Shown in pieces: positions 1 to 64,000 of a stretch of DNA of 64,000 bases (within the stretch, counting starts at the first letter, position 1; each line of letters begins with the position of its first letter). The notes under the pieces are model-generated. The model did not search any database, was not told where the DNA came from, and was given only the letters and a program-made list of their open reading frames with translations. The stretch is from an uncultured Methanosarcinales archaeon. Its GTDB lineage: Archaea > Nanobdellota > Nanobdellia > Woesearchaeales > DSVV01. The stretch is taken from contig CAYVNN010000004.1 in NCBI GenBank assembly GCA_964453185.1, forward strand, positions 128,706 to 192,705. Reading direction: 5' to 3'. The position numbers and the translations under genes were made by a program.

Positions 1-359
1 GCAACAAAGCTAACTTCTGCCACATCAGCTTTTTCTCCACCTTGGAATAATGCTTTTATTCCATGTTCCATATACTTTTGTTTATTGTTTGCTCCTATGA
101 CTTTTGGACAGCAGTCGACGACAATATCAACTTGTTTTAATAAATCATCAAATGTTCCTGCTGGTGTAATGCCATTACTAAGGTATTTAGAATTATCTCC
201 TACTGTAAATATTTTAATTCCTTTTGCATTTGCAATTTCCATTTTGTAATTGTAACTATTACCTGTAACTCCAATAAGTTCCATGTCTTTTTGTTTTAAG
301 ACTGCATCTGCAACTCTCTTTCCAATTGTTCCGTATCCTACTACTCCTACTTTATACAT
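1..359 (-). CDS. gap: Glyceraldehyde-3-phosphate dehydrogenase, archaeal type II (N-terminal part; gene continues off the window edge)
   Basis: Minus-strand translation begins MYKVGVVGYGTIGKRVADAV..., the NAD-binding N-terminus typical of archaeal GAPDH. An AGGTGA Shine-Dalgarno lies 7 nt upstream of the ATG at 357-359. Confidence 0.75.
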   Translation of the reverse strand, partial: MYKVGVVGYGTIGKRVADAVLKQKDMELIGVTGNSYNYKMEIANAKGIKIFTVGDNSKYLSNGITPAGTFDDLLKQVDIVVDCCPKVIGANNKQKYMEHGIKALFQGGEKADVAEVSFV

Positions 360-374
360 TCTTAATCACCTTTT

Positions 375-1469
375 TTAGTTTAATGTTTTGAATCTTGGTT
401 CAAGTTCTCCTAGTATCTTAGTTATTCCACCATATTCTAGTTCGCTCATGCCAAGCATTGCATTCCCAAAGAATCCTTGTTGTCGGATTTCAATTGCTTT
501 TCTTGAACAATTATCTCTAACATGATCCCAGAATGCATGATCAAATAAATCAGCAGGTTCTGTTAGTTTTCCATTCTGTACACAAAATGCTTGTGCAGTT
601 ACAATTGGTGGTCCATCAAAGAATGAAATTGTTGAACATTTTTTAACAGGCATTAGTGGTCCTTGATGACTTCCTCTCATAAAACCTGCAACATAATGAC
701 AGATTGCATAAGGTGTTATTAATTCTCCTGTTGCAGGGAAACTTCCTTGTGCTCTTACTAATGCAATTGGGTCGTCTTTACCTGTGTATTTTCCTGCTAT
801 ATTATGTAATCTTGTTGTACTTATTGAAACTGCTTGTTCACCTGTTGTTTTTGAATAAATTTCACTAATAACATACTTGTCTGTTTCTCTAAGTAATGCT
901 GCAATGTGATATAATTCTTCAGGTGCATTTAAATCAATAACTTTGTCTGCTTCTGTGTTTGAAACATCCATGATTCTAAATTTAAATCCTTTGCTAATTG
1001 CTGGGCTTAACATTAATCCTGAACAATGCATTGGATCTGCAAAACTTAAATAAAATGGTAAGTTGTATGCTCCTGGATCTGTTTTGTCTGCTGCAAATAC
1101 AACAAATGGTTCATTTGGTCTTTCTTCAAATTCAAGTTCTGCAACTGCCGGTCCCATTCCTTTAACATTTCCAGAGAATGAATCTTTAAGTAAATCTTGT
1201 CCTGCTCCATATAATCCTTGTGCTTTTGCAACTTGTGTTCCTGCCATAAGTGCATCCCATGCTAATTTGTGGATTTGTTCATTGTCTTTTCCTAATGTGT
1301 GTGTCATTAATATTGCAACGTCATCACCAGTGTAAAAAATATAAGAATCAATAACAATACTGGAACTTTTTACATGTGTTTTAACTGCTTCAACTACTTC
1401 TTTTGTTGGTGTTATGTGTCCACCAATACTTCCTATATCTGCCTTAATAAGACTAAGTGTTATTCTCAT
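375..1469 (-). CDS. fbp: Fructose-1,6-bisphosphate aldolase/phosphatase (bifunctional archaeal FBPase class V)
   Basis: 364 aa starting MRITLSLIKADIGSIGGH..., the hallmark N-terminus of archaeal FBP aldolase/phosphatase. Full-length ORF adjacent to gap. Confidence 0.85.
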   Translation of the reverse strand: MRITLSLIKADIGSIGGHITPTKEVVEAVKTHVKSSSIVIDSYIFYTGDDVAILMTHTLGKDNEQIHKLAWDALMAGTQVAKAQGLYGAGQDLLKDSFSGNVKGMGPAVAELEFEERPNEPFVVFAADKTDPGAYNLPFYLSFADPMHCSGLMLSPAISKGFKFRIMDVSNTEADKVIDLNAPEELYHIAALLRETDKYVISEIYSKTTGEQAVSISTTRLHNIAGKYTGKDDPIALVRAQGSFPATGELITPYAICHYVAGFMRGSHQGPLMPVKKCSTISFFDGPPIVTAQAFCVQNGKLTEPADLFDHAFWDHVRDNCSRKAIEIRQQGFFGNAMLGMSELEYGGITKILGELEPRFKTLN

Positions 1470-1786
1470 TTAAATCCCTCCAAGAATTCTGTTTTTTTAG
1501 AATGAAATAATTTCAATTCTCATACACCTTTTTCTTTATAATATCAATAACCATGTGCATATTATTAAGATAACTATGATGAATAATAGCATCTTCATAT
1601 AATCTGGTTTTTCCTTACCTTTTTCCTTATATCTGGGTATTCCGACTCTGCTATAGTTTAACATTTCGTTCTCCTTCGCACATTGTATGACATTGTCTTA
1701 CAGCGTATGATGGTTGTTTTTATATTTTGTTGTTTTTTGGAATATGTTTTTATAAATAAAAAGTTTTTGACATATTTATTAGCAAT

Positions 1787-1812
1787 AGTACTGCTGCCTT
1801 GGTTCACTATCC
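1787..1812 (-). repeat. Truncated copy (3'-core half only) of the structured intergenic repeat family
   Basis: gctgccttggttcactat is the reverse complement of AUAGUGAACCAAGGCAGC, close to the family core AUAGUGAGCCAAGGCGG. No 5' core follows. Confidence 0.35.
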
Positions 1813-1928
1813 TATCAACCTGAGAATAGCTACAGGATAAGGTTTGTACATTATATTTTTAGTCTTTAAATTATTTTGTTGTTACTTATGAGAATATTTG
1901 ATGTTTTCTTGACTATTTGTGGATGAAT

Positions 1929-2618
1929 TTATAGTATTCCAAATATCTTTAATCCAATGAAAATTTGAACAATGTCTGCAAAAATGTGTACATACCAACA
2001 AGAAAATAGATCTTTAGTTTTGTAGAATATATAATTCATAATAATTGCATATACTGTTAAACCTAATGTTACAATTATAAAGAATGTTATGTTAAACCAA
2101 TTATAATAAAACATTACATGATGAAAAGAGAACGCAATTCCTGTAGTGATATATGCAATGATTGGATTAATTTTGTTTAGTTTATTAAATAAAAACCCTC
2201 TCCAGAAGTATTCTTCTAATAAGGAATTTAAAATTATGATATATAATCCTATGAAAATAATATTTGTTGTATTAATTGAAGCTGTTTCTTGTAATTTGCT
2301 AACTATTGATTGTAGATCGATATAATTTTGAAATATGAAAAAGCTTATTAAGTATATTCCTGCTAGTGTAATTCCAATAAGTGTTAATAATAGTATATTT
2401 TTTTTGAATGTATTGAATGAAAAGTTTTCTGTTAATGATTTTTTTAATGTTTTTCTTTCTATGTAAACTGCATAAATTATTGGAAATAAAAAAATTAGTT
2501 TGTATATTGATGAGAATAAATAGTTTGCATTAAATAAATATCTGCTTAATAAAATAATGAATGGCGGTAAAATCATTAATGTGAAAAGTAATATTGTTTG
2601 TTTTGTATTTGGTTTCAT
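1929..2618 (-). CDS. CPBP-family intramembrane metalloprotease (CAAX protease / Abi-like)
   Basis: Polytopic membrane protein with an EEYFWRGF motif (EExxxR) and a later FHHVMF (HxxxH-like), characteristic of CPBP. Confidence 0.55.
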   Translation of the reverse strand: MKPNTKQTILLFTLMILPPFIILLSRYLFNANYLFSSIYKLIFLFPIIYAVYIERKTLKKSLTENFSFNTFKKNILLLTLIGITLAGIYLISFFIFQNYIDLQSIVSKLQETASINTTNIIFIGLYIIILNSLLEEYFWRGFLFNKLNKINPIIAYITTGIAFSFHHVMFYYNWFNITFFIIVTLGLTVYAIIMNYIFYKTKDLFSCWYVHIFADIVQIFIGLKIFGIL

Positions 2619-2660
2619 TTTATTAAAAAAAGAATGGTCTTTTATAAATATATAGTGTTT

Positions 2661-2680
2661 TTAACAAAAGATTTATATAT
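2661..2680 (+). promoter_or_regulatory. BRE/TATA promoter (TTAACAAAAGATTTATATAT) of the small Cys-rich secreted protein gene
   Basis: Canonical archaeal TTTATATA box with an A-rich BRE about 50 nt upstream of the ATG. Same extended motif as at 8297, 10212 and 56703. Confidence 0.55.
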
Positions 2681-2729
2681 TTTGTAATAAATAAATTTTA
2701 TATCTTATATTTAAAAAATAGGTGATAAA

Positions 2730-3215
2730 ATGGCTAAAAAGAGGAAGACTGTTAAGAAAAGGACAGTAAAAAGAAAGAGTTCAAAGAAGAGAACTTGTAA
2801 AACAAAATCATTAGATATGAATAGAGGTGGATTATACATCTTAGCAATTGTTGCATGTGTTGCTGTTGTGTGTATGTTTTCTGTTTTAAATGTTGGTTGT
2901 ACGACTGATTTAAGTGGACAAGCATATACAGGTGTTGCACCACATAATCTAGATCTTGATTTAAGTGAGTATCCAACAGATGTTGATGTTTGTATTGAAT
3001 CAGATGATGGAGATGATCCTAGTGATAAAGGTTATGTTGCAGGAAGAGTTGCTAATGATCTAGAAGAATACAATTACGATGACTTTTGTATGGGCAATAA
3101 TGGTTTTGAAGAATATTGTGAAGATTGTACTTTATTTGAATATTATTGTGAAGATGGTAATTTAGCATGGAATCTTTACAATGGTGTAGATTGTATGGAT
3201 GGAAGACTTAATTAA
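2730..3215 (+). CDS. Small membrane-anchored acidic Cys-rich protein (K/R-rich cytoplasmic N-tail, one TM, extracytoplasmic Cys-rich domain)
   Basis: N-terminus MAKKRKTVKKRTVKRKSSKKR..., then a hydrophobic segment. The C-terminal domain has 6+ Cys and many Asp/Glu, and is paralogous to the C-terminus of the 56226 ORF. SD ggtgata precedes the ATG. Confidence 0.5.
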   Translation: MAKKRKTVKKRTVKRKSSKKRTCKTKSLDMNRGGLYILAIVACVAVVCMFSVLNVGCTTDLSGQAYTGVAPHNLDLDLSEYPTDVDVCIESDDGDDPSDKGYVAGRVANDLEEYNYDDFCMGNNGFEEYCEDCTLFEYYCEDGNLAWNLYNGVDCMDGRLN

Positions 3216-3235
3216 TTCTTTTATTTTTTAATTTA

Positions 3236-3751
3236 TTATTTTGCTCTTATTTCTAATTGCGGTGAGTAAATCATTCCAGAATTTGGGTGGCTATTGTATA
3301 ATTTAAATGCTCCTGATAATGTTTCTGCTTTTACACCCATTGTGTGTAAGTATTTTGTGAGATTTTGAACTAATTTTACTTCACTTGTAGTTGTTTGTGG
3401 TTGTACTACTGCATTTTTTAATGCAATTTCTTCTTCTGGTGATCTTGGTTTAATTCTAGAAGGATCATGTGCATTAACATAAACTACTTGGTTTGTTAAT
3501 CCAAATTTTGTTTGATCAATTTCATAAGAAAGAAGATAACTATGTTCCCAAACTATTCCTTTTCCCATTTTATGTGTGGGTTTATAATCTACTTCAAGTC
3601 TTACTGTAACTTCTCCAATCCCATCTAGTTGATGATCAAATAATACATCATATGTTGAGGTTTTTCCTCTTGTTTGTCTAACTAATGATTTTGCAACAAT
3701 TTCTCTAGCTAAAACAGTTTCTAAATCAGATTCATTCTGTGTTTTTATCAT
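3236..3751 (-). CDS. Hypothetical protein (171 aa, no Cys; possible small alpha/beta fold)
   Basis: Clean ORF with AT-rich codon usage matching neighbours. No motif I can assign with confidence. Confidence 0.4.
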   Translation of the reverse strand: MIKTQNESDLETVLAREIVAKSLVRQTRGKTSTYDVLFDHQLDGIGEVTVRLEVDYKPTHKMGKGIVWEHSYLLSYEIDQTKFGLTNQVVYVNAHDPSRIKPRSPEEEIALKNAVVQPQTTTSEVKLVQNLTKYLHTMGVKAETLSGAFKLYNSHPNSGMIYSPQLEIRAK

Positions 3752-3848
3752 TACATTGTGGGGTTTTGTTTCTATTTAAAAGGCTTTTGTGTAAAAATTT
3801 AAAATAAAAACAGTAAGTTTTATATTCTTTAGTTATTAAAAATTAGTT

Positions 3849-4376
3849 ATGAATAAAAAAATACAAATCCCTATCATTGCATTAGTTGTTTTAATTATAA
3901 CTTTCTTTGCTTATTCTGCTTATGCACTTAATTCTGTGCAAGTGCAAGATTTTAATCTCAACAATATTGGAACAAATAAACAGATGGATTTTGTTATTGA
4001 AGGAGATGTTGTTGTTCATAATCCTAGTTTGTTGACTGCAAAGATTACTAGTATTAATTATACTGTTGTTTTAGAAAAAACAGATGAAATAATTTTTCAA
4101 GGAGATATTGATGGAAAAGATATTCCTGCAGGAGAAACAGTTAATTTAGAATTTGAATCTGTTTCAGATTGGGTTCCGAGTGCAACAACTGCTTCAGGTA
4201 TGTTAAAATCAGAAAAGATTTACATTGTAATCATTGCAGATGTCAATGCTAAGTTAATATTCTTTGATGTATCTTCTCAAATGCAAACAAAGATGGACAT
4301 TGCACCAATGGTTAAACCTTTGATACAACAACAAATACAAAATGTTTTGAGTACGCTAGGTGGATTGTTGAAGTAG
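3849..4376 (+). CDS. LEA14-like / WHy (LEA_2) domain membrane-anchored protein
   Basis: N-terminal TM helix, then VVVHNPSLLTAKITSINYTVVL and alternating beta-strand pattern reminiscent of the LEA_2/NDR1-HIN1 domain. Confidence 0.4.
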   Translation: MNKKIQIPIIALVVLIITFFAYSAYALNSVQVQDFNLNNIGTNKQMDFVIEGDVVVHNPSLLTAKITSINYTVVLEKTDEIIFQGDIDGKDIPAGETVNLEFESVSDWVPSATTASGMLKSEKIYIVIIADVNAKLIFFDVSSQMQTKMDIAPMVKPLIQQQIQNVLSTLGGLLK

Positions 4377-4379
4377 TGT

Positions 4380-4530
4380 TTATTGCCTGGCCAGTTCACT
4401 ACACCAAATTCTATTATATTTTATCTATGTAACTTGGTTCCTCTTTGTCTTACGACTGACAAATGAAAAAGGAGCGAGGCTTCACTAAGTTCAGCCAAGT
4501 CACGTTCACAACATGGGGCCTAGGCAATAA
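4380..4530 (+). ncRNA. GC-enriched structured intergenic element (family 2, copy a); candidate small RNA or MITE
   Basis: Ends pair (UUAUUGCCUGGCC ... GGCCUAGGCAAUAA). Internal GUUCACUAC and AGCCAAG motifs. A related copy is at 37653-37776. Confidence 0.3.
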
Positions 4531-4622
4531 CCTTGTCATCCTCTTACTTTATCATACAAATCAAAAGATTTATAAAGTTTTGATATTCTTTAAATATTCT
4601 TATATTACGGGGTGAATGATTA

Positions 4623-5459
4623 ATGAAAGAAAGAGTTACTTTAACAATAGAAAATAGTATTCTTAATCAGGTTGATAGAAAAGTTGATGGATATAAAATA
4701 AAAAATAGGAGTCATGCAGTTGAATTATTATTATTAAAATCATTAGGTCAAAACAGGCCTAAGTTTGGTTTTATTCTTGCTGGTGGTCGAGGGACAAGGT
4801 TGAAACCAATCACAGATGAGATTCCAAAACCACTAGTTCCTTTACATGATAAACCAATCTTGGAACATACTTTGGATTTGTTTAAAAAGTTTGGAATAAA
4901 TAAGGTATTGTTATCAATTGGTTACAAAGGAGATAAAATTAAAGAATATTTTGGAAATGGAAAACGGTTTGGATTAAATATTACTTATATTGAGGAGAAA
5001 GAACCAATGGGAACAGGAGGTCCTTTGAATATTGCAAAATCTTTTTTAACAGATACTTTTGTAATGTGTAATGCTGATGAACTTAAAGATATTGATCTTG
5101 ATGAAATGTATTTATTTCATAAAGAAAATAATGCTGTTGCAACAATTGCATTAACAACAGTAGAAGATCCAAGTAAATATGGTGTTGCAAAATTAAGTGG
5201 AAATAAAATATTACAGTTTATTGAAAAACCACCTAAAGAAGAAGCACCATCTAAATTAATTAATGCTGGTTTATATATTTTAGAACCTTCTGTTTTGGAT
5301 TATCTTCCAGAAGGGAAATGTTCAGTTGAAAGAGATGTTTTTCCAAAAATTGCAGCAGATGGTAAAATGTATGGATATCATTTTAGTGGTCAATGGTTTG
5401 ATACAGGTAATCTAGAAAGATATGAGAAAGCAATAAAGGAGTGGAGAGATTTAGATTAA
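4623..5459 (+). CDS. Sugar-1-phosphate nucleotidyltransferase (NDP-sugar pyrophosphorylase) with an N-terminal ~45-aa RHH-like extension
   Basis: GFILAGGRGTRLKPIT...KPLVP signature of G1P thymidylyl/uridylyl/mannose-1-P guanylyl transferases from residue ~50. Preceded by VTLTIENSILNQVDRKV...NRSHAVELLL, a beta-strand/helix/helix pattern. Confidence 0.75.
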   Translation: MKERVTLTIENSILNQVDRKVDGYKIKNRSHAVELLLLKSLGQNRPKFGFILAGGRGTRLKPITDEIPKPLVPLHDKPILEHTLDLFKKFGINKVLLSIGYKGDKIKEYFGNGKRFGLNITYIEEKEPMGTGGPLNIAKSFLTDTFVMCNADELKDIDLDEMYLFHKENNAVATIALTTVEDPSKYGVAKLSGNKILQFIEKPPKEEAPSKLINAGLYILEPSVLDYLPEGKCSVERDVFPKIAADGKMYGYHFSGQWFDTGNLERYEKAIKEWRDLD

Positions 5460-5487
5460 TCTTTTCTTTTTTGAGGTGTTGTAAAAA

Positions 5488-6867
5488 ATGGTATTTCTTG
5501 ATAAAAGCATGTTTAGAGAATATGATATTAGGGGTATTGCAGATACCCAATTGAGTGATGAAGTTGTTGAATTAATTGGTAAGGCATATGGAACTTTTAT
5601 TGGTGGCAAAGAAGTAATTATTGCAATGGATAATAGAAAAAGTTCTGAGAGAATTAAGAATGCTTTGATTAAAGGTTTAATTTCTTGTGGTTGTGAAATT
5701 ATTGATATTGGTTTATCTATAGTTCCAATTCTTTATTTTGCAAGAAAACATTATGGGATTGATGGTGGTATAATGATTACTGCTTCCCATAATCCTAAAG
5801 AATATAATGGTTTCAAAATCTGTAAGGGTTTTGCAACTATTTTTGGGGATGATATTCAGAAATTAAGAAGGATTGCTGAAGAAGGTAAATTTTTAGAGAG
5901 ATCTTGTGGACAAGTTAGATATGAAGATCCAAAAGAAGCATATTATGATTTATTAAAAGAAAAAATTAAATTAAATAAAAAGTTTAAAGTTGTAGTTGAT
6001 TGTGGAAATGGAACCGCGAGTTTATTTGCAGCTGATGTTTTAAGAAATTGGGGCTGTGAAGTTGTTGAACTTTATTGTGATTCTGATCCTGATTTTCCAA
6101 ATCATCAACCGGATCCTGTGAAACTTAGTTGTGTTCAAGATTTAATTAAACTAGTGAAAGAACATAATGCTGATCTTGGTGTGGGTTTTGATGGAGATGG
6201 TGATAGATTAGGTGTTGTTGATAATGAAGGAAATATGATTTGGGGAGATATGATGCTTGTTTTATTTTTTAGAGAATTGTTAGCTAAATATCCTGGTGAA
6301 GAATGTATTATTGAGGTTAAATGTTCACAGTCATTGGTTGATGATGTTAGAGCTCATGGTGGTAATCCTGTATTTTTTAAGACTGGACATTCATTAATTA
6401 AAGATAAGATGATTAAAGATGATGCAAAATTAGCAGGTGAAATGTCTGGGCATATGTTTTTTAGAGATGAATTCATTGGAACAGATGATGCATTCTATGC
6501 AGCAGGAAGATTGTTGAGAATTATGGATAAATCTAATAAAAAATTATCTGAATTATTTTTAGATGTTCCAAAATATTATTCAACACCAGAAATGAGATTG
6601 TATTGTCCAGATGAGTATAAATTTGATATTACAAAACAAATTGTTGAATATTTTAAAGATAATGATGTTGAAGGAAAGAAAGATGTTATTGATGTTGATG
6701 GAGTCAGAATTGTTTTTAATGATGGTTGGGCTTTAGTAAGAACATCAAATACACAACCTGCATTAATTTTTAGATGTGAAGGTGTTTCAGAAGAAGCAAA
6801 AGAAAGGATAAAGAAATTAATGTTTGCAAAGTTAAAAGATTATCCTGAGATTAGTTTGGAAGAGTAA
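5488..6867 (+). CDS. Phosphomannomutase/phosphoglucomutase (alpha-D-phosphohexomutase)
   Basis: TASHNPKEYNGFK active-site Ser loop and GFDGDGDR metal-binding loop. Immediately downstream of the nucleotidyltransferase, so probably one operon. Confidence 0.85.
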   Translation: MVFLDKSMFREYDIRGIADTQLSDEVVELIGKAYGTFIGGKEVIIAMDNRKSSERIKNALIKGLISCGCEIIDIGLSIVPILYFARKHYGIDGGIMITASHNPKEYNGFKICKGFATIFGDDIQKLRRIAEEGKFLERSCGQVRYEDPKEAYYDLLKEKIKLNKKFKVVVDCGNGTASLFAADVLRNWGCEVVELYCDSDPDFPNHQPDPVKLSCVQDLIKLVKEHNADLGVGFDGDGDRLGVVDNEGNMIWGDMMLVLFFRELLAKYPGEECIIEVKCSQSLVDDVRAHGGNPVFFKTGHSLIKDKMIKDDAKLAGEMSGHMFFRDEFIGTDDAFYAAGRLLRIMDKSNKKLSELFLDVPKYYSTPEMRLYCPDEYKFDITKQIVEYFKDNDVEGKKDVIDVDGVRIVFNDGWALVRTSNTQPALIFRCEGVSEEAKERIKKLMFAKLKDYPEISLEE

Positions 6868-6895
6868 ACGTTTATATATTGTTAGATTCAGTTAA

Positions 6896-7056
6896 TATAA
6901 TAATACCACAGCGGCTCTGGTACAAGGCAAAAAACAATGCTTGTATCGTATATATAATGCCGACTTCATCGACATTATAAGACATTGACTGTGTCAAGTA
7001 TCCTGACATAATATGATATAAAATTTTATAGTGAGCCAAGGCAGTGGTATTATTGC
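6896..7056 (+). repeat. Structured intergenic repeat family copy E1 (composite: also contains the promoter dual-hairpin module)
   Basis: AAUAAUACCAC-CAGCGGCUCUG ... AUAGUGAGCCAAGGCAG-GUGGUAUUAUU. The terminal stems are perfectly complementary. The interior carries tatatataatgccgacttcatcgacattataagac. Confidence 0.6.
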
Positions 7057-7085
7057 TATTGAAAACGCTGTTTGAGGTGAATATT

Positions 7086-8270
7086 ATGAAAAAAAGTTTT
7101 GTTATTATGTTAATAAGTGTATTAGTTTTGGCTATGTTCTTAAGTGGATGTAAAGAAGAAAGTGCTGAAGATTGTTTAGCAGATTGTTTAAAAGAATCAC
7201 AAGATAAGGCAACATGTAATCAACAATGTGGAATGGAGATGCTTGAAAAGCCAACAACACCACAAAAAGAACTTCCTCCCAAAGAAACAACTGAACCTGA
7301 ACCAGAAGTTCCTGAGAAAGTTGAAATAGAATGTAGGATTAATTCAGATTGTGATCAAAAACAAATATGTGAAGAGAGTGAATGTGTAGATGTTGATTGT
7401 AGAGAAAGACCAGATTGTGATGATGGATATTATTGTGAAGAATATGTTTGTATTGAGATTCCAATGCAAGGACCAAGTGATGAAGTGATTGATGATTGGA
7501 CTGATAAGATAATGGATCTTGAAGATTTGTTTGATGATATTTATGAAGATGCAGAAGATCTTTATGATTATTTATCTGATTCAGGTATTGAAGATGATGA
7601 CACATATGAAGATTATGAAGAGGATATTGATGAATTACTTGATGAAATTCAGACATTATTAGATGAGATTGATGAAAAACAAGATAATTTGACTGCAGAA
7701 TTAGGTTATGTTGAAACTTATGCTGATTTAGCAGATGTTAGAGATGAATATAATAGTTATCTGGATGAAATATCTGAATATAGAGAAGATTTTGTTGATG
7801 AAATGACTGATCAATTAGATAATATTGATGAAGCAGTTGGAGATTTAGAATGTACAAGTGATGATGATTGTACTGATGAATTTTGTGTTGATAATGTTTG
7901 TGTTGAATGTGAATCAGATGATGATTGTGATTCTGGATTTAGTTGTGATTCATACAGTTGTGTAGAAGATGCAACTGAAACAAATTGTTCAGATAGCACA
8001 GATGATGATTCAGATGGTTACACTGATTGTGCAGATTCTGATTGTGACGGAGTGGATGACTGTGAATACGATGAAGAGCTAACATGCGATGACAGTGTAG
8101 ATAATGATTCAGATGGTTATACTGATTGTGCAGATGAAGACTGTGATGGAGCAGATGATTGTGAATATGGTACAGAAGCAACATGTGATGACAGTATAGA
8201 CAATGATTCAGATGGAGATACTGATTGTGATGATTCAGACTGTGAGTCAGATACAAATTGTAGCTCATAA
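7086..8270 (+). CDS. Secreted/lipoprotein-like acidic Cys-rich protein with thrombospondin-type-3-like Asp-rich repeats
   Basis: MKKSFVIMLISVLVLAMFLSGC signal with a lipobox-like LSGC. SD gaggtga lies 6 nt upstream. The track start at 7044 overlaps the repeat stem and is probably wrong. Three or more tandem repeats CxDSxDNDSDGYTDCADxDCDGxDDCEY fit a DxDxDG calcium-binding pattern. Confidence 0.65.
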   Translation: MKKSFVIMLISVLVLAMFLSGCKEESAEDCLADCLKESQDKATCNQQCGMEMLEKPTTPQKELPPKETTEPEPEVPEKVEIECRINSDCDQKQICEESECVDVDCRERPDCDDGYYCEEYVCIEIPMQGPSDEVIDDWTDKIMDLEDLFDDIYEDAEDLYDYLSDSGIEDDDTYEDYEEDIDELLDEIQTLLDEIDEKQDNLTAELGYVETYADLADVRDEYNSYLDEISEYREDFVDEMTDQLDNIDEAVGDLECTSDDDCTDEFCVDNVCVECESDDDCDSGFSCDSYSCVEDATETNCSDSTDDDSDGYTDCADSDCDGVDDCEYDEELTCDDSVDNDSDGYTDCADEDCDGADDCEYGTEATCDDSIDNDSDGDTDCDDSDCESDTNCSS

Positions 8271-8300
8271 GTAATTAATTTCTTTTTTTCTTTATTTTTT
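8271..8300 (+). terminator. Oligo-T tract (archaeal intrinsic terminator) after the 7086 gene
   Basis: ttcttttttt ctttattttt directly after the stop codon. Confidence 0.4.
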
Positions 8301-8317
8301 ACAAAAGATTTATATAT
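8297..8317 (+). promoter_or_regulatory. BRE/TATA promoter TTTTACAAAAGATTTATATAT
   Basis: Identical extended motif to 2661 and 56703. About 50 nt upstream of the start at 8365. Confidence 0.55.
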
Positions 8318-8364
8318 TTTAAATATAAAAATTCTATTATAATTAAAACTTGAGGTGTTTATTC

Positions 8365-10191
8365 ATGAACGATAAATTTAAGAAATTTATGGTGTTTAAA
8401 AGTTTTTCAAACTTTATAAACAATAAAAAGGTATTAGTTTCTGTATTGATTATAATTAGTTTAATGTTTTTAATGGGACAGGTTAGTTGTAGTCCTATGT
8501 CTTTAATATGTACTTCTGATGAAGAAGGTGGAACACAATGTGATGATGGTTATGTTTATGAATGTGTGTTTGAATCAGGTACATATGTATGGGAATCAAC
8601 TGGTTCAACATGTGAATATGATACTGAATCTGATTGTACAAATTCAACAGATGACGACGACGACGGTTATACTGATTGTGCAGATCCTGACTGTGATGCA
8701 TTAACTGGTCCAAGTGGAGAAACCTGTGAATATGGTGCAGAAACAACATGTACTGATACATATGATAATGATGCAGATGGTTCTGCAGATTGTGATGATA
8801 CTGATTGTAGTACTGATAGTAGTTGTTGTACTGCAACAGAAACTACTGAAGCGACATGTGATGATTCAGTAGATAATGATTGTGATGGTACTACTGATTG
8901 TTCAGATAGTGATTGTTCAGCTGTTGATGTATGTTTAAGTGCAGAATGTACATTAGATTCCGAATGTGAAACATTATATGGAACTGGTTATATTTGTAAT
9001 ACTTCAGGTTATTGTGAATTAAGTACAACAGAGGATAATACAACAAATACAACAACTGAAGATTGTACCAATGGAGTAGATGATGATAATGATAGTTTAG
9101 TTGATTGTAATGATACAACTGATTGTCCATGTGATTCAGGATATAGTTGTAATACAACAAGCGCATTGTGTGAATTAGATTCAACTACAACTACAGAAAA
9201 TTGTACTAATTCAACAGATGATGATGGAGATGGAGATATAGATTGTGCTGATTCTGATTGTAATGCGTCAACTGGTTCAAGTGGAGAAACATGTGAATAT
9301 GGAACAGAGTTAACATGTAATGATGGTTATGATAATGATGGTGATGATTTAATTGATTGTTTTGACGATGATTGTAGTAGTTATACTACTTGTGATCTGA
9401 TCAATGCTTTTGCTAATTATGAAGCAGTAAGTACTGATCCTGATAATAGTATTTTATCATGTGATGCTGCATGTGCAGAAGAAGGATTGATTTGTGTACA
9501 AACAGAAGCATATAAGGATACAAGTTCTTCTTATGATGCTACTGGTTTGTTAGGATCAAAAAATTTTAATTTGAATTGTAGTTATGAAGCTGAACATGGT
9601 TATACTTATAGATGTAAATGTGTTGATTTAAGTAGTTATTCAGATCTTGCAACAACACTTTCAGGTCATAGTTTATATGCTACTAATTCAAGTTGTAATT
9701 ATGTTTGTGGAGCTAATTCAAAATTATGTGTTCATGCAGAAAAGGCTAGAATGAATGATAGTATTTATGATTATACTGGTGTTACAAGTAGTTGTTCATC
9801 ATCAGGATCAACTAAAGTAACCATGGTTGATCTTCCGTTAATAACTGGTGCAGCGGTTGTAAATGATAGTGACTCACCAATTCCAGAAGCAGAAAAGATG
9901 GATACAACTTCACATAATTATACAAAGCATTGTAGTTGTGTAGATGAACTTTCAGATTATTCTGAGTTTTTAACTCTATTGAATGATTATGATTATGATC
10001 TTACAGATCCTAGTAATGCTGATGAAGATACTTGTGATGAGGTATGTAATGATATGGATAAATTCTGTATAGGGGTTGAAGCATATACCGATAGTAGCAA
10101 TATAACATTTAGTTTTACTGGTGCATTGGGTTATAGGTCTAGAACTTGTGATTATGAATCATCAACTATAAATAGATGCAAGTGTATCTAA
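8365..10191 (+). CDS. Large secreted acidic Cys-rich surface protein: TSP3-like repeats plus a triplicated C-terminal ~75-aa six-Cys module
   Basis: Start MNDKF... follows SD gaggtg; the track start at 8350 is less likely. Signal/TM segment VLVSVLIIISLMFLMGQVSC. Repeats such as CTNSTDDDDDGYTDCADPDCD. Three C-terminal modules ending ...YTYRCKCV / NRCKCI. Paralog of the 10303 ORF. Confidence 0.65.
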   Translation: MNDKFKKFMVFKSFSNFINNKKVLVSVLIIISLMFLMGQVSCSPMSLICTSDEEGGTQCDDGYVYECVFESGTYVWESTGSTCEYDTESDCTNSTDDDDDGYTDCADPDCDALTGPSGETCEYGAETTCTDTYDNDADGSADCDDTDCSTDSSCCTATETTEATCDDSVDNDCDGTTDCSDSDCSAVDVCLSAECTLDSECETLYGTGYICNTSGYCELSTTEDNTTNTTTEDCTNGVDDDNDSLVDCNDTTDCPCDSGYSCNTTSALCELDSTTTTENCTNSTDDDGDGDIDCADSDCNASTGSSGETCEYGTELTCNDGYDNDGDDLIDCFDDDCSSYTTCDLINAFANYEAVSTDPDNSILSCDAACAEEGLICVQTEAYKDTSSSYDATGLLGSKNFNLNCSYEAEHGYTYRCKCVDLSSYSDLATTLSGHSLYATNSSCNYVCGANSKLCVHAEKARMNDSIYDYTGVTSSCSSSGSTKVTMVDLPLITGAAVVNDSDSPIPEAEKMDTTSHNYTKHCSCVDELSDYSEFLTLLNDYDYDLTDPSNADEDTCDEVCNDMDKFCIGVEAYTDSSNITFSFTGALGYRSRTCDYESSTINRCKCI

Positions 10192-10211
10192 TTTTTTCTT
10201 TTATTTTTCTT

Positions 10212-10230
10212 TTTTACAAAAGTTTTAAAT
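10212..10230 (+). promoter_or_regulatory. BRE/TATA-like promoter TTTTTACAAAAGTTTTAAATAG
   Basis: Same TTTTTACAAAAG leader as the sibling promoters, with a degenerate TATA. Confidence 0.4.
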
Positions 10231-10302
10231 AGTATAATATGTGTAAATTATATTTAAATAGTCATAATTATATATTAAATAAAAACTTTGAGGTGTTTAG
10301 AT

Positions 10303-12318
10303 ATGGATAAAAAGATTGTAATTTCTATTTTAGTTATAATTAGTTTAATGTTTTTAATGGGACAAGTGGGTTGTACAACTCCTTCGTTTTCATTGATTTG
10401 TACAGGTGATCAGGAAGGAGAAACTGATTGTTTAAGTGGGTATACATATGAATGTTCATTTGATGCATTTGGTAATTATGTATGGGAATCAACTGGTTCA
10501 ACATGTGAAGCATTTGAGAATGAAACTTTAGATTTAAGTGTTGCAGATGTTGATTTTGATCCTGTAGATCCTATTATTAGTGAAAATATAAGTGTATGGG
10601 CTAATATTACTAATGATGGTAATACTTCTGTTACATATGATGAAATGACAATTGCTTTATATGATATTACTTCAACATCAACTTTATTACAAGAATTAAT
10701 TGTATCTGATCAAACAGGAACAGGAGATTTTGCTTCAGGTGAATCTGTCTTAGTAACATTTGATGTATTTAGTTATAGTGCAAATGGTACATATGAATTA
10801 CAAGTTTACTTAGATCCAACAAATCAACTTGGAGAAGCAATCAGGAGTGATAATTCATACAGATATATTTATGTTACAGTTGGAGATGGAGTGAGTGATA
10901 ATACAACAACTGTTATTGAAACTTGTAGTGATGGAATACAAAATCAAGATGAAACTGGTGTTGATTGTGGAGGAAGCGTTTGTAGTGCATGTACAACTAG
11001 TACAAGTGCAGATCTTGGATCATTTAATGTGACTGATGTAACAAATCTTGCTTCATCAGATCCAACAGCAATTGAAAATAAATTGTATATATACACAAAT
11101 GAAAGTACATCAACAATTGGTAATCTTGATTCGTCTAATGTGTATTCTGATTATGATACACATAATCCTAGTTCAGCATCACCATTGGTGTTCGGTGTTT
11201 CTTATCTTGGTGATTCTAGTCAACAAATTGTTTTAGTTCAAGCAGATGTTGGAAATCTTTATGTTTTTTTACCTGACATGGTTTATTCATCTGGTACATT
11301 AAAATTATTTGTTGCAGAGAATGGTTCAACATATTATGCAGATGATGCACATGATGGTTCAGGAACAGCTTTAGGTGTTGAAGAAGCATTAGTTTCAGAT
11401 CATTTAGCAAGACAGGCAGAACAATCATATGAATGTTATAATGATGCATTTTGTGAAGCATTGTATGGAACTACTTATGATTGTAATACTACTAGTTATG
11501 TCTGTGAACCAGAAATAGTAGGTCCAGAGAATTGTACAAATTTAGTTGATGATGATAGTGATTTATTAGTTGATTGTGATGATAGTGATTGTAACAGTGA
11601 ATGTTTAGAGGGAGTTTATAGTACATATATGGTTTCTAATACTGACCCAAGTAACTCTTCGTTAAACTCATGTAATGAGGTTTGTGATAATTTGGGAGGA
11701 TTAACTTGTATGCATGTTGAAACCTATGTTGATAATTCTGGTGCTTATACAGATGGTACTGGTTTATTGGGTGGTGGAAATAGAGATTTAAATTGTAGTT
11801 TTGAACCTTCCTATGATTATACATATAGATGTGGGTGTTTAGAATTAAGTAGTTATTCTAATTTAAGTGTAGATACTTCAAATTTTGAATTAAAACAAGC
11901 AAGTACTTCTAGATCATGTGATGAAAGATGTGCAGATGTTGGAATGATATGTACACACGCAGAAATGGATAAATATGATGGTAATCTCTTAGATTATTCT
12001 GGTGTTATTATTAATTGTTCAGTAGTTGATACTGAATATAATAAACATTGTAAATGTGTTCAAGAAACAACAGGTTATGAGGATTTTTTAACTTTGTTAA
12101 ATGGTTATAGTGTTGTTGTTTCTGATCCAAATAACACTAGTATGAATTCATGTGATGAAGCATGTACAACAATTGGAAAAGAGTGTATTGGTGTTGAGAA
12201 TTATTTATCAACTTCTGGTGTGGTTATGAGTGAGACTGGTTTAGTTTACTATGCATCGTCACATCCAGATTATTGCTCTATGTCTTATTATTATTACTTT
12301 AATTGTAAGTGCATCTAA
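10303..12318 (+). CDS. Large secreted Cys-rich surface protein with a CARDB-like domain, a CSDGIQNQDETGVDCGG motif and the triplicated C-terminal six-Cys module
   Basis: Start MDKKIVIS... after SD gaggtg. The N-terminus is conserved with the 8365 protein (…GYTYECSF…VWESTGSTCE). The CARDB-like segment is DLSVADVDFDPVDP...GEAIRSDNSYRYIYV. The C-terminal 3x module ends FNCKCI. Confidence 0.65.
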   Translation: MDKKIVISILVIISLMFLMGQVGCTTPSFSLICTGDQEGETDCLSGYTYECSFDAFGNYVWESTGSTCEAFENETLDLSVADVDFDPVDPIISENISVWANITNDGNTSVTYDEMTIALYDITSTSTLLQELIVSDQTGTGDFASGESVLVTFDVFSYSANGTYELQVYLDPTNQLGEAIRSDNSYRYIYVTVGDGVSDNTTTVIETCSDGIQNQDETGVDCGGSVCSACTTSTSADLGSFNVTDVTNLASSDPTAIENKLYIYTNESTSTIGNLDSSNVYSDYDTHNPSSASPLVFGVSYLGDSSQQIVLVQADVGNLYVFLPDMVYSSGTLKLFVAENGSTYYADDAHDGSGTALGVEEALVSDHLARQAEQSYECYNDAFCEALYGTTYDCNTTSYVCEPEIVGPENCTNLVDDDSDLLVDCDDSDCNSECLEGVYSTYMVSNTDPSNSSLNSCNEVCDNLGGLTCMHVETYVDNSGAYTDGTGLLGGGNRDLNCSFEPSYDYTYRCGCLELSSYSNLSVDTSNFELKQASTSRSCDERCADVGMICTHAEMDKYDGNLLDYSGVIINCSVVDTEYNKHCKCVQETTGYEDFLTLLNGYSVVVSDPNNTSMNSCDEACTTIGKECIGVENYLSTSGVVMSETGLVYYASSHPDYCSMSYYYYFNCKCI

Positions 12319-12342
12319 ACTTTTTTTCTTTTCTTTTTTTCG
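12319..12342 (+). terminator. Oligo-T terminator
   Basis: actttttttcttttcttttttt after the stop. Confidence 0.4.
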
Positions 12343-12455
12343 TTAACTTTATATACTTCTTAGGTTGTTTTTGATTTTGATGAGAGAAGGAAGGAGTGGA
12401 AAAAAGAAACTTTCTTCTATGGAAATATGTTATATCAGAAGGTGAATATAAGCAA

Positions 12456-12809
12456 ATGGGTAAATTAAAGCCATTATTGCCTAGTTTAAAGGAGAAAAAG
12501 CGTTATTTGGCTTTTAATGTTATAACAAAAGCTAAATCCCTTACATATGGTGCAATTTGTGATGCTATTAATAATAGTTTTAAGGAATTGTATGGTGAGG
12601 TAGGTTTAGCAGATGCAGGGCTTATATTTGTCAAAGACAAGTTTAATAAGAAAACAATGACTGGGATAGTAAGAGTGAATAATAAATTAGTCGATAAATT
12701 AAAATTATCATTATCAATGATAAAGAAAATTGATAACACTAATGTTGTTGTTAGAAGTGTTGGTGTTAGTGGAGTTTTGAAAAAAGCAGAGGAGAAATAT
12801 TTAAAATAA
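12456..12809 (+). CDS. pop5: RNase P protein subunit Pop5 (Rpp14 homolog)
   Basis: MGKLKPLLPSLKEKKRYLAFNV...VRSVGVSGVLKKAEEKY matches the archaeal Pop5 pattern (LPPTLRDKKRYIAF ... VLGVSGTIKRLK). SD aggtga is 9 nt upstream. The track alternative start is 12396. Confidence 0.8.
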   Translation: MGKLKPLLPSLKEKKRYLAFNVITKAKSLTYGAICDAINNSFKELYGEVGLADAGLIFVKDKFNKKTMTGIVRVNNKLVDKLKLSLSMIKKIDNTNVVVRSVGVSGVLKKAEEKYLK

Positions 12810-12834
12810 ATTTGTTAAAGCGAGGTGATTTACT

Positions 12835-13566
12835 ATGCAACCTATGAACCATCAATTAATGGGATATGACAGGGCGATTACAATGTTTAGTCCTGACGGA
12901 AGGTTATTGCAAGTTGAATATGCAAAGAAAACAGTTAAACAAGGAAGTACAGCAATTGGAATGATTTGTTCTGATGGTGTTTTACTTGTTACAGATAAAA
13001 GAGTAGTAGATAGTTTAATTATTCCAGAGTCTGTAGAAAAAATTTTCAAAATAGATGAACATATTGCTGCTACAGCGTCAGGGATTTTGTCTGATGCAAG
13101 AGTCTTAATAGAAAGAGCTCAAGTAAAAGCACAACAATATAGAGTTACATTTGATAGTCCAACAGATGCTTTATCAATTGTTAAGGATTTATGTAATCTA
13201 AAACAACTTTGTACACAATCAGGTGGATTAAGACCTTTTGGTGTTTCAATTTTGTTAGCAGGTGTTGATGAAAAAGGGTTTAGTTTGTATCAAACAGATC
13301 CAACTGGTATTTATTTTCAATACAAAGCAACTGTTATTGGTGAGGGTGAAGCAGAGATTGAGGAAATCTTGCATAAAGAATACAAAGAAAGTCTTACTAT
13401 TGAACAAGGTATGAAGTTAGCAATTAAATCATTAAGTAAGATTTTAGGTGAAAATTTTAGTCTGGAAAGAGTTGATTGTGTTTATATTAAGAAAAACACA
13501 AATAAATTCACACGAGCAACAAAACAAAAATTAGCTAGTGTTTATTCAGATGTAAAAAAGAAATAA
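12835..13566 (+). CDS. psmA: Proteasome alpha subunit
   Basis: YDRAITMFSPDGRLLQVEYA, the canonical alpha-subunit N-terminus, at the conserved superoperon position after Pop5. Confidence 0.9.
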   Translation: MQPMNHQLMGYDRAITMFSPDGRLLQVEYAKKTVKQGSTAIGMICSDGVLLVTDKRVVDSLIIPESVEKIFKIDEHIAATASGILSDARVLIERAQVKAQQYRVTFDSPTDALSIVKDLCNLKQLCTQSGGLRPFGVSILLAGVDEKGFSLYQTDPTGIYFQYKATVIGEGEAEIEEILHKEYKESLTIEQGMKLAIKSLSKILGENFSLERVDCVYIKKNTNKFTRATKQKLASVYSDVKKK

Positions 13567-14280
13567 GTGATTAAAATGGTAGATGTTGATAAAGCAATAA
13601 TTGCAAGGTACAAAACACATGGTGCTGTTTTTGAAGTACTTGTTGATTGTGATAACGCTTTAAAACTAAAAAGTGGAGCAGAAATTGATTTGAAAGATAT
13701 TTTAGCATCTGAAAAAATTTTTTCTGATTCAAAAAAAGGATTGTTAGCTTCAGAAAATCAACTGAAGCAAGTGTTTGGTACAGAGGATGTTTTAGAAATT
13801 GCAAAAAGTGTAATTTTAAAAGGAGATGTACAATTAACTGCTGATTATAAAGCAAAGTTAATGAATGAAAAAAGAAGTAGAATTTTAACTTTTATTCAGA
13901 GAAATGGGGTTGATCCAAAAACACATTTGCCTCATCCAATGAAACGTATTGAGTTAGCATTTGATGAAGCAAAGATTAAGATTGACGAATACAAGAATGA
14001 AGAACAACAGACATCAGATATACTTAATAAACTAAGACCAATTCTGCCAATTAAGTTTGAAAGAAAAGAAATTGCATTAAGAATCCCAGCAAATTTTGCA
14101 GGAAAAGCTTATTCTGTTATTCAAACTACAACAAAATTATTACAAGAAGAATGGCAGTCAGATGGATCATTAGTTTGTAAGGTAGATATTCCTGCTGGAG
14201 TACAGGCTGATTTAATGGATAAATTAAATAATCTTACTCATGGGGAAGTTGATGTTAAAGTTTTAAAGGTTAAAAATTAG
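13567..14280 (+). CDS. sdo1: SBDS/Sdo1 ribosome maturation protein
   Basis: ARYKTHGAVFEVLVDCDNALKLK..., the SBDS N-terminal FYSH domain, at the conserved position between psmA and rrp4. Confidence 0.8.
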   Translation: MIKMVDVDKAIIARYKTHGAVFEVLVDCDNALKLKSGAEIDLKDILASEKIFSDSKKGLLASENQLKQVFGTEDVLEIAKSVILKGDVQLTADYKAKLMNEKRSRILTFIQRNGVDPKTHLPHPMKRIELAFDEAKIKIDEYKNEEQQTSDILNKLRPILPIKFERKEIALRIPANFAGKAYSVIQTTTKLLQEEWQSDGSLVCKVDIPAGVQADLMDKLNNLTHGEVDVKVLKVKN

Positions 14281-14301
14281 ATTAAATGGAGTGATGTAAA
14301 A

Positions 14302-15027
14302 ATGGGAGAACTATTAGTAAAAAATAAGGAACTTGTAGTTCCAGGACAGCAAGTTGCAAAAGGTATGGACAACTTGCCAGGTAAAGGGACATATAGAAAT
14401 GGAGATTTCATAATTGCCTCTAAACTGGGATTAATAAGTGTAGATGGAAGAGCAATTAAAATAATTTCCATGTCTGGAAGATATCTTCCAAAGGCAGGAG
14501 ACACAATAATTGGGAAAGTTGTTGACATAACAATGAGTGGTTGGAGAGTAGAAATAAATTCAGCATACACTTCAATGTTGACATTAAAAGATGCAAGTTC
14601 TGATTTCATAGCAAGAAATGCAGACTTAACAAAATATTTTGCATTAGGTGATTATCTTGTAGCAAAAATTGTTAATGTTACATCTCAAAAATTAATTGAT
14701 GTCACAACAAAAGGTCCAGGTTTAAGAAAATTACCTCGTGGAAGAATTGTGAAAGTTAATTGTAATAAAGTTCCAAGGATAATTGGTAAACAAGGATCAA
14801 TGGTTACAATGATTAAAGATGCAACAGGTTGTAGAATTACTGTTGGTCAAAATGGTTTGATTTGGTTAGAAGGTGAACCTGAGAAAGAGATTCTTGCAGT
14901 TAATACAATAAAAATGATTGAAAGTCAATCACATGTTCCTGGGTTAACTGATAAAATTAAAGTGTTTTTAGAAAAAAGTACAAAAACAAAATTAAGTAAT
15001 GGAACTAAAGTAGTTAAAGGTGAATAA
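14302..15027 (+). CDS. rrp4: Exosome complex RNA-binding protein Rrp4 (S1 + KH)
   Basis: An S1 domain followed by the KH motif GKQGSMVTMIKDATGCRITVGQNG. Overlaps rrp41 start. Confidence 0.8.
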   Translation: MGELLVKNKELVVPGQQVAKGMDNLPGKGTYRNGDFIIASKLGLISVDGRAIKIISMSGRYLPKAGDTIIGKVVDITMSGWRVEINSAYTSMLTLKDASSDFIARNADLTKYFALGDYLVAKIVNVTSQKLIDVTTKGPGLRKLPRGRIVKVNCNKVPRIIGKQGSMVTMIKDATGCRITVGQNGLIWLEGEPEKEILAVNTIKMIESQSHVPGLTDKIKVFLEKSTKTKLSNGTKVVKGE

Positions 15028-15745
15028 AATGGGTTATTCAAAGAGATATGATGGAAGAAAATTTGATGAGTTAAGGCCAATTGAGGCTAAAGCTGGCGTA
15101 ATTAAAAATGCAGATGGTTCTGCTTTTTTTAAGATTGGGAAAACAGTTGCATATGCTGCTGTTTATGGTCCAAGGGAACTTTATCCTAGATTTTTACAAA
15201 ATCCTAAAACAGGAATCTTGAGATGTAATTATAATATGATGCCATTCTCTGGAATGGGTGATAGAGTTAGACCAGGGCCAAGTAGAAGATCTAAAGAGAT
15301 TTCAATGGTTACACAAAAGGCTTTAAATCCTGTAATTAATTTGGAAGAATGGCCAAATGCAGTTGTTGATGTTTTTATTGAGTTAACACAAACTGATGCT
15401 GGGTCAAGATGTGCAGGAATTTGTGCAGCATCAATTGCTTTGGCAGATGCGGGAATTCCTATGAAGGATCTTGTTGCAGCGGTATCTGTTGGTTTAGTCG
15501 ACGATAAAGTTGTTGTTGATCTTGATTATAAGGAAGAAGCTTATGAAGGTGGACCTGTTGCAGATATTCCTTTTGCATACATTCCTTCTTTAGGACAGTT
15601 TTCTCTTCTTCAGATGGATGGAGAGATTTCTAAGGAAAATTTGTTTAAGGCCTTAGAAAAAGCAAAGGTAATTAGTGAAAACCTGATTGAAATTCAAAGA
15701 AATGCTTTGAAAGAAAAATATAGTTTAGATGGTGATTCAAAATGA
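15020..15745 (+). CDS. rrp41: Exosome catalytic subunit Rrp41 (RNase PH fold)
   Basis: [27 protein letters not shown], the RNase PH phosphate-binding region. Overlapping starts and stops with its neighbours. Confidence 0.85.
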   Translation: [241 protein letters not shown]

Positions 15746-16512
15746 GTGATAATGACAAAGAACATTTATTGAAATTTCTCAATAAAAAGATAAGGTTTGA
15801 TGGAAGGAAATTTGACCAATTTAGAGATGTTAATATTGAATATGACATTTCAGCTAATGCAGAAGGTTCAGCAAAGATTCAAATTGGTGAGACTGTTGTT
15901 GTTGCTGGTGTTAAAATGTTAGTTGGTGCACCGTTTCCAGATAGACCTGATGAAGGAGCAATTATGGTAAATGCTGAACTTTTACCTTTATCAAGTCCTG
16001 ATTTTGAGTCAGGTCCTCCAAGTATTGATGCAATTGAGTTAGCAAGAGTTGTTGACAGAGGAATTAGGGAAAGTAAGGCAGTAGATCTTAAGAAATTATG
16101 CATTAAGAAAGGGGAAACATGTTGGATTGTTTCAATTGATATTTGTACCTTAAATGTTGCAGGTAATTTATTTGATGCATCTACATTAGCAGCAATGGCT
16201 GCATTGACAAAAGCAAAGTTTCCAAAGTATGAGGACGGAACTGTTGACTATAAAGAACATACTGATAAGGGATTGGATTTAGAAAAAGTTCCAATTGGTG
16301 TAACTGTTCTGAAAATTGGAGATGCGCTTTTGGTTGATCCATTAAATGAAGAAGAAATTCATTTAGATGCAAGATTAACAATAACATCAACAAAAGATGG
16401 TACTATCTGTGCCTTACAGAAAGGTGGATCTGAAACATTGTCTTTGGATGATATTAAGTCAATGGTTGAACTTGCATTAAAGAAATCAAGTGAATTAAGA
16501 AAAAAATTATAA
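15742..16512 (+). CDS. rrp42: Exosome subunit Rrp42 (RNase PH-like, non-catalytic)
   Basis: RFDGRKFDQFRDVNIE..., a second RNase PH-like ORF directly after rrp41. Confidence 0.8.
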   Translation: MSDNDKEHLLKFLNKKIRFDGRKFDQFRDVNIEYDISANAEGSAKIQIGETVVVAGVKMLVGAPFPDRPDEGAIMVNAELLPLSSPDFESGPPSIDAIELARVVDRGIRESKAVDLKKLCIKKGETCWIVSIDICTLNVAGNLFDASTLAAMAALTKAKFPKYEDGTVDYKEHTDKGLDLEKVPIGVTVLKIGDALLVDPLNEEEIHLDARLTITSTKDGTICALQKGGSETLSLDDIKSMVELALKKSSELRKKL

Positions 16513-16548
16513 TTTTTTCTTTTGTTTTTTCTATTCTTTTTTAACTAT
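16513..16548 (+). terminator. Oligo-T terminator after the exosome operon
   Basis: ttttttcttttgttttttctattctttttt. Confidence 0.4.
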
Positions 16549-16559
16549 TTTCTGTTTAG

Positions 16560-16712
16560 TTAACATCCACAAAAGTTAATATTTAATGGAATTACATTAT
16601 AGAACATTAGGAATGCTAGAATTATTCCAATTACTAATCCAACTCCAAATCCCTTGAATACATCTGTCCATAGTCCGACAAATGCTTTTTTGTTTTTTAT
16701 TATTTTCATCAT
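16560..16712 (-). CDS. Small hydrophobic membrane peptide (50 aa), unannotated by the ORF track
   Basis: Minus-strand MMKIIKNKKAFVGLWTDVFKGFGVGLVIGIILAFLMFYNVIPLNINFCGC. SD GAGGTG (plus 16716-16721) lies 4 nt upstream. Single TM helix. Confidence 0.4.
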   Translation of the reverse strand: MMKIIKNKKAFVGLWTDVFKGFGVGLVIGIILAFLMFYNVIPLNINFCGC

Positions 16713-16755
16713 ATACACCTCATTGTATTATATTATATATCTTAAAAGATGTTGA

Positions 16756-17193
16756 TTAAGCATATCTTCTGATCATATCAACCATTTTTATACTTCTTTT
16801 TGCTCCACTTTTGATATGTCCTTTTATTTCTTCAACTTCTTTTCCTATAGCTTTCATTTCTGCTTGCTTTGAATCTAATAATGGCTTTACTTGTGCCATC
16901 ATTGTAGGGTCTTTATTGAATTTTTTAGCATGTGAATAAAGTCCTTCAATTTCTTTAGTTACTGTTTTCATAATAGCTTTATACTCTTCTTCTAATCTCA
17001 TTAGTTTAATTTGCATAGTTTCTTCTACTTCCTCAAGAAGCCGTAATCTTGCTTTTATATGTCTAATTCTTTCATGATTACTTTTTGCAGTTTTTGTAGC
17101 TTCTTCATATCTATTAATTTCAGCGACCCAATTAATTACTGCTCTGTTTAAACCAGGGCCATGACCTTTATCAGTTACTACTATGAAAATCAC
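16756..17193 (-). CDS. Hypothetical coiled-coil protein (145 aa)
   Basis: K/E-rich heptad-like sequence with no recognisable catalytic motif. Start is uncertain; GTG at 17191 is read as Met. Confidence 0.4.
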   Translation of the reverse strand: MIFIVVTDKGHGPGLNRAVINWVAEINRYEEATKTAKSNHERIRHIKARLRLLEEVEETMQIKLMRLEEEYKAIMKTVTKEIEGLYSHAKKFNKDPTMMAQVKPLLDSKQAEMKAIGKEVEEIKGHIKSGAKRSIKMVDMIRRYA

Positions 17194-17368
17194 CTTTTTT
17201 ATGGAATATCATCCTTATAGATAATTCTGTGGTTTTGAATATTTAAACTTTTGCTATTTCAGTGTTTAATTATACTTGTTATGCACAAAAATGCAGAAAA
17301 CTTTGGATAATAACCTAGTTGAATGCATTTAATATGTTAATTCAACAAGTTTTTGCATTTTTGGCATC

Positions 17369-17413
17369 CTAGAAATCCTATCAATATATAATATGGGGTA
17401 ATAGGATTTCTAT
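17369..17413 (+). promoter_or_regulatory. Perfect 12-bp inverted repeat (CTAGAAATCCTAT ... ATAGGATTTCTA) upstream of the Sm gene promoter
   Basis: Palindrome arms separated by 19 bp. ATATGGGGT occurs as a direct repeat at 17390 and 17431. The TATA cttatatatttta and SD ggagg follow. Confidence 0.35.
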
Positions 17414-17493
17414 GATATCGATACCTTTATATATGGGGTGGCCATCTCAACAGATGTCTTATATATTTTATTTAATTTTTTGGAGGAAACAAA

Positions 17494-17721
17494 ATGGAAA
17501 CATCAAGACCATTAGATGCCTTAAACAAGGCTAGAAATAAAAGAGTAATTGTTGAACTTAAGAACGGTAAACAAATTGCAGGAGAATTAAAAGCATTTGA
17601 TATTCATATTAATGTGGTATTAGATAATGCCGAAGAAAGAGCAGACGGTGAAGTTAAAAGAAAGATGGGAACTATCTTTTTAAGGGGAGATACAATTATT
17701 ATAATTTCACCAGCAGAATAA
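17494..17721 (+). CDS. Sm-like archaeal protein (SmAP/LSm)
   Basis: 75 aa. PLDALNKARNKRVIVELKNGKQIAGELKAFDIHINVVLDNAEE matches the Sm1/Sm2 motif layout. Confidence 0.85.
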   Translation: METSRPLDALNKARNKRVIVELKNGKQIAGELKAFDIHINVVLDNAEERADGEVKRKMGTIFLRGDTIIIISPAE

Positions 17722-17813
17722 ATTTAAATTATTTATTCATTGTTTATTTTCATATGTTGATTTTAAATTAAAAGAGTTGAAATGATTAAAAATTATGTTA
17801 TTAGGTGGTATTA

Positions 17814-18002
17814 ATGAGTAAGGGAACAGCGTCACAAGGTAAGAAGTCAAGAGGTAAATGTCATATTATATGTAGAAGATGTGGTAAACATACTTATCAT
17901 AAAACAAGAAATATTTGTAGTTCTTGTGGATTTGGTAGGACTGCAAAGCTAAGATCATATTCATGGCAGAAAAAGAAAAAAGTTGGGGCTAATCAGTGCT
18001 GA
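17814..18002 (+). CDS. rpl37e: Ribosomal protein L37e
   Basis: MSKGTASQGKKSRGKCHIICRRCGKHTYHKTRNICSSCGFG is the C4 zinc-ribbon L37e. Conserved Sm-L37e adjacency. Confidence 0.85.
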   Translation: MSKGTASQGKKSRGKCHIICRRCGKHTYHKTRNICSSCGFGRTAKLRSYSWQKKKKVGANQC

Positions 18003-18101
18003 TTGTGATTATTTTTAATTCTTAATTTTGTTTTTTTAATATTTAAATTGAAATAAGGATACAAATAGCAATTATTTTTAGAAATCTTTTAATAATTCTT
18101 C

Positions 18102-19367
18102 TTGTTTTTGTTTGTTATGGTATCATTAAGTTTGTGTATTATTGCTAAGAATGAAGAAGATTTTATTCAAAGTTGTATAAGTTGTGTTAAAGACATGATT
18201 GATGAGGTTATTCTTGTAGATACTGGAAGTATTGATAAAACAAAGGAAAAAGCAAGACAAATATGTTCTGATGTTAAGATATTTGATTTTGAATGGTGTG
18301 ATGACTTTGCAGCTGCTAAAAATTTTGCAATTAGAAAAGCAACTTCTGATTGGATTTTTGTTTTAGATGCAGATGAAGTTGTTGAAAAACAAGATATTGA
18401 GAAGATTAAGGAAATAATTCAAGATACATCTTATGTTGCGTTTGCATTTACGTCAAGACATTATACAACAGAAAAGATACATGCAAACTGGCATATGATT
18501 AAAAATGCTGAGAGAAAAGATTTTATGCAAGGTTTTTTAGGGTATTACGATGTTAATCATATTACTCGTTTATTTTTGAATGATGAAAATCTTTATTTTC
18601 AAGGAAAGGTACATGAAGATATTAATCCTTCTATTTTTGAATATGATAAAAAAGTTGGAAATAAAAAGTGTAAGGTTTTAAAGATCCCTATTCATCATCT
18701 TCATATTAAGAAGAAAGGAAGTTTTATTGATGGAAAACAGAAATATTATTATAAACTGTCTAAGGAAAAATTACAAGAACATCCTGATTCAAAGATTGCA
18801 TTAGATGTTGCGGTGGGTTCTGTTTTATTTGATAATGATGTTGAATCTTCTTTAAATTATCTTGTTAAGGTTCTTGAGATTGATGGGGTTGATGGTGTTC
18901 TTGTTGAGAAGATAATTAAGTTAATTGATGGTGGGGATTTTATTAATGCATTACGTTTAGTTTTTGATAATTTTGTTTTTAAAAAACATGACTTAAATTC
19001 TGTTTTAAATCTAGCAAAATCATTGAATAGAATTAATAAAGTAAAAGAAGCATTAGTTGTTTTGAAAAGAATTTATATGTTGAATCCACAGAACACAATT
19101 GTTCTTGAATATTTGGGTGTATGTTTATCAAGAATGGGTAAAATAAAAGAATCTATTATTGTTTTTGAAAGAGCATTAGAATTAGAATCTTTTGATAAAA
19201 AGAAAGCAATGTTTTGTTTTAATCTAGGAGCTCTTTATGAGAAGGTAAATGAACTGAATAGATCTATTAATTATTATGAAAAAGCAATTAATTTTGGTTT
19301 TAAGAATGGGGACCAATTAAAAGGAAGAATTAATTTATTAAGATTGGAATTAAGTAAGAAAGGTTAA
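18102..19367 (+). CDS. Glycosyltransferase family 2 domain fused to C-terminal TPR repeats
   Basis: N-terminal SLSLCIIAKNEEDFIQSCISCVKDMIDEVILVDTGSIDKT (GT2 DxD-type fold). C-terminal TPR-like helical repeats (…ALELESFDKKKAMFCFNLGALYEKVNELNRSINYYEKAI). Confidence 0.65.
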   Translation: MFLFVMVSLSLCIIAKNEEDFIQSCISCVKDMIDEVILVDTGSIDKTKEKARQICSDVKIFDFEWCDDFAAAKNFAIRKATSDWIFVLDADEVVEKQDIEKIKEIIQDTSYVAFAFTSRHYTTEKIHANWHMIKNAERKDFMQGFLGYYDVNHITRLFLNDENLYFQGKVHEDINPSIFEYDKKVGNKKCKVLKIPIHHLHIKKKGSFIDGKQKYYYKLSKEKLQEHPDSKIALDVAVGSVLFDNDVESSLNYLVKVLEIDGVDGVLVEKIIKLIDGGDFINALRLVFDNFVFKKHDLNSVLNLAKSLNRINKVKEALVVLKRIYMLNPQNTIVLEYLGVCLSRMGKIKESIIVFERALELESFDKKKAMFCFNLGALYEKVNELNRSINYYEKAINFGFKNGDQLKGRINLLRLELSKKG

Positions 19368-19405
19368 TATTAGTTTATTTTCGCAATACTTATAAATAAA
19401 TACTT

Positions 19406-20085
19406 TTGATATATTTATGTGGTGTTTTTCTGGTGGTTAATGTAGGTAAAGTAGAGGATATTGAGTTAAATTGTAAGACTGCTTATTTAGCAGGAGTTAT
19501 TATTGGCGATGGTCATATATCTAATTCAACTAAGTCAAAGTTAGATTTATTAAGGATTATAAAATTGTTATTGATATTGCAGATAAAAATTTTCTTTATT
19601 GTCTTTATAATATGATTAAAACTATGATTTTAACTAAAAGTATTCCAAGACCAACAAAAATTAGAGGAAATCGAAAAGAACGGTGGTGTTTTCAGTTTAG
19701 AAACAAATCATTTTACTTTTTCCTTACTGGATACTTAGGGATAATAGCTGGCTCAAAAAGTTCATTTGTTAGAATGCCTTTGAAAATTAAAAATGCAAAT
19801 ATTAGGTTAAAAAAATATTTCTTAGCAGGATTATTTGATACTGATGGTGGTTTTAGAGGTAATTCTCTTGGATTTACAACTGCAAGTAAAGACTTAAATA
19901 AGGATGTTCATGATTTATTGGATGAATTATTAATCAGACATAGTCTTGATAAATGGGAAAATAAAAAATATGGAAAATTTTATTATGGGATTAGAATTGC
20001 TAAGTCTGAAATAGATAATTTTTTAAATAAGGTGCCTATACAAAACAAAGAAAAGTTGAAAAGAATCCGTTCCAGATTCCCTTGA
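19406..20085 (+). pseudogene. LAGLIDADG homing endonuclease (two LAGLIDADG motifs) interrupted by a frameshift
   Basis: Motif 1 YLAGVIIGDGHI is in frame 2 (19406-19615). Motif 2 FLAGLFDTDGGF is in frame 1 (19612-20085). The frame change lies near the A5 run at about 19584. The stop TGA (20083-85) overlaps position 1-2 of the downstream tRNA. Confidence 0.55.
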
Positions 20086-20294
20086 GGGGGTGCCGGAGTG
20101 GTCAAACGGGACAGATATTTTTATTTCAACTTTTTAGAATAAAATTAGTTTAAGCTTAGGCCACTTCACTGGTGTAAAGAGTTTACAGCTGTGATTGGAA
20201 GACACCTGTTGGCTTAGTGCCTACTAGGGTTCAAACATGCTCACTAGCGTTTGGAGCTTCCAACGTTAGGGCGTTGAAAGTCCCTACCCCCTCA
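20084..20294 (+). tRNA. Intron-containing class II tRNA, probably tRNA-Leu (A73), with a T-loop (59/60-60/61) intron and a large anticodon-region intron
   Basis: Acceptor GAGGGGG/CCCCCUC with A73. Class II D-arm UGCCGGAGUGGUCAAACGG. Variable-arm hairpin GGCUUAGUGCC. T-arm UAGGG-UUCAAA[45-nt intron]U-CCCUA. A T-run follows. Anticodon not resolved by eye; CUUAG loops are present. Confidence 0.5.
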
Positions 20295-20463
20295 TTTTTG
20301 ATTTCTTATTATGATTATGTGTTATATGTGGTATCTTTATATAATTTATATCTTTATTATAATAAATTATGTTAATCACTATTGGGGGGTATCGTAGTTA
20401 AACATGAGAATTCTGACCGTATGCTTCTTCTCGTGGTTTTTGTGTTTTTTAAGTATCTCTTCT

Positions 20464-20600
20464 CGACAAAAACTTTATAAACCTGAAAAATAATTTTAAG
20501 ATTTAGTGAGCTTATGCTAACTAATGTTATGTCGACGACAAAATGTGGTTGTTGCACAGAGGCATTATCATATGCTGTATGACGACATAAACTTTATAAA
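20464..20600 (+). promoter_or_regulatory. Tandem duplicated BRE/TATA-like elements (CGACAWAAACTTTATAAA) in the long leader of the S-layer gene
   Basis: Copies at 20464-20482 and 20582-20600, about 246 and 128 nt upstream of the ATG at 20728. SD ggaggtg lies 7 nt before the ATG. Confidence 0.4.
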
Positions 20601-20727
20601 GCACATGACTCACAAACACAGGAAAGATAGCACGGCAAGAGATGTGTGTCTTAAAATTTGTTAACACTTAGTAGCCTAGGAGAAAACAAAAAGAAAAACA
20701 AGTGTTAAAAAACTCGGAGGTGTCAAA

Positions 20728-23199
20728 ATGCGAGTAAATAAAACAATTAAGAAGATTGCTTCTGTAGGAGTAGCAGTCGGAATGGTTGGCGCAACCTTAA
20801 TGGGAGCGGCAATGGCAGCAGACCTCAGCGAATACCCGTATATGTTTATCGAAGACGGAAACTTTAATGGGTTATTGGTAGTAGGAGCTGATGCAAGAGC
20901 AGAAGATATTATTGGAATAACTAATATCGCAACAAGCTTACAGACAGTATCTGTTAAAACAACAGTAGTTAGTTCTGGTGCAGGAAGCAGTTCAGATAGA
21001 GTGACTGTGACTGATGGAGTAGAACTATGTGATAGAGATCTATTTGTAGGTCAAGCAATCTCTGGTTGTGAAGCAAGTGTCGATGATGCAGAATTACCTG
21101 ATTTATTAGGTGATGATATTTATCATGACGCAGAAGGAGATAATGACAATGATGAAAGGTATACACAAGAAGTCTTGTTCCAAACAAACGTAACAGGTGT
21201 TTTTAAGTTTGATCAAGATGACGATGATGCACCAGTTGCAGATACATATGTCTTCATAGACGACTCAAATGCTTACTTCTATAATTATACATTGAAGTTT
21301 GATGATAGAGCAGACTATGATAATACATCTTCAACAACTGCAGCAGACGATATTGAAGGAACAACACTAACTATTCAAGGAAGAGAATACACAATTACAG
21401 ATGTTAAGGTTTCATCAGGTCAGTTATCTGAAATTGAGATGCAGGCTGGAGAAACAGTTGTCTGGATGAGTGAAGGAGAAACAGTTGATAGAACAGTTGA
21501 TGGTGTAAGTCATTCAATTGAAATGATTGACGTTACAGGCGATGCAACAGAAAGCACAGGTTCATGTGGTTTCAAAATTGATGGAACAACAGCATGGATT
21601 GATGTTGATGATACAGACACAATAAATGGTGTTACAATTGGTGTTATCGATGCAAAAGCTGTTAATATTGAAGCACAAGACCAGGATGTATGTAAGGTTG
21701 TAATCGGAGCTCATGAAATTAAGTTAGTTGATACAGACGAACTTGAAATTAATGATGAAGATGTAGATGGAACATACTGTGAAATTTCAGAAAAAACAAC
21801 AGCATCTGAAGGAAGATGGAGTGGATTTAGTATTTCATTTGCCCCAGACTTAGATGAAGTATATTTAGGACCTGGAGATGAGTATATTGATCCAATCTTA
21901 GGAAACTTCAAATTTGTATTTGGTGGAGTTAACACAGGCGGAATTGAAACCTTTGAATGGGTAACAGGCAGTACAAGCGGTTATCTAAGATTCTCTAATG
22001 AGGATGGAAGAGAAGTTGAAATTCCACTATGTGCAGATGAAAATTCACCTGGATATGATAGTAGTGAAGCTTCAAATGAGCCAGTATATTTAGGTGACGA
22101 TGCTCCAACAACAAGTGACAATAATGAAGACAAAGCATTATATCTTGAAGGTGAAGTTTGTAGTGGAAGTAGTTCAGATGTTTCAAATTGTGTAGGTGCA
22201 ATGTTTTTAGTAATTACATCAACAACAAATGAAGCACACATAGTTGAAATTACAAACATTGATACAAATGACAACCAAATGGACTTTAGAGACTTAACAT
22301 ATGGAACAGAAGACAAAGATTTGGACTATACAAATGGAACAGATATGGGCTTTGCTTTAAGTGGTGGTGTTGGTACCATTAACTTGTCAGTTGATGAATC
22401 AGCAGGAATCATTAATTTTACAAGTACTGGAACAGCATCTGGTGCAACAATTGAAACACTTGAAGAAGCATCATTGGCTATTTTGAACTCAGATCTTGTT
22501 AACCAAACATATGAAGGATGGAACTTCTCTGAAGGAAATGATGGTGACATCAATGTATATCTATCTGATTATACTGTATATGCAGTCTATGATGATTCAG
22601 ATGATAGTACCATTGAATTCAATCATACAACATTGAGTACAACAGATGGATATGGTTGGGCAGATGAAAGTTCTGACAATGATGACTTTGTAAAGTTCTA
22701 TACATTGAAAGGTTCTTTGATTACATATGACCAAGAAGACAAACAAAGTTTAGTAATTGAACATCCACACGATGCAGTATATGCAGAAGTGTATATAGCT
22801 CCAACAGATGCTGATACACTTGAAGTTGCAGATGAAGGCGCTGTAAGTGAAGAAGTTCAAAAGATCAGTGTTAATGCAGTTAAGCTGGACTCCGAAGTAA
22901 CAAGTGTTACAGATAAAAACATTGTTGCAGTAGGTGGACCATGTGCTAACTCAGTTGTTGCTGAATTAATGGGCAACCCAGCTGAATGTGAAACATCACT
23001 AGGCATTAGCAGTGGACAAGCTTTGATTAAGTTGTACGAAAACGGTGACTATGTAGCAGTTGTTATTGCAGGTCAAGACGCTATGGATACCAGATTAGCA
23101 TGTCAGATTATGTCTAACTGGGATGACTACAGCTTGACAGGCGACGAAATGGTTGCAACCACAGTTAGTGAAAGCAGCTTAAGCGTAACAGCTCAATAG
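20728..23199 (+). CDS. S-layer-like major surface (glyco)protein
   Basis: Signal peptide MRVNKTIKKIASVGVAVGMVGATLMGAAMAADL. Very acidic, Thr/Ser/Asn-rich 823-aa protein. The C-terminal …IVAVGGPCANSVVAELMGNP… resembles the methanogen S-layer C-terminal domain. Locally higher GC and a strong SD suggest high expression. Confidence 0.6.
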   Translation: MRVNKTIKKIASVGVAVGMVGATLMGAAMAADLSEYPYMFIEDGNFNGLLVVGADARAEDIIGITNIATSLQTVSVKTTVVSSGAGSSSDRVTVTDGVELCDRDLFVGQAISGCEASVDDAELPDLLGDDIYHDAEGDNDNDERYTQEVLFQTNVTGVFKFDQDDDDAPVADTYVFIDDSNAYFYNYTLKFDDRADYDNTSSTTAADDIEGTTLTIQGREYTITDVKVSSGQLSEIEMQAGETVVWMSEGETVDRTVDGVSHSIEMIDVTGDATESTGSCGFKIDGTTAWIDVDDTDTINGVTIGVIDAKAVNIEAQDQDVCKVVIGAHEIKLVDTDELEINDEDVDGTYCEISEKTTASEGRWSGFSISFAPDLDEVYLGPGDEYIDPILGNFKFVFGGVNTGGIETFEWVTGSTSGYLRFSNEDGREVEIPLCADENSPGYDSSEASNEPVYLGDDAPTTSDNNEDKALYLEGEVCSGSSSDVSNCVGAMFLVITSTTNEAHIVEITNIDTNDNQMDFRDLTYGTEDKDLDYTNGTDMGFALSGGVGTINLSVDESAGIINFTSTGTASGATIETLEEASLAILNSDLVNQTYEGWNFSEGNDGDINVYLSDYTVYAVYDDSDDSTIEFNHTTLSTTDGYGWADESSDNDDFVKFYTLKGSLITYDQEDKQSLVIEHPHDAVYAEVYIAPTDADTLEVADEGAVSEEVQKISVNAVKLDSEVTSVTDKNIVAVGGPCANSVVAELMGNPAECETSLGISSGQALIKLYENGDYVAVVIAGQDAMDTRLACQIMSNWDDYSLTGDEMVATTVSESSLSVTAQ

Positions 23200-23202
23200 A
23201 AC

Positions 23203-23240
23203 TGAAAGAATTTTTTCTTTCTTTTTTCTTTTTTTTTTGA
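23203..23240 (+). terminator. Long oligo-T terminator after the S-layer gene
   Basis: ctgaaagaattttttctttcttttttcttttttttttg. Confidence 0.45.
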
Positions 23241-23284
23241 TAACAAAAACTAATTCTTAGAAATTTAATCATTTTTTATATTTG

Positions 23285-23425
23285 ATATTGAGCCAATGCT
23301 GTGATTTCTATAAGCAATAGTAGCACAGCGGCTCTGCCACTAAGGATAATTATAAGTACGAACCGTGTTCTGACGTCATTCTATAGTATAGTTTGATAGT
23401 GAGCCAAGGCGGTGCTACTATTGTT
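23285..23425 (+). repeat. Structured intergenic repeat family copy E2
   Basis: AAUAGUAGCAC-AGCGGCUCUG ... GAUAGUGAGCCAAGGCG-GUGCUACUAUU with perfectly complementary ends. A degenerate extra 3' core, tgagccaatgctgtg, sits at 23290. Confidence 0.6.
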
Positions 23426-23448
23426 ATTTTAATTGTTAATGTTTAACC

Positions 23449-24654
23449 TTATAACATTGTAGCAACAATTATATTATGTTTTGTTCTAATTATCTTAGCT
23501 TTGACTGTGCCTTTATCTTTTTTACAGTTAATTACTGAGACTACTCTGCCTCTAGAAACAGCTAATTTCTCGTTAATAAATCTTCCAGGTGATATTATAT
23601 CTAATTTTAATATTTCATCCTTTTTGAATGGATTCTTTAATTGCTTGCATTTCTTAATTTTAAAATCATCAGGACCAAGTATTAACTTGATTTTGTATTC
23701 TTTTTCATATTCTTTTAGTTCTGAATAAAATTCATCCCATGATTTCTGTTTTGCAGGTTTTCTTCCATTTTTATAATATAGGTAATTTTGTATTCCTATT
23801 TCTACTTTATTTTCTTTTGCAAATTTTATTATTTTTGAAATTTCATTATCATTTATTCCTGGAACCCATACTGGTGCAATAGTTATCTTAATAGGATTAT
23901 TCTTAAGATATTTTACTAATTCAATTGAATGATTAATATTATAATGATTAGATCCTGCCATCTTCTTAGCAAGTTCTTTATCTATTGAATTAATTGAGAT
24001 ATTGATTCTTGTTAAACCTGCTTTAATAAGTTTATCTGCTATTGTTTTACTGATTAATTGTGCATTTGTGTCCATAGAAATTCGTTTAATTTCATTGATT
24101 TTGGATAGTTCTTCTATTAATGGAATTAATTCAGCATATAATAAGGGTTCTCCTTGTACTCCTATATGTACTTCAATGTCATTACATTCTTTTTCTTTTA
24201 TTACTTTGATTAATTCTTGTATTAAATAATCTTTTTCAATTACAATGTCTATTGTTTTATTTGGGTTTGATTCATTGACAGAACAATAAATACAGTCAAG
24301 ATTACATCCAGTAACAGGTTTAATTTCAATGATGTTGGAGCCTCTGTCTACTATTCCAAATGATCCACTTCCAACTAAAGGAATTCCTGAATTTTGATGG
24401 ATATATAGTGTTTTTTTATTATTTAATGTATTTCTTAATTTAGTGAATCCAATGTCTATTAATCTCATAAATTTGTTATTAGCTGATTTTTCGCTTATTG
24501 ATGGGAATTCGATTGAATTAGTATTTAATTTATGTTTTTCTATCTTGGTTAAGGCTTCTTTTTCTATATGAAAATAATAATTTTTAAGAAAAATAACCTT
24601 AATTCTATTAGCTTCATCTTTGAATTTTAGGGTTTTGAATTCTAATTTTGCCAT
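23449..24654 (-). CDS. Radical SAM domain protein (function unknown)
   Basis: CNLDCIYC (CxxxCxxC) at about residue 117 and a GVQGEPLL glycine-rich SAM motif. 401 aa with a basic C-terminal tail. Confidence 0.6.
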   Translation of the reverse strand: MAKLEFKTLKFKDEANRIKVIFLKNYYFHIEKEALTKIEKHKLNTNSIEFPSISEKSANNKFMRLIDIGFTKLRNTLNNKKTLYIHQNSGIPLVGSGSFGIVDRGSNIIEIKPVTGCNLDCIYCSVNESNPNKTIDIVIEKDYLIQELIKVIKEKECNDIEVHIGVQGEPLLYAELIPLIEELSKINEIKRISMDTNAQLISKTIADKLIKAGLTRINISINSIDKELAKKMAGSNHYNINHSIELVKYLKNNPIKITIAPVWVPGINDNEISKIIKFAKENKVEIGIQNYLYYKNGRKPAKQKSWDEFYSELKEYEKEYKIKLILGPDDFKIKKCKQLKNPFKKDEILKLDIISPGRFINEKLAVSRGRVVSVINCKKDKGTVKAKIIRTKHNIIVATML

Positions 24655-24748
24655 TATTGTTGTATTTACATTGACCTTTATAAATGTAATTGTCTCTTGA
24701 TTACTGTAATGAATAATTTTATATAGCTTTTTTATATCCTAAATTGAT

Positions 24749-25516
24749 ATGGAGGGGGAAAATTCACAGCAGGTTAATATTAGTATTACATATGAGACTC
24801 TTTTTGAGATGATTAGGTTAGAGAAAACTAAGAATGATTTACAGAAGTTGAGTCCTACTTTTTTTGCTGATTTTATTCAATATTTTAAAGAAAAAAATGC
24901 AATATTAAGAAGAAAGGAACAGGATTCTGACTTGTTTAATGCAGAAGAAATTAGAAAATTAAGGACCCAGATTGAGAATATTATTAAATTGTTTAATGAA
25001 TTATATACTAGAAGAGAAAGAAAGATTGTTGATATGGCATTGAATAAGGTTAAGACTAATTCTGATCAAATTAACTTGTCTACTCTTTTGAAAGAAGAAA
25101 GGATTTTTTATGATATGTTAGTTGAAAGATTAAATTTACAAAGAAAAGAAGTCTTGAATAGAGTTGTTACTCTTAAAGAACCAGATGTTAGAAGACCAAT
25201 TGTTAATAATGTTGTAGAGAATGAGGAAAAGAAAATTGTTGTTGATCAAGAAAAAGAAGTAGTTATTAATCAAGAAGTTCAAAATACAGTTTCTCAGAAT
25301 ACTGTTACTCAACAAGAAAAAATAGTTGAGAAGTTAGAAACTGATAAGAAGGAATCAGAAAAATTAGTTAGATTTATTAGTGCGATTCCTAAATTTTTAG
25401 GTCCTGAATTAGAAGTATTTGGACCTTTTTTTGAGGAAGATATGGTTACATTACCGACAAAGATTGCTGATATATTAATTAAAAAAGGAAGAGCAGAAGA
25501 AATAACTATGGCTTAA
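24749..25516 (+). CDS. GINS complex subunit (Gins51-like)
   Basis: Helical A-domain (YETLFEMIRLEKTKNDLQKLSPTFFADFIQYF). The C-terminal B-domain PKFLGPELEVFGPFFEEDMVTLPTKIADILIKKGRAEEI matches the Gins51 YGPF...LP...A.IL...G.A..I pattern. Confidence 0.55.
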   Translation: MEGENSQQVNISITYETLFEMIRLEKTKNDLQKLSPTFFADFIQYFKEKNAILRRKEQDSDLFNAEEIRKLRTQIENIIKLFNELYTRRERKIVDMALNKVKTNSDQINLSTLLKEERIFYDMLVERLNLQRKEVLNRVVTLKEPDVRRPIVNNVVENEEKKIVVDQEKEVVINQEVQNTVSQNTVTQQEKIVEKLETDKKESEKLVRFISAIPKFLGPELEVFGPFFEEDMVTLPTKIADILIKKGRAEEITMA

Positions 25517-25518
25517 TT

Positions 25519-25630
25519 GTTATTAGCACTACAGCGGCTCTGGTACGATGTTAATTATGAAGTACGTATCTTATCTTTACGCTATTATAAATTAAATAAG
25601 ATAGTGAGCCAAGGCGGTAATGCTAATTTA
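25519..25630 (+). repeat. Structured intergenic repeat family copy E3
   Basis: UUAUUAGCACUA-CAGCGGCUCUGGUAC ... GAUAGUGAGCCAAGGCGG-UAAUGCUAAU. Sits between convergent gene ends. Confidence 0.6.
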
Positions 25631-27214
25631 TTATTTAGTTATATTGTAAATATATATTGAATATCCTATATTATCTATTGGTTCATGTTCTTTGATCCAA
25701 TCAATACATCCTTCTTGTGTGTTTGTTAAGTCTTGTAAAAAGTTTACACTTATTGCAATTAATCCTTCTCCATCATAACAAGGGATTTGTTCATAATTAT
25801 TAATTCCTCTTAGTTCTGGTGGTTCATGTGTAAATACTGATAATTTAATTGATTCGTTTTCTAGGTTATGTTCTGAGACCCATTCACCTAATCCCTTTAG
25901 ATCTTGGCCCCATGCAATATTTGAATCAAGTAAGTAATTATATCCTTGTTCTGGTCCACCTGTTGCCACATTGAAATATGCAAGATAATGTGGATAGATT
26001 AATATGTTAGATAATAAGTAACATATTCCAATGATTATTAAAAATATGTAAAAATATTTTTTATAGTTAATATCTATTTTTATGTTTATTATTTTACTTA
26101 CAAATACAAATATGAAAGGAAATATTGGAAGAATATGTCTTAAACCTATGTTTATATTGTTGAGCATAAATGCAATAAGGTATAATACAATAGGAATGAT
26201 TATGAATAATTCATTTTTAATACTTATGTCTTTAATTTTTTTAAAGATTGTTAGGGTTATCGTCGACAATATTAATAGTATTGTTGGAATTGGTGTTTTG
26301 AATAAGAATGCTAATGGGAAATAATACCACCAGCCTTGTGTAGAATGCATACCCATTAAAAATGAAGCATGTCCTTGTGTAGAATGGTTTATAACAAAGT
26401 TTAGTCCTTCAAAATAATAATGAAATTCTTTAAAACCATATGTTAATGAGAGGATGAATAAACCAATTAGTCCTATGATTATAATTAATATGAACATGTT
26501 AATTGAATATTTTGTTAGTTTATTTTTATCAAAGTTTTTGTCTTTTGTCTTTAGGTATATGTGTGTAAAAAATAATATTCCTATGATTGGAATTAAGAAT
26601 ATCCCTGTAAATTTTGCTGAGCATGCTAAGCCTAAGAAAATACCTGTTTTAATTAAATTTGATTTTGTTCTTTTTTTACAAAATTTCCAAAAATAATATA
26701 CTGTAATGAATAGGAATGCTGTTATTCCCATATCTGTTTGAACAATTCTTGAATGGGTAAGTATGTTTGGACTAAATATGTATAAAAATAAAGCAATAAA
26801 TCCTGCTTTTATTCCATATAATTCTTTTGACCATTTAAAGACATAGAATCCAAGGAGGAGTGCTGTTAAGACAATAGGAATTCTACTCCAGAATAATATT
26901 TGATCTGTATTATTGTTTGTTTCAAATAAAAATTCTTTTCCAAAGTTCCATTCATCTGTGTTCTTCCAGTATTGGCTATTTTTATTAAAGTTTAAGTCGA
27001 GAAATAATAATGGAATTCCTCCTGATAATTTCATTAATGGTGGATGTTCTGGATTCATTCTATAATCAAATGTTTTCCAATAAGAATATCCAGCAGGAAT
27101 ATGTGCTGTTTCATCAACTGTTGTTGATTTTTGTGCCATACTAGATGTTGCTAAGATAAACATTAATACTAACATTAATGCAACAATTATTTTAGTATAG
27201 GCCTTTCCAATCAT
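25631..27214 (-). CDS. Dol-P-sugar-dependent glycosyltransferase, GT39/GT83 (PMT/ArnT-like) family
   Basis: DETAHIPAGYSYWKTFDYRMNPEHPPLMKL is the DE...HPPL signature of ArnT/PMT_2 transferases. About 12 TM helices. Confidence 0.7.
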   Translation of the reverse strand: MIGKAYTKIIVALMLVLMFILATSSMAQKSTTVDETAHIPAGYSYWKTFDYRMNPEHPPLMKLSGGIPLLFLDLNFNKNSQYWKNTDEWNFGKEFLFETNNNTDQILFWSRIPIVLTALLLGFYVFKWSKELYGIKAGFIALFLYIFSPNILTHSRIVQTDMGITAFLFITVYYFWKFCKKRTKSNLIKTGIFLGLACSAKFTGIFLIPIIGILFFTHIYLKTKDKNFDKNKLTKYSINMFILIIIIGLIGLFILSLTYGFKEFHYYFEGLNFVINHSTQGHASFLMGMHSTQGWWYYFPLAFLFKTPIPTILLILSTITLTIFKKIKDISIKNELFIIIPIVLYLIAFMLNNINIGLRHILPIFPFIFVFVSKIINIKIDINYKKYFYIFLIIIGICYLLSNILIYPHYLAYFNVATGGPEQGYNYLLDSNIAWGQDLKGLGEWVSEHNLENESIKLSVFTHEPPELRGINNYEQIPCYDGEGLIAISVNFLQDLTNTQEGCIDWIKEHEPIDNIGYSIYIYNITK

Positions 27215-27911
27215 TGACTTTCACCTTAAGTAAATCTAAGAACATGCTAATTGAATCTTTTATTGGATCTACTTTACTTCCTTCATCATTTATCCAAACA
27301 ACAGGGAGTTCTTTTATATTTAATTTATATTTTCTTGCAATATATAATATCTCGACGTCAAATGCAAATCTTTCCATTGTTTGTTTTTCAAATATTTTTT
27401 TTGCTGCTTCTTTTTTAAATAATTTAAATCCACATTGTGTATCTTTTATTCCTTTAACAGCAATAAGTTTTACTAGTAATGGAAAAATTTTACCAAGTGT
27501 ACTTCTTATTAAAGGTTGTTTTATTTTTATATCTGATTCTTTCATATTTCTAGATGCAATAATTATGTCATAATTATTTATATATTTAAGAAAATTATCT
27601 AATTCTTCTATTGGTGTTGAGTTGTCTGCATCTGTGAATAATATTAAATCTTTTTTAGCTTCAAGCATACCTCTTCTTACAGTATAACCTTTGCCTCTGT
27701 TAGGTATGTTTTTTAGAATTGTTAAGTTGTTTTCTTTTATCTGTGAAACTGTTTGTATTGTTTTATCTTTACTTCCATCGTCAACAACAACAATCTCATA
27801 ATCAAATCCTCTTTTTTTAAGATATTTTAATATTAATTGGATTGTTTTATTTATTCTCTTTTCTTCATTATATGCAGGAATTACAATTGATATGCTTGTT
27901 TTTTTCACCAT
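27192..27911 (-). CDS. GT2 dolichyl-phosphate sugar synthase (DPM1/ArnC-like)
   Basis: ISIVIPAYNEEKRINKTIQ...YEIVVVDDGSKDKT. Overlaps the start of the downstream GT39 gene, an arnC/arnT-like pair. Confidence 0.75.
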   Translation of the reverse strand: MVKKTSISIVIPAYNEEKRINKTIQLILKYLKKRGFDYEIVVVDDGSKDKTIQTVSQIKENNLTILKNIPNRGKGYTVRRGMLEAKKDLILFTDADNSTPIEELDNFLKYINNYDIIIASRNMKESDIKIKQPLIRSTLGKIFPLLVKLIAVKGIKDTQCGFKLFKKEAAKKIFEKQTMERFAFDVEILYIARKYKLNIKELPVVWINDEGSKVDPIKDSISMFLDLLKVKVNDWKGLY

Positions 27912-28039
27912 TTTATTATCTAAATATTCTTTTTTATTTAAATATTGTTTTATGATTATTCTTTACATATTTAAATATCCGATAATTTTATAAATACTTC
28001 ATTTTAAATATGATTATCATAATAATGGGTGTTTAAACA

Positions 28040-28348
28040 ATGAAATTACCAAAAACAACTAAAAGGCTTTGTCCATACTGTAAGAAGCACACAGAGCATA
28101 AGACTACTCAAACAAAGAGGAAAAAAGCGTCCTCATTATCATTGGGGTCTAAATACAGGGCTAAAAAGCGAGGATTAGCTAGGGGAACCGGTAATCTTGG
28201 AAGATATTCAAAACCAGCTATTACTAAGTTTAAATTAACTGGTAAGAAGCAGTCAAAGAAGACTGATTTAAGGTATGAATGTAGTGTGTGTAAAAAGACT
28301 CATGTTCAGAAAACTGGAATACGGGCAAAAAGAGTAGAATTAGTTTAA
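28040..28348 (+). CDS. rpl44e: Ribosomal protein L44e (L36a family)
   Basis: CPYCKKHTEHKT...GKKQSKKTDLRYECSVCKK, a basic 102-aa zinc-ribbon protein. Confidence 0.8.
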   Translation: MKLPKTTKRLCPYCKKHTEHKTTQTKRKKASSLSLGSKYRAKKRGLARGTGNLGRYSKPAITKFKLTGKKQSKKTDLRYECSVCKKTHVQKTGIRAKRVELV

Positions 28349-28650
28349 TTTGATCCTGCAGAACCTTTTTTATTTATTCTATCTTTGTATTTTTGTGTTA
28401 CAATTTTTAGTGCTTCTTCTAGATCTACATTAAAGTAATTAGCTATTGTTATTAATGAATAAAAGGTATCTCCTATTTCTAATCTTATCTTTTCATTTGG
28501 TATTAGTTTTTTTCTCCCATAATTACTCATTTTAAGAACTTCTTTTGAGATCTCTCCTGTTTCAGATACTAAGTCTAAAACTCGATGTTCAATAGGTGAT
28601 TCAAGATTGTTTTCTTTGCAAAATTCTTTTATTTGTTTTTGTATCTTTTT
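28345..28650 (-). CDS. MazG-like nucleoside-triphosphate pyrophosphohydrolase
   Basis: …EHRVLDLVSETGEISKEVLK…EIGDTFYSLITIANYFNVDLEEALKIVTQKYKDR has the MazG EExxE / EIGD helical motifs. Probable start MKKIQKQ; the track ORF extends further upstream. Confidence 0.5.
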   Translation of the reverse strand, partial: KKIQKQIKEFCKENNLESPIEHRVLDLVSETGEISKEVLKMSNYGRKKLIPNEKIRLEIGDTFYSLITIANYFNVDLEEALKIVTQKYKDRINKKGSAGSN

Positions 28651-28652
28651 CA

Positions 28653-29552
28653 TTATATCAATAATCCCCACAATTGACTTCCTATTAATAACACTATTAA
28701 ATATGCAGCTAAGAAGCTTGGTACAAATGGTATGCCATATTTGACCCATATTTTGTTTATCTTTTTTTGTTTTTTAAGTTTTAGAAGTTGTTGTATTTGT
28801 TCTTTTTCTATACCTAAATCTTTTGGTCCACAAATATATTTATTGTTAATTTTTACTTCTTTTGCTATCCAGTCACCTTCTGTAACTTTTTCTATAGCTA
28901 TTTGTTTTATCATACAAACTTTTTCAACAACTTTGACCATTATTGATAAGTAAAATGTAATAACTGTTACTGTTATTAATCCAAAGATTAATATTAAGGT
29001 ATTTGTGTTTTTTATAAAAAATAATGATAATAAACCAATGACTACAATTATTAACATAATTATTCTAATGTATATTATTTTCTTTTGTGAGAGGATCTTC
29101 TTAGCTTCTTTTAAAACTTGTTTCCATTTAATTAATGCAGATACAATTGTCCATATTAATCCATACAATGATCCTGCAACCAGACTAAAAATAAAGAATA
29201 ATATCAATGTAGGAGGATTAGATAACCAATGTTGTATTATGTTTGTTAAAGGCCATGTTAATTCTAAGCCAATCAATGCTCCAAGTCCCATTAAAATCTT
29301 ACTATCTCCTCCACCCCATTGTCCTGTGTAAAACATTATGTATGCAATTATGAACATTAATGTGAAACCAGCAAGACCTTCAAAGAAATATATCCATTCA
29401 TTTGTGATAATGCTTTGTGCTAAATGAAGTGTAATCCCAATGAATATTAATGAATAGTTTAAGAAATTAGGTACCTCTCTTGTTTTAATGTCTGTTAGAC
29501 TTGCAATGATTAAGGCAACCAATGCAATGATTGTAATTATTATGTTTAACAT
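28653..29552 (-). CDS. Type IV prepilin/preflagellin (archaellin) peptidase, A24 family (PibD/FlaK-like)
   Basis: Polytopic membrane protein with a first Asp motif (ASLTDIKTREVPN) and a second motif WGGGDSKILMGLGALIGL (GGGDVKL-type). Confidence 0.6.
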   Translation of the reverse strand: MLNIIITIIALVALIIASLTDIKTREVPNFLNYSLIFIGITLHLAQSIITNEWIYFFEGLAGFTLMFIIAYIMFYTGQWGGGDSKILMGLGALIGLELTWPLTNIIQHWLSNPPTLILFFIFSLVAGSLYGLIWTIVSALIKWKQVLKEAKKILSQKKIIYIRIIMLIIVVIGLLSLFFIKNTNTLILIFGLITVTVITFYLSIMVKVVEKVCMIKQIAIEKVTEGDWIAKEVKINNKYICGPKDLGIEKEQIQQLLKLKKQKKINKIWVKYGIPFVPSFLAAYLIVLLIGSQLWGLLI

Positions 29553-29584
29553 TTTCTCTTTTTTTTAATGATGGTTCTTTTGTA

Positions 29585-29695
29585 ATAGTACCGCCGCCTT
29601 GGCTCACTATATTATTTATCTTATTATGACGTAAGGATACGGTACGTACATTGTAATATTTCATAGTACCAGAGCCGCTGCGGTACTATTATTGT
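29585..29695 (-). repeat. Structured intergenic repeat family copy E4 (inverted orientation)
   Basis: Minus-strand reading: AAUAGUACCGC-AGCGGCUCUGGUAC ... AUAGUGAGCCAAGGCGGCG-GUACUAUU. Confidence 0.6.
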
Positions 29696-29697
29696 AA

Positions 29698-30363
29698 TCA
29701 TAAAAATCCTAATGCTTCATCTATTGTTACAGCTTCTACTCCTGTGGTAGCTTCTCCAATAATGATGCCATTTGAATTAGTTAGTATTCCTGCTTTTACA
29801 TAAGGACTACCAAAGTTAACTGTTGCTCTTATTGGTTTTAGTTTTAGTAATTTTTTGACTTGAGCAATGTTTTCTTCTGTAGCACATGAATGAATTACAA
29901 CACCTTTTGAATTATGTGCACAACATGCACCAACAACTTCAATGTCTGCAATCATTCCAGGGTTTAATGGAACATTAAGTGCTGTTCTTATCTCTTTCTT
30001 TGTTTTTGCACTAAAATCTGGATTAACTAAACAACCATTATCATTACAAAGAATATTATTTCCAAATGCAGTTAGTTTTGTGTCAATTATTTTATATTCA
30101 ATATTTAATTTTTCTATTACTTTTAATTCATTGTCTTCAATTATATTTGGTAATAATAAACAATTATTATTTCCTGTACATAATGCACCAATTAATGAGG
30201 TTTTTCCAATTGTAATTTGGTGAACAGGAACCTTTAGTATTTTTCCTATCTTTTGAGCTAATTTTTTTTGTACAGTTTTACCTAATAAACAGTATGAATC
30301 AGTACAATAACCGTATAGCCCTATATTAGGGTTTTTGTTTATGTTTGTTTTTAATATATGCAT
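29698..30363 (-). CDS. eif6: Translation initiation factor 6 (aIF6)
   Basis: 221 aa with five-fold pseudo-repeats and …NPNIGLYGYCTDSYCLL… typical of eIF6. Confidence 0.8.
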   Translation of the reverse strand: MHILKTNINKNPNIGLYGYCTDSYCLLGKTVQKKLAQKIGKILKVPVHQITIGKTSLIGALCTGNNNCLLLPNIIEDNELKVIEKLNIEYKIIDTKLTAFGNNILCNDNGCLVNPDFSAKTKKEIRTALNVPLNPGMIADIEVVGACCAHNSKGVVIHSCATEENIAQVKKLLKLKPIRATVNFGSPYVKAGILTNSNGIIIGEATTGVEAVTIDEALGFL

Positions 30364-30421
30364 TTTATTTAAAATTCCTCACACAATTTTTAATTCCAAA
30401 AAACATATAGTATGTTTTTTG

Positions 30422-31198
30422 TTACTGTAAACTCGCCTCATCAACTTCTATGTTTTCATTTTCTAACATTGATTTTTTCATTAGAATATTAATCTCACTA
30501 AGATGTTCTTCTTGTTGTAATGCCAATTTTTGTTGGTTTTCTAAATGTAATAAAGGAATAAAAGTATAAATTTTTTCTTCTTTTGAATTTGATTTTAATA
30601 ATTGGTTGAATGTCATCTTTTTTTCTTTTTCGTTTAGGAAGTATGATCTTACTTCATTGTATAAATTTTTAATAACATTTGTAATATCAATTTCTTTTTT
30701 AGGAATTTCAACATGGATTTCTTCTCTATGGTATTTTCTTCTTTTTTTAACATTCAATGCTTTTTGTAACGCATCAACAAGATCATAAACAGACACTTTT
30801 CTTTTTCTTGGTTGTGGGGTTCTTGGTATTAGTCTGTATTTATCATCATTTGGATCAAATGTTCTTCTTTCATCATAATCTCCTGCTTCAAGTTCATCAT
30901 AAAAGTCATCTCCCATGTCTTCAGACATTGCAATTAATCGATCTAATTGACTTAAATCTTCTCCAACTAGTTTATTTGATTTTAATCTTAACATGATAGC
31001 AGCTGCTAAGATGATCTTTCCTGAAATCTTAAAATCCATATCTTTCAATTGTCTAATCATTTCTAGGAATCTTTGAGATAGTTGTGAAATATCAATGTCC
31101 CATGGATCCATCTGTTCAGATCTAACTGCCTCATGGATAATAGACTGCCATGTAACATCATCATCCTTAAACAACATCTCAAATATTTTTTCTTGCAT
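30422..31198 (-). CDS. scpA: Segregation and condensation protein A (ScpA, kleisin)
   Basis: N-terminal MDPWDIDISQLSQRFLEMIRQL…ISGKIILAAAIMLRLKSNKL and C-terminal …MTFNQLL…IYTFIPLLHL… match the ScpA N- and C-terminal winged-helix regions. Confidence 0.6.
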   Translation of the reverse strand: MQEKIFEMLFKDDDVTWQSIIHEAVRSEQMDPWDIDISQLSQRFLEMIRQLKDMDFKISGKIILAAAIMLRLKSNKLVGEDLSQLDRLIAMSEDMGDDFYDELEAGDYDERRTFDPNDDKYRLIPRTPQPRKRKVSVYDLVDALQKALNVKKRRKYHREEIHVEIPKKEIDITNVIKNLYNEVRSYFLNEKEKKMTFNQLLKSNSKEEKIYTFIPLLHLENQQKLALQQEEHLSEINILMKKSMLENENIEVDEASLQ

Positions 31199-31386
31199 AC
31201 TTTAGAAAGGATTTATATATGTATATAAAGGTATCGGAGAGTAGTGTGTTAGGATAGAGATATGAGAATGAATGCACTGGGCAATAATGCGAAGCCACGC
31301 CATCTTTTAGGTAAGCTAAAAGCTGGATCAAAATCTATCGTAGTATCTCATATCTTCGATACTACTCAAATTCTAGAAATTAAATA

Positions 31387-31457
31387 TGCACCGGGCGGGA
31401 ATCGAACCCGCGCCTAAGCGTTGGCAACGCCCAATTGTACCATTCAACCACCGGTGC
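31387..31457 (-). tRNA. tRNA-Gly (GCC), intronless
   Basis: Minus strand GCACCGG-UG-GUUG-AAUGGUA-CAAU-U-GGGCG-UUGCCAA-CGCUU-AGGC-GCGGG-UUCGAUU-CCCGC-CCGGUGC-A. All stems pair; 71 nt. Confidence 0.85.
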
Positions 31458-31493
31458 TTAGAACGTGTTTATTATTATTTAATACAAAAATAA

Positions 31494-31653
31494 TGGTGGG
31501 CCCACCCGGAATTACGAAACAGGAGATAACTCCTTATTTTCTCGAACCGGGGATCAATGCCTTTCTTTGTGAAATAAATCACTTGTAAGGGCACTGTCAT
31601 AGCTTCTAGCTGCGAGCAAAGTTTCACTTCGCAAGTCACTAGACCATGAGCCC
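31494..31653 (-). tRNA. tRNA-Val (UAC) with three introns (D-loop ~33 nt, anticodon 37/38 ~21 nt, T-loop ~29 nt) and genomically encoded CCA
   Basis: Acceptor GGGCUCA/UGGGCCC with A73 then CCA. Anticodon arm GUGCC-CUUACAA[intron]-GGCAU. T-arm CCCGG-UUCGA[intron containing GGAGUUAUCUCC]AU-CCGGG. The D-loop is interrupted. Confidence 0.6.
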
Positions 31654-31713
31654 ATTATCTAAATCTTTGAATTAAATGCTGTTTTAAATAGTTTTCTGTT
31701 TAAAAAGTAAGAA

Positions 31714-32322
31714 TTATCGACAACCCCACATTTCTGTATATTCAAATTCACCCCCTCTCATTGTTGTATAGCAGTCAGGTGGAGGACTAAATACAGCAGT
31801 GTCTATTCCTTCTCTACATGCTCTTTCATATTGTTCTCGTGTAATGCTTTTATCATCATAATGATGTCTTAGTGCAATTGCACTTAGAGCTATTGTATCA
31901 GTAGGTATTGTTGGATCTCTTCTTTTTGTAGCATTATAATATGAATCAAAACACTGTCTTGTTTCACTATCAAGAGCATTAACCATTTCTCTGTCTTTTT
32001 CTGGAACTTCACATACCTTCCCTTCTTTTGCATCTTGCATACAAACTAGTGTTTCTAATCTTGGAGTTAGTACTCTTGTTCCTTCTGGAATATTTTTACA
32101 GTCAGTTAAAGCACTATTTTGCATATTAAATTCACATAATTCATCATCATGTAGACTACCCATAATAGTGCCGTATGCAAAATGAGCATAATATAATATG
32201 CTTTTCTTGTATCTTTTTAGTATCTCTTGTACTTGTGGACTTGGTTGTTCTTGTGCATATGTTGGATTAACAGTTAATGGAATGACTAGTGCTGCAATAC
32301 TTAGAATTCTTGAAAATCTCAT
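31714..32322 (-). CDS. Secreted hypothetical protein with signal peptide
   Basis: MRFSRILSIAALVIPLTVNPTYAQEQ signal, then a Cys-containing domain. The track ORF extends to 32385 from an earlier Met. Confidence 0.45.
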   Translation of the reverse strand: MRFSRILSIAALVIPLTVNPTYAQEQPSPQVQEILKRYKKSILYYAHFAYGTIMGSLHDDELCEFNMQNSALTDCKNIPEGTRVLTPRLETLVCMQDAKEGKVCEVPEKDREMVNALDSETRQCFDSYYNATKRRDPTIPTDTIALSAIALRHHYDDKSITREQYERACREGIDTAVFSPPPDCYTTMRGGEFEYTEMWGCR

Positions 32323-32447
32323 ATTATTATATAGTAAGATGTTAGGATATATTAATCTTATGTTTAAATATGGTTTTGTCATCAAAATCTTTATAAATCA
32401 TATATAAACTTCTTTATGTTTAGGACTAAGTGACTTTATTTAATGTT

Positions 32448-32526
32448 TATATAAATAATGCCGACTCACAAGTTCATCGACATTATTAGACATTAAAAAA
32501 CAAATTTAATCGACTAAAGTCGATGA
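32448..32526 (+). promoter_or_regulatory. Promoter-proximal dual-hairpin module, copy M2 (upstream of tRNA-Ile)
   Basis: tatataaataatgccgactcacaagttcatcgacattattagac … aatcgactaaagtcgatg. Both hairpins are present. Confidence 0.45.
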
Positions 32527-32542
32527 AATTGCTTTATTTAAT

Positions 32543-32678
32543 GGGCCTGTAGCTTAGTCTGGTTGGAGCGCTGGTCTTATATGGCTTCGTTTCATACAAG
32601 AAATTGGCTCTGAGTGAGCCAGTGGTCGTGAGAGGTCATCTTTTAGATGATTCACGAATTCAAATCTCATCAGGCCCA
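32543..32678 (+). tRNA. tRNA-Ile (UAU) with two introns (37/38, 35 nt; 53/54, 26 nt)
   Basis: GGGCCUG-UA-GCUU-AGUCUGGUUG-GAGC-G-CUGGU-CUUAUA[35 nt]A-GCCAG-UGGUC-GUGAG[26 nt]UUCAAAU-CUCAU-CAGGCCC-A. All helices pair. An oligo-T follows. Confidence 0.65.
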
Positions 32679-32740
32679 TTATTTTTTTATATTTAGAGAA
32701 AGATTTAAAAAGGACTACAGAAAACAAGATTATACTTAAA

Positions 32741-32897
32741 GCTCCGTTGGTGTAGTCCGGCCAATCATCCAGGATTTTCGTGGCGATGAATCAAAGATTC
32801 ATGAAGTTTTCGCTTTTCGCCGAAAACATCCTGGGACTCGGGTTCGAATATCAAAAAAGGGTTAAAACCTATTGATTTGAAAGTCCCGGACGGAGCA
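32741..32897 (+). tRNA. tRNA-Glu (UUC) with two introns (37/38, ~47 nt; 60/61, 35 nt)
   Basis: GCUCCGU-UG-GUGUAGUCCGGCCAAUCAUC-CAGGA-UUUUCG[intron with CGAAAAC complement]A-UCCUG-GGAC-UCGGG-UUCGAAU[AUCAAAAAAGGGUUAAAACCUAUUGAUUUGAAAGU]CCCGG-ACGGAGC-A. Confidence 0.65.
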
Positions 32898-32922
32898 TTT
32901 ATTATAATATGGTGAAATCATA

Positions 32923-33024
32923 ATGAAAAGAAGTTCAAGACGATGGAAAAAGAAAGGCCAAATGAGATGGAAATGGCAGCGAAAGAGAATGAAGAAGGAA
33001 AAGCGAAGAAGAGCTAAGAAATAA
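32923..33024 (+). CDS. Small basic peptide, ribosomal protein L41e-like (33 aa)
   Basis: MKRSSRRWKKKGQMRWKWQRKRMKKEKRRRAKK. SD ggtga lies 8 nt upstream. Embedded in the tRNA cluster and not listed in the ORF track. Confidence 0.4.
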   Translation: MKRSSRRWKKKGQMRWKWQRKRMKKEKRRRAKK

Positions 33025-33164
33025 ATAGATTAATCTCTCTTTCTATTCTTATTATATTCAGTTAAATTTATATAACAGATGAAATTCTAATTACTTTTAT
33101 GCCAACGTGGCATACTCAAAAAAAGCAATTTTTTTGGTCGCCAAGTTGTCATTCATACATTCAT

Positions 33165-33329
33165 GCCAACGTGGCACAATCTGGTACTGCGCGGATTCTG
33201 TGATGAGCAGAAGCGTAAGCCTTGAGTGTCTAATCACTTAGGATCAGGTTAGCCCGTTTCCTCACGGATATCCCGGTTCAAATAACAAAAAGGTTCAAAC
33301 CTATTGTTTTGAAAGTCCGGGCGTTGGCG
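33165..33329 (+). tRNA. Intron-containing tRNA (isotype unresolved) with a 60/61 intron homologous to that of tRNA-Glu, plus an anticodon-region intron
   Basis: Acceptor GCCAACG/CGUUGGC with G73. D-arm UGGCACAAUCUGGUACUGC. T-arm CCCGG-UUCAAAU[AACAAAAAGGUUCAAACCUAUUGUUUUGAAAGU]CCGGG. An oligo-T follows. Confidence 0.5.
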
Positions 33330-33397
33330 TCATTTTTAAATCAATAGTATTTCTAGAAAAGAAAATTAAGAATATTAGTTAAGAATTAATTTATTCT

Positions 33398-35230
33398 TTA
33401 ACTTAGGATTACTCCATAAGTAACACTATTATCAAATGGATCACAAAATAAATCAACCTCATTACCATCCCATCTAACATAAGGGTCACAGCCGTAAACA
33501 GGATACCCGTTCACTAGATCACTAGAATAAGTAGTACTCGTCCCAACATAAGAGATATACTCAACATCATTAGATATTCTAGACACCTCATTACAAAATC
33601 CTTCAGGTTGATCTTCATGAGAAGCAATTTCTTCTCTAGAGTAACCCATCAATTGATTTCTGTTAAGGTCAACAAAATGAAATGCATTATCGTTAGGGAA
33701 CAACACCGCTAACCAATTATGACCTGATGTTCCATCAGATGAAACAACTGACCATACACTATCAGAATCAAAACCCATTTTCCTTAACAAAGTTAAACCT
33801 GTCATACTTTTACCGATACAATTACCTGATTCCATAATATTAGACATTACATGAACTGGTTGAGGAGACATCCAACAATAATTTCTATCCATATTATAAT
33901 CGTTAGTCCAGCCAGTACCACTGAAACAATCATTAATACCATTAAATAGATAACCTTCATAATCATTACTTTCCCTTACATCAGAACTATAGCAAGGGGG
34001 TGCTTTACATTCTAAACCTTCAGTGTAAGGACTGTTAGCACCTTCAGTACCACAATAACCATCAGTTTGACAATCATCTCCACCATAGTCATAACGCAAA
34101 TACCTTCTTTCAGGGACAGGGTTAGAACTAGCTTTAATATAATATAATCCACGGCAAGCTGTTAAGTCACCACCATAATAATTGTCAGCTTCATCTCTTG
34201 CCCAATCACAAGTTGAATAATCAGATGATTCGTGGTCATTATTAAACAAGCCTAAACAACAATCAGACGCTTCTTCAACAATGTAATCTAACTCTTCAGA
34301 ACAGATTTCCATAACGTCGCATTTTGGTGCACAGACATCATTACCAAAATAGATGAATGTACCATCACCATTTGGCCAAACATCAGTGCAACCAGAATCT
34401 GAAGGGGCATATTTGCTGTTAGTGTTACAAACAGTATTACACGGTGCACAAGAACCACCACAATCAATCCCTTCTTCATCTTGGTTCTGGATATTATCTG
34501 AACAAGATTCAAAGTCATTTATACTTAAACAATCACAGTTAGGGTCACATCTTAATCCTGATCCACAGATATCACCTGGTTGTTTATCATCACATTTATT
34601 ATCAGCACCACAATCTTCAGAACAGACTGGCTGGCCAACCATTCCATCGACACGATCTTTTATCATTGCAGTGTCCCAAATACAAGTTGAAACAGGAGAA
34701 TCAATTGAACTAGTAGTTTTAGCACCAGACATACTAGCATCTATTATGTCAAGGTACCATTGTCTTCCACCATCATCATCATAATAAACTAATCCAACTG
34801 AATCATAATTATTATGATTGATGTTTAATGTAACTTTTGAACCAATCACTTCAAAGGGGATATATTGAAATATCTCTCCATCTTTTACCAAAACAAAGTT
34901 AGATTCATCCCTATATGTTTTATAATTATCAAACTCAGAACTAGATAAACTGTGCTGGACATAATTACTTAATACTGTACTTTCATAACTAAGATCGCCT
35001 GTTGCAAGTTTTTTTTCTATATCATAATTATCGCTAGTTTCATGATCCATATCTGTTGCTAAATTATCATCAAAATCTTCCAAGCCAAACCCATCTACTT
35101 GGACTGATGTAGCTTCGCCAGCGATGTTTGAATCAGCATCAAAAAAGAATAAAAATAAAGTGCCAATTATCAGAACTGATATTACTAAAATAATTGAATA
35201 ATATTTTTTTAAAGGGGATCTATCTATCAT
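33398..35230 (-). CDS. Secreted transglutaminase-like (cysteine protease fold) Cys-rich protein
   Basis: N-terminal TM/signal. Core ESGNCIGKSMTGLTLLRKMGF…GHNWLAVLF…D fits the transglutaminase-like Cys-His-Asp triad pattern (GxCxxfA…R..GIP…HAW). CSDNIQNQDEEGIDCGGSCAPC is shared with the 10303 protein. Confidence 0.6.
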   Translation of the reverse strand: MIDRSPLKKYYSIILVISVLIIGTLFLFFFDADSNIAGEATSVQVDGFGLEDFDDNLATDMDHETSDNYDIEKKLATGDLSYESTVLSNYVQHSLSSSEFDNYKTYRDESNFVLVKDGEIFQYIPFEVIGSKVTLNINHNNYDSVGLVYYDDDGGRQWYLDIIDASMSGAKTTSSIDSPVSTCIWDTAMIKDRVDGMVGQPVCSEDCGADNKCDDKQPGDICGSGLRCDPNCDCLSINDFESCSDNIQNQDEEGIDCGGSCAPCNTVCNTNSKYAPSDSGCTDVWPNGDGTFIYFGNDVCAPKCDVMEICSEELDYIVEEASDCCLGLFNNDHESSDYSTCDWARDEADNYYGGDLTACRGLYYIKASSNPVPERRYLRYDYGGDDCQTDGYCGTEGANSPYTEGLECKAPPCYSSDVRESNDYEGYLFNGINDCFSGTGWTNDYNMDRNYCWMSPQPVHVMSNIMESGNCIGKSMTGLTLLRKMGFDSDSVWSVVSSDGTSGHNWLAVLFPNDNAFHFVDLNRNQLMGYSREEIASHEDQPEGFCNEVSRISNDVEYISYVGTSTTYSSDLVNGYPVYGCDPYVRWDGNEVDLFCDPFDNSVTYGVILS

Positions 35231-35440
35231 CTATCTATCATTAATAGGTTATTGTATTTAAATTTATCTGGATATTTAATAATATTTAAACTCAAGGTAC
35301 TTCTAGCTTAGTAAAAATTAAATAGTTCAATTCCCTTACTTATGTAAACAAAAAAGAAATTCCTACACAGGTTTTAACCATTGGTTCTTTGTTGGGTTTT
35401 GGCGTCATTTTTTTGTATGTAATATTTACTTTATTAAAAT

Positions 35441-35548
35441 TATTAGTACCACAGCGGCTCTGATTCTAAGTGAAATAATAGTGACGCAACATATTTTATT
35501 GCGAATTAATGAGTTATTAGAAAAGGAGTCAAGGTGGTGGTACTAATA
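35441..35548 (+). repeat. Structured intergenic repeat family copy E5
   Basis: AUUAGUACCAC-AGCGGCUCUGAUUC ... GGAGUCAAGGUGG-UGGUACUAAU with a slightly degenerate 3' core. Confidence 0.55.
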
Positions 35549-35604
35549 ACTTTTTCCATATTTTTTTCAAAAGCTTTAATAAGTTCTAATTATTTAATTG
35601 TCTT

Positions 35605-36078
35605 ATGATAATATTAGAATATATCTTAATATCATTATTAGCTTTTTTAGGATTAATAATAGGGGCAATCCTATCTTTTATTGCACCTGAAGAATTAAAG
35701 CCATTAAAGAAGTATTTTAGATACTTCTATAAAGTTATTATTGCTTTGGTCTTGATTGTATTTATTGTTTTCAAAGGATTAAGTATTTTAACATCTGTTT
35801 TATTGTTATTATTATTTGCATTCTTATTATCAATTGAATCAATGAAACCTGTTATTTATTCAGTTATGCCTTTATTTCTTTATTCATTAGATAATAGACT
35901 TGTTTTGACTGAATCAATATTAGTTTTTATCTTAAGTATTGTTTTAGCAGCAGTGTTTATTGAACCTTTTGAAAAGAAACAACAGGTTAAGAATAAGTTA
36001 ATGGTATTAAGAAAATTATTATGTAAATATTATTACTATGTTTTTGTTGTAATTATTCTTGTTGTTTTAAAGATATAG
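35605..36078 (+). CDS. Hypothetical small polytopic membrane protein
   Basis: 157 aa, 4-5 hydrophobic helices, no motif. Confidence 0.4.
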   Translation: MIILEYILISLLAFLGLIIGAILSFIAPEELKPLKKYFRYFYKVIIALVLIVFIVFKGLSILTSVLLLLLFAFLLSIESMKPVIYSVMPLFLYSLDNRLVLTESILVFILSIVLAAVFIEPFEKKQQVKNKLMVLRKLLCKYYYYVFVVIILVVLKI

Positions 36079-36093
36079 AAGATTATGTCTTTT

Positions 36094-36205
36094 AATTATT
36101 AGCACCACAGCGGCTCTGATATTATGTAATATTATTATGTACATTCCGTATCCTTGCGCTGTTGTAAATTAATTTAGATAGTGAGCCAAGGTGGGTACTT
36201 AATAA
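36094..36205 (+). repeat. Structured intergenic repeat family copy E6a
   Basis: UUAUUAGCACCAC-AGCGGCUCUGAUAUU ... GAUAGUGAGCCAAGGUGG-GUACUUAAUAA. Confidence 0.6.
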
Positions 36206-36206
36206 G

Positions 36207-36314
36207 TAATAGTGCCATGGCGACTCTGATTCTATGTGTATATATCTGCTCGTTTCTTATCCTGACGCAATCGTTGTGTAATACGAAGGTGAGTCAAGGC
36301 GATGGCACTATTGC
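36207..36314 (+). repeat. Structured intergenic repeat family copy E6b (tandem to E6a, divergent subtype)
   Basis: AGUGCCAUGG-CGACUCUGAUUC ... GGUGAGUCAAGGCG-AUGGCACU. Confidence 0.55.
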
Positions 36315-36342
36315 TATTACTTTTCTTAATGCTAATAATTTA

Positions 36343-37611
36343 TTACATGTCTTTTAAAATTAATTTAACATCTTTGTTTGTTATGTTAGAAGAAAGTTGT
36401 TCTATGTCCTTTTTTAATGTTTCAACACTATTTTTTTCTTTGAGTTTTTCTAATTTTTCAATATTTTCTTTAATTTTTTCAATCTTTGATAAGAAATGTT
36501 CTTCTCTATATTTTAATTCATTATACTCTTGCATTGCTGTGTCTCCCATAATGCTTCTTTCACATGAAACTCTTTGTTGTTTTATTTCAGAAATATTGTT
36601 TTTGTAATTAATTAAGTATTGTTTATTTAATTCTTCAATTGTTTTTAATGCTCTTTGTTTTTTATCTTCTTTTAGATCTAATGTATTATTACTTAATGCG
36701 TCTTTTAGTTTTAATAATATTTCATGTATCTTTAATTTATTATCATCTATTATTGCATTTACTGGGTTATTTATATATTGGATAATTAATTTTTCATCTA
36801 AACTATCTCTTGAATATTTTTTTAATGCTTTTTCTAAATTATTAAATAAAGAAAATAATTCATTTTCTCTCTGTTTTATCTCTTTTAATATATTCTTTTT
36901 CTCATTTAATTTTTTCTTTAATCTTAAATAACCTGGACTCTCTTCTGTTTTTCCTAATTTTTTATTATATTTCTCAATTCTTTCTGAGTATTCTTTTTCT
37001 GTTAATTTATTCGTTTTAATATCATGGTCAATCTCAGAAATAATTTTTAATTTTTCTTTAATTTCACTAGATTTTTCAATTATATTTTTTATTGCATTAA
37101 TACTATTCTTATTTGTTAATCTGTTTAATTCATTTGCATGTTTGTCTATGTTTTTAATGTTTAATGCAATATTTTGAGATTCGTTTGCAAAGAATTGTTG
37201 TAAAACATAGTATGCTCTTGCAGTTGATTTATTATAATCTTCTATTTCTCTTGAATAATTTGTGTAAAATATTTTTGCAGATTCAAAGTCTGTTTTGTTT
37301 GATAGTAAGGAATCAAGTAACAAATTTGTTCTTTTTATATAAGCATCTCTATTGCCTTGCATCATGTGTTTTGCTTTTAATGGTATCTTTGAATTCCTTA
37401 ATGATGCATTTTCTAGTAATGTTAGATTCTTTTTTGCAATGAAAACAATTTCACTTATTTTTTCAAACTGTTCTTTTATGCCTGTTTCAATATCTTCATC
37501 TGATTCAGGAGAATTTTGTTTTAACCAATCTTCAAGTTCTTTAAGTTTAACATAAACCTCTTCTAATGGTTCTTCTTCTTTTTTGAATAGGTTTTTAATG
37601 AATTCTAGCAT
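36343..37611 (-). CDS. Hypothetical long coiled-coil protein (422 aa, K/E/N-rich)
   Basis: Continuous heptad-like low-complexity helical sequence with no catalytic motifs. Confidence 0.4.
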   Translation of the reverse strand: MLEFIKNLFKKEEEPLEEVYVKLKELEDWLKQNSPESDEDIETGIKEQFEKISEIVFIAKKNLTLLENASLRNSKIPLKAKHMMQGNRDAYIKRTNLLLDSLLSNKTDFESAKIFYTNYSREIEDYNKSTARAYYVLQQFFANESQNIALNIKNIDKHANELNRLTNKNSINAIKNIIEKSSEIKEKLKIISEIDHDIKTNKLTEKEYSERIEKYNKKLGKTEESPGYLRLKKKLNEKKNILKEIKQRENELFSLFNNLEKALKKYSRDSLDEKLIIQYINNPVNAIIDDNKLKIHEILLKLKDALSNNTLDLKEDKKQRALKTIEELNKQYLINYKNNISEIKQQRVSCERSIMGDTAMQEYNELKYREEHFLSKIEKIKENIEKLEKLKEKNSVETLKKDIEQLSSNITNKDVKLILKDM

Positions 37612-37652
37612 GGGAATATAGAAATATAATTGATTTATATAGTTTATGTAGT

Positions 37653-37776
37653 AAATACACTAGTAGGCCGTTCACTACGCAGATTTCTCTATTTAATTTG
37701 TTTCTAAAGAAATCTGTTCCTCATTGTTTTAAAAATGACAAATGCTTCATTCACCTTAAGGCCAAGCTAGTGTATT
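37653..37776 (+). ncRNA. Structured intergenic element, family 2 copy b (candidate small RNA/MITE)
   Basis: Ends AAAUACACUAGUAGGCC ... GGCCAAGCUAGUGUAUUU pair. Internal inverted repeat CAGAUUUCU…AGAAAUCUG. Shares GGCC-GUUCACUAC (5') and UUCAC…GGCCAAG (3') with the element at 4380-4530. Confidence 0.35.
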
Positions 37777-37840
37777 TATTTTATACTCAAAGCATTAATT
37801 TATGCTTTTCGTAATAAACAGAAAGCAAAAAATAATTGAA

Positions 37841-38833
37841 TTAATTTTTACTTTTGCTATATCTCCAAGTAACTTTTATTTCGTCTGTTCTGAGGTAAGG
37901 ATCAATAATTGCTTTTTCAGGTTTAATGCCACCATTTGCTTTATACATCTTAATACCAAGCCATGCGATCATTAAGCCGTTATCTACGTTGTATTGATTT
38001 TCTAATGTGAAACATTTAGCTTTTCTCTCTTTACACATTATTTTTGCCATTTCTTGTAAACGTAGATTACAAGCTACACCTCCACCTAAGAGAAGTTCTT
38101 TTTTATTACAATGTGCTAATGCTCTCTCTGCAACTTCCATCATCATTGCATAAACTGTTTCTTGAGCTGAGAAGCATAGGTCTTCTTTTTTATATTTTGG
38201 AATTTTTTGTTTTAGGTTTGTGAGAATTCCGCCAAAACTTACATCCATTCCTTTTACTACATATGGAAGTTCAATGAAATTTTTACCTTTTAATGCTAGT
38301 TTGTATATTTTAGGTCCTCCTGGAAAACCTAATCCAAGTTCTCTTGCAAATGAGTCTAAGAAGTTTCCTAGTCCTATATCTAATGTTTCTCCAAATATTC
38401 TGTATCTATTACCTTCATATGCAATAACTTGAGTGTTTGCACCTGAGATGTATAATAAAACTGGATCTTTTGCTTTTGTTAGAAGTTTACCTATTTCTAA
38501 GTGTGCTATACAATGATTTACTCCAATTAATGGAATATTATGTTTTATTGCTAAACATCTTGCAAACATTGCACCTATTCTTAATGTATGTCCTATACCG
38601 GGTGATGATGAATAGCTGATTAAGTCGATGTCTTTTAAAGTTATGTTTGCTTGTTTTAATGCTTGCTTTAAGATTTTATCGCAGATGTTAACATGATGAT
38701 CTGCAGCTTTTGCTGGGATTATTCCCCCTTTCTTTGTTGTGAAGAGAGATTTCTCATTAGCTAAGATTTTCTTATTTTTTATTATACCTATTCCAAAGGT
38801 ATGTGCAGTGCTTTCTATGCCTAAACATATCAT
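37841..38833 (-). CDS. kae1: Kae1/TsaD tRNA t6A37 threonylcarbamoyltransferase (KEOPS catalytic subunit)
   Basis: MICLGIESTAHTFGIGII…, the ASKHA-fold N-terminus of Kae1, with metal-binding His motifs (…CIAHLEIGKL…). 330 aa, not fused to Bud32. Confidence 0.85.
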   Translation of the reverse strand: MICLGIESTAHTFGIGIIKNKKILANEKSLFTTKKGGIIPAKAADHHVNICDKILKQALKQANITLKDIDLISYSSSPGIGHTLRIGAMFARCLAIKHNIPLIGVNHCIAHLEIGKLLTKAKDPVLLYISGANTQVIAYEGNRYRIFGETLDIGLGNFLDSFARELGLGFPGGPKIYKLALKGKNFIELPYVVKGMDVSFGGILTNLKQKIPKYKKEDLCFSAQETVYAMMMEVAERALAHCNKKELLLGGGVACNLRLQEMAKIMCKERKAKCFTLENQYNVDNGLMIAWLGIKMYKANGGIKPEKAIIDPYLRTDEIKVTWRYSKSKN

Positions 38834-38977
38834 TTTATTACTAGATGTCTGTGAATGTATAAATAGTTTATTATTTATAAAATATTATTCTATGGATTGA
38901 TAATAAATAAAAGTAAGTTATGTTTTTGCAATTATATAGTTAATTTTTTAGCTGTAGATTCTTAATTAAAGGAAAAG

Positions 38978-40237
38978 GTGATGTTTATGTCATTTATTGG
39001 CAGTGTTCTTACTCCTAATGATAGAGTTGTTGTTGCGAATAAGCCAGGAGCAGGTTTTGCCTTAGATTTAGCAAATATGCTGGGACAAAGAGAAAATCCT
39101 TTGTTATTATTAGATAATATTGTTTGGGATGATGGAGAATATTGTCCTGTTTTTTCAACAGATAGATTTGATAGATTTGCAAGAGAAAATGGTAAGTCAC
39201 TTGAAGGTAAGGTTGTTTATATTGTGAGTGTTCCAAGTGGAACTTTTTCTAAACAAGATTTAGCAATGAGGAATTTGTTTATTGCATTTGGTGCAAAACA
39301 TATTTGTGGTGCGGAAGGGGTGGTTTTAGTTTCTCCTGATTTATTTTATTCTGCTGAAGATCGTTCAGATAGAACTCCTTTATGGGTTGATGCTATATCT
39401 TCTGAACATAATTTAAGAAGGTTAAAAGATCCTGATGAATTAGCTAAAATGAAAGGTCATTGTCATACTTCTTTAGCATATGCTACTTTTTTAAAGGCTG
39501 CTGGTGTTGATAGGGTTATTAATCTTCATAATCATAGTTCTGAGATAATGAGAGCAATGTATCATCATGTTTTTGATGATTCAAGTGCTTTTGTAGATAT
39601 ATATGTCTCATCTCTTCTTGGTGCTTATGTTGCAGATACTCCTCTTCTTGATCAGTCTAATGATGGTGCAAATGTTTTATGGGTTTGTCCAGATGGTGGT
39701 GCTAGACCTTTTGTTGAAGCAGCAAGAAAAGATTCAGGGTTAACAAAGTCTGCTCTTGCAGTCATGGGAAAGAAGAGAGATAAGGCTGGGAAAATAATTG
39801 GTTACGAGCTTGTTGATGGAAATGATTACTTTGATCCGGATAGAGGGGTTAGGAATATGGATGTTGTTGAACCAGATGATAGGATAAGATCAGGTAAGAC
39901 AATGGCATTGGGTTGTGGTTATTTTTGTGATAATGGTCAAAGGCCTAGGAAATGGATGTTGTATTCTTCTCACACGAATCTTGCTAAGGCTTTAGCAAAT
40001 CTTGATCATCCTTCAATCACAGACATAGTTGTTTTAGGTGCAGATCCAACAATTAGGAATGGATCAAGATTAGCTCATAAATTAAGTCATATTGATGCTA
40101 TTGCTCCAGTAGCTTATGGGATTGAACAATGTGTAGAAAGGGGATTACATCCTTCTGAAGCGTTTTCGTTGGCACAGGTAAGGGAGCATAGACTTTTATC
40201 ATATGAACCTTCTCCTTTTCATTATAGTAACTTTTAA
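38978..40237 (+). CDS. Ribose-phosphate pyrophosphokinase (Prs)-like protein, divergent and C-terminally extended
   Basis: …VVLVSPDLFYSAEDRSDR… resembles the Prs …VIPYfgYARQDRK divalent-cation/ribose-5-P loop. …VVEPDDRIRSGKTM… resembles a PRTase-type PRPP loop. 419 aa, versus ~290 for canonical Prs. Confidence 0.4.
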   Translation: MMFMSFIGSVLTPNDRVVVANKPGAGFALDLANMLGQRENPLLLLDNIVWDDGEYCPVFSTDRFDRFARENGKSLEGKVVYIVSVPSGTFSKQDLAMRNLFIAFGAKHICGAEGVVLVSPDLFYSAEDRSDRTPLWVDAISSEHNLRRLKDPDELAKMKGHCHTSLAYATFLKAAGVDRVINLHNHSSEIMRAMYHHVFDDSSAFVDIYVSSLLGAYVADTPLLDQSNDGANVLWVCPDGGARPFVEAARKDSGLTKSALAVMGKKRDKAGKIIGYELVDGNDYFDPDRGVRNMDVVEPDDRIRSGKTMALGCGYFCDNGQRPRKWMLYSSHTNLAKALANLDHPSITDIVVLGADPTIRNGSRLAHKLSHIDAIAPVAYGIEQCVERGLHPSEAFSLAQVREHRLLSYEPSPFHYSNF

Positions 40238-40292
40238 TTTTTTTTACCATCACCAAAACCCTTAAATACATCCTTTTCTTATATTATTATGT

Positions 40293-42209
40293 ATGGATAT
40301 TGATAAATTATTGAATAGAATAAGAGAATATAATCCTAATGCAGACATTAAGTTAATTAAGAAATCATATGATGTTGCTTTGAAAGCGCATAAAGGACAG
40401 AAGAGGGAGTCAGGAGAGCCTTATATTTCTCATCCATTGAATGTTGCTAAGATTTTAACAGAACTTAAAGCAGATTCTGCTACAATCAGTGCAGCTTTAT
40501 TACATGATGTTGTTGAAGATACTAATGTGTCTATGGATAAAATAAAAAAAGATTTTGGTGAAGAGGTTGCAACTATTGTAGAAGGGCTAACTAAGATTGA
40601 TAAGATTCATTTTGAAACAAAAGAAGATTATAGTGCTGAAAATTTAAGAAAGGTTCTTTTGGCAACTACTAAAGATATTAGAGTTATGTTAGTTAAGTTA
40701 GCAGATAGATTACATAATATGTCTACATTAAAAAATTTTAGAACAGATAAACAAAAAAGAATTGCAACTGAAACTTTAGAGATTTATGCTCCTATTGCAC
40801 ATAAACTTGGAATGTGGAATATGAAAGGAGAATTAGAAGATTTATCTTTAAGATATCTTAAACCAGACGTATATAGATTTCTTGCAGATAACATTAGTGG
40901 GAAAAGGCAAGAAAGAGAAAAAACAACAAAAGAAATTATTAAATTAATTAACAAAAAATTAAAAGAAAAAAATATTACTGCAGAAATTTATGGAAGAGCA
41001 AAATATTTCTTAAGTATATATAAAAAAATGCAGAAAAAGAATCTTGATATTGATGAGATTTATGATTTAATTGCAGTAAGGATAATTACTCAAACAATTC
41101 CTGAATGTTATGGTGCACTAGGTGTTGTTCATGATTTATGGAGACCTTTACCACATAGGTTTAAAGATTATATCTCTGTTCCAAAAGCTAATGGTTACCA
41201 GAGTTTACATACTACTGTTATCACAAAAGATGGGAGAAAATTAGAAGTACAAATTAGGACAGAAGATATGCATCAGATGGCTGAAGTTGGTGTTGCAGCT
41301 CATTGGAAATATCAAGGTACTGAGAGAGATAAACAGTTTGATAAAAGAATTTCTTGGTTAAAGCAAGTTTTAGATTGGAAAAGAGGATCAGATGATGCAA
41401 AAGACTTTATTGAATCGTTTAAAATAGATTTATTCCACGACGAGATTGTTGTCTTTACACCAAAAGGAGATCCAATTTCATTACCTGTAGGATCATCACC
41501 TATTGATTTTGCTTATGCTGTTCATAGTAATGTAGGTAAACAATGTTCATCAACAAAGATTAATAATAAAATGGTTCCTTTGGATACTGAATTAAAGTCA
41601 GGGGATATTATTGAGATAATCACACAGAAAAATGCTAAACCTTCAAGACAATGGTTGAAATTTGTTAAGACAGGGAAAGCAAGAAATAAGATAAGAGCAG
41701 CATTAAATATAAAATCGGAATTAGATCCTAAAAAGGGAAGATTAAGAAAAGAAATGATACAGGCATCTGAAGAAAAGGTTGTTGATCAAATTATAATTGA
41801 AGGAAAGAAAAAAGGTCAGGTTAAATTTTCAAAATGTTGTAATCCAAGGTATGGGGAAGAAATTGTAGCATTTTTTACAAAAGATAAGAAAATTACTGTT
41901 CATAAAAAGACCTGTCCTAATATTTATACTTTAGATAAGAATAAAGAAATTAAAATTAAATGGAAAGTAAGAAGAACAAAGGAACAATATTTAATTGTTA
42001 TTTCTATAGGAGATAGGTTAGGGTTAATGTCTGAGATATTGAATGTTTTTGTTAAGCATAGAATTAATTTAACTGCGATAAACACAAAGGCAAAGAAAGA
42101 CCATGTTGTTATTAAGATTAATATTGATAAGATTGCTAGGAATGTGGTTGATGATTTAATTATTGATATTAAGAAGCTAAGTGATGTTATGGATGTTGCA
42201 TTGAGCTAG
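40293..42209 (+). CDS. rel: Bifunctional (p)ppGpp synthetase/hydrolase, long RelA/SpoT homolog (HD-SYNTH-TGS-ACT)
   Basis: HD domain HKGQKRESGEPYISHPLNVAKIL…AALLHDVVEDT. Synthetase YGRAKYFLSIYKKM…DLIAVRIITQ…KANGYQSLHTTV. TGS EIVVFTPKGDPISLP…GDIIEIIT. C-terminal ACT-like domain. Confidence 0.85.
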   Translation: MDIDKLLNRIREYNPNADIKLIKKSYDVALKAHKGQKRESGEPYISHPLNVAKILTELKADSATISAALLHDVVEDTNVSMDKIKKDFGEEVATIVEGLTKIDKIHFETKEDYSAENLRKVLLATTKDIRVMLVKLADRLHNMSTLKNFRTDKQKRIATETLEIYAPIAHKLGMWNMKGELEDLSLRYLKPDVYRFLADNISGKRQEREKTTKEIIKLINKKLKEKNITAEIYGRAKYFLSIYKKMQKKNLDIDEIYDLIAVRIITQTIPECYGALGVVHDLWRPLPHRFKDYISVPKANGYQSLHTTVITKDGRKLEVQIRTEDMHQMAEVGVAAHWKYQGTERDKQFDKRISWLKQVLDWKRGSDDAKDFIESFKIDLFHDEIVVFTPKGDPISLPVGSSPIDFAYAVHSNVGKQCSSTKINNKMVPLDTELKSGDIIEIITQKNAKPSRQWLKFVKTGKARNKIRAALNIKSELDPKKGRLRKEMIQASEEKVVDQIIIEGKKKGQVKFSKCCNPRYGEEIVAFFTKDKKITVHKKTCPNIYTLDKNKEIKIKWKVRRTKEQYLIVISIGDRLGLMSEILNVFVKHRINLTAINTKAKKDHVVIKINIDKIARNVVDDLIIDIKKLSDVMDVALS

Positions 42210-42937
42210 TTTAGAATTTCAAGAACTTTGTTTGTATTTGTATAATCATCAAATAAGTAATCTGGTTTTGCTTTAATTAATTGTGCTTTTCTTTGATTAT
42301 AACTATCTCCACCTGGTGAACTGTTTTGTGTATTTGAATTTTTAATTACTGCAATGCTTATGCAATTATTTTCTTTTGCCGCTTTAATATCAGATGGGGT
42401 GTCTCCAAAGACAAATATTTTAGCATTTTCTGTAATTATATTGTTTTCTTTTGCAGCTTTGATTGCATTTGATACAATTTCTGTTCTGTTTTTAACATTC
42501 TCTGCATAATTATTTATTCTTTTATCAAAATAATGTTCTAAATCCGTAGCTTTGATTATTGCTTCTCCTGCTTTTTTTATATTTCCTGTTACAATTCCCA
42601 TTGGAATGTTTTTATTTTTTATTTCATCTAATAATTTACTTACACCAGGGAGTATAACATCATTGTTTGATTCTTTTATTCCTTTTAATAGGTTGTTTGA
42701 ATATATTTTCCAGACTTTATTTAATCCTTGTTGGATTACTTCTTCTTTTATCCCTTTTTTTCTTAATGGAATTGCAATGACTTCATTAGATGGTTTTCCA
42801 TAGTTTTTTTCAATTTCTTCAAGAGAAAGTGTTACATTAAAGACGGTTTCAATACCTTTTTGATAACTGGGGGTGTGAAATTTGTATACATTAACTAGGT
42901 TTCCATCAATATCCCATAATGTTAAGGTATCTTTCAT
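42206..42937 (-). CDS. HAD-superfamily hydrolase (phosphatase, subfamily IA-like)
   Basis: Motif I LWDIDGNLV (DxDG). Motif …KIFVFGDTPSDIKAAKENN (GDxxxD). Confidence 0.65.
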   Translation of the reverse strand: MKDTLTLWDIDGNLVNVYKFHTPSYQKGIETVFNVTLSLEEIEKNYGKPSNEVIAIPLRKKGIKEEVIQQGLNKVWKIYSNNLLKGIKESNNDVILPGVSKLLDEIKNKNIPMGIVTGNIKKAGEAIIKATDLEHYFDKRINNYAENVKNRTEIVSNAIKAAKENNIITENAKIFVFGDTPSDIKAAKENNCISIAVIKNSNTQNSSPGGDSYNQRKAQLIKAKPDYLFDDYTNTNKVLEILN

Positions 42938-43192
42938 GATTTTTGTTATTAATAATTACTATATATTTGTTTTGATAGATGGATTTTCATATTTTTCATG
43001 AATTTTTTGTGTAATATATGATATATGGTGGAAAATACTAAAATATCAGTATATTTTCCGATAGCTTTATAAATGGGTTCAAAGAAAACTATGCTATGAT
43101 AATGTTGGCTGACAGTCGTTCTGGGGAGTGATTACGGTATTTATGTACTAGTTAGACCTCTAGAGCGTCAATTTAGGCTTGTTTAAGCCCAT

Positions 43193-43299
43193 GCCCTGGT
43201 AGTGTAGCTCGGCCTATCATGAAGCCCTGTCGAGGCTTCGACTCGGGTTCGAATAAGGATTTCCTGTGTGGATATCCTCTGAAAGTCCCGGCCAGGGCG
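43193..43299 (+). tRNA. tRNA-Asp (GUC) with a single 32-nt intron at 60/61 (T-loop)
   Basis: GCCCUGG-UA-GUGUAGCUCGGCCUAUCAUG-AAGCC-CUGUCGA-GGCUU-CGAC-UCGGG-UUCGAAU[AAGGAUUUCCUGUGUGGAUAUCCUCUGAAAGU]CCCGG-CCAGGGC-G. Confidence 0.7.
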
Positions 43300-43313
43300 T
43301 TTTTCCATTCAAT

Positions 43314-43454
43314 GGGCCGTTAGCTCAGCCTGGTACTTTGTAAGTATTCAAAGCTTTATCGGCAGGAAAGAGCACTGCACTTTTAACAAAGACTGGAACT
43401 TTCAACCAGTTGAAAGTGATGCAGGTGTCGCGAGTTCGAATCTCGTACGGCCCA
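43314..43454 (+). tRNA. tRNA-Lys (UUU) with two introns (D-loop ~34 nt; anticodon 37/38 33 nt)
   Basis: GGGCCGU-UA-GCUC-AGCCUGGUA[intron]-GAGC-A-CUGCA-CUUUUA[ACAAAGACUGGAACUUUCAACCAGUUGAAAGUG]A-UGCAG-GUGUC-GCGAG-UUCGAAU-CUCGU-ACGGCCC-A. Confidence 0.65.
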
Positions 43455-43490
43455 TTATTTAAATAAAAACAAACGGAGGAAGATTATAAT

Positions 43491-43742
43491 ATGGCTGCTA
43501 AAAAAAATAAAATTGATGTGTCTTCTCATTTTCTTGTTCCTAAGCATGTCCTTCTTAATGAAAAACAAAAAAAGGAATTGTTTGAAAAATACAGTATTAC
43601 TGTTGTTGAACTTCCTAAAATTAATATGAAGGATCCTGCAATTATTGACTTAAAAGCAAAAGAAGGAGATGTTGTAAAAATCTTAAGAATTAGTCCAACT
43701 GCAGGTGAATCAACTTATTACAGGTGTGTTATTGATGGATAA
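43491..43742 (+). CDS. rpoH: DNA-directed RNA polymerase subunit H (Rpb5 homolog)
   Basis: 83 aa; …LVPKHVLLNEKQKKELFEKY…DPAIIDLKAKEGDVVKILRISPTAGESTYYRCV. Conserved position before rpoB. Confidence 0.9.
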   Translation: MAAKKNKIDVSSHFLVPKHVLLNEKQKKELFEKYSITVVELPKINMKDPAIIDLKAKEGDVVKILRISPTAGESTYYRCVIDG

Positions 43743-45222
43743 AAACTCAGAAGTATTGATAAAAAAGTATTTTGAAGAACATTCTTTTGTAGCGTCAGAT
43801 ATTGAATCTTTTAACAATTTTGTTGATGTTTTATTACAAAAGATTATTGAAGAAAATAGGAATATTGAACCAACAATTATTCCACATAACATTGATGAAT
43901 TTAAGATTAGATTTGATAGGATATGGGTTACTAAACCAGAGATTACAGAAGCAGACGGATCAAAAAGACCAATTTATCCTATGGAGGCAAGACTAAGAAA
44001 AATTAGTTATTCAGCTCCTGTTTATATTGAGGTTAGTGCACATATTAATGGTATTCAAAGAGAATCATTTACAACACAAATAGGTTGTTTACCAATTATG
44101 TTGAGATCTAAATATTGTCATCTTCATAATTTAACAAGAGAAGAATTAATTGAGAAAGGTGAAGATGCTGATGATTTAGGAGGATACTTTATTGTGAATG
44201 GTACTGAGAGAGTTTTGATTAATATTGAAGATCTTTCACCTAATAAGTTTTTAGTTAATAAACAAAAAACAGGACCAAGTCCTTTTATTGGTAAATTGTT
44301 CTCAGAAAGTGGATCTTATAAAATTCCTCATACAATTGAAAAATTGAAAGATGGATTGTTTTATTTAACTTTTACAAGAGTTAAAAGAATACCAATTATT
44401 CCAATAATTAAAGCATTAGGATTAACAAAAGATGAAGAGATTATGAAGACAATTTGTGGTGACATTGATTATGATACTGTATTGATTAATCTTTATGAGT
44501 TTGTTGATATTAAATCAGAGAACGAAGCATTAGATTATATTGCAAAGAAAATTGGAATCACACAGGCAAAAGATATTAGGATTGAAAGAATGAGAGAAAT
44601 TTTAGACAGGTATTTATGTCCTCATCTTGGAACAGATGCAAAAGATAGAATCAACAAGGCACAAAACATTAGTAAGTTTGTTAAGAAATTTATTATGGTT
44701 GAAAAAGGAGATTTGCCATTAGATGATAAGGATCATTATTTGAATAAAAGATTAAAAATGAGTGGAGACTTATTAGGTGAACTTTTCCAGACAAATCTTA
44801 AAGTTTTGATTGGAGATATGTTGTATAATTTTCAGAGAATTGTAAAGAGAGGAAAGTTCCCTTCAATTAAAGTAGTAATTAGAGATAAATTGTTAACATC
44901 TAGACTTTATAGCTCAATGGCAACAGGTAATTGGGTTGGTGGAAGAAAGGGAGTTAGTCAGAGAATTCAAAGGATTAATTTCTTAGAAACATTAAGTCAT
45001 TTACAAAGGGTTGTTTCACCATTGTCAGCTACTCAAGAAAACTTTGATGCAAGAGAACTTCATTGTACTCATTTAGGAAGATTATGTCCTATTGAAACAC
45101 CAGAAGGAACAAATATTGGATTGAGAAAGAATCTTGCTTTATTATCAGAAGTTTCTTTTGAATCAGAAGAAGATGAAATTCTTAAGACCTTATTGTCTTT
45201 AGGATTAAATACATTAAAATAA
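43735..45222 (+). CDS. rpoB2: RNA polymerase subunit B'' (N-terminal half of split RpoB)
   Basis: Rpb2 N-terminal protrusion/lobe motifs. Start MDKNSEV overlaps the rpoH stop; the track start at 43705 is also open. Confidence 0.85.
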   Translation: MDKNSEVLIKKYFEEHSFVASDIESFNNFVDVLLQKIIEENRNIEPTIIPHNIDEFKIRFDRIWVTKPEITEADGSKRPIYPMEARLRKISYSAPVYIEVSAHINGIQRESFTTQIGCLPIMLRSKYCHLHNLTREELIEKGEDADDLGGYFIVNGTERVLINIEDLSPNKFLVNKQKTGPSPFIGKLFSESGSYKIPHTIEKLKDGLFYLTFTRVKRIPIIPIIKALGLTKDEEIMKTICGDIDYDTVLINLYEFVDIKSENEALDYIAKKIGITQAKDIRIERMREILDRYLCPHLGTDAKDRINKAQNISKFVKKFIMVEKGDLPLDDKDHYLNKRLKMSGDLLGELFQTNLKVLIGDMLYNFQRIVKRGKFPSIKVVIRDKLLTSRLYSSMATGNWVGGRKGVSQRIQRINFLETLSHLQRVVSPLSATQENFDARELHCTHLGRLCPIETPEGTNIGLRKNLALLSEVSFESEEDEILKTLLSLGLNTLK

Positions 45223-45234
45223 AGGTAATGCAAA

Positions 45235-47037
45235 ATGTCAGAAGTATATTTAAACGGAAAATTTGTAGGAAATGTCGAGAACCCAACAGAATTTGTGGAT
45301 CATATTTTAGTTGAAAGAAGGAAAAATAAGGTTACAAATAATCTTAACATCTTTCATGATGAACAAACAAATCAAATATATGTTGAAGCAGGGAAAGGAA
45401 GATTAAGAAGACCATTGATTATAATTAAAGATGGTAAACCTTTGTTAACTGAAAAACATATTGCACAATTAGAAAAGAATGAAATTAATTGGTCAGATTT
45501 AATTAAGCAAGGAGTTATTGAATATATTGATGCTCTTGAAGAAGAAACAGCATTAGTAGCTTTTAGAGGTGAAGATGTTACACCAAAGCATACTCATTTG
45601 GAGATTGCACCATTAGCTATTCTTGGATTGTGTTCTTCACTTGTTCCATTTGGGAACTTTAATCAGTCAACAAGATTAAATGCAGGTAGTAAGAACCAAA
45701 AGCAATCATTAGGTTTGTATATTTCTAATTACTTAATCAGAATGGATATGGATGTTAATGTGTTAACATCACCACAAGTTCCAATTTGTAGATCAATGAT
45801 GCATGATATTGTTGATTATGGAAAGCATCCTGCAGGACAAAATATTGTTGTTGCAATTATGAGTTATAAAGGGTATAACATGGAAGATGCAATTATATTG
45901 AATAAAGGTTCTGTCGAGAGAGGATTGGCAAGATCAACTTATTATAGACCTTGTTCTTCAGAAGAACTTAGATATTCTGGTGGATTGATTGATCAAGTTG
46001 GTGTTCCTGATAAAGAAGTTAAAGGTTATAAAAGTGAGAAAGATTATAGGTTATTAGAAGATGATGGGATTATTTATCCTGAAGCATCAGTTAGTGAAGA
46101 AGATGTTATTATTGGAAAAACATCACCTCCAAGATTCTTGAGCAGCCTTGATGAATATAATTTAACATCATCATTGAGAAGGGAATCATCTGTTGCATTA
46201 AAGCATGGTGAAAAAGGAGTGGTTGATTTTGTTTTAATTACAGAAAATGAAGAAGGAAATAAATTAGTTCAAGTTAGATTAAGAGATGCAAGAATTCCTG
46301 AAGTTGGAGATAAGTTTACTTCAAGGCATGGACAGAAAGGAGTAGTTGGATTAATTGTTAATCATACAGATATGCCATTTTCTTCAAAAGGAATTATGCC
46401 TGACATTATTTTTTCACCACATGGTATTCCATCAAGAATGACAATTTCACACCTAATTGAATTAGTTGGTGGAAAGGTTGGAGCATTATCTGGTAGACAT
46501 ATTGATGGTACTACTTTTGATACAGAACCAGAACCAGAATTAAGAAAAGAATTATTGTCCTTGGGTTTCAGAGAGAATGGAACTGAAACAATGTATAATG
46601 GATTAACTGGAGAACAACTTGAAGCTAAGATTTATGTTGGAAATATGTATTATTTGAAATTGAAGCATATGGTTGCAAACAAAATGCATTCAAGAGGTAG
46701 GGGTCCTGTTCAATTATTGACAAGACAACCAACAGAAGGAAGAGCTAAAGAGGGTGGATTAAGATTAGGAGAGATGGAGAAAGATACTCTTGTTGCTCAC
46801 GGAGCAAGTCTATTATTAAAGGAAAGATTTGATTCTGATAAAACAATTCTTCCAGTATGTAGTGTATGTGGGATGGTTGCAATTAATGATGATTTTAGAA
46901 AGAAACTTTATTGTCCTGTTTGTGGTGATAATGTTGAGATTTTTAATGTTGAATTAGCTTATGCATTTAAGTTAATGATGGATGAATTAAAGAGTTTATG
47001 TGTTTATCCAAAATTAGATTTAAGAAATAAATACTAG
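45235..47037 (+). CDS. rpoB1: RNA polymerase subunit B' (C-terminal half of RpoB)
   Basis: …HGQKGVVG…, the …GEMEKD… hybrid-binding region, and a C-terminal Zn ribbon CSVCG…CPVCG. Confidence 0.9.
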   Translation: MSEVYLNGKFVGNVENPTEFVDHILVERRKNKVTNNLNIFHDEQTNQIYVEAGKGRLRRPLIIIKDGKPLLTEKHIAQLEKNEINWSDLIKQGVIEYIDALEEETALVAFRGEDVTPKHTHLEIAPLAILGLCSSLVPFGNFNQSTRLNAGSKNQKQSLGLYISNYLIRMDMDVNVLTSPQVPICRSMMHDIVDYGKHPAGQNIVVAIMSYKGYNMEDAIILNKGSVERGLARSTYYRPCSSEELRYSGGLIDQVGVPDKEVKGYKSEKDYRLLEDDGIIYPEASVSEEDVIIGKTSPPRFLSSLDEYNLTSSLRRESSVALKHGEKGVVDFVLITENEEGNKLVQVRLRDARIPEVGDKFTSRHGQKGVVGLIVNHTDMPFSSKGIMPDIIFSPHGIPSRMTISHLIELVGGKVGALSGRHIDGTTFDTEPEPELRKELLSLGFRENGTETMYNGLTGEQLEAKIYVGNMYYLKLKHMVANKMHSRGRGPVQLLTRQPTEGRAKEGGLRLGEMEKDTLVAHGASLLLKERFDSDKTILPVCSVCGMVAINDDFRKKLYCPVCGDNVEIFNVELAYAFKLMMDELKSLCVYPKLDLRNKY

Positions 47038-47055
47038 GTATGAAGAGGATAAAAA

Positions 47056-49650
47056 ATGGAAAATTACGTATACAAGCAAGTAAAAAACATTACATTTGGT
47101 GTGTTGAGTCCAAAAGTCTTGAAAAAGATGGCTACAGCGAAGATTGTTACACCTGAGTTGTATGATAAAGAAGGTTATCCTGTTGATGGTGGATTAATGG
47201 ACATTAGACTTGGAGTTATTGATCCAGGTCTTACATGTAAAACATGTGGCTGTAAATTAAAAGAATGTCCTGGACATTTTGGTTATATTGAATTAGCTAG
47301 ACCTGTTATTCATATTAAATTTATTGATCTAGTTTTAAATCTATTAAGATGTACATGTAGAGAATGTGGTAAAGTTTTAATTCCAAAAAATAAAATATCT
47401 AAATATACTGAATTACTTAATCAAATTGAAGATGATTCTGATTTGAAGTTAAGAAGAATGAAAGTTAAAGAGATTATTGCATCTCTTAAAACAATAAACA
47501 AATGTCCTCATTGTAAAAGTCGACAAATGAAGGTTGCTTTAGAAAAACCAACAACAATATTAGAGAATGAAAAAAGGATTACTCCAATTGAAATTAGGGC
47601 AAGACTTGAGAAAATTCCTGACGAGGATTGTGTTGTTTTTGGTATTAATCCTAAAGCAATGAGACCAGAGTGGTCAGTTCTTACAGTTCTGCCAATTCCT
47701 CCAGTAACCATGAGGCCAAGTATTACTTTGGAAAGTGGTGAAAGAAGTGAAGATGATCTTACTCATAAATTAGGGGATATTGTTAGAATTAATCAAAGAT
47801 TATTTGAGAATATTAATGCAGGTGCGCCTGAAATTATTATTGAAGATTTGTGGGATTTATTACAATATCATGTTACAACATTTTTTGATAATGCTGTCGC
47901 ACAACTACCTCCTGCAAGACATAGATCTGGTCAACCACTAAAGACAATTACTACTAGAATAAAAAGTAAAGAAGGGAGGATTAGACATAATCTAGCAGGT
48001 AAGAGAGTTAACTTTAGTGCAAGAACAGTTATTAGTCCAGATCCAATGTTAAGTATGAATGAAGTCGGAGTTCCACTTAAAATTGCAATGAATTTAACAG
48101 TCCCTGAGAAAGTTAGAGATTGGAATATTGAATATCTTAAGAAATTTATTGAGAATGGTTCTGTTACATATCCTGGAGCAAATTATGTTGTTAGACCAGA
48201 TGGTAAAAAGAAAAAGATTACAGATGATATGAAAGAGCAGATTCTGGAAGAAATTCAACCAGGTTATACTGTTGAGAGACACTTGTTAAATGGTGATATT
48301 GCTTTATTTAACAGACAACCATCATTACACAGGATGTCAATGATGTCTCATTTAGTTAAAGTATTACCTAATAGGACATTAAGATTAAATCCTGCAGTAT
48401 GTGCTCCTTATAATGCTGATTTTGATGGAGACGAGATGAATCTTCATATTCCACAAACAGAAGAAGCAAGAGCAGAAGCAGAAATTTTAATGCAAGTACA
48501 AACTCAAATTATTTCTCCTAGGTATGGGTTAAGTATTATTGGTTGTGTACAAGATTCGATTTCAGGTAATTATTTACTTACAAAATCTCTTGATATTCCA
48601 AGAGATGAAGCAGTTGAATTATTATTAGCAGCAAGAATCCCTCAAGCAGGAAAATTATCTAATAAGAAAACAGTTACAGGTAAAGAAATTTTTAGTGTAG
48701 TGTTACCAGATGACTTAAATTTTTTAGGTTATACTAAATCTTATTCAGGAGATAAGAAGAAAGATGATGCAAATGATGCGATTGTTGAGATTAAGAAAGG
48801 AAAATTAGTTAAAGGCATTATGGATAAAGCTAATCTTGGAAGTGGTTCAGGTATTTTATTAAGAGTTTTACATAAACAATATGGTGCTGAAAAAACAATT
48901 GATGTTTTAGGGCAAATATTTAGATTAGGTATTGAAGTTCTTTTAAAATTTGGATTTACTGTACCAATCTCAGATTCAGATCTTCCTAAATCAGCTAGAG
49001 AAAAAATAAGAGATGCATTAGATCAATCTTATAAAGAGGTTGATGAGTTAATTTCGTTGTATGATAAAGGAGAACTTGAAGCATTTCCAGGGAGGAGTGT
49101 AGAAGAAACATTAGAATTAAAGATCTTAGAAAGATTAAATCTTGCAAGAAATGAGACTGGTAAGATTGTTGCAGACTATTCAACTATAGAAACACATACT
49201 TTAGTTATGTCTAAATCTGGAGCAAAAGGTAGTCACCTTAATTTAGCTCAGATGGCAGCATGTGTAGGTCAGCAAGCGATGAGGGGAAATAGGATTAACA
49301 AAGGATATAAAAATAGAACATTGTCATCTTTTAATAAAGGCGATTTAAGTCCAGGTGCAAGAGGATTTATTAAGAATAGCTTTAAGTCAGGGATGACACC
49401 TACTGAGTTTTTCTTTGCAGCAATGACTGGAAGGGATTCACTGATGGATACAGCACTTAGAACACCTAAGTCTGGTTATCTTTATAGAAGACTTTCAAAT
49501 GCTTTACAAGATTTAAAAGTTGAATATGATAATACTGTTAGAGATGCATCAAGAAGAATTGTACAGTTTGAGTATGGTGAAGATAAAATTGATGTATCAA
49601 AAAGTGAGAATGGTAAGCTGAATGTTAAATCAATAATTAATTCAGTATAA
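47056..49650 (+). CDS. rpoA1: RNA polymerase subunit A'
   Basis: N-terminal Zn motifs (CKTCGCKLKECPGHFG), the catalytic NADFDGD motif and the bridge helix. Confidence 0.9.
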   Translation: MENYVYKQVKNITFGVLSPKVLKKMATAKIVTPELYDKEGYPVDGGLMDIRLGVIDPGLTCKTCGCKLKECPGHFGYIELARPVIHIKFIDLVLNLLRCTCRECGKVLIPKNKISKYTELLNQIEDDSDLKLRRMKVKEIIASLKTINKCPHCKSRQMKVALEKPTTILENEKRITPIEIRARLEKIPDEDCVVFGINPKAMRPEWSVLTVLPIPPVTMRPSITLESGERSEDDLTHKLGDIVRINQRLFENINAGAPEIIIEDLWDLLQYHVTTFFDNAVAQLPPARHRSGQPLKTITTRIKSKEGRIRHNLAGKRVNFSARTVISPDPMLSMNEVGVPLKIAMNLTVPEKVRDWNIEYLKKFIENGSVTYPGANYVVRPDGKKKKITDDMKEQILEEIQPGYTVERHLLNGDIALFNRQPSLHRMSMMSHLVKVLPNRTLRLNPAVCAPYNADFDGDEMNLHIPQTEEARAEAEILMQVQTQIISPRYGLSIIGCVQDSISGNYLLTKSLDIPRDEAVELLLAARIPQAGKLSNKKTVTGKEIFSVVLPDDLNFLGYTKSYSGDKKKDDANDAIVEIKKGKLVKGIMDKANLGSGSGILLRVLHKQYGAEKTIDVLGQIFRLGIEVLLKFGFTVPISDSDLPKSAREKIRDALDQSYKEVDELISLYDKGELEAFPGRSVEETLELKILERLNLARNETGKIVADYSTIETHTLVMSKSGAKGSHLNLAQMAACVGQQAMRGNRINKGYKNRTLSSFNKGDLSPGARGFIKNSFKSGMTPTEFFFAAMTGRDSLMDTALRTPKSGYLYRRLSNALQDLKVEYDNTVRDASRRIVQFEYGEDKIDVSKSENGKLNVKSIINSV

Positions 49651-49663
49651 TGAAATTTAATAA

Positions 49664-50821
<1,158 letters not shown>

Positions 50822-51106
50822 ATGGCAAAGAAAACATTTGTTGATAAAGATATTGAAGAGATTAAAAAAGGGTTATTATCAAAAAAGATATTGTTGGGAG
50901 CAGATCTAACATTAAAAAATCTTAAGTTAGGTAATTTAAGTGTAGTTTACATGGCTTCAAACAGTCCGGTTGGACTAAAACAAGATATTATTAAATACGC
51001 AGAAATTAATAGTACTAAGGTTGTTGAATTAAATTATCCTAATGATGAATTAGGAACACTTTGTAAAAAACCTTTTTCTGTAGCAGTTTTAGGACAACTT
51101 AAATAG
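50822..51106 (+). CDS. rpl30e: Ribosomal protein L30e
   Basis: 94 aa, …KILLGADLTLKNLKLGNLSVVYMASN…, at the conserved post-rpoA2 position. Confidence 0.8.
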   Translation: MAKKTFVDKDIEEIKKGLLSKKILLGADLTLKNLKLGNLSVVYMASNSPVGLKQDIIKYAEINSTKVVELNYPNDELGTLCKKPFSVAVLGQLK

Positions 51107-51114
51107 GTTAAAAA

Positions 51115-51540
51115 ATGTCTCAACAACGAAGAAAACTTAATGTAGAATTGATTGGATATATGAATATTTTTGCAAAGATTACTAGAACTAATGTTAAAGA
51201 TTGTTTTGTGGATAATAATGGTCTTTTAACTTTTATAGTAAATGAATTGGATATTGGTAAAGCAGTAGGAAAAAAAGCTTCTAATGTTAGGACAATTGAA
51301 AATAGATTAAAAAAGAGGATTAAGATAGTAGGATATAGTGAGAATTTACTTACTTTTATTAAGAATATAATTTATCCTTTAGCAGTAAGGGAGATAATTG
51401 AGGAAGAAGGAGTGGTTTCTATTACTCCTAATGATTCAAAAACAAAAAGTTTATTAATTGGGAGAAATGCCCAGAACTTACGGAATACTGAGACAATAGT
51501 CAAGAGATACTTCAGTATTAACGAAATTAAGGTCATATAG
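51115..51540 (+). CDS. nusA: Archaeal NusA-like KH-domain protein
   Basis: 141 aa with two KH-like segments (…IGKAVGKKASNVRTIE…IGRNAQNLRNTE…). Confidence 0.75.
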   Translation: MSQQRRKLNVELIGYMNIFAKITRTNVKDCFVDNNGLLTFIVNELDIGKAVGKKASNVRTIENRLKKRIKIVGYSENLLTFIKNIIYPLAVREIIEEEGVVSITPNDSKTKSLLIGRNAQNLRNTETIVKRYFSINEIKVI

Positions 51541-51561
51541 GCTTTTATAAGGGAAATAACA

Positions 51562-51999
51562 ATGGCAAAGAAATCAAAAGGAATAAATGCGGCTAAAAAG
51601 CTTGATAATAGGAGAGCTAAATTTAAATGGAATTGTAAGAATTTTGTTAAGAGAATCTTAAATTTAAAGAAAAAATCAGATCCTTTGGGTGGATCTTCTC
51701 AAGCTAAAGGTATTGTTTTACAAAAGCTTCAATTAGAAGCTAAACAGCCAAATTCAGCAATGAGGAAGTGTGTTAGAGTACAGCTTATTAAGAATGGTAA
51801 GCAGGTAACTGCATTTTTACCTGGTGATGGAGCAACTAAGCTTGTTGATGAACACGATGAAGTTATGATTGAATGTATTGGCGGTAACAAAGGAAGATCT
51901 AAAGGAGACATTCCAGGGGTTAGATGGCAAGTTCTTAAAGTTAATGATCAATCATTAAATGCATTATTAAGAGGGAAATTAGAAAAAGCTAGAAAATAA
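51562..51999 (+). CDS. rps12: Ribosomal protein S12
   Basis: …[29 protein letters not shown]…. Confidence 0.9.
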
Positions 52000-52027
52000 G
52001 TTTTTAATTAATAGGTGATTAAATATA

Positions 52028-52627
52028 ATGGCAGGATTAAAATTGTTTAATAAATGGTCAATGGATGGCATTGGTGTAGATGATCCAGGATTAAAGGGTT
52101 ATGTTAATTTAAAACCAGTATTAGTACCAAAAACAGGTGCAAGATATGCAGGTAATAGATTTCATAAATCAAAGATTAATGTAGTTGAAAGATTAATTAA
52201 TAAATTCATGGTTCCTGGGCACAAGTCTAAGAAACACTTTAAATCTTCAGGGCATTGTACTGGTAAGGCAAATAAGGCATGTGATGCAATTGAACAAACA
52301 TTTGATCTTATTGAGAAAAGAACAAAGAAGAATCCTGTTGAAGTTTTTATTAAAGCACTTGAAAATGCTGCACCAAGAGAAGAAATAATTGCAATTGAAT
52401 ATGGTGGAGCAAGATATCCTAAAGCAGTTGAAGTTGCACCACAGAGAAGAATTGACATTGTATTAAGATATTTTGTACAGGGTGCATATCATAAAGCTTT
52501 TAATTCTAAGAAAAAAGAAGTTGATTGTTTAGCAGATGAAATTATTAATGCTTATAATTTAAGTCCAAACTCATTAGCAGTTTCTAAAAAGAATGAGTTG
52601 GAAAGACAAGCAGATTCAAGTCGATAA
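52028..52627 (+). CDS. rps7: Ribosomal protein S7
   Basis: 199 aa, …KALENAAPREEIIAIEYGGARYPKAVEVAPQRR…. Confidence 0.85.
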   Translation: MAGLKLFNKWSMDGIGVDDPGLKGYVNLKPVLVPKTGARYAGNRFHKSKINVVERLINKFMVPGHKSKKHFKSSGHCTGKANKACDAIEQTFDLIEKRTKKNPVEVFIKALENAAPREEIIAIEYGGARYPKAVEVAPQRRIDIVLRYFVQGAYHKAFNSKKKEVDCLADEIINAYNLSPNSLAVSKKNELERQADSSR

Positions 52628-52680
52628 TTATCTTAATTATTTTCTTATTATTCTCTCGACATTTTTCTTTTTAGTAAACT

Positions 52681-52745
52681 ATATATAATGCCTACTCCAA
52701 AGTCGTCTGGCATTATAAGACTTTACTGCCGTAAAGTATATATAC
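52681..52745 (+). promoter_or_regulatory. Promoter-proximal dual-hairpin module, copy M3
   Basis: atatataatgcc-tactccaaagtcgtct-ggcattata-agac-tttac-tgcc-gtaaag-tatatata. Hairpin 1 is a 9-bp perfect stem; hairpin 2 is ACTTTAC/GTAAAGT. A TATA-like box is at each end. Confidence 0.5.
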
Positions 52746-52767
52746 TATTAATTACTACTATGTTATT

Positions 52768-53382
52768 ATGTGGGAGAATACTGTTGATTCGGATGACTTG
52801 CTTTGTCATGAAAGAAAGTTTAAGGAGTTTAATGTTAGGATTGAAGCAAGGAAAAATGTTGATTCTGAGAGTAAAAAATGGGAGATTTTTAGAACATATT
52901 ATAATGATACTAGCTTAAATTATACTGAAGAATTCTTTACTACAACCAGAGATAAAGCAGAAGCATTAATTGAAACACTTATGAGAGATAAGTTATTAAC
53001 GAATCATGAGTTAACAAAGATAAAACTTGAACAAAGGAAAGGCATCAAATTAAATATAAATAGGGTTTTTAAGGATTATAATGTTGAGAAGTGGATTGTA
53101 TGTGTTAATCATGAAAAAGAGAAGAATGTTGTTTATATTAGGGATGCAGAGATGTTAGAGATTGACTTTATTATGAATGAGAAATATAAGCATATTATGA
53201 AAAAGGTATCTAAAGAATTTATTAAAATATTAGGATATAATAATAGTATTTTTGATAAGGCAACTAATGTGTATTATTTTAAAGAAAAAACAGAAAGATA
53301 TTCAAAAGCATCTTCAAAAAACATTCTAGTTAGTAAGGTTGAGGTTGGACTAGACTATAACTCAGATGAGAATATTGATTGA
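52768..53382 (+). CDS. Hypothetical protein (204 aa) inserted between rps7 and the GTPase gene
   Basis: Clean ORF starting about 22 nt after the module M3 TATA. No recognisable motif. Lys/Glu/Asn-rich. Confidence 0.45.
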   Translation: MWENTVDSDDLLCHERKFKEFNVRIEARKNVDSESKKWEIFRTYYNDTSLNYTEEFFTTTRDKAEALIETLMRDKLLTNHELTKIKLEQRKGIKLNINRVFKDYNVEKWIVCVNHEKEKNVVYIRDAEMLEIDFIMNEKYKHIMKKVSKEFIKILGYNNSIFDKATNVYYFKEKTERYSKASSKNILVSKVEVGLDYNSDENID

Positions 53383-53415
53383 ATTTGTTCTTTTTCTCCG
53401 CAATACTTATAAATC

Positions 53416-54543
53416 TTGATTGAAATTTCTTTTATTAATACAAAAATGGCAAACTATTATGAGAAGATTAAGGAATTTGAAGATGAGCTGAAGAAGACTA
53501 AATATAATAAGAAAACACAGCATCATATTGGTTTAGTAAAGGCAAAGATTGCTCAGCTTAAAGATAAAGAGGTTAAACGGAGTTCTGGAAAGGGTAAACA
53601 AGAAGGTTATTCTGTTAGAAGGAGTGGAGATGCTACTGTTATAATGGTTGGTTTTCCATCTTCAGGTAAGTCTACTTTATTGAATGCAATCACTGGTGCA
53701 AATTCTCCAGTAGGTGCATATGAGTTTACTACATTAGATGTTGTTCCAGGTGTATTAGAACATAAAGAGTCTAAGATTCAAATTTTAGATGTTCCAGGTA
53801 TTGTACATGGTGCAGCAATGGGAAGAGGAAGAGGAAAAGAAGTATTGTCTTGTTTATATAATGCTGATCTTATTATGTTTATGGTTGATGTTACAAGACC
53901 TGAAGCTTTGAGTGTTTTACAAAAAGAAGTTTATGATTCAAATGTTAGAGTTAATAAAAGAAAACCAGATGTTAGGATTAGGAAAACTGCAAGGGGTGGA
54001 GTAAGAGTTGGGAAAACAGTATTATTACCTGATTTGAAGGATGCAACTGTTAAATCTATACTTAAAGAATTTAGAATAAATAATGCTGATATAACAATTA
54101 GATCAAAGATAGATGCAGATGGATTAATTGATGTAATTGAAGGAAATAAGAGATATATTCCAGGTATGATCATATTAAATAAAATGGATCTTGTTGATGA
54201 AAAAAGGTTGGAAGAGTTAAAAAAGGAGATAAAACCAGATGTTTGTATCTCTGCAGATCAAGAAATTAATTTAGAAGAATTGAAAGATATGGTTTTTAAT
54301 AAGTTAAGATTTATTAGAGTTTATTGTAAAGAAGTTAGGAAGAAAGCTGATATGGGTGTCCCTTTAATCTTACAGGAAGGAGCTACATTGAGAACAATGT
54401 GTGTTAAATTACATAAAGATTTTGTTACTAAGTTTAGGTTTGCAAGAATATGGGGTAAGTCTGTTAAGTTTGATGGTCAAAAATTGTTAAAATTAAAACA
54501 TAGGTTGAAGGATAAGGATGTTGTTGAAATACATTTAAGGTAA
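53416..54543 (+). CDS. drg: Developmentally regulated GTP-binding protein (Drg/Rbg1; Obg-family GTPase with C-terminal TGS domain)
   Basis: G1 GFPSSGKSTLL. G3 DVPGIV. G4 NKMD. C-terminal TGS-like …RVYCKEV…GATLRTMCVKLHKDF. Probable start MANYYEK at 53446. Confidence 0.8.
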   Translation: MIEISFINTKMANYYEKIKEFEDELKKTKYNKKTQHHIGLVKAKIAQLKDKEVKRSSGKGKQEGYSVRRSGDATVIMVGFPSSGKSTLLNAITGANSPVGAYEFTTLDVVPGVLEHKESKIQILDVPGIVHGAAMGRGRGKEVLSCLYNADLIMFMVDVTRPEALSVLQKEVYDSNVRVNKRKPDVRIRKTARGGVRVGKTVLLPDLKDATVKSILKEFRINNADITIRSKIDADGLIDVIEGNKRYIPGMIILNKMDLVDEKRLEELKKEIKPDVCISADQEINLEELKDMVFNKLRFIRVYCKEVRKKADMGVPLILQEGATLRTMCVKLHKDFVTKFRFARIWGKSVKFDGQKLLKLKHRLKDKDVVEIHLR

Positions 54544-54544
54544 G

Positions 54545-54778
54545 ATGGCAGAAAGAGTAAATACTGGTGGGACAGTTGATTTTGAATATAGTAAAGAGGA
54601 TATGGATAGAATCAGGAATACAGATACTGATTCTACAAGAGATTTTAAAGAAGGATTAAAGAAACATTATTCTGAACTTGAAGAGAGAAGAAAAAGAAAT
54701 AAGATATTTCTTGAAATAATGGCTATTTTAGCTGTTGTAATAATTATTGGAATTGTTGTTTATTGGTACTTGTTATAA
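54545..54778 (+). CDS. Small protein with a C-terminal TM anchor (hypothetical)
   Basis: 77 aa ending …IFLEIMAILAVVIIIGIVVYWYLL. Start codon overlaps the drg stop. Confidence 0.35.
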   Translation: MAERVNTGGTVDFEYSKEDMDRIRNTDTDSTRDFKEGLKKHYSELEERRKRNKIFLEIMAILAVVIIIGIVVYWYLL

Positions 54779-55981
54779 AGTCAAATATATTATAACAGGT
54801 AAAATCAAACATCCCATTGCATGATTCCTACCAACACCTAATTCTGCTGGTATTATTCCTATCATTGTTGATGTGAATAATATTATTAATCCAATCCAAC
54901 TTGAGAAATAGAAAGTTAATCCTATTATTAATGAAAGGATACTTAATATTAATATTTGATAGTTTACTTTAACAATTATTTTTGCAAATATCTTTGTAAT
55001 TTTTAGTGCAAGGAATGTTGCTATCCCTCCTGTGATTAATGCAGAACAGATAAAGATCATTAATATTACTCTATTTAACCCAATTGATTCAATAAGTTCA
55101 CTAACTACAATAACTGCTCCATTCCTTGCTTTATCTATTGTGTAAAGTGTTATTAAACTAAGAACAAAGTTTACTGTATTTATACCTCCAACTAATATCA
55201 TAAATCCATAATCACCAACCTCTTTTGTAAATTGTTGTGCAATCACAGCTCCTTGTGCTGCTCCAAGTCCAGGGAAAAAACCAGTTAAAGAACCAGCTAA
55301 TGTACTTGCTAATAATGCTTTAAATGTTGTTTTTTTATCAACAATAATATTTTCTTCAAAACTTTGTTCTGGGATGTTTACCTTATCTTTAATACTAATT
55401 ACTAACATACTTACTCCAAATAATCCACTTAACATTGCAAATAAAGGATTGTTTAAGTTTGGCATGTTAAGAACAATTAATCCTAAAACTCCACTTAATA
55501 AAAATACAACAAAGTTCCATTTTCTTTTTTTGTCTTTCAAGATCATAAATAACATAATGAAAATGAGTAAATAACCAATGTAATCTTTAAGTCTTAGATA
55601 TATTAAAGGAAATATTGTGATTGTTATAGGTATCATTACTATTGCTAAAATAAGTGCACCTAAACTACCTATGACTGTTAATTTGATTGCTTCAAAGGCT
55701 TTTCCTTCTAATAATAATTTATGTCCTGGTAATATTGACAATGCAGTGTCTGCATCAGGGGCACCTAAGAATACAGATGGAATAAAGTCAAGGAATGAGT
55801 GAGTTGTTGACATTGATATAATAAATACAGATAAGATAATAGGATTGGTGTAATTTAATAGTATAGGAGATAATGATAGAAGAAGGAGTGATATTAGGTT
55901 TATATGTATTCCTGGTATTAAACCAGTTATGATTCCACAAAAAACACCGAAAATTATAGCAATAATTAATTCATATATCAT
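54773..55981 (-). CDS. TctA-family (DUF112) membrane protein
   Basis: Repeated GxxPG motifs (IITGLIPGIHINLISLLL; GFFPGLGAAQGAVIAQQF) across about 10 TM helices. Confidence 0.5.
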   Translation of the reverse strand: MIYELIIAIIFGVFCGIITGLIPGIHINLISLLLLSLSPILLNYTNPIILSVFIISMSTTHSFLDFIPSVFLGAPDADTALSILPGHKLLLEGKAFEAIKLTVIGSLGALILAIVMIPITITIFPLIYLRLKDYIGYLLIFIMLFMILKDKKRKWNFVVFLLSGVLGLIVLNMPNLNNPLFAMLSGLFGVSMLVISIKDKVNIPEQSFEENIIVDKKTTFKALLASTLAGSLTGFFPGLGAAQGAVIAQQFTKEVGDYGFMILVGGINTVNFVLSLITLYTIDKARNGAVIVVSELIESIGLNRVILMIFICSALITGGIATFLALKITKIFAKIIVKVNYQILILSILSLIIGLTFYFSSWIGLIILFTSTMIGIIPAELGVGRNHAMGCLILPVIIYLTL

Positions 55982-56149
55982 ATTTTTCTTAATGAAGAAT
56001 TCTTTTTAAAGTTGATCTAAGAATATCCGGATGTTTTTTACTTATCTTTGTTACTATTCCCGAGTTTTTCCGGATGTTTTCTATAAACATATTTATTGCT
56101 AAAAAATAGTTAAAATACCGATAATTTTAAATATAGAGACCTCTAAAAT

Positions 56150-56206
56150 ATATATAATCCCGACTTTGTCGAGATTATAGGACTTTACTTTGTAAAGTAT
56201 ATATAA
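56150..56206 (+). promoter_or_regulatory. Promoter-proximal dual-hairpin module, copy M4
   Basis: tatatataatc-ccgac-ttt-gtcg-a-gattata-ggac-tttac-tttg-taaag-tatatata. The outer stem shows a compensatory change (TATAATC/GATTATA versus TATAATG/CATTATA in other copies). Confidence 0.5.
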
Positions 56207-56225
56207 TACTTTTTAGTAAGGTATT

Positions 56226-56669
56226 ATGTTAACCATAAAAAAAAGATGGAGGGATAGTATGAAAAGAATATTAGCACTAATGGTGGTTATTGTTTTAATG
56301 TTTTCACTTACAGGATGCTGGGGAAGTGATGAAGAAGTTGTTGTAGAACCAGAACCAGTTGTGGTACCAGAGCCAGCACCAGTAGTAGAAGAACCAGAAG
56401 AAGTTTTTGAAGTGATGGAAGTAGAAGATCCTATTGCTGTTAAAGAAGAAGCTAAAGCATCTGGTAACTGTGTTGATACTGATGGTGGAGCAAACTATTA
56501 TGTTAAAGGAGAAGCTTATAATCCAGAAGGTGGACATGATGATGACACTTGTAGTAGAAGTGATGTTTATGTAAACAGACTTTATGAAATGGTTTGTGAA
56601 GGCGATGAAAAAGTCAGGCTAACATTTGAATGTCCAAATGGATGTGAAGATGGAGCTTGTTTAGAATAA
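56226..56669 (+). CDS. Small secreted/lipoprotein-like Pro/Glu-rich protein with a C-terminal six-Cys acidic domain (paralog of the 2730 ORF C-terminal domain)
   Basis: Signal …LMVVIVLMFSLTGCWGS (lipobox). (V/E/P) repeats. The C-terminus CVDTDGGANYYVKG…YEMVCEGDEKVRLTFECPNGCEDGAC aligns with the 2730 C-terminus CIESDDGDDPSDKG…FEYYCEDGNLAWNLYNGVDCMDG. Confidence 0.5.
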   Translation: MLTIKKRWRDSMKRILALMVVIVLMFSLTGCWGSDEEVVVEPEPVVVPEPAPVVEEPEEVFEVMEVEDPIAVKEEAKASGNCVDTDGGANYYVKGEAYNPEGGHDDDTCSRSDVYVNRLYEMVCEGDEKVRLTFECPNGCEDGACLE

Positions 56670-56700
56670 ATTTATTTTATTTTTTTATTACTTTTTTCTT
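56670..56700 (+). terminator. Oligo-T terminator
   Basis: tttattttatttttttattacttttttctt. Confidence 0.4.
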
Positions 56701-56702
56701 AA

Positions 56703-56722
56703 TTTTTACAAAGATTTATATA
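56703..56722 (+). promoter_or_regulatory. BRE/TATA promoter TTTTTACAAAGATTTATATA
   Basis: Same extended motif as 2661 and 8297. SD gaggtga precedes the ATG at 56761. Confidence 0.5.
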
Positions 56723-56751
56723 CCTGTTTTTAAATTAATTATTAAAATGAG

Positions 56752-57084
56752 GTGATTTTCATGTGTAAGTTTTTAAAATGGCATGAGAAATGTTTTAAAA
56801 CTATGACTTATTGGAAAGTTATTTTAGCTATTTCTGGTAAGATGTTAATAATATTTGGATTAGGTATTTGGTTAGCAGAATACTTGTGTAAATTAATATG
56901 GGTATTTGTTGTTTTAGGATTGTTAATGACAATACCGGCTACATTAGAATTTTGTAAGATGAAATGTAGTTGCTGTAAAACTAAAAAAGCTCGACCAAAG
57001 GCAAGAAAAGTAACAAAAAAGAGAGTAGTTAAGAGAAAAGTAGCAAAGAAGAAGCCAAAAAGAAAAACAAAGAAAAGAAGATAA
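56752..57084 (+). CDS. Small membrane protein with a Cys cluster (CKMKCSCCKTKK) and a poly-Lys/Arg C-terminal tail
   Basis: Two TM helices, then KKARPKARKVTKKRVVKRKVAKKKPKRKTKKRR. This mirrors the basic tail of the 2730 protein, placed at the opposite end. Confidence 0.45.
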   Translation: MIFMCKFLKWHEKCFKTMTYWKVILAISGKMLIIFGLGIWLAEYLCKLIWVFVVLGLLMTIPATLEFCKMKCSCCKTKKARPKARKVTKKRVVKRKVAKKKPKRKTKKRR

Positions 57085-57117
57085 ATATAATTTTGTTTTA
57101 TTTCTTTATTTTTTATA

Positions 57118-57506
57118 TTAACTATAAACATATATTTCTTTTCCTAACATATCATTATCTTCATATTCACTTAAATACTTTGCAGCTATTTCAGTGTATG
57201 TGCTATCACTACCTGAGACGATGATTATGTTTATATCTTCATATTGAGTAAGCATGATGATTCCACCAATTGTAAAATCTTCATATTCATTTAATTTTAA
57301 TACTTCCATTATTAATGGATTATCACATGGTGTTCCAATTAATATTAGATTTTGATCATCAATATCATCATGTAATATCTGTTATAAATTTTTGTTCATT
57401 TATTGTTTCAGTATTTTCTCTTGTTTCTTTTTTACATGATATTAAAGTTAGGATTAATGTAATTATACATATTATTGTAAATATCTTTATTATCTTGTTT
57501 TTCAAT
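57118..57506 (-). pseudogene. Possible frameshifted small lipoprotein gene (signal/lipobox ORF of 47 aa plus a 63-aa C-terminal ORF in the +1 frame)
   Basis: Minus strand MITLKNKIIKIFTIICIITLILTLISCKKETRENTETINEQKFITDIT* then, in the next frame, …DDIDDQNLILIGTPCDNPLIMEVLKLNEYEDF… (the track ORF 57118-57309). Confidence 0.3.
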
Positions 57507-57519
57507 GTTATCATCTTTA

Positions 57520-58404
57520 TTATTTATTTAGTAGTCTAATAATTTCAGAAGGATGTTCTGCAACTTCTACTCTTGATTTTACTAATGCTTTTATCTTTGC
57601 TTCATATGTACCTTCTGTTCCTGATATAATGGCACCAGCATGTCCCATTCTTTTACCTTTTGGAGCACACTTTCCTGCGATATAAGCTACAACTTTCTTT
57701 TTAATATTCTTTTTAATGAATTTGGCAGCTTTTTCTTCTGCATCTCCACCAATTTCTCCAACCATAACAATTTGTTTTGTTTCTTTATCTTGTTCAAATT
57801 GTTTAAGAATATCAATAAAATCTGTGCCTAATATAGGATCACCACCAATACCAATGCACGTACTTTGACCATAACCTGCTTTTGTTAATTCATTTACTAT
57901 TTCATATGTTAATGTTCCACTTCTTGAAACAACACCAATCTTTTTGTTTTCTTTATTTTTTGTAAATATTTTATGTGGCATAATTCCTAGTTTACATTCT
58001 CCAGGATTAATAAGACCAGGAGAGTTTGGACCAATTACGATCCTTTTCTTCTTTTTAGCATAATTTATGATCTCAAGAACATCGTAAATTGGAATATGTT
58101 CTGTTAAAATAATTATATTTAATCCATTTTGTAGTGCTTCATGTGCTGCTTCTTTTGCATTAAGGGCAGGAACAAATAGCATTGACCATTCAATCTTGTG
58201 TCCTTCTTTTTTGGAATACATTATTGCTTCATTAACACTTCCAAACACAGGTAGTCCATGTACTTTTAGTCCTCCTTTGTTTGGTGTAACTCCTGCAATT
58301 ATTTTTGTTCCATAATCTAACATTACTTTAGTATGGAAACTACCATGGTGTCCAGTTATTCCTTGGATAATTGCTTTTGTGTTTTTGTTGATTATTATAC
58401 TCAT
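57520..58404 (-). CDS. sucD: Succinyl-CoA synthetase alpha subunit (CoA-binding, His phosphorylation loop)
   Basis: …AIIQGITGHHGSFH… CoA-binding N-terminus and the …RMGHAGAII… phosphohistidine loop. Confidence 0.8.
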   Translation of the reverse strand: MSIIINKNTKAIIQGITGHHGSFHTKVMLDYGTKIIAGVTPNKGGLKVHGLPVFGSVNEAIMYSKKEGHKIEWSMLFVPALNAKEAAHEALQNGLNIIILTEHIPIYDVLEIINYAKKKKRIVIGPNSPGLINPGECKLGIMPHKIFTKNKENKKIGVVSRSGTLTYEIVNELTKAGYGQSTCIGIGGDPILGTDFIDILKQFEQDKETKQIVMVGEIGGDAEEKAAKFIKKNIKKKVVAYIAGKCAPKGKRMGHAGAIISGTEGTYEAKIKALVKSRVEVAEHPSEIIRLLNK

Positions 58405-59552
58405 CTTATTTTTCCTTGATTTGTTTTTTTGATTATTGCTTTAACTGCTTTGTCCATTTCTTTATACACTGCAAACTTTTTTGTTTTTAACATTTTTCTA
58501 GCTATTTTTTCATTAGTACCAATGATTCTAGCTACAATAGGAATCTTGATCTTATTTTTCTTATTGTATTCTATTATTGCTTCTGCAACTTTGTCACACT
58601 TAGTTATTCCACCAAATATGTTAATTAATAATCCTTTAATTCCTTTTTTCTTTAATACTATTTCAAGTGATTTTTTCATGGCTTCTTTACTTGTCCCACC
58701 CGGCGCATCTAAGAAGTTTGCAGCTTTTCCTTTATAATAATTAATCATATCAATTGTTGACATTACAAGTCCTGCACCATTACCAATTATTCCAATATCA
58801 CCTTCTAAATCTACATAGTGTAAATCATTAAAATATGCTTTTTTCTCAAGTTCAGTCATTCTATGGATTTTACTATTAGCTAAATCCTTATGTCTATACA
58901 ATGAATTTTCATCAATTATTATTTTTGAATCTAAAGCAATTAATCCTTTATCTGTTAATGCTAATGGGTTTATTTCAACAAGTTCAGTATCATAACATAT
59001 CATGATTTTATGTAATTTTTTTATTAATTGTATTATTTCTTTTTTATGGTGTATTCTTAATAATTTTGTATCTAATTTTATTAAGTCAATAGTTGTTATT
59101 GTGTTAATATCTTTTAAGTAAATTTTTTTTATTTCAGAAGGATGGTCTTTAGATAGTTTTTCAATATCTATTCCTCCTTTTCTTGAGAATAGGATTTCTA
59201 AACATGCTTTATCTTTATTGATAGTTAATGAGAGGTAATACTCTTGTTTTATATTAGTGTATTCTTCAATTAATATTTCTTTAACTTTAAATCCTCTTAC
59301 TTCTCTTTTGAATAAATCTTTACAACATTTTTGTAGTTCTTCTTTCTTGCATATGAAAATTCCACCATATTTTTTTCTGCTTCCTACCATCACTTCTGCT
59401 TTTACTACTATTTTTTTGGTTTTGATGCTTTTTATGAATTTTTTTATTAATGGTTTGTTGAGATTAGTTAAACTATTAATAATAATTCCTTTAGGGATAT
59501 TAATTTTATATTTTTTGAATATCTCTTTTCCTTCGTATTCTTTTAATCTCAT
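58401..59552 (-). CDS. sucC: Succinyl-CoA synthetase beta subunit (ATP-grasp)
   Basis: ATP-grasp N-terminal domain and C-terminal ligase-CoA domain (…GNGAGLVMSTIDMI…). Overlaps sucD. Confidence 0.75.
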   Translation of the reverse strand: MRLKEYEGKEIFKKYKINIPKGIIINSLTNLNKPLIKKFIKSIKTKKIVVKAEVMVGSRKKYGGIFICKKEELQKCCKDLFKREVRGFKVKEILIEEYTNIKQEYYLSLTINKDKACLEILFSRKGGIDIEKLSKDHPSEIKKIYLKDINTITTIDLIKLDTKLLRIHHKKEIIQLIKKLHKIMICYDTELVEINPLALTDKGLIALDSKIIIDENSLYRHKDLANSKIHRMTELEKKAYFNDLHYVDLEGDIGIIGNGAGLVMSTIDMINYYKGKAANFLDAPGGTSKEAMKKSLEIVLKKKGIKGLLINIFGGITKCDKVAEAIIEYNKKNKIKIPIVARIIGTNEKIARKMLKTKKFAVYKEMDKAVKAIIKKTNQGKIR

Positions 59553-60070
59553 TTTTCTTTCTTCTTTTTAATATAATGAGCATCGTCTCTATAGGTAAAT
59601 CCTAGTTTGATTGCATCAAAGTCTTGTTTTCTAAACTTTTTAGGTAGGTGTTCTTTTAGATGGACATGATTTATGTCAATTCCAATAATGCTTAGTAATT
59701 TTCCTAATGCAACCATATTAGTCATGTTTTTTGTTTTAAAATTTTCTAGTGATAATTTTGTGAATGGAATCTCAATTTCTGTGTCATTCTTTCCACCTAA
59801 TCCTTCATCACATACAATCCTTCTTGCAACATATTTATCTCCTTTTTCAGATAACCATAATAATATGTCTGCTTCTTCAACAATGGGATTTTTAATCTTT
59901 TTATCTGAATAGATTAACATTGCAACCATTTTTCCACCGTGGACAGCAGAGTCATAATCATAGTCAATAGAAACATTAAATCCCAATTCTACAAGCACTA
60001 TTCCTAGGATATGTGTGATAAGTTTAATTCCTTGTCCTCCAATTCCACTTATAACAATTTTCTTTATCAT
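59549..60070 (-). CDS. 2-oxoacid:ferredoxin oxidoreductase gamma subunit
   Basis: ISGIGGQGIKLITHILG, the typical POR/KOR gamma N-terminus. Confidence 0.75.
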   Translation of the reverse strand: MIKKIVISGIGGQGIKLITHILGIVLVELGFNVSIDYDYDSAVHGGKMVAMLIYSDKKIKNPIVEEADILLWLSEKGDKYVARRIVCDEGLGGKNDTEIEIPFTKLSLENFKTKNMTNMVALGKLLSIIGIDINHVHLKEHLPKKFRKQDFDAIKLGFTYRDDAHYIKKKKEK

Positions 60071-60079
60071 TTTCTTGTT

Positions 60080-60814
60080 TTATTTTTTGTAATGGATACC
60101 TATTTCATTCTTTTTTAATCCATTATTCTTTTTTGATATTTTGTAATATTTTTTGTATGATTTTAACATTGCACTTGTATCTTTAAAACCAATTCTTCTT
60201 CCAAAGTTTGTAATGCATGGTGTGATTATATCAACAAAACTAAAACCTTTGTATTTTATTGCTTTTTTTATGCATTCTTTTAGATGATTAGGATGTGCAA
60301 CTGTTGTTCTAGCATAATAAAAGTTTTTGTTTGAACTAATTAATCCTTGGATGTTGATTGGTTCAATATCTGAGCCTTTTGGTGATGTTAATGTGAATAA
60401 ACCTTTTTTTGTTGTTGGTGATAATTGTCCACCTGTCATAGCATATACTGAATTATTACTACATATTGTTGTGATGTTTGTGTTTCTTCTTGATGTGTGA
60501 ATTAAATGGTTTGTTCCAATTCCTGCTAAATCTCCATCACCACTTATTAAAATTACATTAAGTTTTTTATTTGCTGTTTTTATGCCTTCTGCAAGTGGAA
60601 TTGCTCTTCCATGTAATCCATGTACTGTGTCCAAATCAAAATAAGCTGCAGTTCTTCCACCGCAACCAATTCCAGAAACAACAACAGTGTTGTCTTTTTT
60701 TAATTTTAATTCTTGAAGAGCTAAGTTTGTTTCACTAAGAATAACATAATTACCACAACCAACACACCATGTTGGTTTTATTTTGTTTAATCTTAGATAA
60801 TTTTCTTTTTTCAT
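60080..60814 (-). CDS. 2-oxoacid:ferredoxin oxidoreductase beta subunit (TPP-binding)
   Basis: …WCVGCGN…, the …GDGD… TPP motif, and …GIGCGG…. Confidence 0.8.
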   Translation of the reverse strand: MKKENYLRLNKIKPTWCVGCGNYVILSETNLALQELKLKKDNTVVVSGIGCGGRTAAYFDLDTVHGLHGRAIPLAEGIKTANKKLNVILISGDGDLAGIGTNHLIHTSRRNTNITTICSNNSVYAMTGGQLSPTTKKGLFTLTSPKGSDIEPINIQGLISSNKNFYYARTTVAHPNHLKECIKKAIKYKGFSFVDIITPCITNFGRRIGFKDTSAMLKSYKKYYKISKKNNGLKKNEIGIHYKK

Positions 60815-61836
60815 CTTACTCTTTTTATTTGTTCTTTAATGTGATGTAGTGAATAATCTCCACCAAGTAATGGGATTGAGTGAACTTTTCTTTTTAATAA
60901 TCTTTCAATTTCTTTTTTGTATTGTCCATCATTCATTTCAATAACAATTATTCTTTTGTAATTGTGTGCAATGTCTTGGATCTTTTTTATTATTGGAAAT
61001 AATCTAATTGGTCTAAATATAGAATATTGTTCTTTAAGTGAAGAAATAATTCTCCCTATTGATCCATAACCAATTAATAATGTTGAAGATTTTTTATGTT
61101 TTTTATATTGGTATTTTTTAAATTTCTTTGCAGTTGTTAAGATCTGTTTTTTTCTTTTTTCAAACATTTCTCTGTAATATTTTCTTGCTCTAGTGCAGGG
61201 GATATTGTTTTTTGATAGTAATCCTGTAAAATGTCTTCTTCCTTTACCAAATTCAATTGTTTTTTTTTCAATTAGTCTTATTTTTATCTTGTCTATATCT
61301 ATTGTTTCATATAAATGTGAGATTAATGCATCTGAAAGAAGAATAACTGGACTTTGTGAGATTTCAGAAGCATTGAATGCATCAATTGTGCAAGTATAAC
61401 ATTCTTCAACAGAAGAAGGAGCAAAGACAATAACTTGTTGATCACCATGTCTTCCATATGCTGCTTGTAATACATCTCCTTGTGAAGGTAATGTTGGCAT
61501 TCCTGTACTTGGACCAACTCTTTGTGAATTAATGATTACAATAGGAATCTTTGTCATGTATGAATATCCAATTGATTCTTGCATTAGACTAAAACCTGGA
61601 CCAGATGTTGCAGTCATAGACTTTTTCCCAGCTAAACTTGCTCCTATTATTTGATTTATTGCAGCTAGCTCATCTTCAGGTTGGATAAAATCAATCTTAT
61701 GTTTCTTTTTATTGTTTGCAATATAATGTAGAATCTCAGATGCAGGAGTTATTGGATATGATGAATAAAAGCCAAGGCCTGCTTTAATCGCACCTAAAGC
61801 AATAGCTTCATTTCCTTGTAAAAGTCTAACTACCAC
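60811..61836 (-). CDS. 2-oxoacid:ferredoxin oxidoreductase alpha subunit
   Basis: …QGNEAIALGAIKAGLGFYSSYPITPASEI…. GTG start with SD GGGGTGA 6 nt upstream. Overlaps the beta subunit. Confidence 0.8.
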   Translation of the reverse strand: MVVRLLQGNEAIALGAIKAGLGFYSSYPITPASEILHYIANNKKKHKIDFIQPEDELAAINQIIGASLAGKKSMTATSGPGFSLMQESIGYSYMTKIPIVIINSQRVGPSTGMPTLPSQGDVLQAAYGRHGDQQVIVFAPSSVEECYTCTIDAFNASEISQSPVILLSDALISHLYETIDIDKIKIRLIEKKTIEFGKGRRHFTGLLSKNNIPCTRARKYYREMFEKRKKQILTTAKKFKKYQYKKHKKSSTLLIGYGSIGRIISSLKEQYSIFRPIRLFPIIKKIQDIAHNYKRIIVIEMNDGQYKKEIERLLKRKVHSIPLLGGDYSLHHIKEQIKRVR

Positions 61837-61889
61837 AAATTCACCCCTTTTCTTATTTTGTTGATTTACTATAGTATATTTTTAAAGTT

Positions 61890-61961
61890 CTTATATATAT
61901 ACTTTGCGTAGCAAATGTCTAATAATGTCGATGACTTTGGAGTCGGCATTATTTATATTTA
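61890..61961 (-). promoter_or_regulatory. Promoter-proximal dual-hairpin module, copy M5 (promoter region of the oxidoreductase/SCS operon)
   Basis: Minus strand: ataaatataaataatgccgactccaaagtcatcgacattattagac-atttgc-tac-gcaaag-tatatatataag. Hairpin 2 shows a covarying stem (TTTGC/GCAAA versus TTTAC/GTAAA). Confidence 0.5.
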
Positions 61962-62005
61962 TGGGTTGGAGGCTTTTTCATTAATTTTATATATACTTAC
62001 TCTAT

Positions 62006-63214
62006 TTGTTTAATATTATGGCTGAGATTAGTCCTGAACAGAAGGAAGCATTGGAAAAACAGAAGGAACAATGTCCTTTTTGTAAGATTATTAAGGGAGA
62101 AATACCTTCTCATAAGGTATATGAGGATGATTTGATTATTGCTGTTTTAGATATAAATCCTGCTACAAAAGGTCATATTCTTGTTATGCCAAAGGAACAT
62201 TATCCAATTATGCCATTAATTCCACCTGAAACATTTGAACATTTATTTGCAAAGACAAAACATCTTTCACAGTGTTTGAAAGAAGGTATGCTTGTTTTTG
62301 GTGATACTATCTTTATTGCAAATGGTTATGCTGCTGGGCAGCAAAGTAATCATTTTATGCTTCATATTATTCCAAGAGATGAAGGAGATGGTCTAAGTAA
62401 TTTTGAATTTAAGAAAGGTGAAATTGATTCTGCGAAATTTGATGAAGCTTTTAAGATGTTGTCTCATAATTTACCAATTATGTTGAGAAATAGGTCTGGT
62501 AAATTTGCAATGCCTGGGCAGAAAGGAGCACCGCAAGCAGTTGCATATGGTAAAGATGAAATAATAAAAATAATTGAACAAAATCCACAACTTAAAAAAA
62601 TGATTCTTGATCAGCCTGATGCATTTAAACAGCAAGTATTGATGAATGATCAATTAAAGCAATTGTTTGAGAAAGTTGATGTTAATGAAATTATTAAACA
62701 CTTTAATCCTGATGCAAAGATAAGTGAAGATAAAACAGAGCAACCACCAGCTTCTGAATCTACTGTTGGTAATGCAAAGCCTAGTGTGGATGAACTTATT
62801 GTTTTATTAAATCAAAATCCTAAATTAAAAGATATGATATTGACAGATACTATCTTGTTTAAAGAAAATGTTGCAAAAGTTCCTCAAATTAATGAACTAT
62901 TTGGTCATGTTGATATTGATGAGTTAAAAAATAGATTAATTGAGGATTTAAGTAAAGAAGATCTTTTAGATGAGGATGAAAAGAAAGAGGAGAGAACTGT
63001 TAAAGATATGAGTAAAGATGAAGAAGAAGATGTTTTAGATGAATTATTTGGTAATGATTCAAGTGATGATGATAAAAAAGAAGATGATAATGAAGAAGAG
63101 AAAGATGAAGAGAAAAAAGATGATGATAGTAAAGCGGACAAACAGCAAGAAGATAAAGATGATAAAGGACATAGAGGTAATCCATCATTAGATGGGATAG
63201 CAGATTTGTTTTGA
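62006..63214 (+). CDS. HIT-family (histidine triad) hydrolase with a long acidic low-complexity C-terminal extension
   Basis: N-terminal CPFCKIIKGEIPSHKVYEDDLIIAVLDINPATKGHILVMPKEH plus the triad region NHFMLHIIPR. The last ~100 aa are D/E/K-rich. Confidence 0.7.
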   Translation: MFNIMAEISPEQKEALEKQKEQCPFCKIIKGEIPSHKVYEDDLIIAVLDINPATKGHILVMPKEHYPIMPLIPPETFEHLFAKTKHLSQCLKEGMLVFGDTIFIANGYAAGQQSNHFMLHIIPRDEGDGLSNFEFKKGEIDSAKFDEAFKMLSHNLPIMLRNRSGKFAMPGQKGAPQAVAYGKDEIIKIIEQNPQLKKMILDQPDAFKQQVLMNDQLKQLFEKVDVNEIIKHFNPDAKISEDKTEQPPASESTVGNAKPSVDELIVLLNQNPKLKDMILTDTILFKENVAKVPQINELFGHVDIDELKNRLIEDLSKEDLLDEDEKKEERTVKDMSKDEEEDVLDELFGNDSSDDDKKEDDNEEEKDEEKKDDDSKADKQQEDKDDKGHRGNPSLDGIADLF

Positions 63215-63241
63215 TGCAACCCTTGTAAGACAAATCCTACT

Positions 63242-63352
63242 ACGCTTACCAAAACCGTATACTTCGTATACGAACTTGGATAAGCTTCGTCGTACCAGTG
63301 CCATTGTTACTGCGTAACAAGGCACAAACAATGGCAACGACGGACTTGTCTA
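63242..63352 (+). ncRNA. GC-rich extended hairpin between the two HIT genes (candidate structured RNA or terminator)
   Basis: CGUCGU-ACCAG-UGCCAUUGUU[loop]AACAAUGGCA-ACGACG (about 16 bp with an internal loop), preceded by the palindrome GUAUAC-UUC-GUAUAC. Confidence 0.3.
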
Positions 63353-63360
63353 TAAAGTAA

Positions 63361-63903
63361 ATGTTGAAAATGGCATGTAAGATATGTGAAATAGTGGAAA
63401 AGAAGAATGTGAGTGTATTGTATGAAGATGCAGTAGCTATGGCTATATTGTTAAAAGATGAGGCAACTGCATTAGGTCATATCCAGGTTTTTCCAAAGAA
63501 ACATGTTGAATTACTTGAACAATTAGATGATGAAGTTGTTGTTCAATTGTTTTATATTGCTAGTTATGCTGCAACTGGAGTATTTGAAGGACTCGGAGCA
63601 CAAGGTACAAATATTATTCTTAATAATGGGAAGGGAAGCAATCCAAAACATAATCATGTTGTGATAAATGTTTTGCCGAGAAAAGAAGAAGATGGATTAA
63701 ATTTTCAATGGACACCAAAGCAGTTAAAAGCAGAAGATTTTGAAGAACTTAAAAAGAAGATTAAAGATAAAACTGATTTTATTGGTGTAAAGAAAGATGA
63801 TAAAAAGGCACCAATGGATATTTCCTCTCCCTCATCAGAAACAATAGGTGGAGATGATAAAGAGGAGAATTATCTGTTAAAGAGTATATATAGACTACCA
63901 TAA
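63361..63903 (+). CDS. Second HIT-family protein (paralog) with an acidic C-terminal tail
   Basis: CKICEIV…VLYEDAVAMAILLKDEATALGHIQVFPKKH… and NHVVINVLPR triad-like region. Confidence 0.65.
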   Translation: MLKMACKICEIVEKKNVSVLYEDAVAMAILLKDEATALGHIQVFPKKHVELLEQLDDEVVVQLFYIASYAATGVFEGLGAQGTNIILNNGKGSNPKHNHVVINVLPRKEEDGLNFQWTPKQLKAEDFEELKKKIKDKTDFIGVKKDDKKAPMDISSPSSETIGGDDKEENYLLKSIYRLP

Positions 63904-63964
63904 GTTTTATATATTATTATTATTATTAGAAATATACTAGATTTTAATTATTGAGGTGTTATTT

Positions 63965-64000
63965 ATGGAAAAGATGTATACATTATTTATTGTTCTTGCA
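63965..64000 (+). CDS. Start of an ORF truncated by the window end (MEKMYTLFIVLA…, probably a signal peptide)
   Basis: ATG preceded by SD gaggtg 7 nt upstream. Confidence 0.3.
   Translation, partial: MEKMYTLFIVLA

Follow-up and report, generated by a model that had tools for sequence, protein, structure and literature searches.

A family of ~115-nt intergenic imperfect palindromes with a covarying terminal stem and a conserved asymmetric core in a Woesearchaeota/Nanoarchaeota-type archaeon

The SM MITEs of Sulfolobus can be recognised as having arisen by deletion from known IS elements, whose TIRs they retain. The attC sites of integrons are recombination hairpins of 57-141 nt with extrahelical bases and little sequence conservation, carrying the boxes R'' (RYYYAAC) and R' (GTTRRRY) at their ends. 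ERIC (~127 bp), Correia (104-157 bp) and RUP (107 bp) elements are often co-transcribed at the 3' ends of genes, and some copies of REP, ERIC and Correia elements were shown to act as stabilising, processing or terminator-aiding elements. A REPIN is a doublet of inverted REP palindromes around a spacer, which can fold as a single hairpin or as a 'clover'. REPINs are ~100-nt extragenic hairpins with conserved motifs and a variable, compensated stem, which occur in tandem clusters and as decayed singlets; compensatory hairpin changes are documented for this mobile DNA (PMC3116915).

We analysed a 64-kb stretch of DNA (30% GC, hereafter the window) from a Woesearchaeota/Nanoarchaeota-type DPANN archaeon. 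An intergenic imperfect palindrome of ~115 nt recurred in it, seven times in full, once as a 3' half-copy and once as a short remnant (Table 1). Full copies were ~110-120 nt long, and one was 160 nt. A previous sequence-only reading had listed seven elements, all of which were confirmed in the sequence on the same strands, with changes to some of their limits. What had been taken as one copy at 23285-23425 is a full copy with a 3'-arm remnant directly in front of it. The partial copy placed at 1787-1812 exists, but it is really the whole 3' half of an element, from which the 5' arm and 5' core are gone. The element at 6896 is a full copy whose extra length comes from another kind of repeat, inserted into its hairpin loop. 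This nested repeat has GTAT at both flanks; at that loop position, the remaining main-family copies carry one (G/T)TAT. The element at 36094 is full-length, but its 3' terminal arm is damaged by one deletion, one insertion and one mismatch.

Table 1. Copies of the repeat, partial copies and the nested repeat, with positions in the window and covariance-model scores.
Feature	Position	Strand	Model score	Remarks
3' half-copy	~1775..1860	-	22 bits, E = 0.003	interior hairpin, 3' core GTGAACCAAGGCAG, 3' arm
Full copy	6896..7056	+	78.9 bits with default filters	model match 6892-7061; 53-nt loop insertion
Nested second palindromic repeat	6952..7001	+		ATAATGCCGACT...CATCGACATTAT; 50 nt; repeat families D15, I18
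Decayed 3'-arm remnant	23285..23305	+		ATTGAGCCAATGCTGTG; ~20 nt; 3 mismatches to 3' core; directly upstream of 23312 copy
Full copy	23312..23427	+	117.8 bits	
Full copy	25519..25630	+	124.1 bits	
Full copy	29585..29695	-	121 bits	
Full copy	35441..35548	+	107.1 bits	
Full copy, first of tandem pair	36094..36205	+	79.3 bits	matched only with filters off
Full copy, second of tandem pair	36207..36314	+	111.5 bits	core helix GACUC/GAGUC

Each copy forms a long hairpin. The terminal stem of 12-14 bp has a copy-specific sequence with arms that are always complementary, and the copy ends read (A/T)ATAGTACC...GGTACTAT(T/A). The inverted ends extend over ~20-25 nt per copy, of which the outer 10-12 nt are copy-specific and only the subterminal cores are shared. 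The core inside the terminal stem is the same in all copies and asymmetric, consisting of a purine-purine (R.R) mismatch, GC/GC, an AAG bulge (3 nt, on the 3' strand), a GGCUC/GAGCC helix and UG. At a mean column identity of 75% the copies have diverged to a fair degree, and the R.R mismatch and the AAG bulge were kept in all of them. The core helix was compensated once, in the copy at 36207, and two copies have G.U pairs in the core of the sense strand. The GC content of the elements (32-40%) is enriched relative to the AT-rich genome.

The interior of the hairpin is variable and contains a small hairpin. The internal segment GUACGUACCGUAUCCUUACG, described earlier as a GUAC(G) segment common to several copies, corresponds to this hairpin of 4-5 bp. 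Its pyrimidine-rich loop (UAUCC) is conserved, but the stem sequence varies among copies (ACGUA/UACGU, CGCAA/UUGCG and UGUCA/UGACA, judged by eye); in the fixed alignment, just 67% of the cells pair and one pair shows double-sided change. Alternatively, the consensus can be folded into two local palindromes in inverted arrangement. For the local hairpin on the 5' side, 75% of cells were paired (25-48% in slid controls) and copy-specific covariation was absent; for the one on the 3' side, 69% were paired, and this only with a 1-column shift.

To evaluate how specific these features are, we counted the cores in the window and in shuffled sequences. CAGCGGCTCTG occurred exactly six times in the window, every time within a copy, and shuffles yielded 1.6 matches when up to two mismatches were allowed. 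With a tolerance of up to three mismatches, AGTGAGCCAAGGCGG occurred eight times against 0.16 expected, and the pair of cores 55-85 nt apart occurred four times against 0.00 expected. A covariance model trained on six copies gave 79-124 bits for the seven full copies and, in the rest of the window outside the half-copy, nothing at E < 0.8 except reverse-strand echoes of the copies. The same model matched nothing in 1.12 Mb from 80 relatives. In all, 85% of cells were paired, compared with 28-48% when the partner column was slid. Both sides had changed in 11 of the 25 modelled pairs, and none of 500 shuffles reached the observed values. The copy-specific covariation in the terminal stem is thus real, as the complementarity of the differing outer arms had suggested. 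However, covariation alone is insufficient to indicate an RNA gene.

The earlier reader had recognised no described element, and the Rfam scan agreed: the window gave only three tRNA matches and the elements reached no gathering threshold, while a scan of 35300-36400 at E <= 10 gave nothing but sub-threshold chance matches. The exact cores had zero occurrences in GTDB species genomes, JGI metagenomes and IMG/VR. The closest known relative, L011 (eIF-6 67% identical), lacked the elements throughout its 20-kb syntenic stretch, where the same neighbouring genes stood without them. By our own count in the syntenic block, elements were located at three of four junctions with gene content differing from L011 and at none of six conserved junctions (Fisher p ~0.03). 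A glycosyltransferase pair missing from the relative adjoins the 25519 copy. L011 gives no clean empty sites because it is too diverged. Within the organism itself, 17 of 17 other overlapping contigs examined matched the window, the 10 of them that were aligned being 99.995-100% identical to it, and no empty site was found among these contigs. A second relative (L013, eIF-6 60% identical) has two look-alike repeats with the same architecture and the same core spacing (80-82 nt in both families), whose homology is not statistically established. If they are homologous, the design predates a recent burst.

All copies are intergenic and occupy nine places in 36 kb. They had been described as lying mostly between convergent gene ends. 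Indeed, three convergent gaps hold four copies, but co-directional gaps (two with full copies and a third with the half-copy) and one divergent gap (one copy) are also used. The neighbours are mostly housekeeping genes in either orientation; the RNA-polymerase and exosome operons in the examined DNA were free of copies. The 6896 copy lies between a phosphoglucomutase gene (stop 6867) and a gene for a Cys-rich surface protein (ATG 7087), and the 23312 copy between a convergent pair, an S-layer gene and a radical-SAM gene. The 25519 copy occupies the entire 114-nt gap between the stops of convergent Gins51 (25516) and PMT-type glycosyltransferase (25631) genes. The 29585 copy lies between co-directional eIF-6 (stop 29698) and archaeal A24 prepilin peptidase (ATG 29552) genes in the same sense as both, and the 35441 copy between divergent genes of unknown function (starts 35230 - and 35605 +).

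We also searched for target-site duplications, as had been proposed along with the original description, and found no consistent one around the seven copies. TA was present at both flanks in three of them (29585, 35441, 36094), and the others had TA/TG, CA/TG or TA/TT. The flanking TA is inseparable from an extension of the stem, because TA...TA is palindromic and the DNA is A+T-rich. No transposase, integrase or RAYT-like gene was found in the window and ~8 kb beyond it.

We favour, with a probability of roughly one half, the reading that the elements are lineage-restricted, non-autonomous imperfect-palindrome repeats of ~115 bp, kin in kind to MITEs, REPINs, ERIC and Correia elements. The family is previously undescribed, and its members are most likely small parasitic intergenic DNA of a kind long known from bacteria, not a new family of RNA genes. 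Several observations point to a selfish repeat of this kind: the range of decay (copies intact, with a damaged arm at 36094, halved at 1775-1860 or reduced to a remnant at 23285), the nested insertion, the tandem pair, the use of any gap type, the absence from L011 and the location at breaks of synteny. Like MITEs, the copies are short (<300 bp), multicopy, non-coding and intergenic. Against this reading stand the lack of a transposase, of a consistent target duplication and of an empty site in the DNA examined, and the outermost termini, which are not conserved, unlike those of classical TIR-dependent MITEs. Copies would have been spread by a trans-acting enzyme encoded elsewhere in the genome. 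Like HUH/Y1 transposases, this enzyme would probably act on single-stranded DNA, recognising the folded core instead of a fixed terminal sequence. The terminal stem would then need only to pair, and for this reason would covary. Once inserted, copies might be co-transcribed passively with their neighbours and fold in RNA, with at most side effects on some genes, and unneeded copies would erode.

The invariant unpaired core bases and the purine-purine mismatch, kept despite divergence and set between covarying helices, also fit a functional RNA or a protein-binding site. One such possibility, which we regard as unlikely, is that the copies are paralogous genes for independently transcribed, trans-acting structured small RNAs, with the core binding a protein and the UAUCC loop contacting a target. 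The G.U pairs of the sense-strand core and the GC enrichment agree with it, and copies in divergent gaps cannot be UTRs. The GCUCUG sense folded better in four of seven window copies and in both L013 copies, but sense and antisense folds were of roughly equal stability and the preference in folding energy was small and inconsistent. Several copies are preceded at ~25-35 nt by TATA-like boxes, and runs of T5 and T7 come after the 35441 copy, but signals of this kind carry little weight in DNA of 70-75% A+T, and no promoter or terminator common to all copies was found. The small-RNA proposal of the sequence-only reading is weakened because the sites are not conserved at orthologous positions in L011, 1.1 Mb of relatives gave no match and truncated, decayed and insertion-bearing copies exist; a match in Rfam is also lacking. 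Somewhat less likely still is a cis-acting element of mRNA UTRs or intercistronic spacers that would stabilise transcripts as a 3' hairpin, serve as a processing site or aid termination. Of the eight larger copies, six begin 0-30 nt past the stop codon of a gene and run in its sense, the element follows the gene sense in three of three informative co-directional cases, and bacterial intergenic repeats of similar size are co-transcribed and affect mRNA stability. However, the orientation statistic comprises these three cases alone, a T6 run upstream of the 23312 copy could already end the S-layer transcript, and the relative's same genes manage without the element. Divergent promoters flank one of the window copies as well as the two L013 look-alikes, and these three belong to no mRNA. 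A dedicated terminator, also suggested earlier, or a 3'-UTR element is disfavoured because copies are found between divergent promoters and inside co-directional pairs too, leaving the MITE-like mobile element as the preferred one of the identities first put forward.

It is similarly doubtful that the repeats represent a functional structured-nucleic-acid family of a Woesearchaeota branch, in which the core (stem, GC, 3-nt bulge and (G)GCUCUG helix) would have been kept in at least two genera at its fixed spacing with the rest drifting. Such a family would be a new class of protein-binding small RNA or the first archaeal REPIN-like system, with a domesticated single-strand transposase reading the folded core. 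We consider it very unlikely that the copies are DNA-level recombination or protein-binding sites that mark boundaries of gene cassettes in the manner of attC. Such sites would be in keeping with a hairpin length of 110-120 nt, a conserved bulge on a single strand, the location at junctions with gene content unlike that of the relative, the glycosyltransferase pair beside the 25519 copy and an ORF of unknown function (35605-36078) bracketed by same-orientation copies. Against them, one copy is inverted relative to the rest, and most genes next to the elements are housekeeping genes, found in both orientations. An integron attC was rejected, as the elements have no terminal R''/R' boxes and no one-directional cassette array, and the window has no integrase. 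An origin as intron-like RNA elements, cut by the archaeal splicing endonuclease at a bulge-helix-bulge (BHB) and related to the many tRNA introns of this genome, seems most improbable. On either strand a bulge lies 3' of the central helix, as in a BHB, and the intron of tRNA-Ile(UAU) contains GGCTCTGAGTGAGCC, the 5' core fused to the 3' core (0.00 expected in shuffles). This match is explained by an ordinary BHB (CUUA/UGAG helix, UGA bulge, GCCAG anticodon stem), and the ortholog in the relative reads TGGCTTAGGATAGCCAG.

Compared with the known systems, the elements resemble BHB introns in having two opposed bulges around a short G+C helix. We defined a BHB as two 3-nt bulges on opposite strands, exactly 4 bp apart, with flanking helices. 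The scanner identified clean BHBs in four tRNA introns of the window itself and none consistent across the elements; the canonical form was rejected, since the central helix has 5 bp and the 5' side carries either a 4-nt bulge or an internal loop. K-turns, which bind L7Ae, were defined by a C stem, a 3-nt bulge and then tandem sheared G.A / A.G pairs. Three of the seven copies read GGC-UCU-GA / GA-GCC, alike to K-turns of the Kt-7 or C/D type, but a consistent K-turn was rejected because the GA.AG tandem is missing in the other four (GG or GC at 1b-2b); in the L013 look-alikes, GA is absent from both strands. The one-directional cassette arrays beside an integrase gene that characterize attC sites were not seen for the elements.

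The Sulfolobus SM MITEs are likewise small non-autonomous repeats in archaeal intergenic DNA, whereas the elements have no known parent IS. ERIC, Correia (CREE, NEMIS) and RUP elements are alike in size, in being intergenic imperfect palindromes that often follow genes, and in having variants with internal insertions. They differ in their conserved terminal inverted repeats and TA target duplications, whereas the termini of the elements vary and only three of seven have TA at both ends, and there is no sequence similarity. REPINs, which are mobilised by RAYT (HUH Y1) in bacteria, differ in that our elements have subterminal conserved motifs with a variable outermost stem, two cores that, owing to a 3-nt bulge and a mismatch, do not form a simple inverted pair, and an archaeal host in which no RAYT gene was found in the window and ~8 kb. 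With REPINs, however, the elements share the traits of the hairpin, and they can also fold as two inverted local palindromes.

All elements listed in the sequence-only reading were found at their locations and on their strands when the sequence was inspected, and its description of the family was correct apart from minor corrections. The repeats are intergenic imperfect palindromes of ~115 nt, and the family comprises seven full copies, named here by start coordinate, a half-copy and a remnant. The 5ʹ core CAGCGGCTCTG occurred exactly six times in the window, each time within a copy, and the 3ʹ core occurred eight times at ≤3 mismatches against an expectation of 0.16; both cores at the correct spacing were found four times (0.00 expected). 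A covariance model of the family, R1, was built from six copies. It gave 79–124 bits for the seven full copies; the half-copy scored 22 bits, and no other match was found in the 64 kb at E < 0.8 besides echoes of the copies on the reverse strand. The family was confined to 1.8–36.3 kb of the window, with a density of ~1 hairpin repeat of 115 nt per 5 kb across 36 kb. None was present in the remaining 28 kb, which hold the RNA-polymerase operon, 2-oxoacid:ferredoxin oxidoreductase subunits, succinyl-CoA ligase and others, and no further copies were found in ~8 kb past the left window edge; on the right, the JGI contigs stop where the window stops.

The window has a G+C content of 30%. Its archaeal markers are eIF-6, Gins51, an A24 prepilin peptidase of archaeal type, an S-layer protein and the operons for the exosome and RNA polymerase; intron-bearing tRNA genes are also present. 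Named homologues of its eIF-6 were annotated as Woesearchaeota or Nanoarchaeota, and the closest known homologue was only 67% identical. Ten contigs, drawn from assemblies of JGI, ENA and Logan, aligned to the window with 99.995–100% identity. This eIF-6 is also carried by an NCBI contig of 193 kb, and the organism is present in the ENA assemblies SUTE22-1/SCRA20-1 and in JGI 3300009375, 3300009332 and 3300009106. These results indicate that the source is a single clonal population of an archaeon of the uncultivated DPANN type. DPANN archaea are known only from metagenomes, and their genomes are very small and compact. Three adjacent genes at 7087–12318 encode secreted proteins with Cys/Asp-rich repeats of 33–38 residues (C.D..D.D.DG..DC.D.DC) and with similar signal-peptide regions (repeat families D1, D2, D4 and D17); the 676-aa protein among them had no Pfam match.

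Coordinates of repeats and tRNA genes in the window and in related genomes
Feature	Location	Strand	Remark
Main family, copy 6896	from 6896		full copy
Main family, copy 23312	from 23312		full copy
Main family, copy 25519	from 25519		full copy
Main family, copy 29585	from 29585	-	full copy
Main family, copy 35441	from 35441		full copy
Main family, copy 36094	from 36094		full copy
Main family, copy 36207	from 36207		full copy
Main family, half-copy	1775-1860	-	5ʹ half gone
Main family, remnant	23285-23305		20 nt of 3ʹ arm
Second family (~50-60 nt, palindromic)	6952-7001	+	shared sequence layout
Second family	32447-32494	+	shared sequence layout
Second family	56148-56206	+	shared sequence layout
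Second family	61899-61960	-	shared sequence layout
tRNA-Ile (UAU), two introns	32543-32678		tRNA cluster, BHB introns; conserved in L011 at 7538-7672(-)
tRNA	32741-32897		tRNA cluster, 1-2 BHB introns
tRNA	33160-33330		tRNA cluster, 1-2 BHB introns
tRNA	43190-43300		tRNA cluster, 1-2 BHB introns
tRNA	43314-43454		tRNA cluster, 1-2 BHB introns
L013 look-alike 1	CAYWPA010000004.1 4469-4579	+	GCTCTG-arm search
L013 look-alike 2	CAYWPA010000004.1 15901-16010	-	GCTCTG-arm search
L168 hairpin	3324-3481		perfect stem, 130-160 nt
L168 hairpin	6997-7154		perfect stem, 130-160 nt
L168 hairpin	17607-17738		perfect stem, 130-160 nt

Each copy is built in layers. The outermost is a terminal stem of 12–14 bp with an A+T-rich base, followed inward by a mismatch of two purines (A.G in five copies, A.A and G.G in one each), two G-C pairs, a bulge of three nucleotides, AAG, on the 3ʹ strand, the helix GGCUC/GAGCC, and UG with one or two further unpaired bases on the 5ʹ strand. 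The interior of ~60 nt is variable and A+T-rich, and holds a hairpin of 4–5 bp whose loop is rich in pyrimidines (consensus YCKUAUCCU). As had been claimed, the terminal stem varies in sequence among copies with its complementarity kept. In the modelled structure 85% of cells were paired, compared with 28–48% when the partners were slid, and changes on both sides were seen in 11 of 25 pairs; the observed pairing, the double changes and the covariation score were each reached by none of 500 shuffles. The core helix showed a single compensated change (GACUC/GAGUC), and CUCUG, GAG, CAAGG and the bulge were invariant across copies. By eye, the stem of the interior hairpin was copy-specific yet paired (ACGUA/UACGU, CGCAA/UUGCG, UGUCA/UGACA); pairing in the fixed alignment reached only 67% of its cells. 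Summed folding energies of -249.7 kcal/mol for the sense strand, which reads GCUCUG, and -234.0 kcal/mol for the antisense strand, with sense favoured in four of seven copies, did not decide the strand.

Several structures were compared with the core, and identities as a bulge-helix-bulge (BHB) intron, a K-turn or an attC site were rejected. The hairpin loop (YCCUU) could pair with the AAGG bulge as a pseudoknot in all window copies, but AAGG is invariant and the L013 copies are unsupportive. The topology of a BHB intron fits the core, but the central helix has 5 bp and the 5ʹ bulge differs from 3 nt; a scanner detected clean BHBs at four tRNA introns of the window itself but nothing consistent across the elements. 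A K-turn (GGC-UCU-GA / GA-GCC) fits three copies, and the GA.AG tandem is missing in four copies and both L013 elements. For an attC site, the terminal boxes, cassette array and integrase are all absent.

The introns of the tRNA cluster are sited in three loops, those of the anticodon, D and T arms; of these genes ARAGORN reported only the intron-less tRNA-Gly, and Rfam reported three tRNAs. Three tRNAs share a T-loop insertion position with similar introns (...TTCGAA|T...TTGAAAG|TCC...), which suggests that introns spread between tRNA genes. The anticodon UAU of the tRNA-Ile is the AUA-decoding solution of Nanoarchaeota-like archaea without agmatidine synthase. The sequence GGCTCTGAGTGAGCC in its intron looks like the two cores of the main repeat joined together. 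A link between intron and repeat was rejected, because this sequence is the intron's ordinary BHB and the ortholog in L011, the closest relative, reads differently.

Copies of the main family were found in various stages of decay. Besides the half-copy, copy 36094 carries indels in its 3ʹ arm, and the remnant lies directly upstream of copy 23312. Copies 36094 and 36207 form a head-to-tail pair. The hairpin loop of copy 6896 is interrupted by a 50-nt insertion, which is the first-listed member of the second palindromic family; it is flanked by GTAT...GTAT, and the other copies have one (G/T)TAT there. Three copy-bearing gaps are convergent, two are co-directional (with a third holding the half-copy) and one is divergent; copy 25519 occupies the entire 114-nt space separating two stop codons. 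The three informative co-directional cases were all in the sense of the genes, a number too small to mean anything, and the TATA-like boxes and T runs near some copies carry no weight in intergenic DNA of 70–75% A+T. Neither the window nor the extension to its left encodes a transposase, integrase or reverse transcriptase, and a Pfam search of the window ORFs gave no transposase. No clear target duplication was found at the copies, and strain comparison gave no empty sites among the ten aligned contigs, which are 99.995–100% identical.

The second family has the layout TATA(A/T)ATAATGCCGACT..loop..CATCGACATTAT(A/T)AGACATT, then a small hairpin, then AAGTATATATA. Its three other copies each precede a gene by 30–60 nt and have the same sense as it; the genes are the tRNA-Ile, the ORF that begins at 56226 and the gene that begins at 61836(-). 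Because they contain TATA-like boxes, these repeats may carry promoters.

Rfam matched no family, either on the window at the gathering threshold or on 35300–36400 at E ≤ 10. The exact two-core pattern, which recovers copies when run on the window itself, gave no match in one genome per GTDB species or in JGI metagenomes, collections evidently without the source organism, and was also absent from IMG/VR. There, a relaxed core pattern gave >120 matches, of which the 37 inspected were GC-rich, without terminal stems and attributed to chance, and a tighter pattern gave one chance match. R1 found no match in 1.12 Mb around eIF-6 from 80 Woesearchaeota and Nanoarchaeota genomes.

L011 (eIF-6 67% identical) is syntenic with the window from the S-layer gene to ScpA, and an R1 scan found no element in its syntenic region. 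By our own count from gene orders, the three window elements in this block occupy three of the four junctions with differing gene content (ORF148 versus elements, the PMT+GT2 insertion, and ORF143 versus element) and none of the six conserved junctions (Fisher p ~0.03). Relative to L011 9200–18600, window 20700–31200 has gained a PMT-type and GT2 glycosyltransferase pair (25631–27911), and three small ORFs have been lost or replaced. A free-standing 157-aa LAGLIDADG homing-endonuclease-like ORF adjoins the S-layer gene at 19612–20085, outside any intron or intein. The matching position on two other contigs of the source organism (L001 and L003) encodes a 157-residue product with a LAGLIDADG_3 Pfam match; in L011 a glycosyltransferase-TPR gene directly follows the S-layer gene, and no such ORF was called.

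In the relative L013, of another genus and with an eIF-6 60% identical, two look-alikes were found with a simple search for an arm followed by GCTCTG and, 30–170 nt downstream, by the complement of that arm. They read stem-GC-GCUCUG...G(C/U)GC-U(G/U)G-GC-stem and share with the window family the order of a 3-nt bulge on the 3ʹ strand beside GC/GC and then a helix beginning GCUC; the core-to-core span is 80–81 nt, compared with 80–82 nt in the window copies. One has a hairpin CGAC-UAUCU-GUCG where the window copies have the UAUCC-loop hairpin. A compensated stem change, C-G to U-A, separates the two elements. In the GCUCUG sense, which gives the better fold for both, one of them contains three G.U pairs. 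Both are situated between divergent promoters. They are perhaps distant homologues; the likeness is one of architecture, and with only 6–7 bits from R1 homology is not established. The L013-type pattern matched 23 times in metagenomes, always by chance in GC-rich bacterial coding sequence without arms. In a further DPANN relative, L168 (isolate DeMMO3_27), all three hairpins have AAGGCG or GGCGG near an arm, and the two at 6997 and 17607 both contain GCCAGGCUACGCU and CCCCGUAGGGGG. Lineage-specific hairpin repeats may be widespread in Woesearchaeota.

Our preferred interpretation, to which we assign a probability of about one half, is that the main family is non-autonomous and was spread by an enzyme acting in trans. 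This enzyme would recognise the folded asymmetric core, pairing would be the sole requirement on the terminal stem, and RNA folding of the copies would be a passive by-product of co-transcription. The selfish-repeat reading is preferred because the copies are multiple, strictly intergenic and indifferent to context, include a tandem pair, a nested insertion and stages of decay, are absent at orthologous sites, are associated with breaks of synteny and avoid core operons. The pattern of an invariant core with covarying stems also fits a family of functional structured small RNAs or cis-acting UTR elements, and the L013 look-alikes would add possible conservation across genera; however, decayed copies are present and orthologous conservation is lacking, and we consider small RNAs unlikely and UTR elements slightly more doubtful still. 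The covarying stems had been read as the signature of a conserved RNA (or cruciform) secondary structure. By themselves they are no proof of an RNA gene, and this family is a clear case in which covariation around an invariant core is insufficient to establish one.

The selfish-repeat reading, together with the hairpin repeat density, the second nested family and the many tRNA introns, suggests that reduced DPANN genomes too carry small selfish elements, active or recently active. The elements coincide with differences in gene content from the nearest relative and so may be markers or drivers of genome rearrangement. If the core is read by a dedicated protein, it would offer a handle on a mobilisation or RNA-binding system in Woesearchaeota.

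The proposed novel family is real and undescribed, and it belongs to a known class, the small intergenic palindromic repeats. A literature search found nothing specific on intergenic repeats of DPANN or Woesearchaeota, and within the literature searchable such repeats are previously unreported for this lineage. Well-known bacterial repeats of like size are ERIC (~127 bp), Correia (104–157 bp) and RUP (107 bp); their co-transcription is frequent, and in some cases they influence mRNA stability (PMC3184786). The main family has the same size and habits, and its one unusual feature is the varying, covarying termini around an invariant subterminal core. REPINs offer a precedent for such termini, and the consensus of the main family can also be folded as two inverted local palindromes, as in the REPIN 'clover' form.

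What the first reader, a model, noticed from the sequence alone, without database searches (positions are those of the whole stretch)
19406..20294. Frameshifted LAGLIDADG homing endonuclease gene abutting a multi-intron tRNA-Leu
A free-standing double-motif LAGLIDADG ORF (YLAGVIIGDGHI and FLAGLFDTDGGF) is split across two frames near an A5 run. Its stop codon overlaps nucleotides 1-2 of a 211-nt intron-bearing class II tRNA. Homing endonucleases next to, or inside, intron-rich RNA genes suggest the mobility machinery that spreads introns. The element may be a decaying invader, or it may be expressed through programmed frameshifting.
Basis: seen in the sequence. Interest (0 to 1): 0.65.

Follow-up and report, generated by a model that had tools for sequence, protein, structure and literature searches.

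The report
Decaying homing endonuclease gene abutting tRNA-Leu
A recently broken copy of a selfish DNA-cutting gene sits directly against a three-intron leucine tRNA gene, and it belongs to a large, apparently undescribed family in DPANN archaea that always lodges at the start of this same tRNA gene.

Summary
Window 19433-20085 encodes a two-motif, I-DmoI-like LAGLIDADG endonuclease split over two frames. Its TGA stop overlaps nt 1-2 of a 211-nt gene (20084-20294). Removing three bulge-helix-bulge introns (tRNA positions 30/31, 37/38, 59/60) from that gene gives an 84-nt tRNA-Leu(UAG). The frameshift is a 1-nt deletion at 19550-19552, not at the A5 run. It recurs in two other metagenome assemblies.

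In 40 of 42 relatives from DPANN genomes, the endonuclease gene (HEG below) abuts or reads into tRNA-Leu(UAG). 39 of the 42 are single-frame, and the three other disrupted copies break at different places. This argues for a pseudogene, not programmed frameshifting.

The family behaves like a mobile homing endonuclease gene:
- About 8% of tRNA-Leu(UAG) loci are occupied.
- The catalytic Asp residues are invariant, and dN/dS is about 0.1.
- Some copies are pseudogenes, and one is a C-terminal remnant.
- The gene sits where the tRNA start lies relative to the promoter in empty loci, and some loci keep a displaced tRNA 5' fragment upstream.

A sister family abuts tRNA-Thr(GGU). Occupied alleles nearly always carry the 30/31 intron (45/48 against 15/88). 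This is suggestive of intron spread, but unproven.

The parts
19390..19402 (+). TATA-like box (TTATAAATAAATA) 31-43 nt upstream of the GTG start of the endonuclease gene. Inferred promoter.
   Evidence: Read from the sequence. In relatives, TATA-like octamers lie 20-45 nt upstream of the HEG start. In HEG-less loci the same kind of box lies 25-29 nt upstream of tRNA +1. Function is inferred, not shown.
19433..19552 (+). N-terminal part of the LAGLIDADG gene in frame 2. The start is GTG at 19433, with an alternative TTG at 19406. It contains motif 1 (YLAGVIIGDGHI, 19484-19519) with the catalytic Asp in GDG. After the deletion this frame runs out of register to a stop at 19613-19615.
   Evidence: JGI gene callers also start a 60-aa gene at the position equivalent to 19433.
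19550..19552 (+). Site of the 1-nt deletion that splits the gene. The window reads TTA TT- AAG where relatives read AAA TCA AAA.
   Evidence: Protein alignment A1 and DNA alignment A2. The identical sequence occurs in L001 and L002, from two other JGI samples.
19553..20085 (+). C-terminal part of the LAGLIDADG gene in frame 1, called as a 157-aa ORF at 19612-20085. It contains motif 2 (FLAGLFDTDGGF, 19819-19854). The TGA stop at 20083-20085 overlaps tRNA nt 1-2.
   Evidence: Identical to P0001. The family profile scores it at E 1e-85.
20019..20029 (+). TTTTTTAAATA inside the ORF (codons for F-L-N), about 60 nt upstream of tRNA +1. It could be an internal promoter for the tRNA, or it could simply reflect codon usage.
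   Evidence: TATA-like octamers occur 50-64 nt upstream of tRNA +1 in HEG+ loci, and none occur at 22-42 nt. Speculative.
20084..20294 (+). tRNA-Leu(UAG) gene, 211 nt. Exons are 20084-20114, 20154-20160 (anticodon TAG at 20157-20159), 20204-20235 and 20281-20294.
   Evidence: In-silico splicing gives an 84-nt tRNA-Leu(tag) accepted by ARAGORN. Stems covary across relatives. Orthologous genes follow the HEG in 40 of 42 related loci.
20115..20153 (+). Intron 1 (39 nt) at tRNA position 30/31. It has a relaxed BHB: the central helix GGAC/GTTT has 2 Watson-Crick and 2 G-U pairs, and the bulges are AG|A and AA|G.
   Evidence: Relatives have GGAC/GTCC at the same place.
20161..20203 (+). Intron 2 (43 nt) at the canonical position 37/38. 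The central helix CTTA/GAAG pairs at 3 of 4 positions, and the bulges are GG|C and AC|A.
   Evidence: Relatives have TAAG, which pairs at all four positions.
20236..20280 (+). Intron 3 (45 nt) at position 59/60 in the T-loop. It has a strict hBHBh' motif: central helix TTCA/TGAA, the T-stem as the outer helix, and bulges AA|C and AG|T. Splicing restores the T-loop TTCAAAT.
   Evidence: The intron is absent from the closest relative L008, so it is a lineage-specific gain.
20295..20299 (+). T5 run directly after the discriminator base. Likely an archaeal terminator.
   Evidence: Read from the sequence. Inferred.

Best explanation
Window 19433-20085 is a recently inactivated copy of a free-standing, single-chain (I-DmoI-type) LAGLIDADG homing endonuclease gene. 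A 1-nt deletion broke it. It belongs to a family whose fixed home in DPANN archaea is the 5' boundary of the tRNA-Leu(UAG) gene.

Shown:
- The gene is wedged between a TATA-like box and tRNA +1, at the place the tRNA start occupies relative to its promoter in unoccupied loci.
- In 36 of 42 loci the ORF only terminates inside the tRNA or its first intron.
- Occupancy of tRNA-Leu(UAG) loci is patchy.
- Intact copies are under purifying selection and keep both catalytic Asp residues.
- Pseudogenes and one C-terminal remnant exist.
- Some occupied loci keep the original promoter plus tRNA nt 1 to 12-25 upstream of the inserted gene.

Inferred:
- The enzyme cuts HEG-less tRNA-Leu(UAG) genes somewhere 3' of about position 23. 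Double-strand-break repair then copies the HEG and the adjoining 5' part of the donor tRNA gene, with its introns, into the recipient.
- The gene is transcribed together with the tRNA, and 5' processing (RNase P or equivalent) releases the tRNA, so the insertion costs the host little.
- In this window the endonuclease is dead, while the tRNA, spliced by the host splicing endonuclease at three BHB motifs, remains functional.
For: Fold and motifs:
- Pfam LAGLIDADG_3 at E 1e-16.
- The AF2 model has pLDDT 92.8 and matches I-DmoI with probability 1.00 and TM 0.62-0.78. The PDB profile search also finds I-DmoI, at E 1e-7.
- D26 and D138 are invariant in the alignment.

Family-wide architecture:
- 40 of 42 genome loci have tRNA-Leu(UAG) directly downstream.
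- The stop codon lies inside the tRNA in 36 loci, overlaps +1 in 2, and lies upstream in 4.
- The C-terminal tails of database homologues are translated tRNA sequence.

Mobility signatures:
- Only 7 full copies and 1 remnant occur among 99 assessable tRNA-Leu(UAG) metagenome loci.
- HEG-less loci show L37e, then a TATA box at -25 to -29, then the tRNA. HEG+ loci show the TATA box, then the HEG, then the tRNA.
- A before/after pair shares the flanking gene and promoter: L108/L110 (empty) against L015/L017/L021 (occupied).
- 5' tRNA remnants occur in 9/48 HEG+ loci against 4/104 HEG- loci (p = 0.004).
- In L009 the remnant differs from the functional tRNA copy.
- A different LAGLIDADG ORF occupies the same site in L090.
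- A sister family abuts tRNA-Thr(GGU).
- dN/dS is 0.09-0.17 for close pairs.

Pseudogene status here:
- The 1-nt deletion is reproduced in two other assemblies.
- 39 of 42 relatives are intact, and the other breaks lie at different sites.
Against: - No cleavage activity or target site has been demonstrated.
- Strong purifying selection and conserved synteny (LSM-L37e upstream in 22 loci) would also fit a vertically inherited, host-useful gene.
- No close relative was found on viral contigs, so no transfer vector is evident.
- How an occupied allele escapes self-cleavage is unknown. tRNA nt 1-30 are intact in occupied alleles, and the Thr family has no introns that could interrupt a target.
- HEG-less loci appear to start tRNA transcription at about +1, so occupied loci need a 5'-processing activity that has not been verified here.
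Confidence: 0.7

Rival explanations
1. Collaborative or hitch-hiking homing. The endonuclease recognises the uninterrupted anticodon arm of tRNA-Leu(UAG). The 30/31 and 37/38 introns split that site, which protects the carrier allele. Alternatively, the introns simply lie within the co-conversion tract. In either case the HEG drives the spread of BHB introns.
For: - 46 of 48 HEG+ genes have an intron in the anticodon arm, and 45 of 48 have the 30/31 intron. Among HEG- genes the figures are 45/88 and 15/88 (p = 2.7e-8).
- Within the metagenome set alone the 30/31 intron occurs in 5/7 HEG+ loci against 15/91 HEG- loci (p = 0.0036).
- Restricted to HEG- loci with L37e synteny it occurs in 6/28 (p = 8e-11 against HEG+).
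- The strict tie to the UAG isoacceptor points to recognition of the anticodon region.
- The 5' remnants never extend beyond tRNA nt 25.
Against: - Relatedness of the loci is not controlled.
- The scan pattern capped intron 1 at 30 nt, which under-counts it among HEG- loci.
- The HEG-less relatives L108 and L110 already carry the same two introns.
- L037 and L107 have the HEG and no intron.
- The sister family abuts intron-less tRNA-Thr genes.
Confidence: 0.2
2. A domesticated LAGLIDADG protein serves the host. It could be a maturase or chaperone for the oddly placed introns of pre-tRNA-Leu, or a WhiA-like DNA-binding regulator of the tRNA gene. It would be inherited vertically with the tRNA.
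For: - dN/dS is about 0.1.
- 39 of 42 copies are intact.
- Synteny is conserved.
- There is tight linkage and obligatory co-transcription with an intron-rich tRNA.
- The model also resembles the bI3 maturase and WhiA.
Against: - Both catalytic Asp residues are invariant.
- Only about 8% of tRNA-Leu(UAG) loci have the gene.
- 15 HEG-less loci carry the 30/31 intron, so splicing does not need the protein.
- In this window the gene is broken while all three introns persist.
- Remnants and displaced tRNA fragments indicate insertions.
- The Thr family accompanies intron-less tRNAs.
Confidence: 0.07
3. The gene is intact in vivo. Either the frame change is a sequencing or assembly error, or it is bypassed by programmed -1 frameshifting.
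For: - The rest of the ORF has no further stops and keeps all invariant residues.
- The two frames overlap by about 80 nt.
Against: - The missing base is not in a homopolymer.
- The same sequence was assembled from at least two further samples, and the 157-aa product is recorded on 11 contigs.
- There is no X XXY YYZ slippery motif at 19541-19556.
- 39 of 42 homologues are single-frame, and the other three breaks are elsewhere.
Confidence: 0.03

Closest known systems
I-DmoI (Desulfurococcus mobilis 23S rRNA intron endonuclease) and archaeal intein endonucleases such as PI-PfuI
   Same: It is a monomeric two-domain LAGLIDADG fold with one catalytic acidic residue per motif, and I-DmoI is the best sequence and structure match. 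Both are of archaeal origin. Both are associated with genes that carry BHB introns.
   Different: I-DmoI is encoded inside a BHB intron and inserts at the intron site. This gene is free-standing, lies wholly upstream of the RNA gene, and uses the tRNA's 5' boundary rather than an intron or intein as its harmless location. Sequence identity is only about 20%.
Phage T4 SegB and other free-standing phage homing endonucleases (Seg, Mob). SegB biology is cited from own knowledge, from the abstract of PMC13096335 as listed, and from the abstract of PMC2790892 for MobE.
   Same: These are free-standing endonuclease genes placed between genes, next to tRNA genes in the case of SegB. They spread by double-strand-break repair together with flanking DNA (co-conversion).
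   Different: They belong to the GIY-YIG or HNH families and live in phage genomes. They do not physically overlap a specific tRNA, and no family-wide pairing of one enzyme with one tRNA is known. Here the setting is cellular archaeal chromosomes and the enzyme is a LAGLIDADG type.
Collaborative homing of F-CphI and the psbA group I intron in cyanophages (own knowledge: Zeng, Bonocora and Shub 2009)
   Same: A free-standing endonuclease gene lies adjacent to an intron-containing gene, and the intron could interrupt the enzyme's target. This is a possible model for the association between the HEG and the 30/31 intron.
   Different: The introns here are protein-spliced BHB introns, not ribozymes. 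The target site is unknown, and protection by the intron has not been shown.
Multi-intron and otherwise disrupted tRNA genes of Thermoproteales and DPANN archaea (PMC5829648, PMC4090602, PMC3239211)
   Same: The tRNA has three short introns at canonical and non-canonical positions with strict or relaxed BHB motifs. DPANN lineages are reported to have increased tRNA gene disruption and splicing endonucleases with a specific loop.
   Different: The papers found do not link any endonuclease gene to such tRNAs.
Integrative elements that target tRNA genes and carry a tRNA fragment that restores the gene (own knowledge)
   Same: A displaced, decaying copy of part of the tRNA is left beside the insertion, while the incoming DNA supplies a working copy.
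   Different: Those elements use integrases and usually duplicate the 3' part of the tRNA. Here the 5' part is duplicated, the insert is a single endonuclease gene of about 0.7 kb, and no integrase is present.

Membership tests
LAGLIDADG homing endonuclease, single-chain type | Two LAGLIDADG motifs, each ending in a catalytic acidic residue | tested here: met
   YLAGVIIGDG and FLAGLFDTDG are both present. D26 and D138 are invariant in 17 sequences.
LAGLIDADG homing endonuclease, single-chain type | Profile match above the curated threshold | tested here: met
   PF14528 scores 61.4 bits against a cut-off of 22.5. PF05204 scores 29.2 against 21.1.
LAGLIDADG homing endonuclease, single-chain type | Two alpha-beta-beta-alpha-beta-beta-alpha domains forming a DNA-binding saddle | tested here: met
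   The AF2 model has pLDDT 92.8. Foldseek matches I-DmoI at E 2e-10 with TM up to 0.78.
LAGLIDADG homing endonuclease, single-chain type | Site-specific DNA cleavage of an allele that lacks the gene | not testable with these tools
   This needs the enzyme and substrates. Only indirect signs are available, namely empty and occupied alleles and displaced tRNA fragments.
LAGLIDADG homing endonuclease, single-chain type | Presence/absence polymorphism at one fixed genomic site | tested here: met
   Of 99 tRNA-Leu(UAG) loci, 7 are occupied and 1 holds a remnant. The empty loci have the same flanks.
Functional gene (this copy) | One uninterrupted reading frame | tested here: not met
   A 1-nt deletion at 19550-19552 breaks the frame. 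It is reproduced in L001 and L002.
Intron-encoded homing endonuclease | The ORF lies inside an intron of the host gene | tested here: not met
   The ORF ends at tRNA nt 2. The three introns are 39-45 nt long and hold no ORF.
Archaeal BHB-intron tRNA | A cloverleaf with an anticodon after intron removal | tested here: met
   ARAGORN calls an 84-nt tRNA-Leu(tag).
Archaeal BHB-intron tRNA | Two 3-nt bulges separated by a 4-bp helix at each pair of splice sites | tested here: met
   The motif is strict at 59/60. At 30/31 the central helix has 2 G-U pairs, and at 37/38 it pairs at 3 of 4 positions, so both are relaxed.
Archaeal BHB-intron tRNA | Compensatory changes in the stems across relatives | tested here: met
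   11 of 15 pairs show changes on both sides, and no shuffle out of 500 reaches the observed values. The acceptor and T pairing were partly used to find the 3' ends.
Archaeal BHB-intron tRNA | A mature spliced RNA is observed | not testable with these tools
   No RNA data are available.
Programmed ribosomal frameshift gene | The frameshift and a slippery site are conserved in homologues | tested here: not met
   39 of 42 homologues are single-frame. The three other breaks are at different positions. There is no slippery heptamer.
Collaborative homing (free-standing HE plus protective intron) | The enzyme's target spans the intron insertion site and the intron blocks cleavage | not testable with these tools
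   Only a statistical association is available, and there are counter-examples.

The most novel reading that the evidence does not exclude
These tRNA-boundary LAGLIDADG genes are the missing mobility engine for archaeal BHB tRNA introns. The enzyme cuts HEG-less tRNA-Leu(UAG) genes in or near the anticodon arm. Repair then copies the endonuclease gene and the neighbouring 30/31 and 37/38 introns together. The introns spread either by hitch-hiking in the co-conversion tract or because they protect the carrier allele. This would explain intron gain in DPANN tRNAs. More broadly, the 5' leader of a tRNA gene would be a third kind of phenotypically neutral home for homing endonuclease genes, alongside introns and inteins, with RNase P processing taking the place of splicing.
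Probability: 0.22. Interest if true: 0.85.

Novelty: new variant of a known kind. Interest (0 to 1): 0.62.

Why it matters
Homing endonuclease genes are known to survive inside introns and inteins, which make their insertion harmless, or as free-standing genes in phages. Here a large archaeal family instead sits exactly at the 5' boundary of one particular tRNA gene, where removal of the tRNA leader would make the insertion harmless. A sister family does the same at tRNA-Thr(GGU).

This gives three things:
- A new and easily testable set of LAGLIDADG enzymes whose targets are probably conserved tRNA gene sequences.
- An explanation for why gene callers in DPANN genomes predict proteins with tails made of translated tRNA.
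- A concrete, testable link between a DNA endonuclease and the unexplained gain of protein-spliced tRNA introns in archaea.

The copy in this window is itself an ordinary decaying member of the family.

Tried and rejected
- Standard tRNA detection fails on the unspliced gene. ARAGORN and the Rfam tRNA model miss it, even at E up to 10. Manual splicing plus comparative evidence was needed.
- I considered direct repeats of the tRNA 3' end downstream of the gene as footprints of the endonuclease. I rejected this because they are equally frequent without the HEG (17/100 against 5/40).
- I looked for HEG remnants in HEG-less loci that carry the 30/31 intron. Only L147, which lacks that intron, has a clear C-terminal remnant.
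- I looked for a viral vector. IMG/VR holds only distant LAGLIDADG relatives (36% identity or less, partial matches).
- I looked for a second copy of the family in the window and found none.
- I looked for the window's taxon name through the protein cluster, but no name is on record.
- I rejected programmed frameshifting and a homopolymer error.
- I tested the idea that the HEG might lie in a 5'-proximal intron with an upstream exon. I rejected it because the acceptor stem is complete within 20084-20294.
- Five literature searches found no description of this arrangement.
Full report
**1. What is in the window**

The window is AT-rich (about 30% G+C). It carries archaeal markers (LSM, ribosomal protein L37e and an S-layer protein). 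Every close homologue of the ORF under study comes from Woesearchaeota, Nanoarchaeota or Pacearchaeota MAGs, so the organism is a DPANN archaeon.

Between a glycosyltransferase-TPR gene (18102-19367) and an S-layer gene (20728-23199) lie two overlapping ORFs. One runs from 19406/19433 to 19615 in frame 2. The other runs from 19612 to 20085 in frame 1. Joined, they give a 217-aa protein with both LAGLIDADG motifs. It matches Pfam LAGLIDADG_3 at 61.4 bits against a cut-off of 22.5. The AlphaFold model has pLDDT 92.8 and superposes on I-DmoI with Foldseek probability 1.00 and TM 0.62-0.78. A profile search of the PDB also puts I-DmoI first, followed by intein endonucleases.

**2. The frameshift**

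Protein and DNA alignments with relatives place a single missing base at 19550-19552. The window reads GAT TTA TT- AAG GAT TAT, where relatives read GAT AAA TCA AAA GAT TAT.

- The 1100 nt around the site are identical in contigs from two other JGI samples (L001, L002). The 157-aa product is on record from 11 contigs.
- No intact allele closer than 65% identity exists in the protein collection.
- Of 42 related genome loci, 39 have one open frame. The three other disrupted copies (L034, L039, L044) break at different positions.
- There is no slippery heptamer at the site.
- All residues that are invariant in the family are retained, and there are no further stops.

The copy is therefore a young pseudogene. 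It is neither an assembly error nor a programmed frameshift.

**3. The tRNA**

Neither ARAGORN nor Rfam sees a tRNA at 20084-20294. Removing three segments yields an 84-nt class II tRNA-Leu(UAG) that ARAGORN accepts.

Splice sites were placed by the bulge-helix-bulge rule, in which a 4-bp central helix is followed on each strand by a 3-nt bulge that is cut after its second base. The introns are:

| Intron | Coordinates | tRNA position | Central helix | Motif |
|---|---|---|---|---|
| 1 | 20115-20153 | 30/31 | GGAC/GTTT | relaxed (2 G-U pairs) |
| 2 | 20161-20203 | 37/38 (canonical) | CTTA/GAAG | relaxed (3 of 4 paired) |
| 3 | 20236-20280 | 59/60 | TTCA/TGAA | strict; the T-stem is the outer helix |

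Splicing intron 3 restores the usual T-loop TTCAAAT. Across 28 distinct related loci the acceptor, D and T stems are 100% paired, with changes on both sides in 11 of 15 pairs. The acceptor and T pairing helped locate the 3' ends, but the D-stem did not.

Two more intron-bearing tRNAs lie in the window. DPANN lineages are reported to have increased tRNA gene disruption (PMC5829648).

**4. The abutment is a family trait**

The protein search returned about 100 homologues of roughly 230 aa at 40-65% identity. Many end in GVPEWSNG, RGCRSGQTG or GDAGVAKRDRF. These are the three reading frames of a tRNA-Leu 5' half.

- In 40 of 42 related loci from GTDB species genomes, the ORF is followed at once by a tRNA-Leu(UAG) gene. 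Of the other two, one is cut by a contig end. The other (L041, Micrarchaeota) has tRNA-Leu(UAG) 51 nt downstream on the other strand.
- The conserved C-terminal Phe codon lies mostly 1-5 nt from tRNA +1.
- The stop codon lies inside the tRNA or intron 1 in 36 loci, overlaps +1 in 2 loci (including the window), and lies upstream in 4. The mRNA must therefore run into the tRNA gene.
- Distant LAGLIDADG relatives in Thermococci and Anaerolineae have no tRNA nearby.

**5. It behaves as a mobile element**

A scan of metagenome contigs for the tRNA-Leu(UAG) D-arm-to-anticodon pattern gave 120 loci. Of the 99 with enough upstream sequence, 7 have the gene. One (L147) has only a C-terminal remnant of about 45 codons.

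Promoter and flanks:
- Many empty loci have L37e ending 30-120 nt upstream of the tRNA. A TATA-like box sits 25-29 nt before tRNA +1.
- Occupied loci have no such box at that distance from the tRNA. Instead they have one 20-45 nt before the HEG start.
- LSM-L37e lies upstream in 22 occupied loci.
- The gene therefore sits between the promoter and tRNA +1.

Before/after pair:
- L108 and L110 (empty) share the upstream gene and the TTTTTAAAG promoter with L015, L017 and L021 (occupied).
- In the occupied loci the promoter is followed by tRNA nt 1 to 16-23, then about 45 nt with a second TATA box, then the HEG, then a complete tRNA.

Displaced 5' fragments:
- Such fragments always start at nt 1 and end by nt 12-25. 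They occur in 9 of 48 occupied loci and 4 of 104 empty loci (p = 0.004).
- In L009 the fragment differs at three positions from the working tRNA copy, as expected if the working 5' part came in with the gene.

Other signs:
- Close pairs of intact genes give dN/dS of 0.09-0.17.
- A different LAGLIDADG ORF occupies the same place in L090.
- No close relative was found on viral contigs.

**6. A sister family**

LAGLIDADG genes at 27-30% identity to the Leu family abut tRNA-Thr(GGU) in L045, L046 and L058. They have the same layout of TATA box, ORF and tRNA, and L058 is a pseudogene. The protein collection holds at least 84 clusters of this family. Many have tails that are translated tRNA, such as ASVAQLVER and VVGSIPTRGS. 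These tRNA-Thr genes have no introns. L050 and L064 show further LAGLIDADG ORFs abutting intron-bearing tRNAs on the opposite strand.

**7. Mechanism**

Shown: the architecture, the patchy occupancy, the selection, the decay products and the displaced fragments.

Inferred:
- The enzyme cuts empty tRNA-Leu(UAG) genes 3' of about nt 23.
- Repair copies the gene and the adjoining donor tRNA segment into the recipient.
- The HEG and tRNA share a transcript, and 5' processing frees the tRNA, which keeps the insertion nearly neutral.

How occupied alleles avoid being cut themselves is unknown.

**8. Introns**

Occupied tRNA-Leu(UAG) genes have the 30/31 intron in 45 of 48 cases and any anticodon-arm intron in 46 of 48. 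Empty genes have them in 15 of 88 and 45 of 88 cases. Within the metagenome set alone the 30/31 intron occurs in 5 of 7 occupied loci against 15 of 91 empty loci (p = 0.0036).

This fits either hitch-hiking of the introns in the co-conversion tract or protection of the target by the intron. Four points stop me from claiming either:
- The loci are related, and this is not controlled.
- Empty relatives with the same introns exist.
- The Thr family needs no intron.

**9. Comparison and novelty**

The closest known enzyme is I-DmoI, but that gene lives inside a BHB intron. The closest known lifestyle is that of free-standing phage endonucleases such as T4 SegB in a tRNA cluster, and collaborative homing of F-CphI with the psbA intron (own knowledge; see also the abstracts listed).

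Five full-text searches found nothing on LAGLIDADG genes at tRNA boundaries in DPANN archaea. I therefore rate the family as a new variant of a known kind, and the window copy as a decaying member of it.

Noticed in passing
window 32543-32678 (+) and 43314-43454 (+): Two more intron-bearing tRNA genes, found by Rfam but not by ARAGORN. The second has an insertion in the D-loop as well as later ones. No LAGLIDADG ORF lies next to either.
   Followed up: partly
L082-L201 (HEG-less tRNA-Leu(UAG) loci), 70 nt upstream of tRNA +1: TATA-like octamers peak sharply 25-29 nt upstream of tRNA +1, so transcription would start at about the first tRNA base. Such leaderless tRNA transcripts are known from Nanoarchaeum equitans (own knowledge). 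HEG insertion would convert such a gene into one that needs 5' processing.
   Followed up: partly
L045 3001-3667, L046 1542-2196, L058 3001-3654; proteins P0104-P0186: A sister LAGLIDADG family (27-30% identity, at least 84 protein clusters) abuts tRNA-Thr(GGU) in the same way. Many database proteins of this family have C-terminal tails that are translated tRNA, and some read through the whole tRNA.
   Followed up: partly
L090, about 900 nt upstream of its tRNA-Leu(UAG): A different 296-aa LAGLIDADG_3 ORF, not detected by the family profile, occupies the same position and also reads into tRNA-Leu(UAG).
   Followed up: partly
for example L008 (about 100 nt after the tRNA end), L007, L016, L024, L025, L028, L034 and 17 HEG-less loci: Direct repeats of the last 12-34 nt of the tRNA lie 45-200 nt downstream, and some enclose a hairpin. 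They are equally frequent with and without the HEG, so they are probably small insertions or integration scars at the tRNA 3' end.
   Followed up: partly
L005 and L014, 140-280 nt upstream of the HEG: The displaced tRNA 5' fragments are themselves interrupted by 37-38 nt flanked by 6-nt repeats (GCCGGA and CCGGAG). The origin of these interruptions is unexplained.
   Followed up: no
window 20019-20029 and the equivalent place in all HEG+ loci: The conserved codons F-L-N/K give TTTTTAAAT 50-64 nt upstream of tRNA +1. This could double as an internal tRNA promoter or as a T-run terminator, or it could be mere codon usage.
   Followed up: no
window 18102-19367; L004, L008, L039: A glycosyltransferase-TPR gene lies between L37e and the HEG only in the window and its three closest relatives. 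Elsewhere L37e is directly upstream. This suggests vertical inheritance of the occupied locus within this small clade.
   Followed up: partly
L041 3001-3831 (Micrarchaeota MAG): A 42%-identical family member lies next to tRNA-Leu(UAG) in convergent orientation, 51 nt from the tRNA 3' end. The tie to this tRNA therefore survives a change of geometry.
   Followed up: no
window 20059-20083: A short hairpin (GAATC...GATTC) lies in the last 25 nt of the ORF, directly before tRNA +1. It is only partly conserved in relatives.
   Followed up: no

Follow-up and report, generated by a model that had tools for sequence, protein, structure and literature searches.

The window analysed here, a 64,000-nt stretch of archaeal DNA, raises the question of how many tRNA genes it carries, where these genes are interrupted, and whether the inserts are introns that would be removed from the transcripts of working genes. 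The host is a Woesearchaeota-like DPANN archaeon with AT-rich DNA (about 30% G+C). Judged from the sequence, the genes are very probably functional, and their transcripts would carry one to three introns spliced by proteins. The core of the initial annotation, namely that archaeal tRNA genes here carry multiple introns, some of them at non-canonical sites, is sustained by bulge-helix-bulge (BHB) motifs, restored cloverleaves and gaps in the orthologues.

A structural scan of both strands reveals eight tRNA genes, seven of them interrupted by 16 introns of 21-47 nt each; nine genes, eight of them interrupted, had been counted before, in a list that itself named eight. Three introns are present in Leu(UAG), Val(UAC) and Ser(UGA), two in Ile(UAU), Glu(UUC) and Lys(UUU), one in Asp(GUC) and none in Gly(GCC). 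The positions used are 18/19, 20/21, 29/30, 30/31, 37/38, 53/54 and 59/60, and no intron holds an ORF. Split or permuted genes are not among them, since in each of the eight the two acceptor strands lie in cis and follow the usual 5'-to-3' order, and no further tRNA gene was detected in the ∼8 kb to the left of the window edge.

The unspliced window yields one of the eight genes to ARAGORN and three to Rfam, so that five escape both. ARAGORN with introns allowed finds Gly alone and mis-calls the Ile gene as Trp(cca), while a lowered threshold gives 114 calls, mostly spurious. The genes were recovered by a BHB-guided splice search with an explicit home-made cloverleaf score, on which the runner-up solutions lie 0.4-1 point below the best. 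The central-helix criterion was relaxed to three of four pairs, as the strict 4/4 requirement lost Val completely. ARAGORN acceptance was tried as the enumeration filter and rejected in favour of the cloverleaf score, being so permissive that dozens of alternative "tRNAs" passed per gene. The spliced products of all eight genes are called by ARAGORN with the expected anticodons. A control in which the junctions were shifted failed to discriminate, 138 of 280 such products also being called as tRNA.

tRNA-Leu(UAG) (20084..20294, plus strand) is a class II gene whose best cloverleaf solution is 84 nt long when spliced and is called Leu(tag) by ARAGORN. The number of its introns is corrected to three, located at 20115-20153 (30/31, 39 nt), 20161-20203 (37/38, 43 nt) and 20236-20280 (59/60, 45 nt), with a 7-nt micro-exon, GCTTAGG, at 20154-20160 between the first two. 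A frameshifted LAGLIDADG homing-endonuclease gene adjoins this tRNA gene. tRNA-Gly(GCC) (31387..31457, minus strand), called by ARAGORN and scoring 64.2 bits against the Rfam tRNA family, is the sole intronless gene, as had been stated. Next to it, tRNA-Val(UAC) (31494..31653, minus strand) has the three introns previously proposed for the D-loop, position 37/38 and the T-loop; the cloverleaf and BHB solution places them at 31604-31636 (18/19, 33 nt), 31563-31583 (37/38, 21 nt) and 31511-31540 (59/60, 30 nt). The CCA end attributed to Val is indeed encoded (31494-31496) and is absent from the other seven genes of the window; its description as uncommon in archaea reduces to a minor feature, CCA being genome-encoded on a variable fraction of archaeal tRNA genes. 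A homologue search with the orphan protein encoded between Val and Ile returned only the protein itself, and exact-protein look-ups of its ORF, in TTG- and ATG-start versions, gave no match.

The two introns each that had been assigned to Ile, Glu and Lys are all recovered. tRNA-Ile(UAU) (32543..32678, plus strand; Rfam tRNA 35.3 bits with two large insertions) is interrupted at 32582-32616 (37/38, 35 nt) and 32633-32658 (53/54, 26 nt), and tRNA-Glu(UUC) (32741..32897, plus strand), found by the BHB-guided splice search, at 32781-32827 (37/38, 47 nt) and 32849-32883 (59/60, 35 nt). The tRNA at 33165, formerly credited with two introns, is a class II tRNA-Ser(UGA) with discriminator G73 (33165..33329, plus strand). 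The top solution of the search gives it three introns, at 33195-33218 (29/30, 24 nt), 33227-33250 (37/38, 24 nt) and 33283-33315 (59/60, 33 nt), with BHB scores of (4,0,6), (4,2->6,4) and (4,5,2), an 8-nt micro-exon, GCCTTGAG, at 33219-33226, and a product called Ser(tga) by ARAGORN. A fourth Ser intron was considered because 14 nt of the Ser 5' end recur 64 nt upstream, and was rejected for want of a convincing BHB; the 4/4 helices there arise solely from palindromes within the repeated stretch and are not flanked by further helices. tRNA-Asp(GUC) (43193..43299, plus strand) contains a single intron at 43254-43285 (59/60, 32 nt). Fourteen nucleotides 3' of it lies tRNA-Lys(UUU) (43314..43454, plus strand; Rfam tRNA 44.6 bits), with introns in the D-loop at 43335-43368 (20/21, 34 nt) and at 43386-43418 (37/38, 33 nt), and with rpoH directly downstream.

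Removal of the inserts leaves perfect exon helices and canonical cloverleaves, in agreement with the earlier hand-folding. The T-loop introns are likewise real, and the BHB geometry moves them from the proposed position 60/61 to 59/60; for Glu, Ser and Asp the two placements yield an identical mature sequence. The T-loops restored are UUCAAAU or UUCGAAU as predicted, except in Val, which has UUCGAGU.

A BHB has a 4-bp helix with a 3-nt bulge at either end, one on each strand, and the splice sites are located within these bulges; the relaxed hBH and HBh' forms are devoid of one flanking helix. A BHB-type motif is present at all 16 introns, which is the opposite of the failure to form such motifs that had been named beforehand as grounds for abandoning the reading. 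The central helix is complete (4/4) in 13 introns and has three of four pairs in Leu 37/38, Val 37/38 and Val 59/60. Both flanking helices occur in 11 introns, in two of these only after the neighbouring intron has been removed, and the other five (Val 18/19, Lys 20/21, Ser 29/30, Leu 30/31 and Ile 53/54) are of the relaxed HBh' type, without the outer exon-exon helix. The geometry of 4-bp helix and 3-nt bulges is preserved at all seven tRNA positions.

When the introns were shuffled, the central and inner helices were matched at p = 0.0004-0.03 per intron, with a Fisher combined value of 8e-24. Thermodynamic folding gives the motifs only partial support: the partition function assigns the central helix P >= 0.4 in nine of the 16 introns, including four of the five HBh' introns, and P ∼0 in five 37/38 introns whose central helices are rich in A/U.

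The alternative that keeps the most weight accepts this reading in general and holds the Leu and/or Ser solution to be wrong, in its junctions or in the number of introns in the anticodon arm. Both genes were solved by search with close runner-up scores, the Leu 30/31 central helix includes two G-U pairs, the Leu 37/38 helix has three of four pairs, and 22 of 600 shuffles of the Leu anticodon arm match the score when the anticodon is disregarded. With the cognate anticodon required, an equal cloverleaf is reached in one of 600 shuffles for Leu and in none of 600 for Ser. The spliced Leu anticodon arm, ACAGGCTTAGGACCTGT, is exactly that of intronless Leu(UAG) homologues; the same 30/31 plus 37/38 layout occurs in the relatives L185 and L134, and the 3' end of the 37/38 intron, TGGAAGAC, is found again in the L158 homologue. 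For Ser, the anticodon stem is perfect and rich in G/C (CGGGC/GCCCG), the BHB motifs are strong, and the class II variable arm and G73 agree with the UGA anticodon. No orthologue of Ser(UGA) was found for comparison, and its three-intron solution stands on the fit of the cloverleaf, the quality of the BHB motifs and the shuffle null. An error in one or both genes is thus improbable, though still a chance to be reckoned with.

Comparison with relatives further supports the reading of the inserts as introns of working genes. At least eight of the window introns are absent in relatives, and six of them (Val 18/19 and 37/38, Ile 53/54, Glu 37/38 and 59/60, Lys 20/21) appear as gaps of exactly the intron length in the orthologues of L084 or L007. 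These two relatives keep four further introns, which have diverged in sequence or become shorter, next to conserved exons. In L084, the Val orthologue is missing exactly 33 and 21 nt in the alignment, has a 59/60 intron of diverged sequence and conserves the CCA; that of Ile lacks exactly 26 nt and has a 37/38 intron also of 35 nt with another sequence, and that of Glu is intronless, with alignment gaps of 47 and 35 nt. The Asp exons of L007 are identical to those of the window save for R57 (G/A), with the 59/60 intron present and largely different in sequence, and its Lys gene has no D-loop intron and a 37/38 intron of only 15 nt. Among the Leu genes of relatives, 86 of 102 are intronless, those with UAG display exactly the predicted anticodon arm, some of the 102 have the 30/31 plus 37/38 layout, and all three Leu introns are absent in most homologues.

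These data also bear on the view that the interrupted genes are decaying pseudogenes hit by random insertions, with intact functional copies elsewhere in the genome. Five of the eight genes are missed by ARAGORN and Rfam, and the genome seen amounts to 64 kb plus ∼8 kb beyond the left edge, so that further copies could lie elsewhere. Random insertion does not agree, however, with a BHB-type motif bounding every insert (p about 1e-23), with the perfect stems obtained when the inserts are removed, or with exons that are conserved across species while their introns diverge (Asp, Val, Ile). The window tRNA genes are, moreover, 100% identical across six independent metagenome assemblies, and single-copy tRNA genes are the normal state in small DPANN genomes. 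Decay is consequently a very remote prospect. Least credible of all is removal of the inserts without EndA or BHB recognition, for instance through self-splicing or another nuclease, or their being BHB-like miniature mobile elements: the homing-endonuclease gene beside tRNA-Leu and the group I introns known in DPANN rRNA genes (PMC6125680) would favour it, but inserts of 21-47 nt are far below the size of group I or II ribozymes, Rfam matched no group I/II intron or ribozyme family at either the gathering or a permissive E-value threshold, the helix and bulge geometry is constant over seven tRNA positions, and the introns have no ORF.

For the preferred reading, that of functional genes with protein-spliced introns, a route of maturation can be proposed. 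Each intron and its adjoining exon bases would fold into a BHB or relaxed HBh' motif, with four 5'-exon bases pairing with four bases near the intron 3' end to form the central helix, and the two 3-nt bulges that flank it on opposite strands would hold the splice sites. The archaeal splicing endonuclease EndA would cleave both bulges, an RtcB-type ligase would join the exons, RNase P and RNase Z would trim the ends, and CCA would be added to all the tRNAs except Val. The outer helix of the Leu and Ser 37/38 introns, which is the anticodon stem, is complete only after excision of the 30/31 or 29/30 intron, respectively, and splicing of these two transcripts is thus probably ordered, proceeding via the 7-8-nt micro-exon.

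EndA itself was not found in the window by Pfam searches of 30 ORFs, in the precomputed Pfam list, or by tblastn with the Methanocaldococcus jannaschii EndA, a query validated against PDB 1a79. According to PMC5829648, HBh' introns need a broad-specificity splicing endonuclease, and the DPANN pattern is an alpha4-type EndA with an extra loop, L3; the initial annotation had pointed to a heterotetrameric or epsilon-type enzyme. The five HBh' introns and the two micro-exon arrangements accordingly predict an enzyme of broad specificity. In L226, a Pacearchaeota-like DPANN relative, EndA is a single unit of 172 aa, and its best 120 homologues measure 164-179 aa, nearly all of them 172.

The introns of these tRNA genes are evolutionarily fluid, as judged by their clean presence or absence between relatives in Val, Ile, Glu, Lys, Gly and Leu. 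The 59/60 introns of Ser and Glu, with 30 of 35 bases in common (86%, as against 70% for the next best pair), are clearly paralogues, which points to introns spreading from one tRNA gene to another, a process known from Thermoproteales. In L084, the 59/60 introns of Val and Gly are also near-identical by eye. The ...TGAAAG|T end common to the 59/60 introns was considered as a sign of descent and discarded; it is also found in unrelated archaeal 59/60 introns, being imposed by the required pairing with T54-R57, and so does not speak for paralogy.

Multi-intron tRNAs, the main intron positions, the maximum of three introns, transposed introns and tRNA disruption in DPANN are all already published. 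Introns at 20/21, 29/30, 30/31, 53/54 and 59/60, genes with as many as three of them, and intron transposition are on record (PMC4090602; PMC4033280; PMC8450103), and the multi-intron genes of Thermoproteales (Pyrobaculum, Thermofilum, Caldivirga) were described by Sugahara 2008 and Fujishima 2010, as related in these three papers. Thermoproteales resemble the window in having no more than three introns per gene, with more than half of the genes multi-intronic in extreme cases, in near-identical introns shared by different tRNAs ('intron transposition'), and in some close introns of which one must be excised before the next BHB forms. They differ in host, a crenarchaeon as against a DPANN archaeon of about 30% G+C, and in their (alpha-beta)2 EndA with the crenarchaeal loop. 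What stands out in the window is the density, which reaches 2.0 introns per gene across eight genes, as compared to a published genome record of ∼1.5, that of P. calidifontis, whose 46 genes have 71 introns in all; Thermoproteales average 0.84 (PMC8450103). Split and tri-split tRNAs (Nanoarchaeum equitans, Caldivirga) and permuted tRNAs share BHB-based processing with the window, and the split positions 29/30, 30/31 and 37/38 coincide with its intron positions (PMC4090602); unlike them, the exons of the window are contiguous and colinear in one gene, without trans-splicing or permutation.

The earlier restriction of multi-intron tRNAs with non-canonical introns to a few lineages proves too narrow. 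A DNA pattern for T-loop introns, run against species genomes, was too loose, giving at least 120 matches, most of those listed being chance hits in bacteria; 14 of the 120 listed have a tRNA context, and all 14 are archaeal. The 59/60-intron tRNAs among the matches listed come from Micrarchaeota, Aenigmatarchaeota, other Woesearchaeota, Thermoplasmata, Conexivisphaerales and MAGs labelled Methanosarcinales, several of the genes carrying two or three introns. ARMAN-1/2 have disrupted tRNA genes and an epsilon2 EndA (PMC3239211). Kaneta et al. 2018 (PMC5829648) link the alpha4 EndA with L3 loop in DPANN lineages to a marked rise in tRNA disruption, and attribute incomplete DPANN tRNA sets to undetected disrupted genes. 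Their genomes belong to the same superphylum as the window and would similarly have disrupted genes that escape the finders (here five of eight). Their survey counts tRNAscan-SE results per genome and includes one Woesearchaeota and one Pacearchaeota genome, different from the Woesearchaeota-like population of the window; the present data provide gene-by-gene anatomy, presence and absence across species, and three triple-intron genes.

The window offers fully worked examples of the undetected disrupted genes suspected by Kaneta et al. 2018 (PMC5829648). Where multi-intron genes go undetected, 'missing tRNAs' claimed for DPANN and tRNA-based MAG quality scores can be artefacts. The architecture of EndA in the Woesearchaeota-like clade bears on how tightly substrate breadth follows subunit type. 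It is conceivable, though on balance rather unlikely, that this lineage has the highest tRNA-intron load of any known genome (∼2 per gene over the whole genome, most genes having more than one intron, as compared to at most ∼1.5 in published genomes), that gain and loss are ongoing between close populations, and that a single-subunit alpha4-type EndA does the processing; if so, relaxed HBh' introns and 7-8-nt micro-exons would need no heteromeric or three-unit enzyme. Beside Thermoproteales, the organism represents a mesophile-type, AT-rich system in which the spread of BHB introns may be studied.

Both strands of the window were scanned for tRNA structure in two independent ways, which returned, besides obvious noise, exactly eight tRNA genes and not the nine of the initial annotation. 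Sixteen introns, each 21-47 nt long, interrupt seven of the eight, rather than eight genes. Three introns each were located in tRNA-Leu(UAG) (20084-20294, + strand; 30/31, 37/38 and 59/60), tRNA-Val(UAC) (31497-31653, -; 18/19, 37/38 and 59/60) and tRNA-Ser(UGA) (33165-33329, +; 29/30, 37/38 and 59/60), two each in tRNA-Ile(UAU) (32543-32678, +; 37/38 and 53/54), tRNA-Glu(UUC) (32741-32897, +; 37/38 and 59/60) and tRNA-Lys(UUU) (43314-43454, +; 20/21 and 37/38), and one in tRNA-Asp(GUC) (43193-43299, +; 59/60). BHB-guided cloverleaf solutions agree with the three introns proposed earlier for Val and the two each for Ile, Glu and Lys, and tRNA-Gly(GCC) (31387-31457, -), called uninterrupted by ARAGORN, is indeed the only intronless tRNA gene of the window. 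The gene at 33165, previously of unassigned isotype, is multiply interrupted as claimed, but by three introns instead of two, and encodes a class-II Ser tRNA with G73.

The Gly gene is also the sole tRNA called by ARAGORN across the 64-kb window; when introns were allowed, the only change was a mis-call of the 32543 gene as Trp. At the gathering threshold, Rfam contributed two further tRNA matches, both low-scoring and containing large insertions (32543-32678 and 43314-43454); its permissive E-value mode, applied to the entire window, gave no more. Since standard tools see so few of these genes, off-the-shelf calls cannot check the earlier claim. Under the archaeal bulge-helix-bulge (BHB) rule, compatible deletions were enumerated and spliced out, and the products scored against an explicit cloverleaf (stems of 7, 4, 5 and 5 bp; U8, A14, GG, U33, R37, T-loop, G53-C61). 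The 5' bulge comprised the final two exon bases and the first intron base, the 3' bulge the final two intron bases and the first 3'-exon base; the central helix H paired the four exon bases preceding the 5' bulge with intron bases n-5 to n-2, while h and h' denoted the outer, exon-exon helix and the inner, intron-intron helix. All eight spliced products are called by ARAGORN with the expected anticodons.

By base pairing, the predicted exon-exon junctions give the expected motifs: H pairs fully in 13 of the 16 introns and 3/4 in the other three. Eleven introns are complete hBHBh' motifs; the remaining five (Val 18/19, Lys 20/21, Ser 29/30, Leu 30/31, Ile 53/54) have the relaxed HBh' form, lacking the outer helix, a form that according to PMC5829648 requires a broad-specificity EndA. 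In Leu and Ser, the outer helix of the 37/38 intron (the anticodon stem) is complete only once the intron upstream of it (30/31 in Leu, 29/30 in Ser) has been excised, which implies that these pre-tRNAs would be spliced in order, via a 7-8-nt micro-exon; such intron-order dependence is explicitly modelled, for Crenarchaeota, by tRNAscan-SE 2.0 (PMC8450103).

Intron shuffling reproduced H and h' at p = 0.0004-0.03 per intron (Fisher combined 8e-24). For Leu and Ser, which had been solved by search, the null was built by shuffling the complete anticodon-arm region and solving it anew; a cloverleaf of equal quality with a cognate anticodon arose in 1/600 shuffles for Leu and 0/600 for Ser. Folding support is partial: partition-function models recover H at P >= 0.4 for nine of the 16 introns, four of the five HBh' introns among them, and do not predict the A/U-rich H of five 37/38 introns.

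The host belongs with the Woesearchaeota-like DPANN archaea: among named sequences, its Kae1 is closest to Candidatus Woesearchaeota and Nanoarchaeota, and the window carries archaeal rpoH, eIF6, L44e, exosome and proteasome genes. Six metagenome assemblies contain this population, and the tRNA genes are 100% identical in all of them. Comparators exist for all interrupted genes except Ser, and two relatives provide clean tests of the predicted junctions by sequence comparison. In L007 (84% Kae1 identity), the Asp-Lys pair adjoins rpoH; Asp has identical exons except at R57 and keeps a 59/60 intron of mostly different sequence, and Lys is without the D-loop intron, its 37/38 intron being only 15 nt with the inner hairpin deleted. 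In L084 (Candidatus Woesearchaeota Meg22_1012_Bin_87), Val, Gly, Ile, Glu and L41e form a syntenic block, and 16S rRNA comes next. Against the window gene, the L084 Val shows gaps of exactly 33 and 21 nt and retains the encoded CCA as well as a 59/60 intron that has diverged; its Ile has a 35-nt 37/38 intron of other sequence and is short of precisely the 26 nt of the 53/54 intron; its Glu has no introns (gaps of 47 and 35 nt); and its Gly is interrupted at 59/60, whereas the window Gly is intact.

For Leu, a metagenome scan with the window D-arm returned 102 distinct related genes: 86 intronless, 12 with one 37/38 intron, four with two introns and none with a T-loop intron. The anticodon arm of the intronless Leu(UAG) homologues, ACAGGCTTAGGACCTGT, is exactly the predicted spliced arm. 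The 30/31 plus 37/38 layout is common to loci L185 and L134, and the 37/38 intron at locus L158 has the same TGGAAGAC end.

A LAGLIDADG homing-endonuclease gene (19420-20085, +) ends exactly at the first base of tRNA-Leu and is free-standing, outside every detected intron or rRNA. Pfam LAGLIDADG_3 matches its 157-aa ORF (19612-20085), and the first motif, YLAGVIIGDGHI, lies upstream in a different frame, which gives the gene a frameshifted, degenerate look. A 14-nt direct repeat, ATGCCAACGTGGCA (33099-33112 and 33163-33176, +), places a copy of the tRNA-Ser 5' end 64 nt upstream; this copy follows a TATA-like box, AAATTTATATAA (about 33065-33076), at a distance of ~25 nt. Considered as a fourth Ser intron, the repeat gave no convincing BHB; it may be a duplication relic, or mark the leader or the start of transcription. 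Between tRNA-Glu and tRNA-Ser, a tiny, highly basic ORF (MKRSSRRWKKKGQMRWKWQRKR..., about 32923-33024, +) looks like ribosomal protein L41e; the Ile-Glu-L41e order is kept in L084 (L41e about 4111-4215), with the 16S rRNA gene next. An orphan gene of ~222 aa (31714-32385, -), whose product has many cysteines and a signal-like segment at its N terminus, interrupts between tRNA-Val and tRNA-Ile the block contiguous in L084; the product matched only the host population's own copy among 5.8 billion proteins. The UAU anticodon of tRNA-Ile (32543-32678, +) is conserved in L084 (3894-4003); in most archaea AUA is read by an agmatidine-modified CAU tRNA, and outside this lineage UAU tRNA-Ile is known from Nanoarchaeum and Korarchaeum. 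Elsewhere, a full-length RelA/SpoT-type protein (40293-42209, +; HD_4, RelA_SpoT, TGS and ACT domains), an architecture typically bacterial among (p)ppGpp enzymes, is encoded in this archaeal genome, and its place beside Kae1 is conserved in relatives L007 and L009. An intergenic G+C-rich island (4470-4525; 55% against a ~30% background), between ORFs 3849-4376 and 4623-5459, matches no tRNA and nothing in Rfam; it could represent a small RNA missing from the annotation.

No EndA was found in the window by Pfam on 30 ORFs, in the precomputed Pfam list, or by tblastn with M. jannaschii EndA (query verified against PDB 1a79). The sole EndA recovered, on the Pacearchaeota-like contig L226, consists of one unit and has 172 aa; its best 120 homologues span 164-179 aa, nearly all 172, and, judged from sequence, it is alpha4-type. 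This agrees with the pattern described by Kaneta et al. 2018 (PMC5829648), where DPANN alpha4 EndAs with an L3 loop are associated with marked tRNA disruption. On these grounds, the heterotetrameric or epsilon-type enzyme predicted by the initial annotation would not be the most likely outcome for the host.

T-loop introns share a ...TGAAAG|T end, which recurs in unrelated archaea, because pairing with T54-R57 forces the sequence. The window Ser and Glu 59/60 introns are 86% identical over their full length. In L084 (3620-3831), the adjacent Val and Gly 59/60 introns are near-identical (ACAATCGCGAAATCGGTTATGAAAG and ATCAACCGCGAAATCGGTTATGAAAG), apparently a second case of paralogous T-loop introns. 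Both pairs fit intron spread between tRNA genes, as described in Fujishima 2010 (summarised in PMC4033280 and PMC4090602). A T-loop-intron pattern scanned over one genome per species gave at least 120 matches; among the matches listed, 14 have genuine tRNA context, all archaeal (Micrarchaeota, Aenigmatarchaeota, three further Woesearchaeota genes, Thermoplasmata, Conexivisphaerales, MAGs labelled Methanosarcinales, and unclassified archaea), several with two or three introns. In two MAGs with the label 'Methanosarcinales', tRNAs for Gly(UCC) and Ile(UAU) have three introns each, 59/60 introns included (L065 5304-5449 and L109 7220-7396); such genes are unexpected in Methanosarcinales, which suggests mis-binned or mislabelled contigs.

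The non-canonical positions 20/21, 29/30, 30/31, 53/54 and 59/60 are already in Yoshihisa 2014 (PMC4090602), and three introns are the known maximum per tRNA gene. The mean is 0.84 introns per gene in Thermoproteales and 0.21 in archaea overall, the record holder, P. calidifontis, having 71 introns in 46 tRNA genes (PMC8450103). The window has 2.0 per gene, with six of eight genes multiply interrupted and three at the maximum, a value above that of Thermoproteales but drawn from eight genes in a stretch picked for its apparent density; another ~8 kb of this genome contained no additional tRNA gene. The genes were correctly read as multi-intron and BHB-type at non-canonical positions, with details corrected here, and the phenomenon, of an already known kind, is real and well supported in this archaeon.
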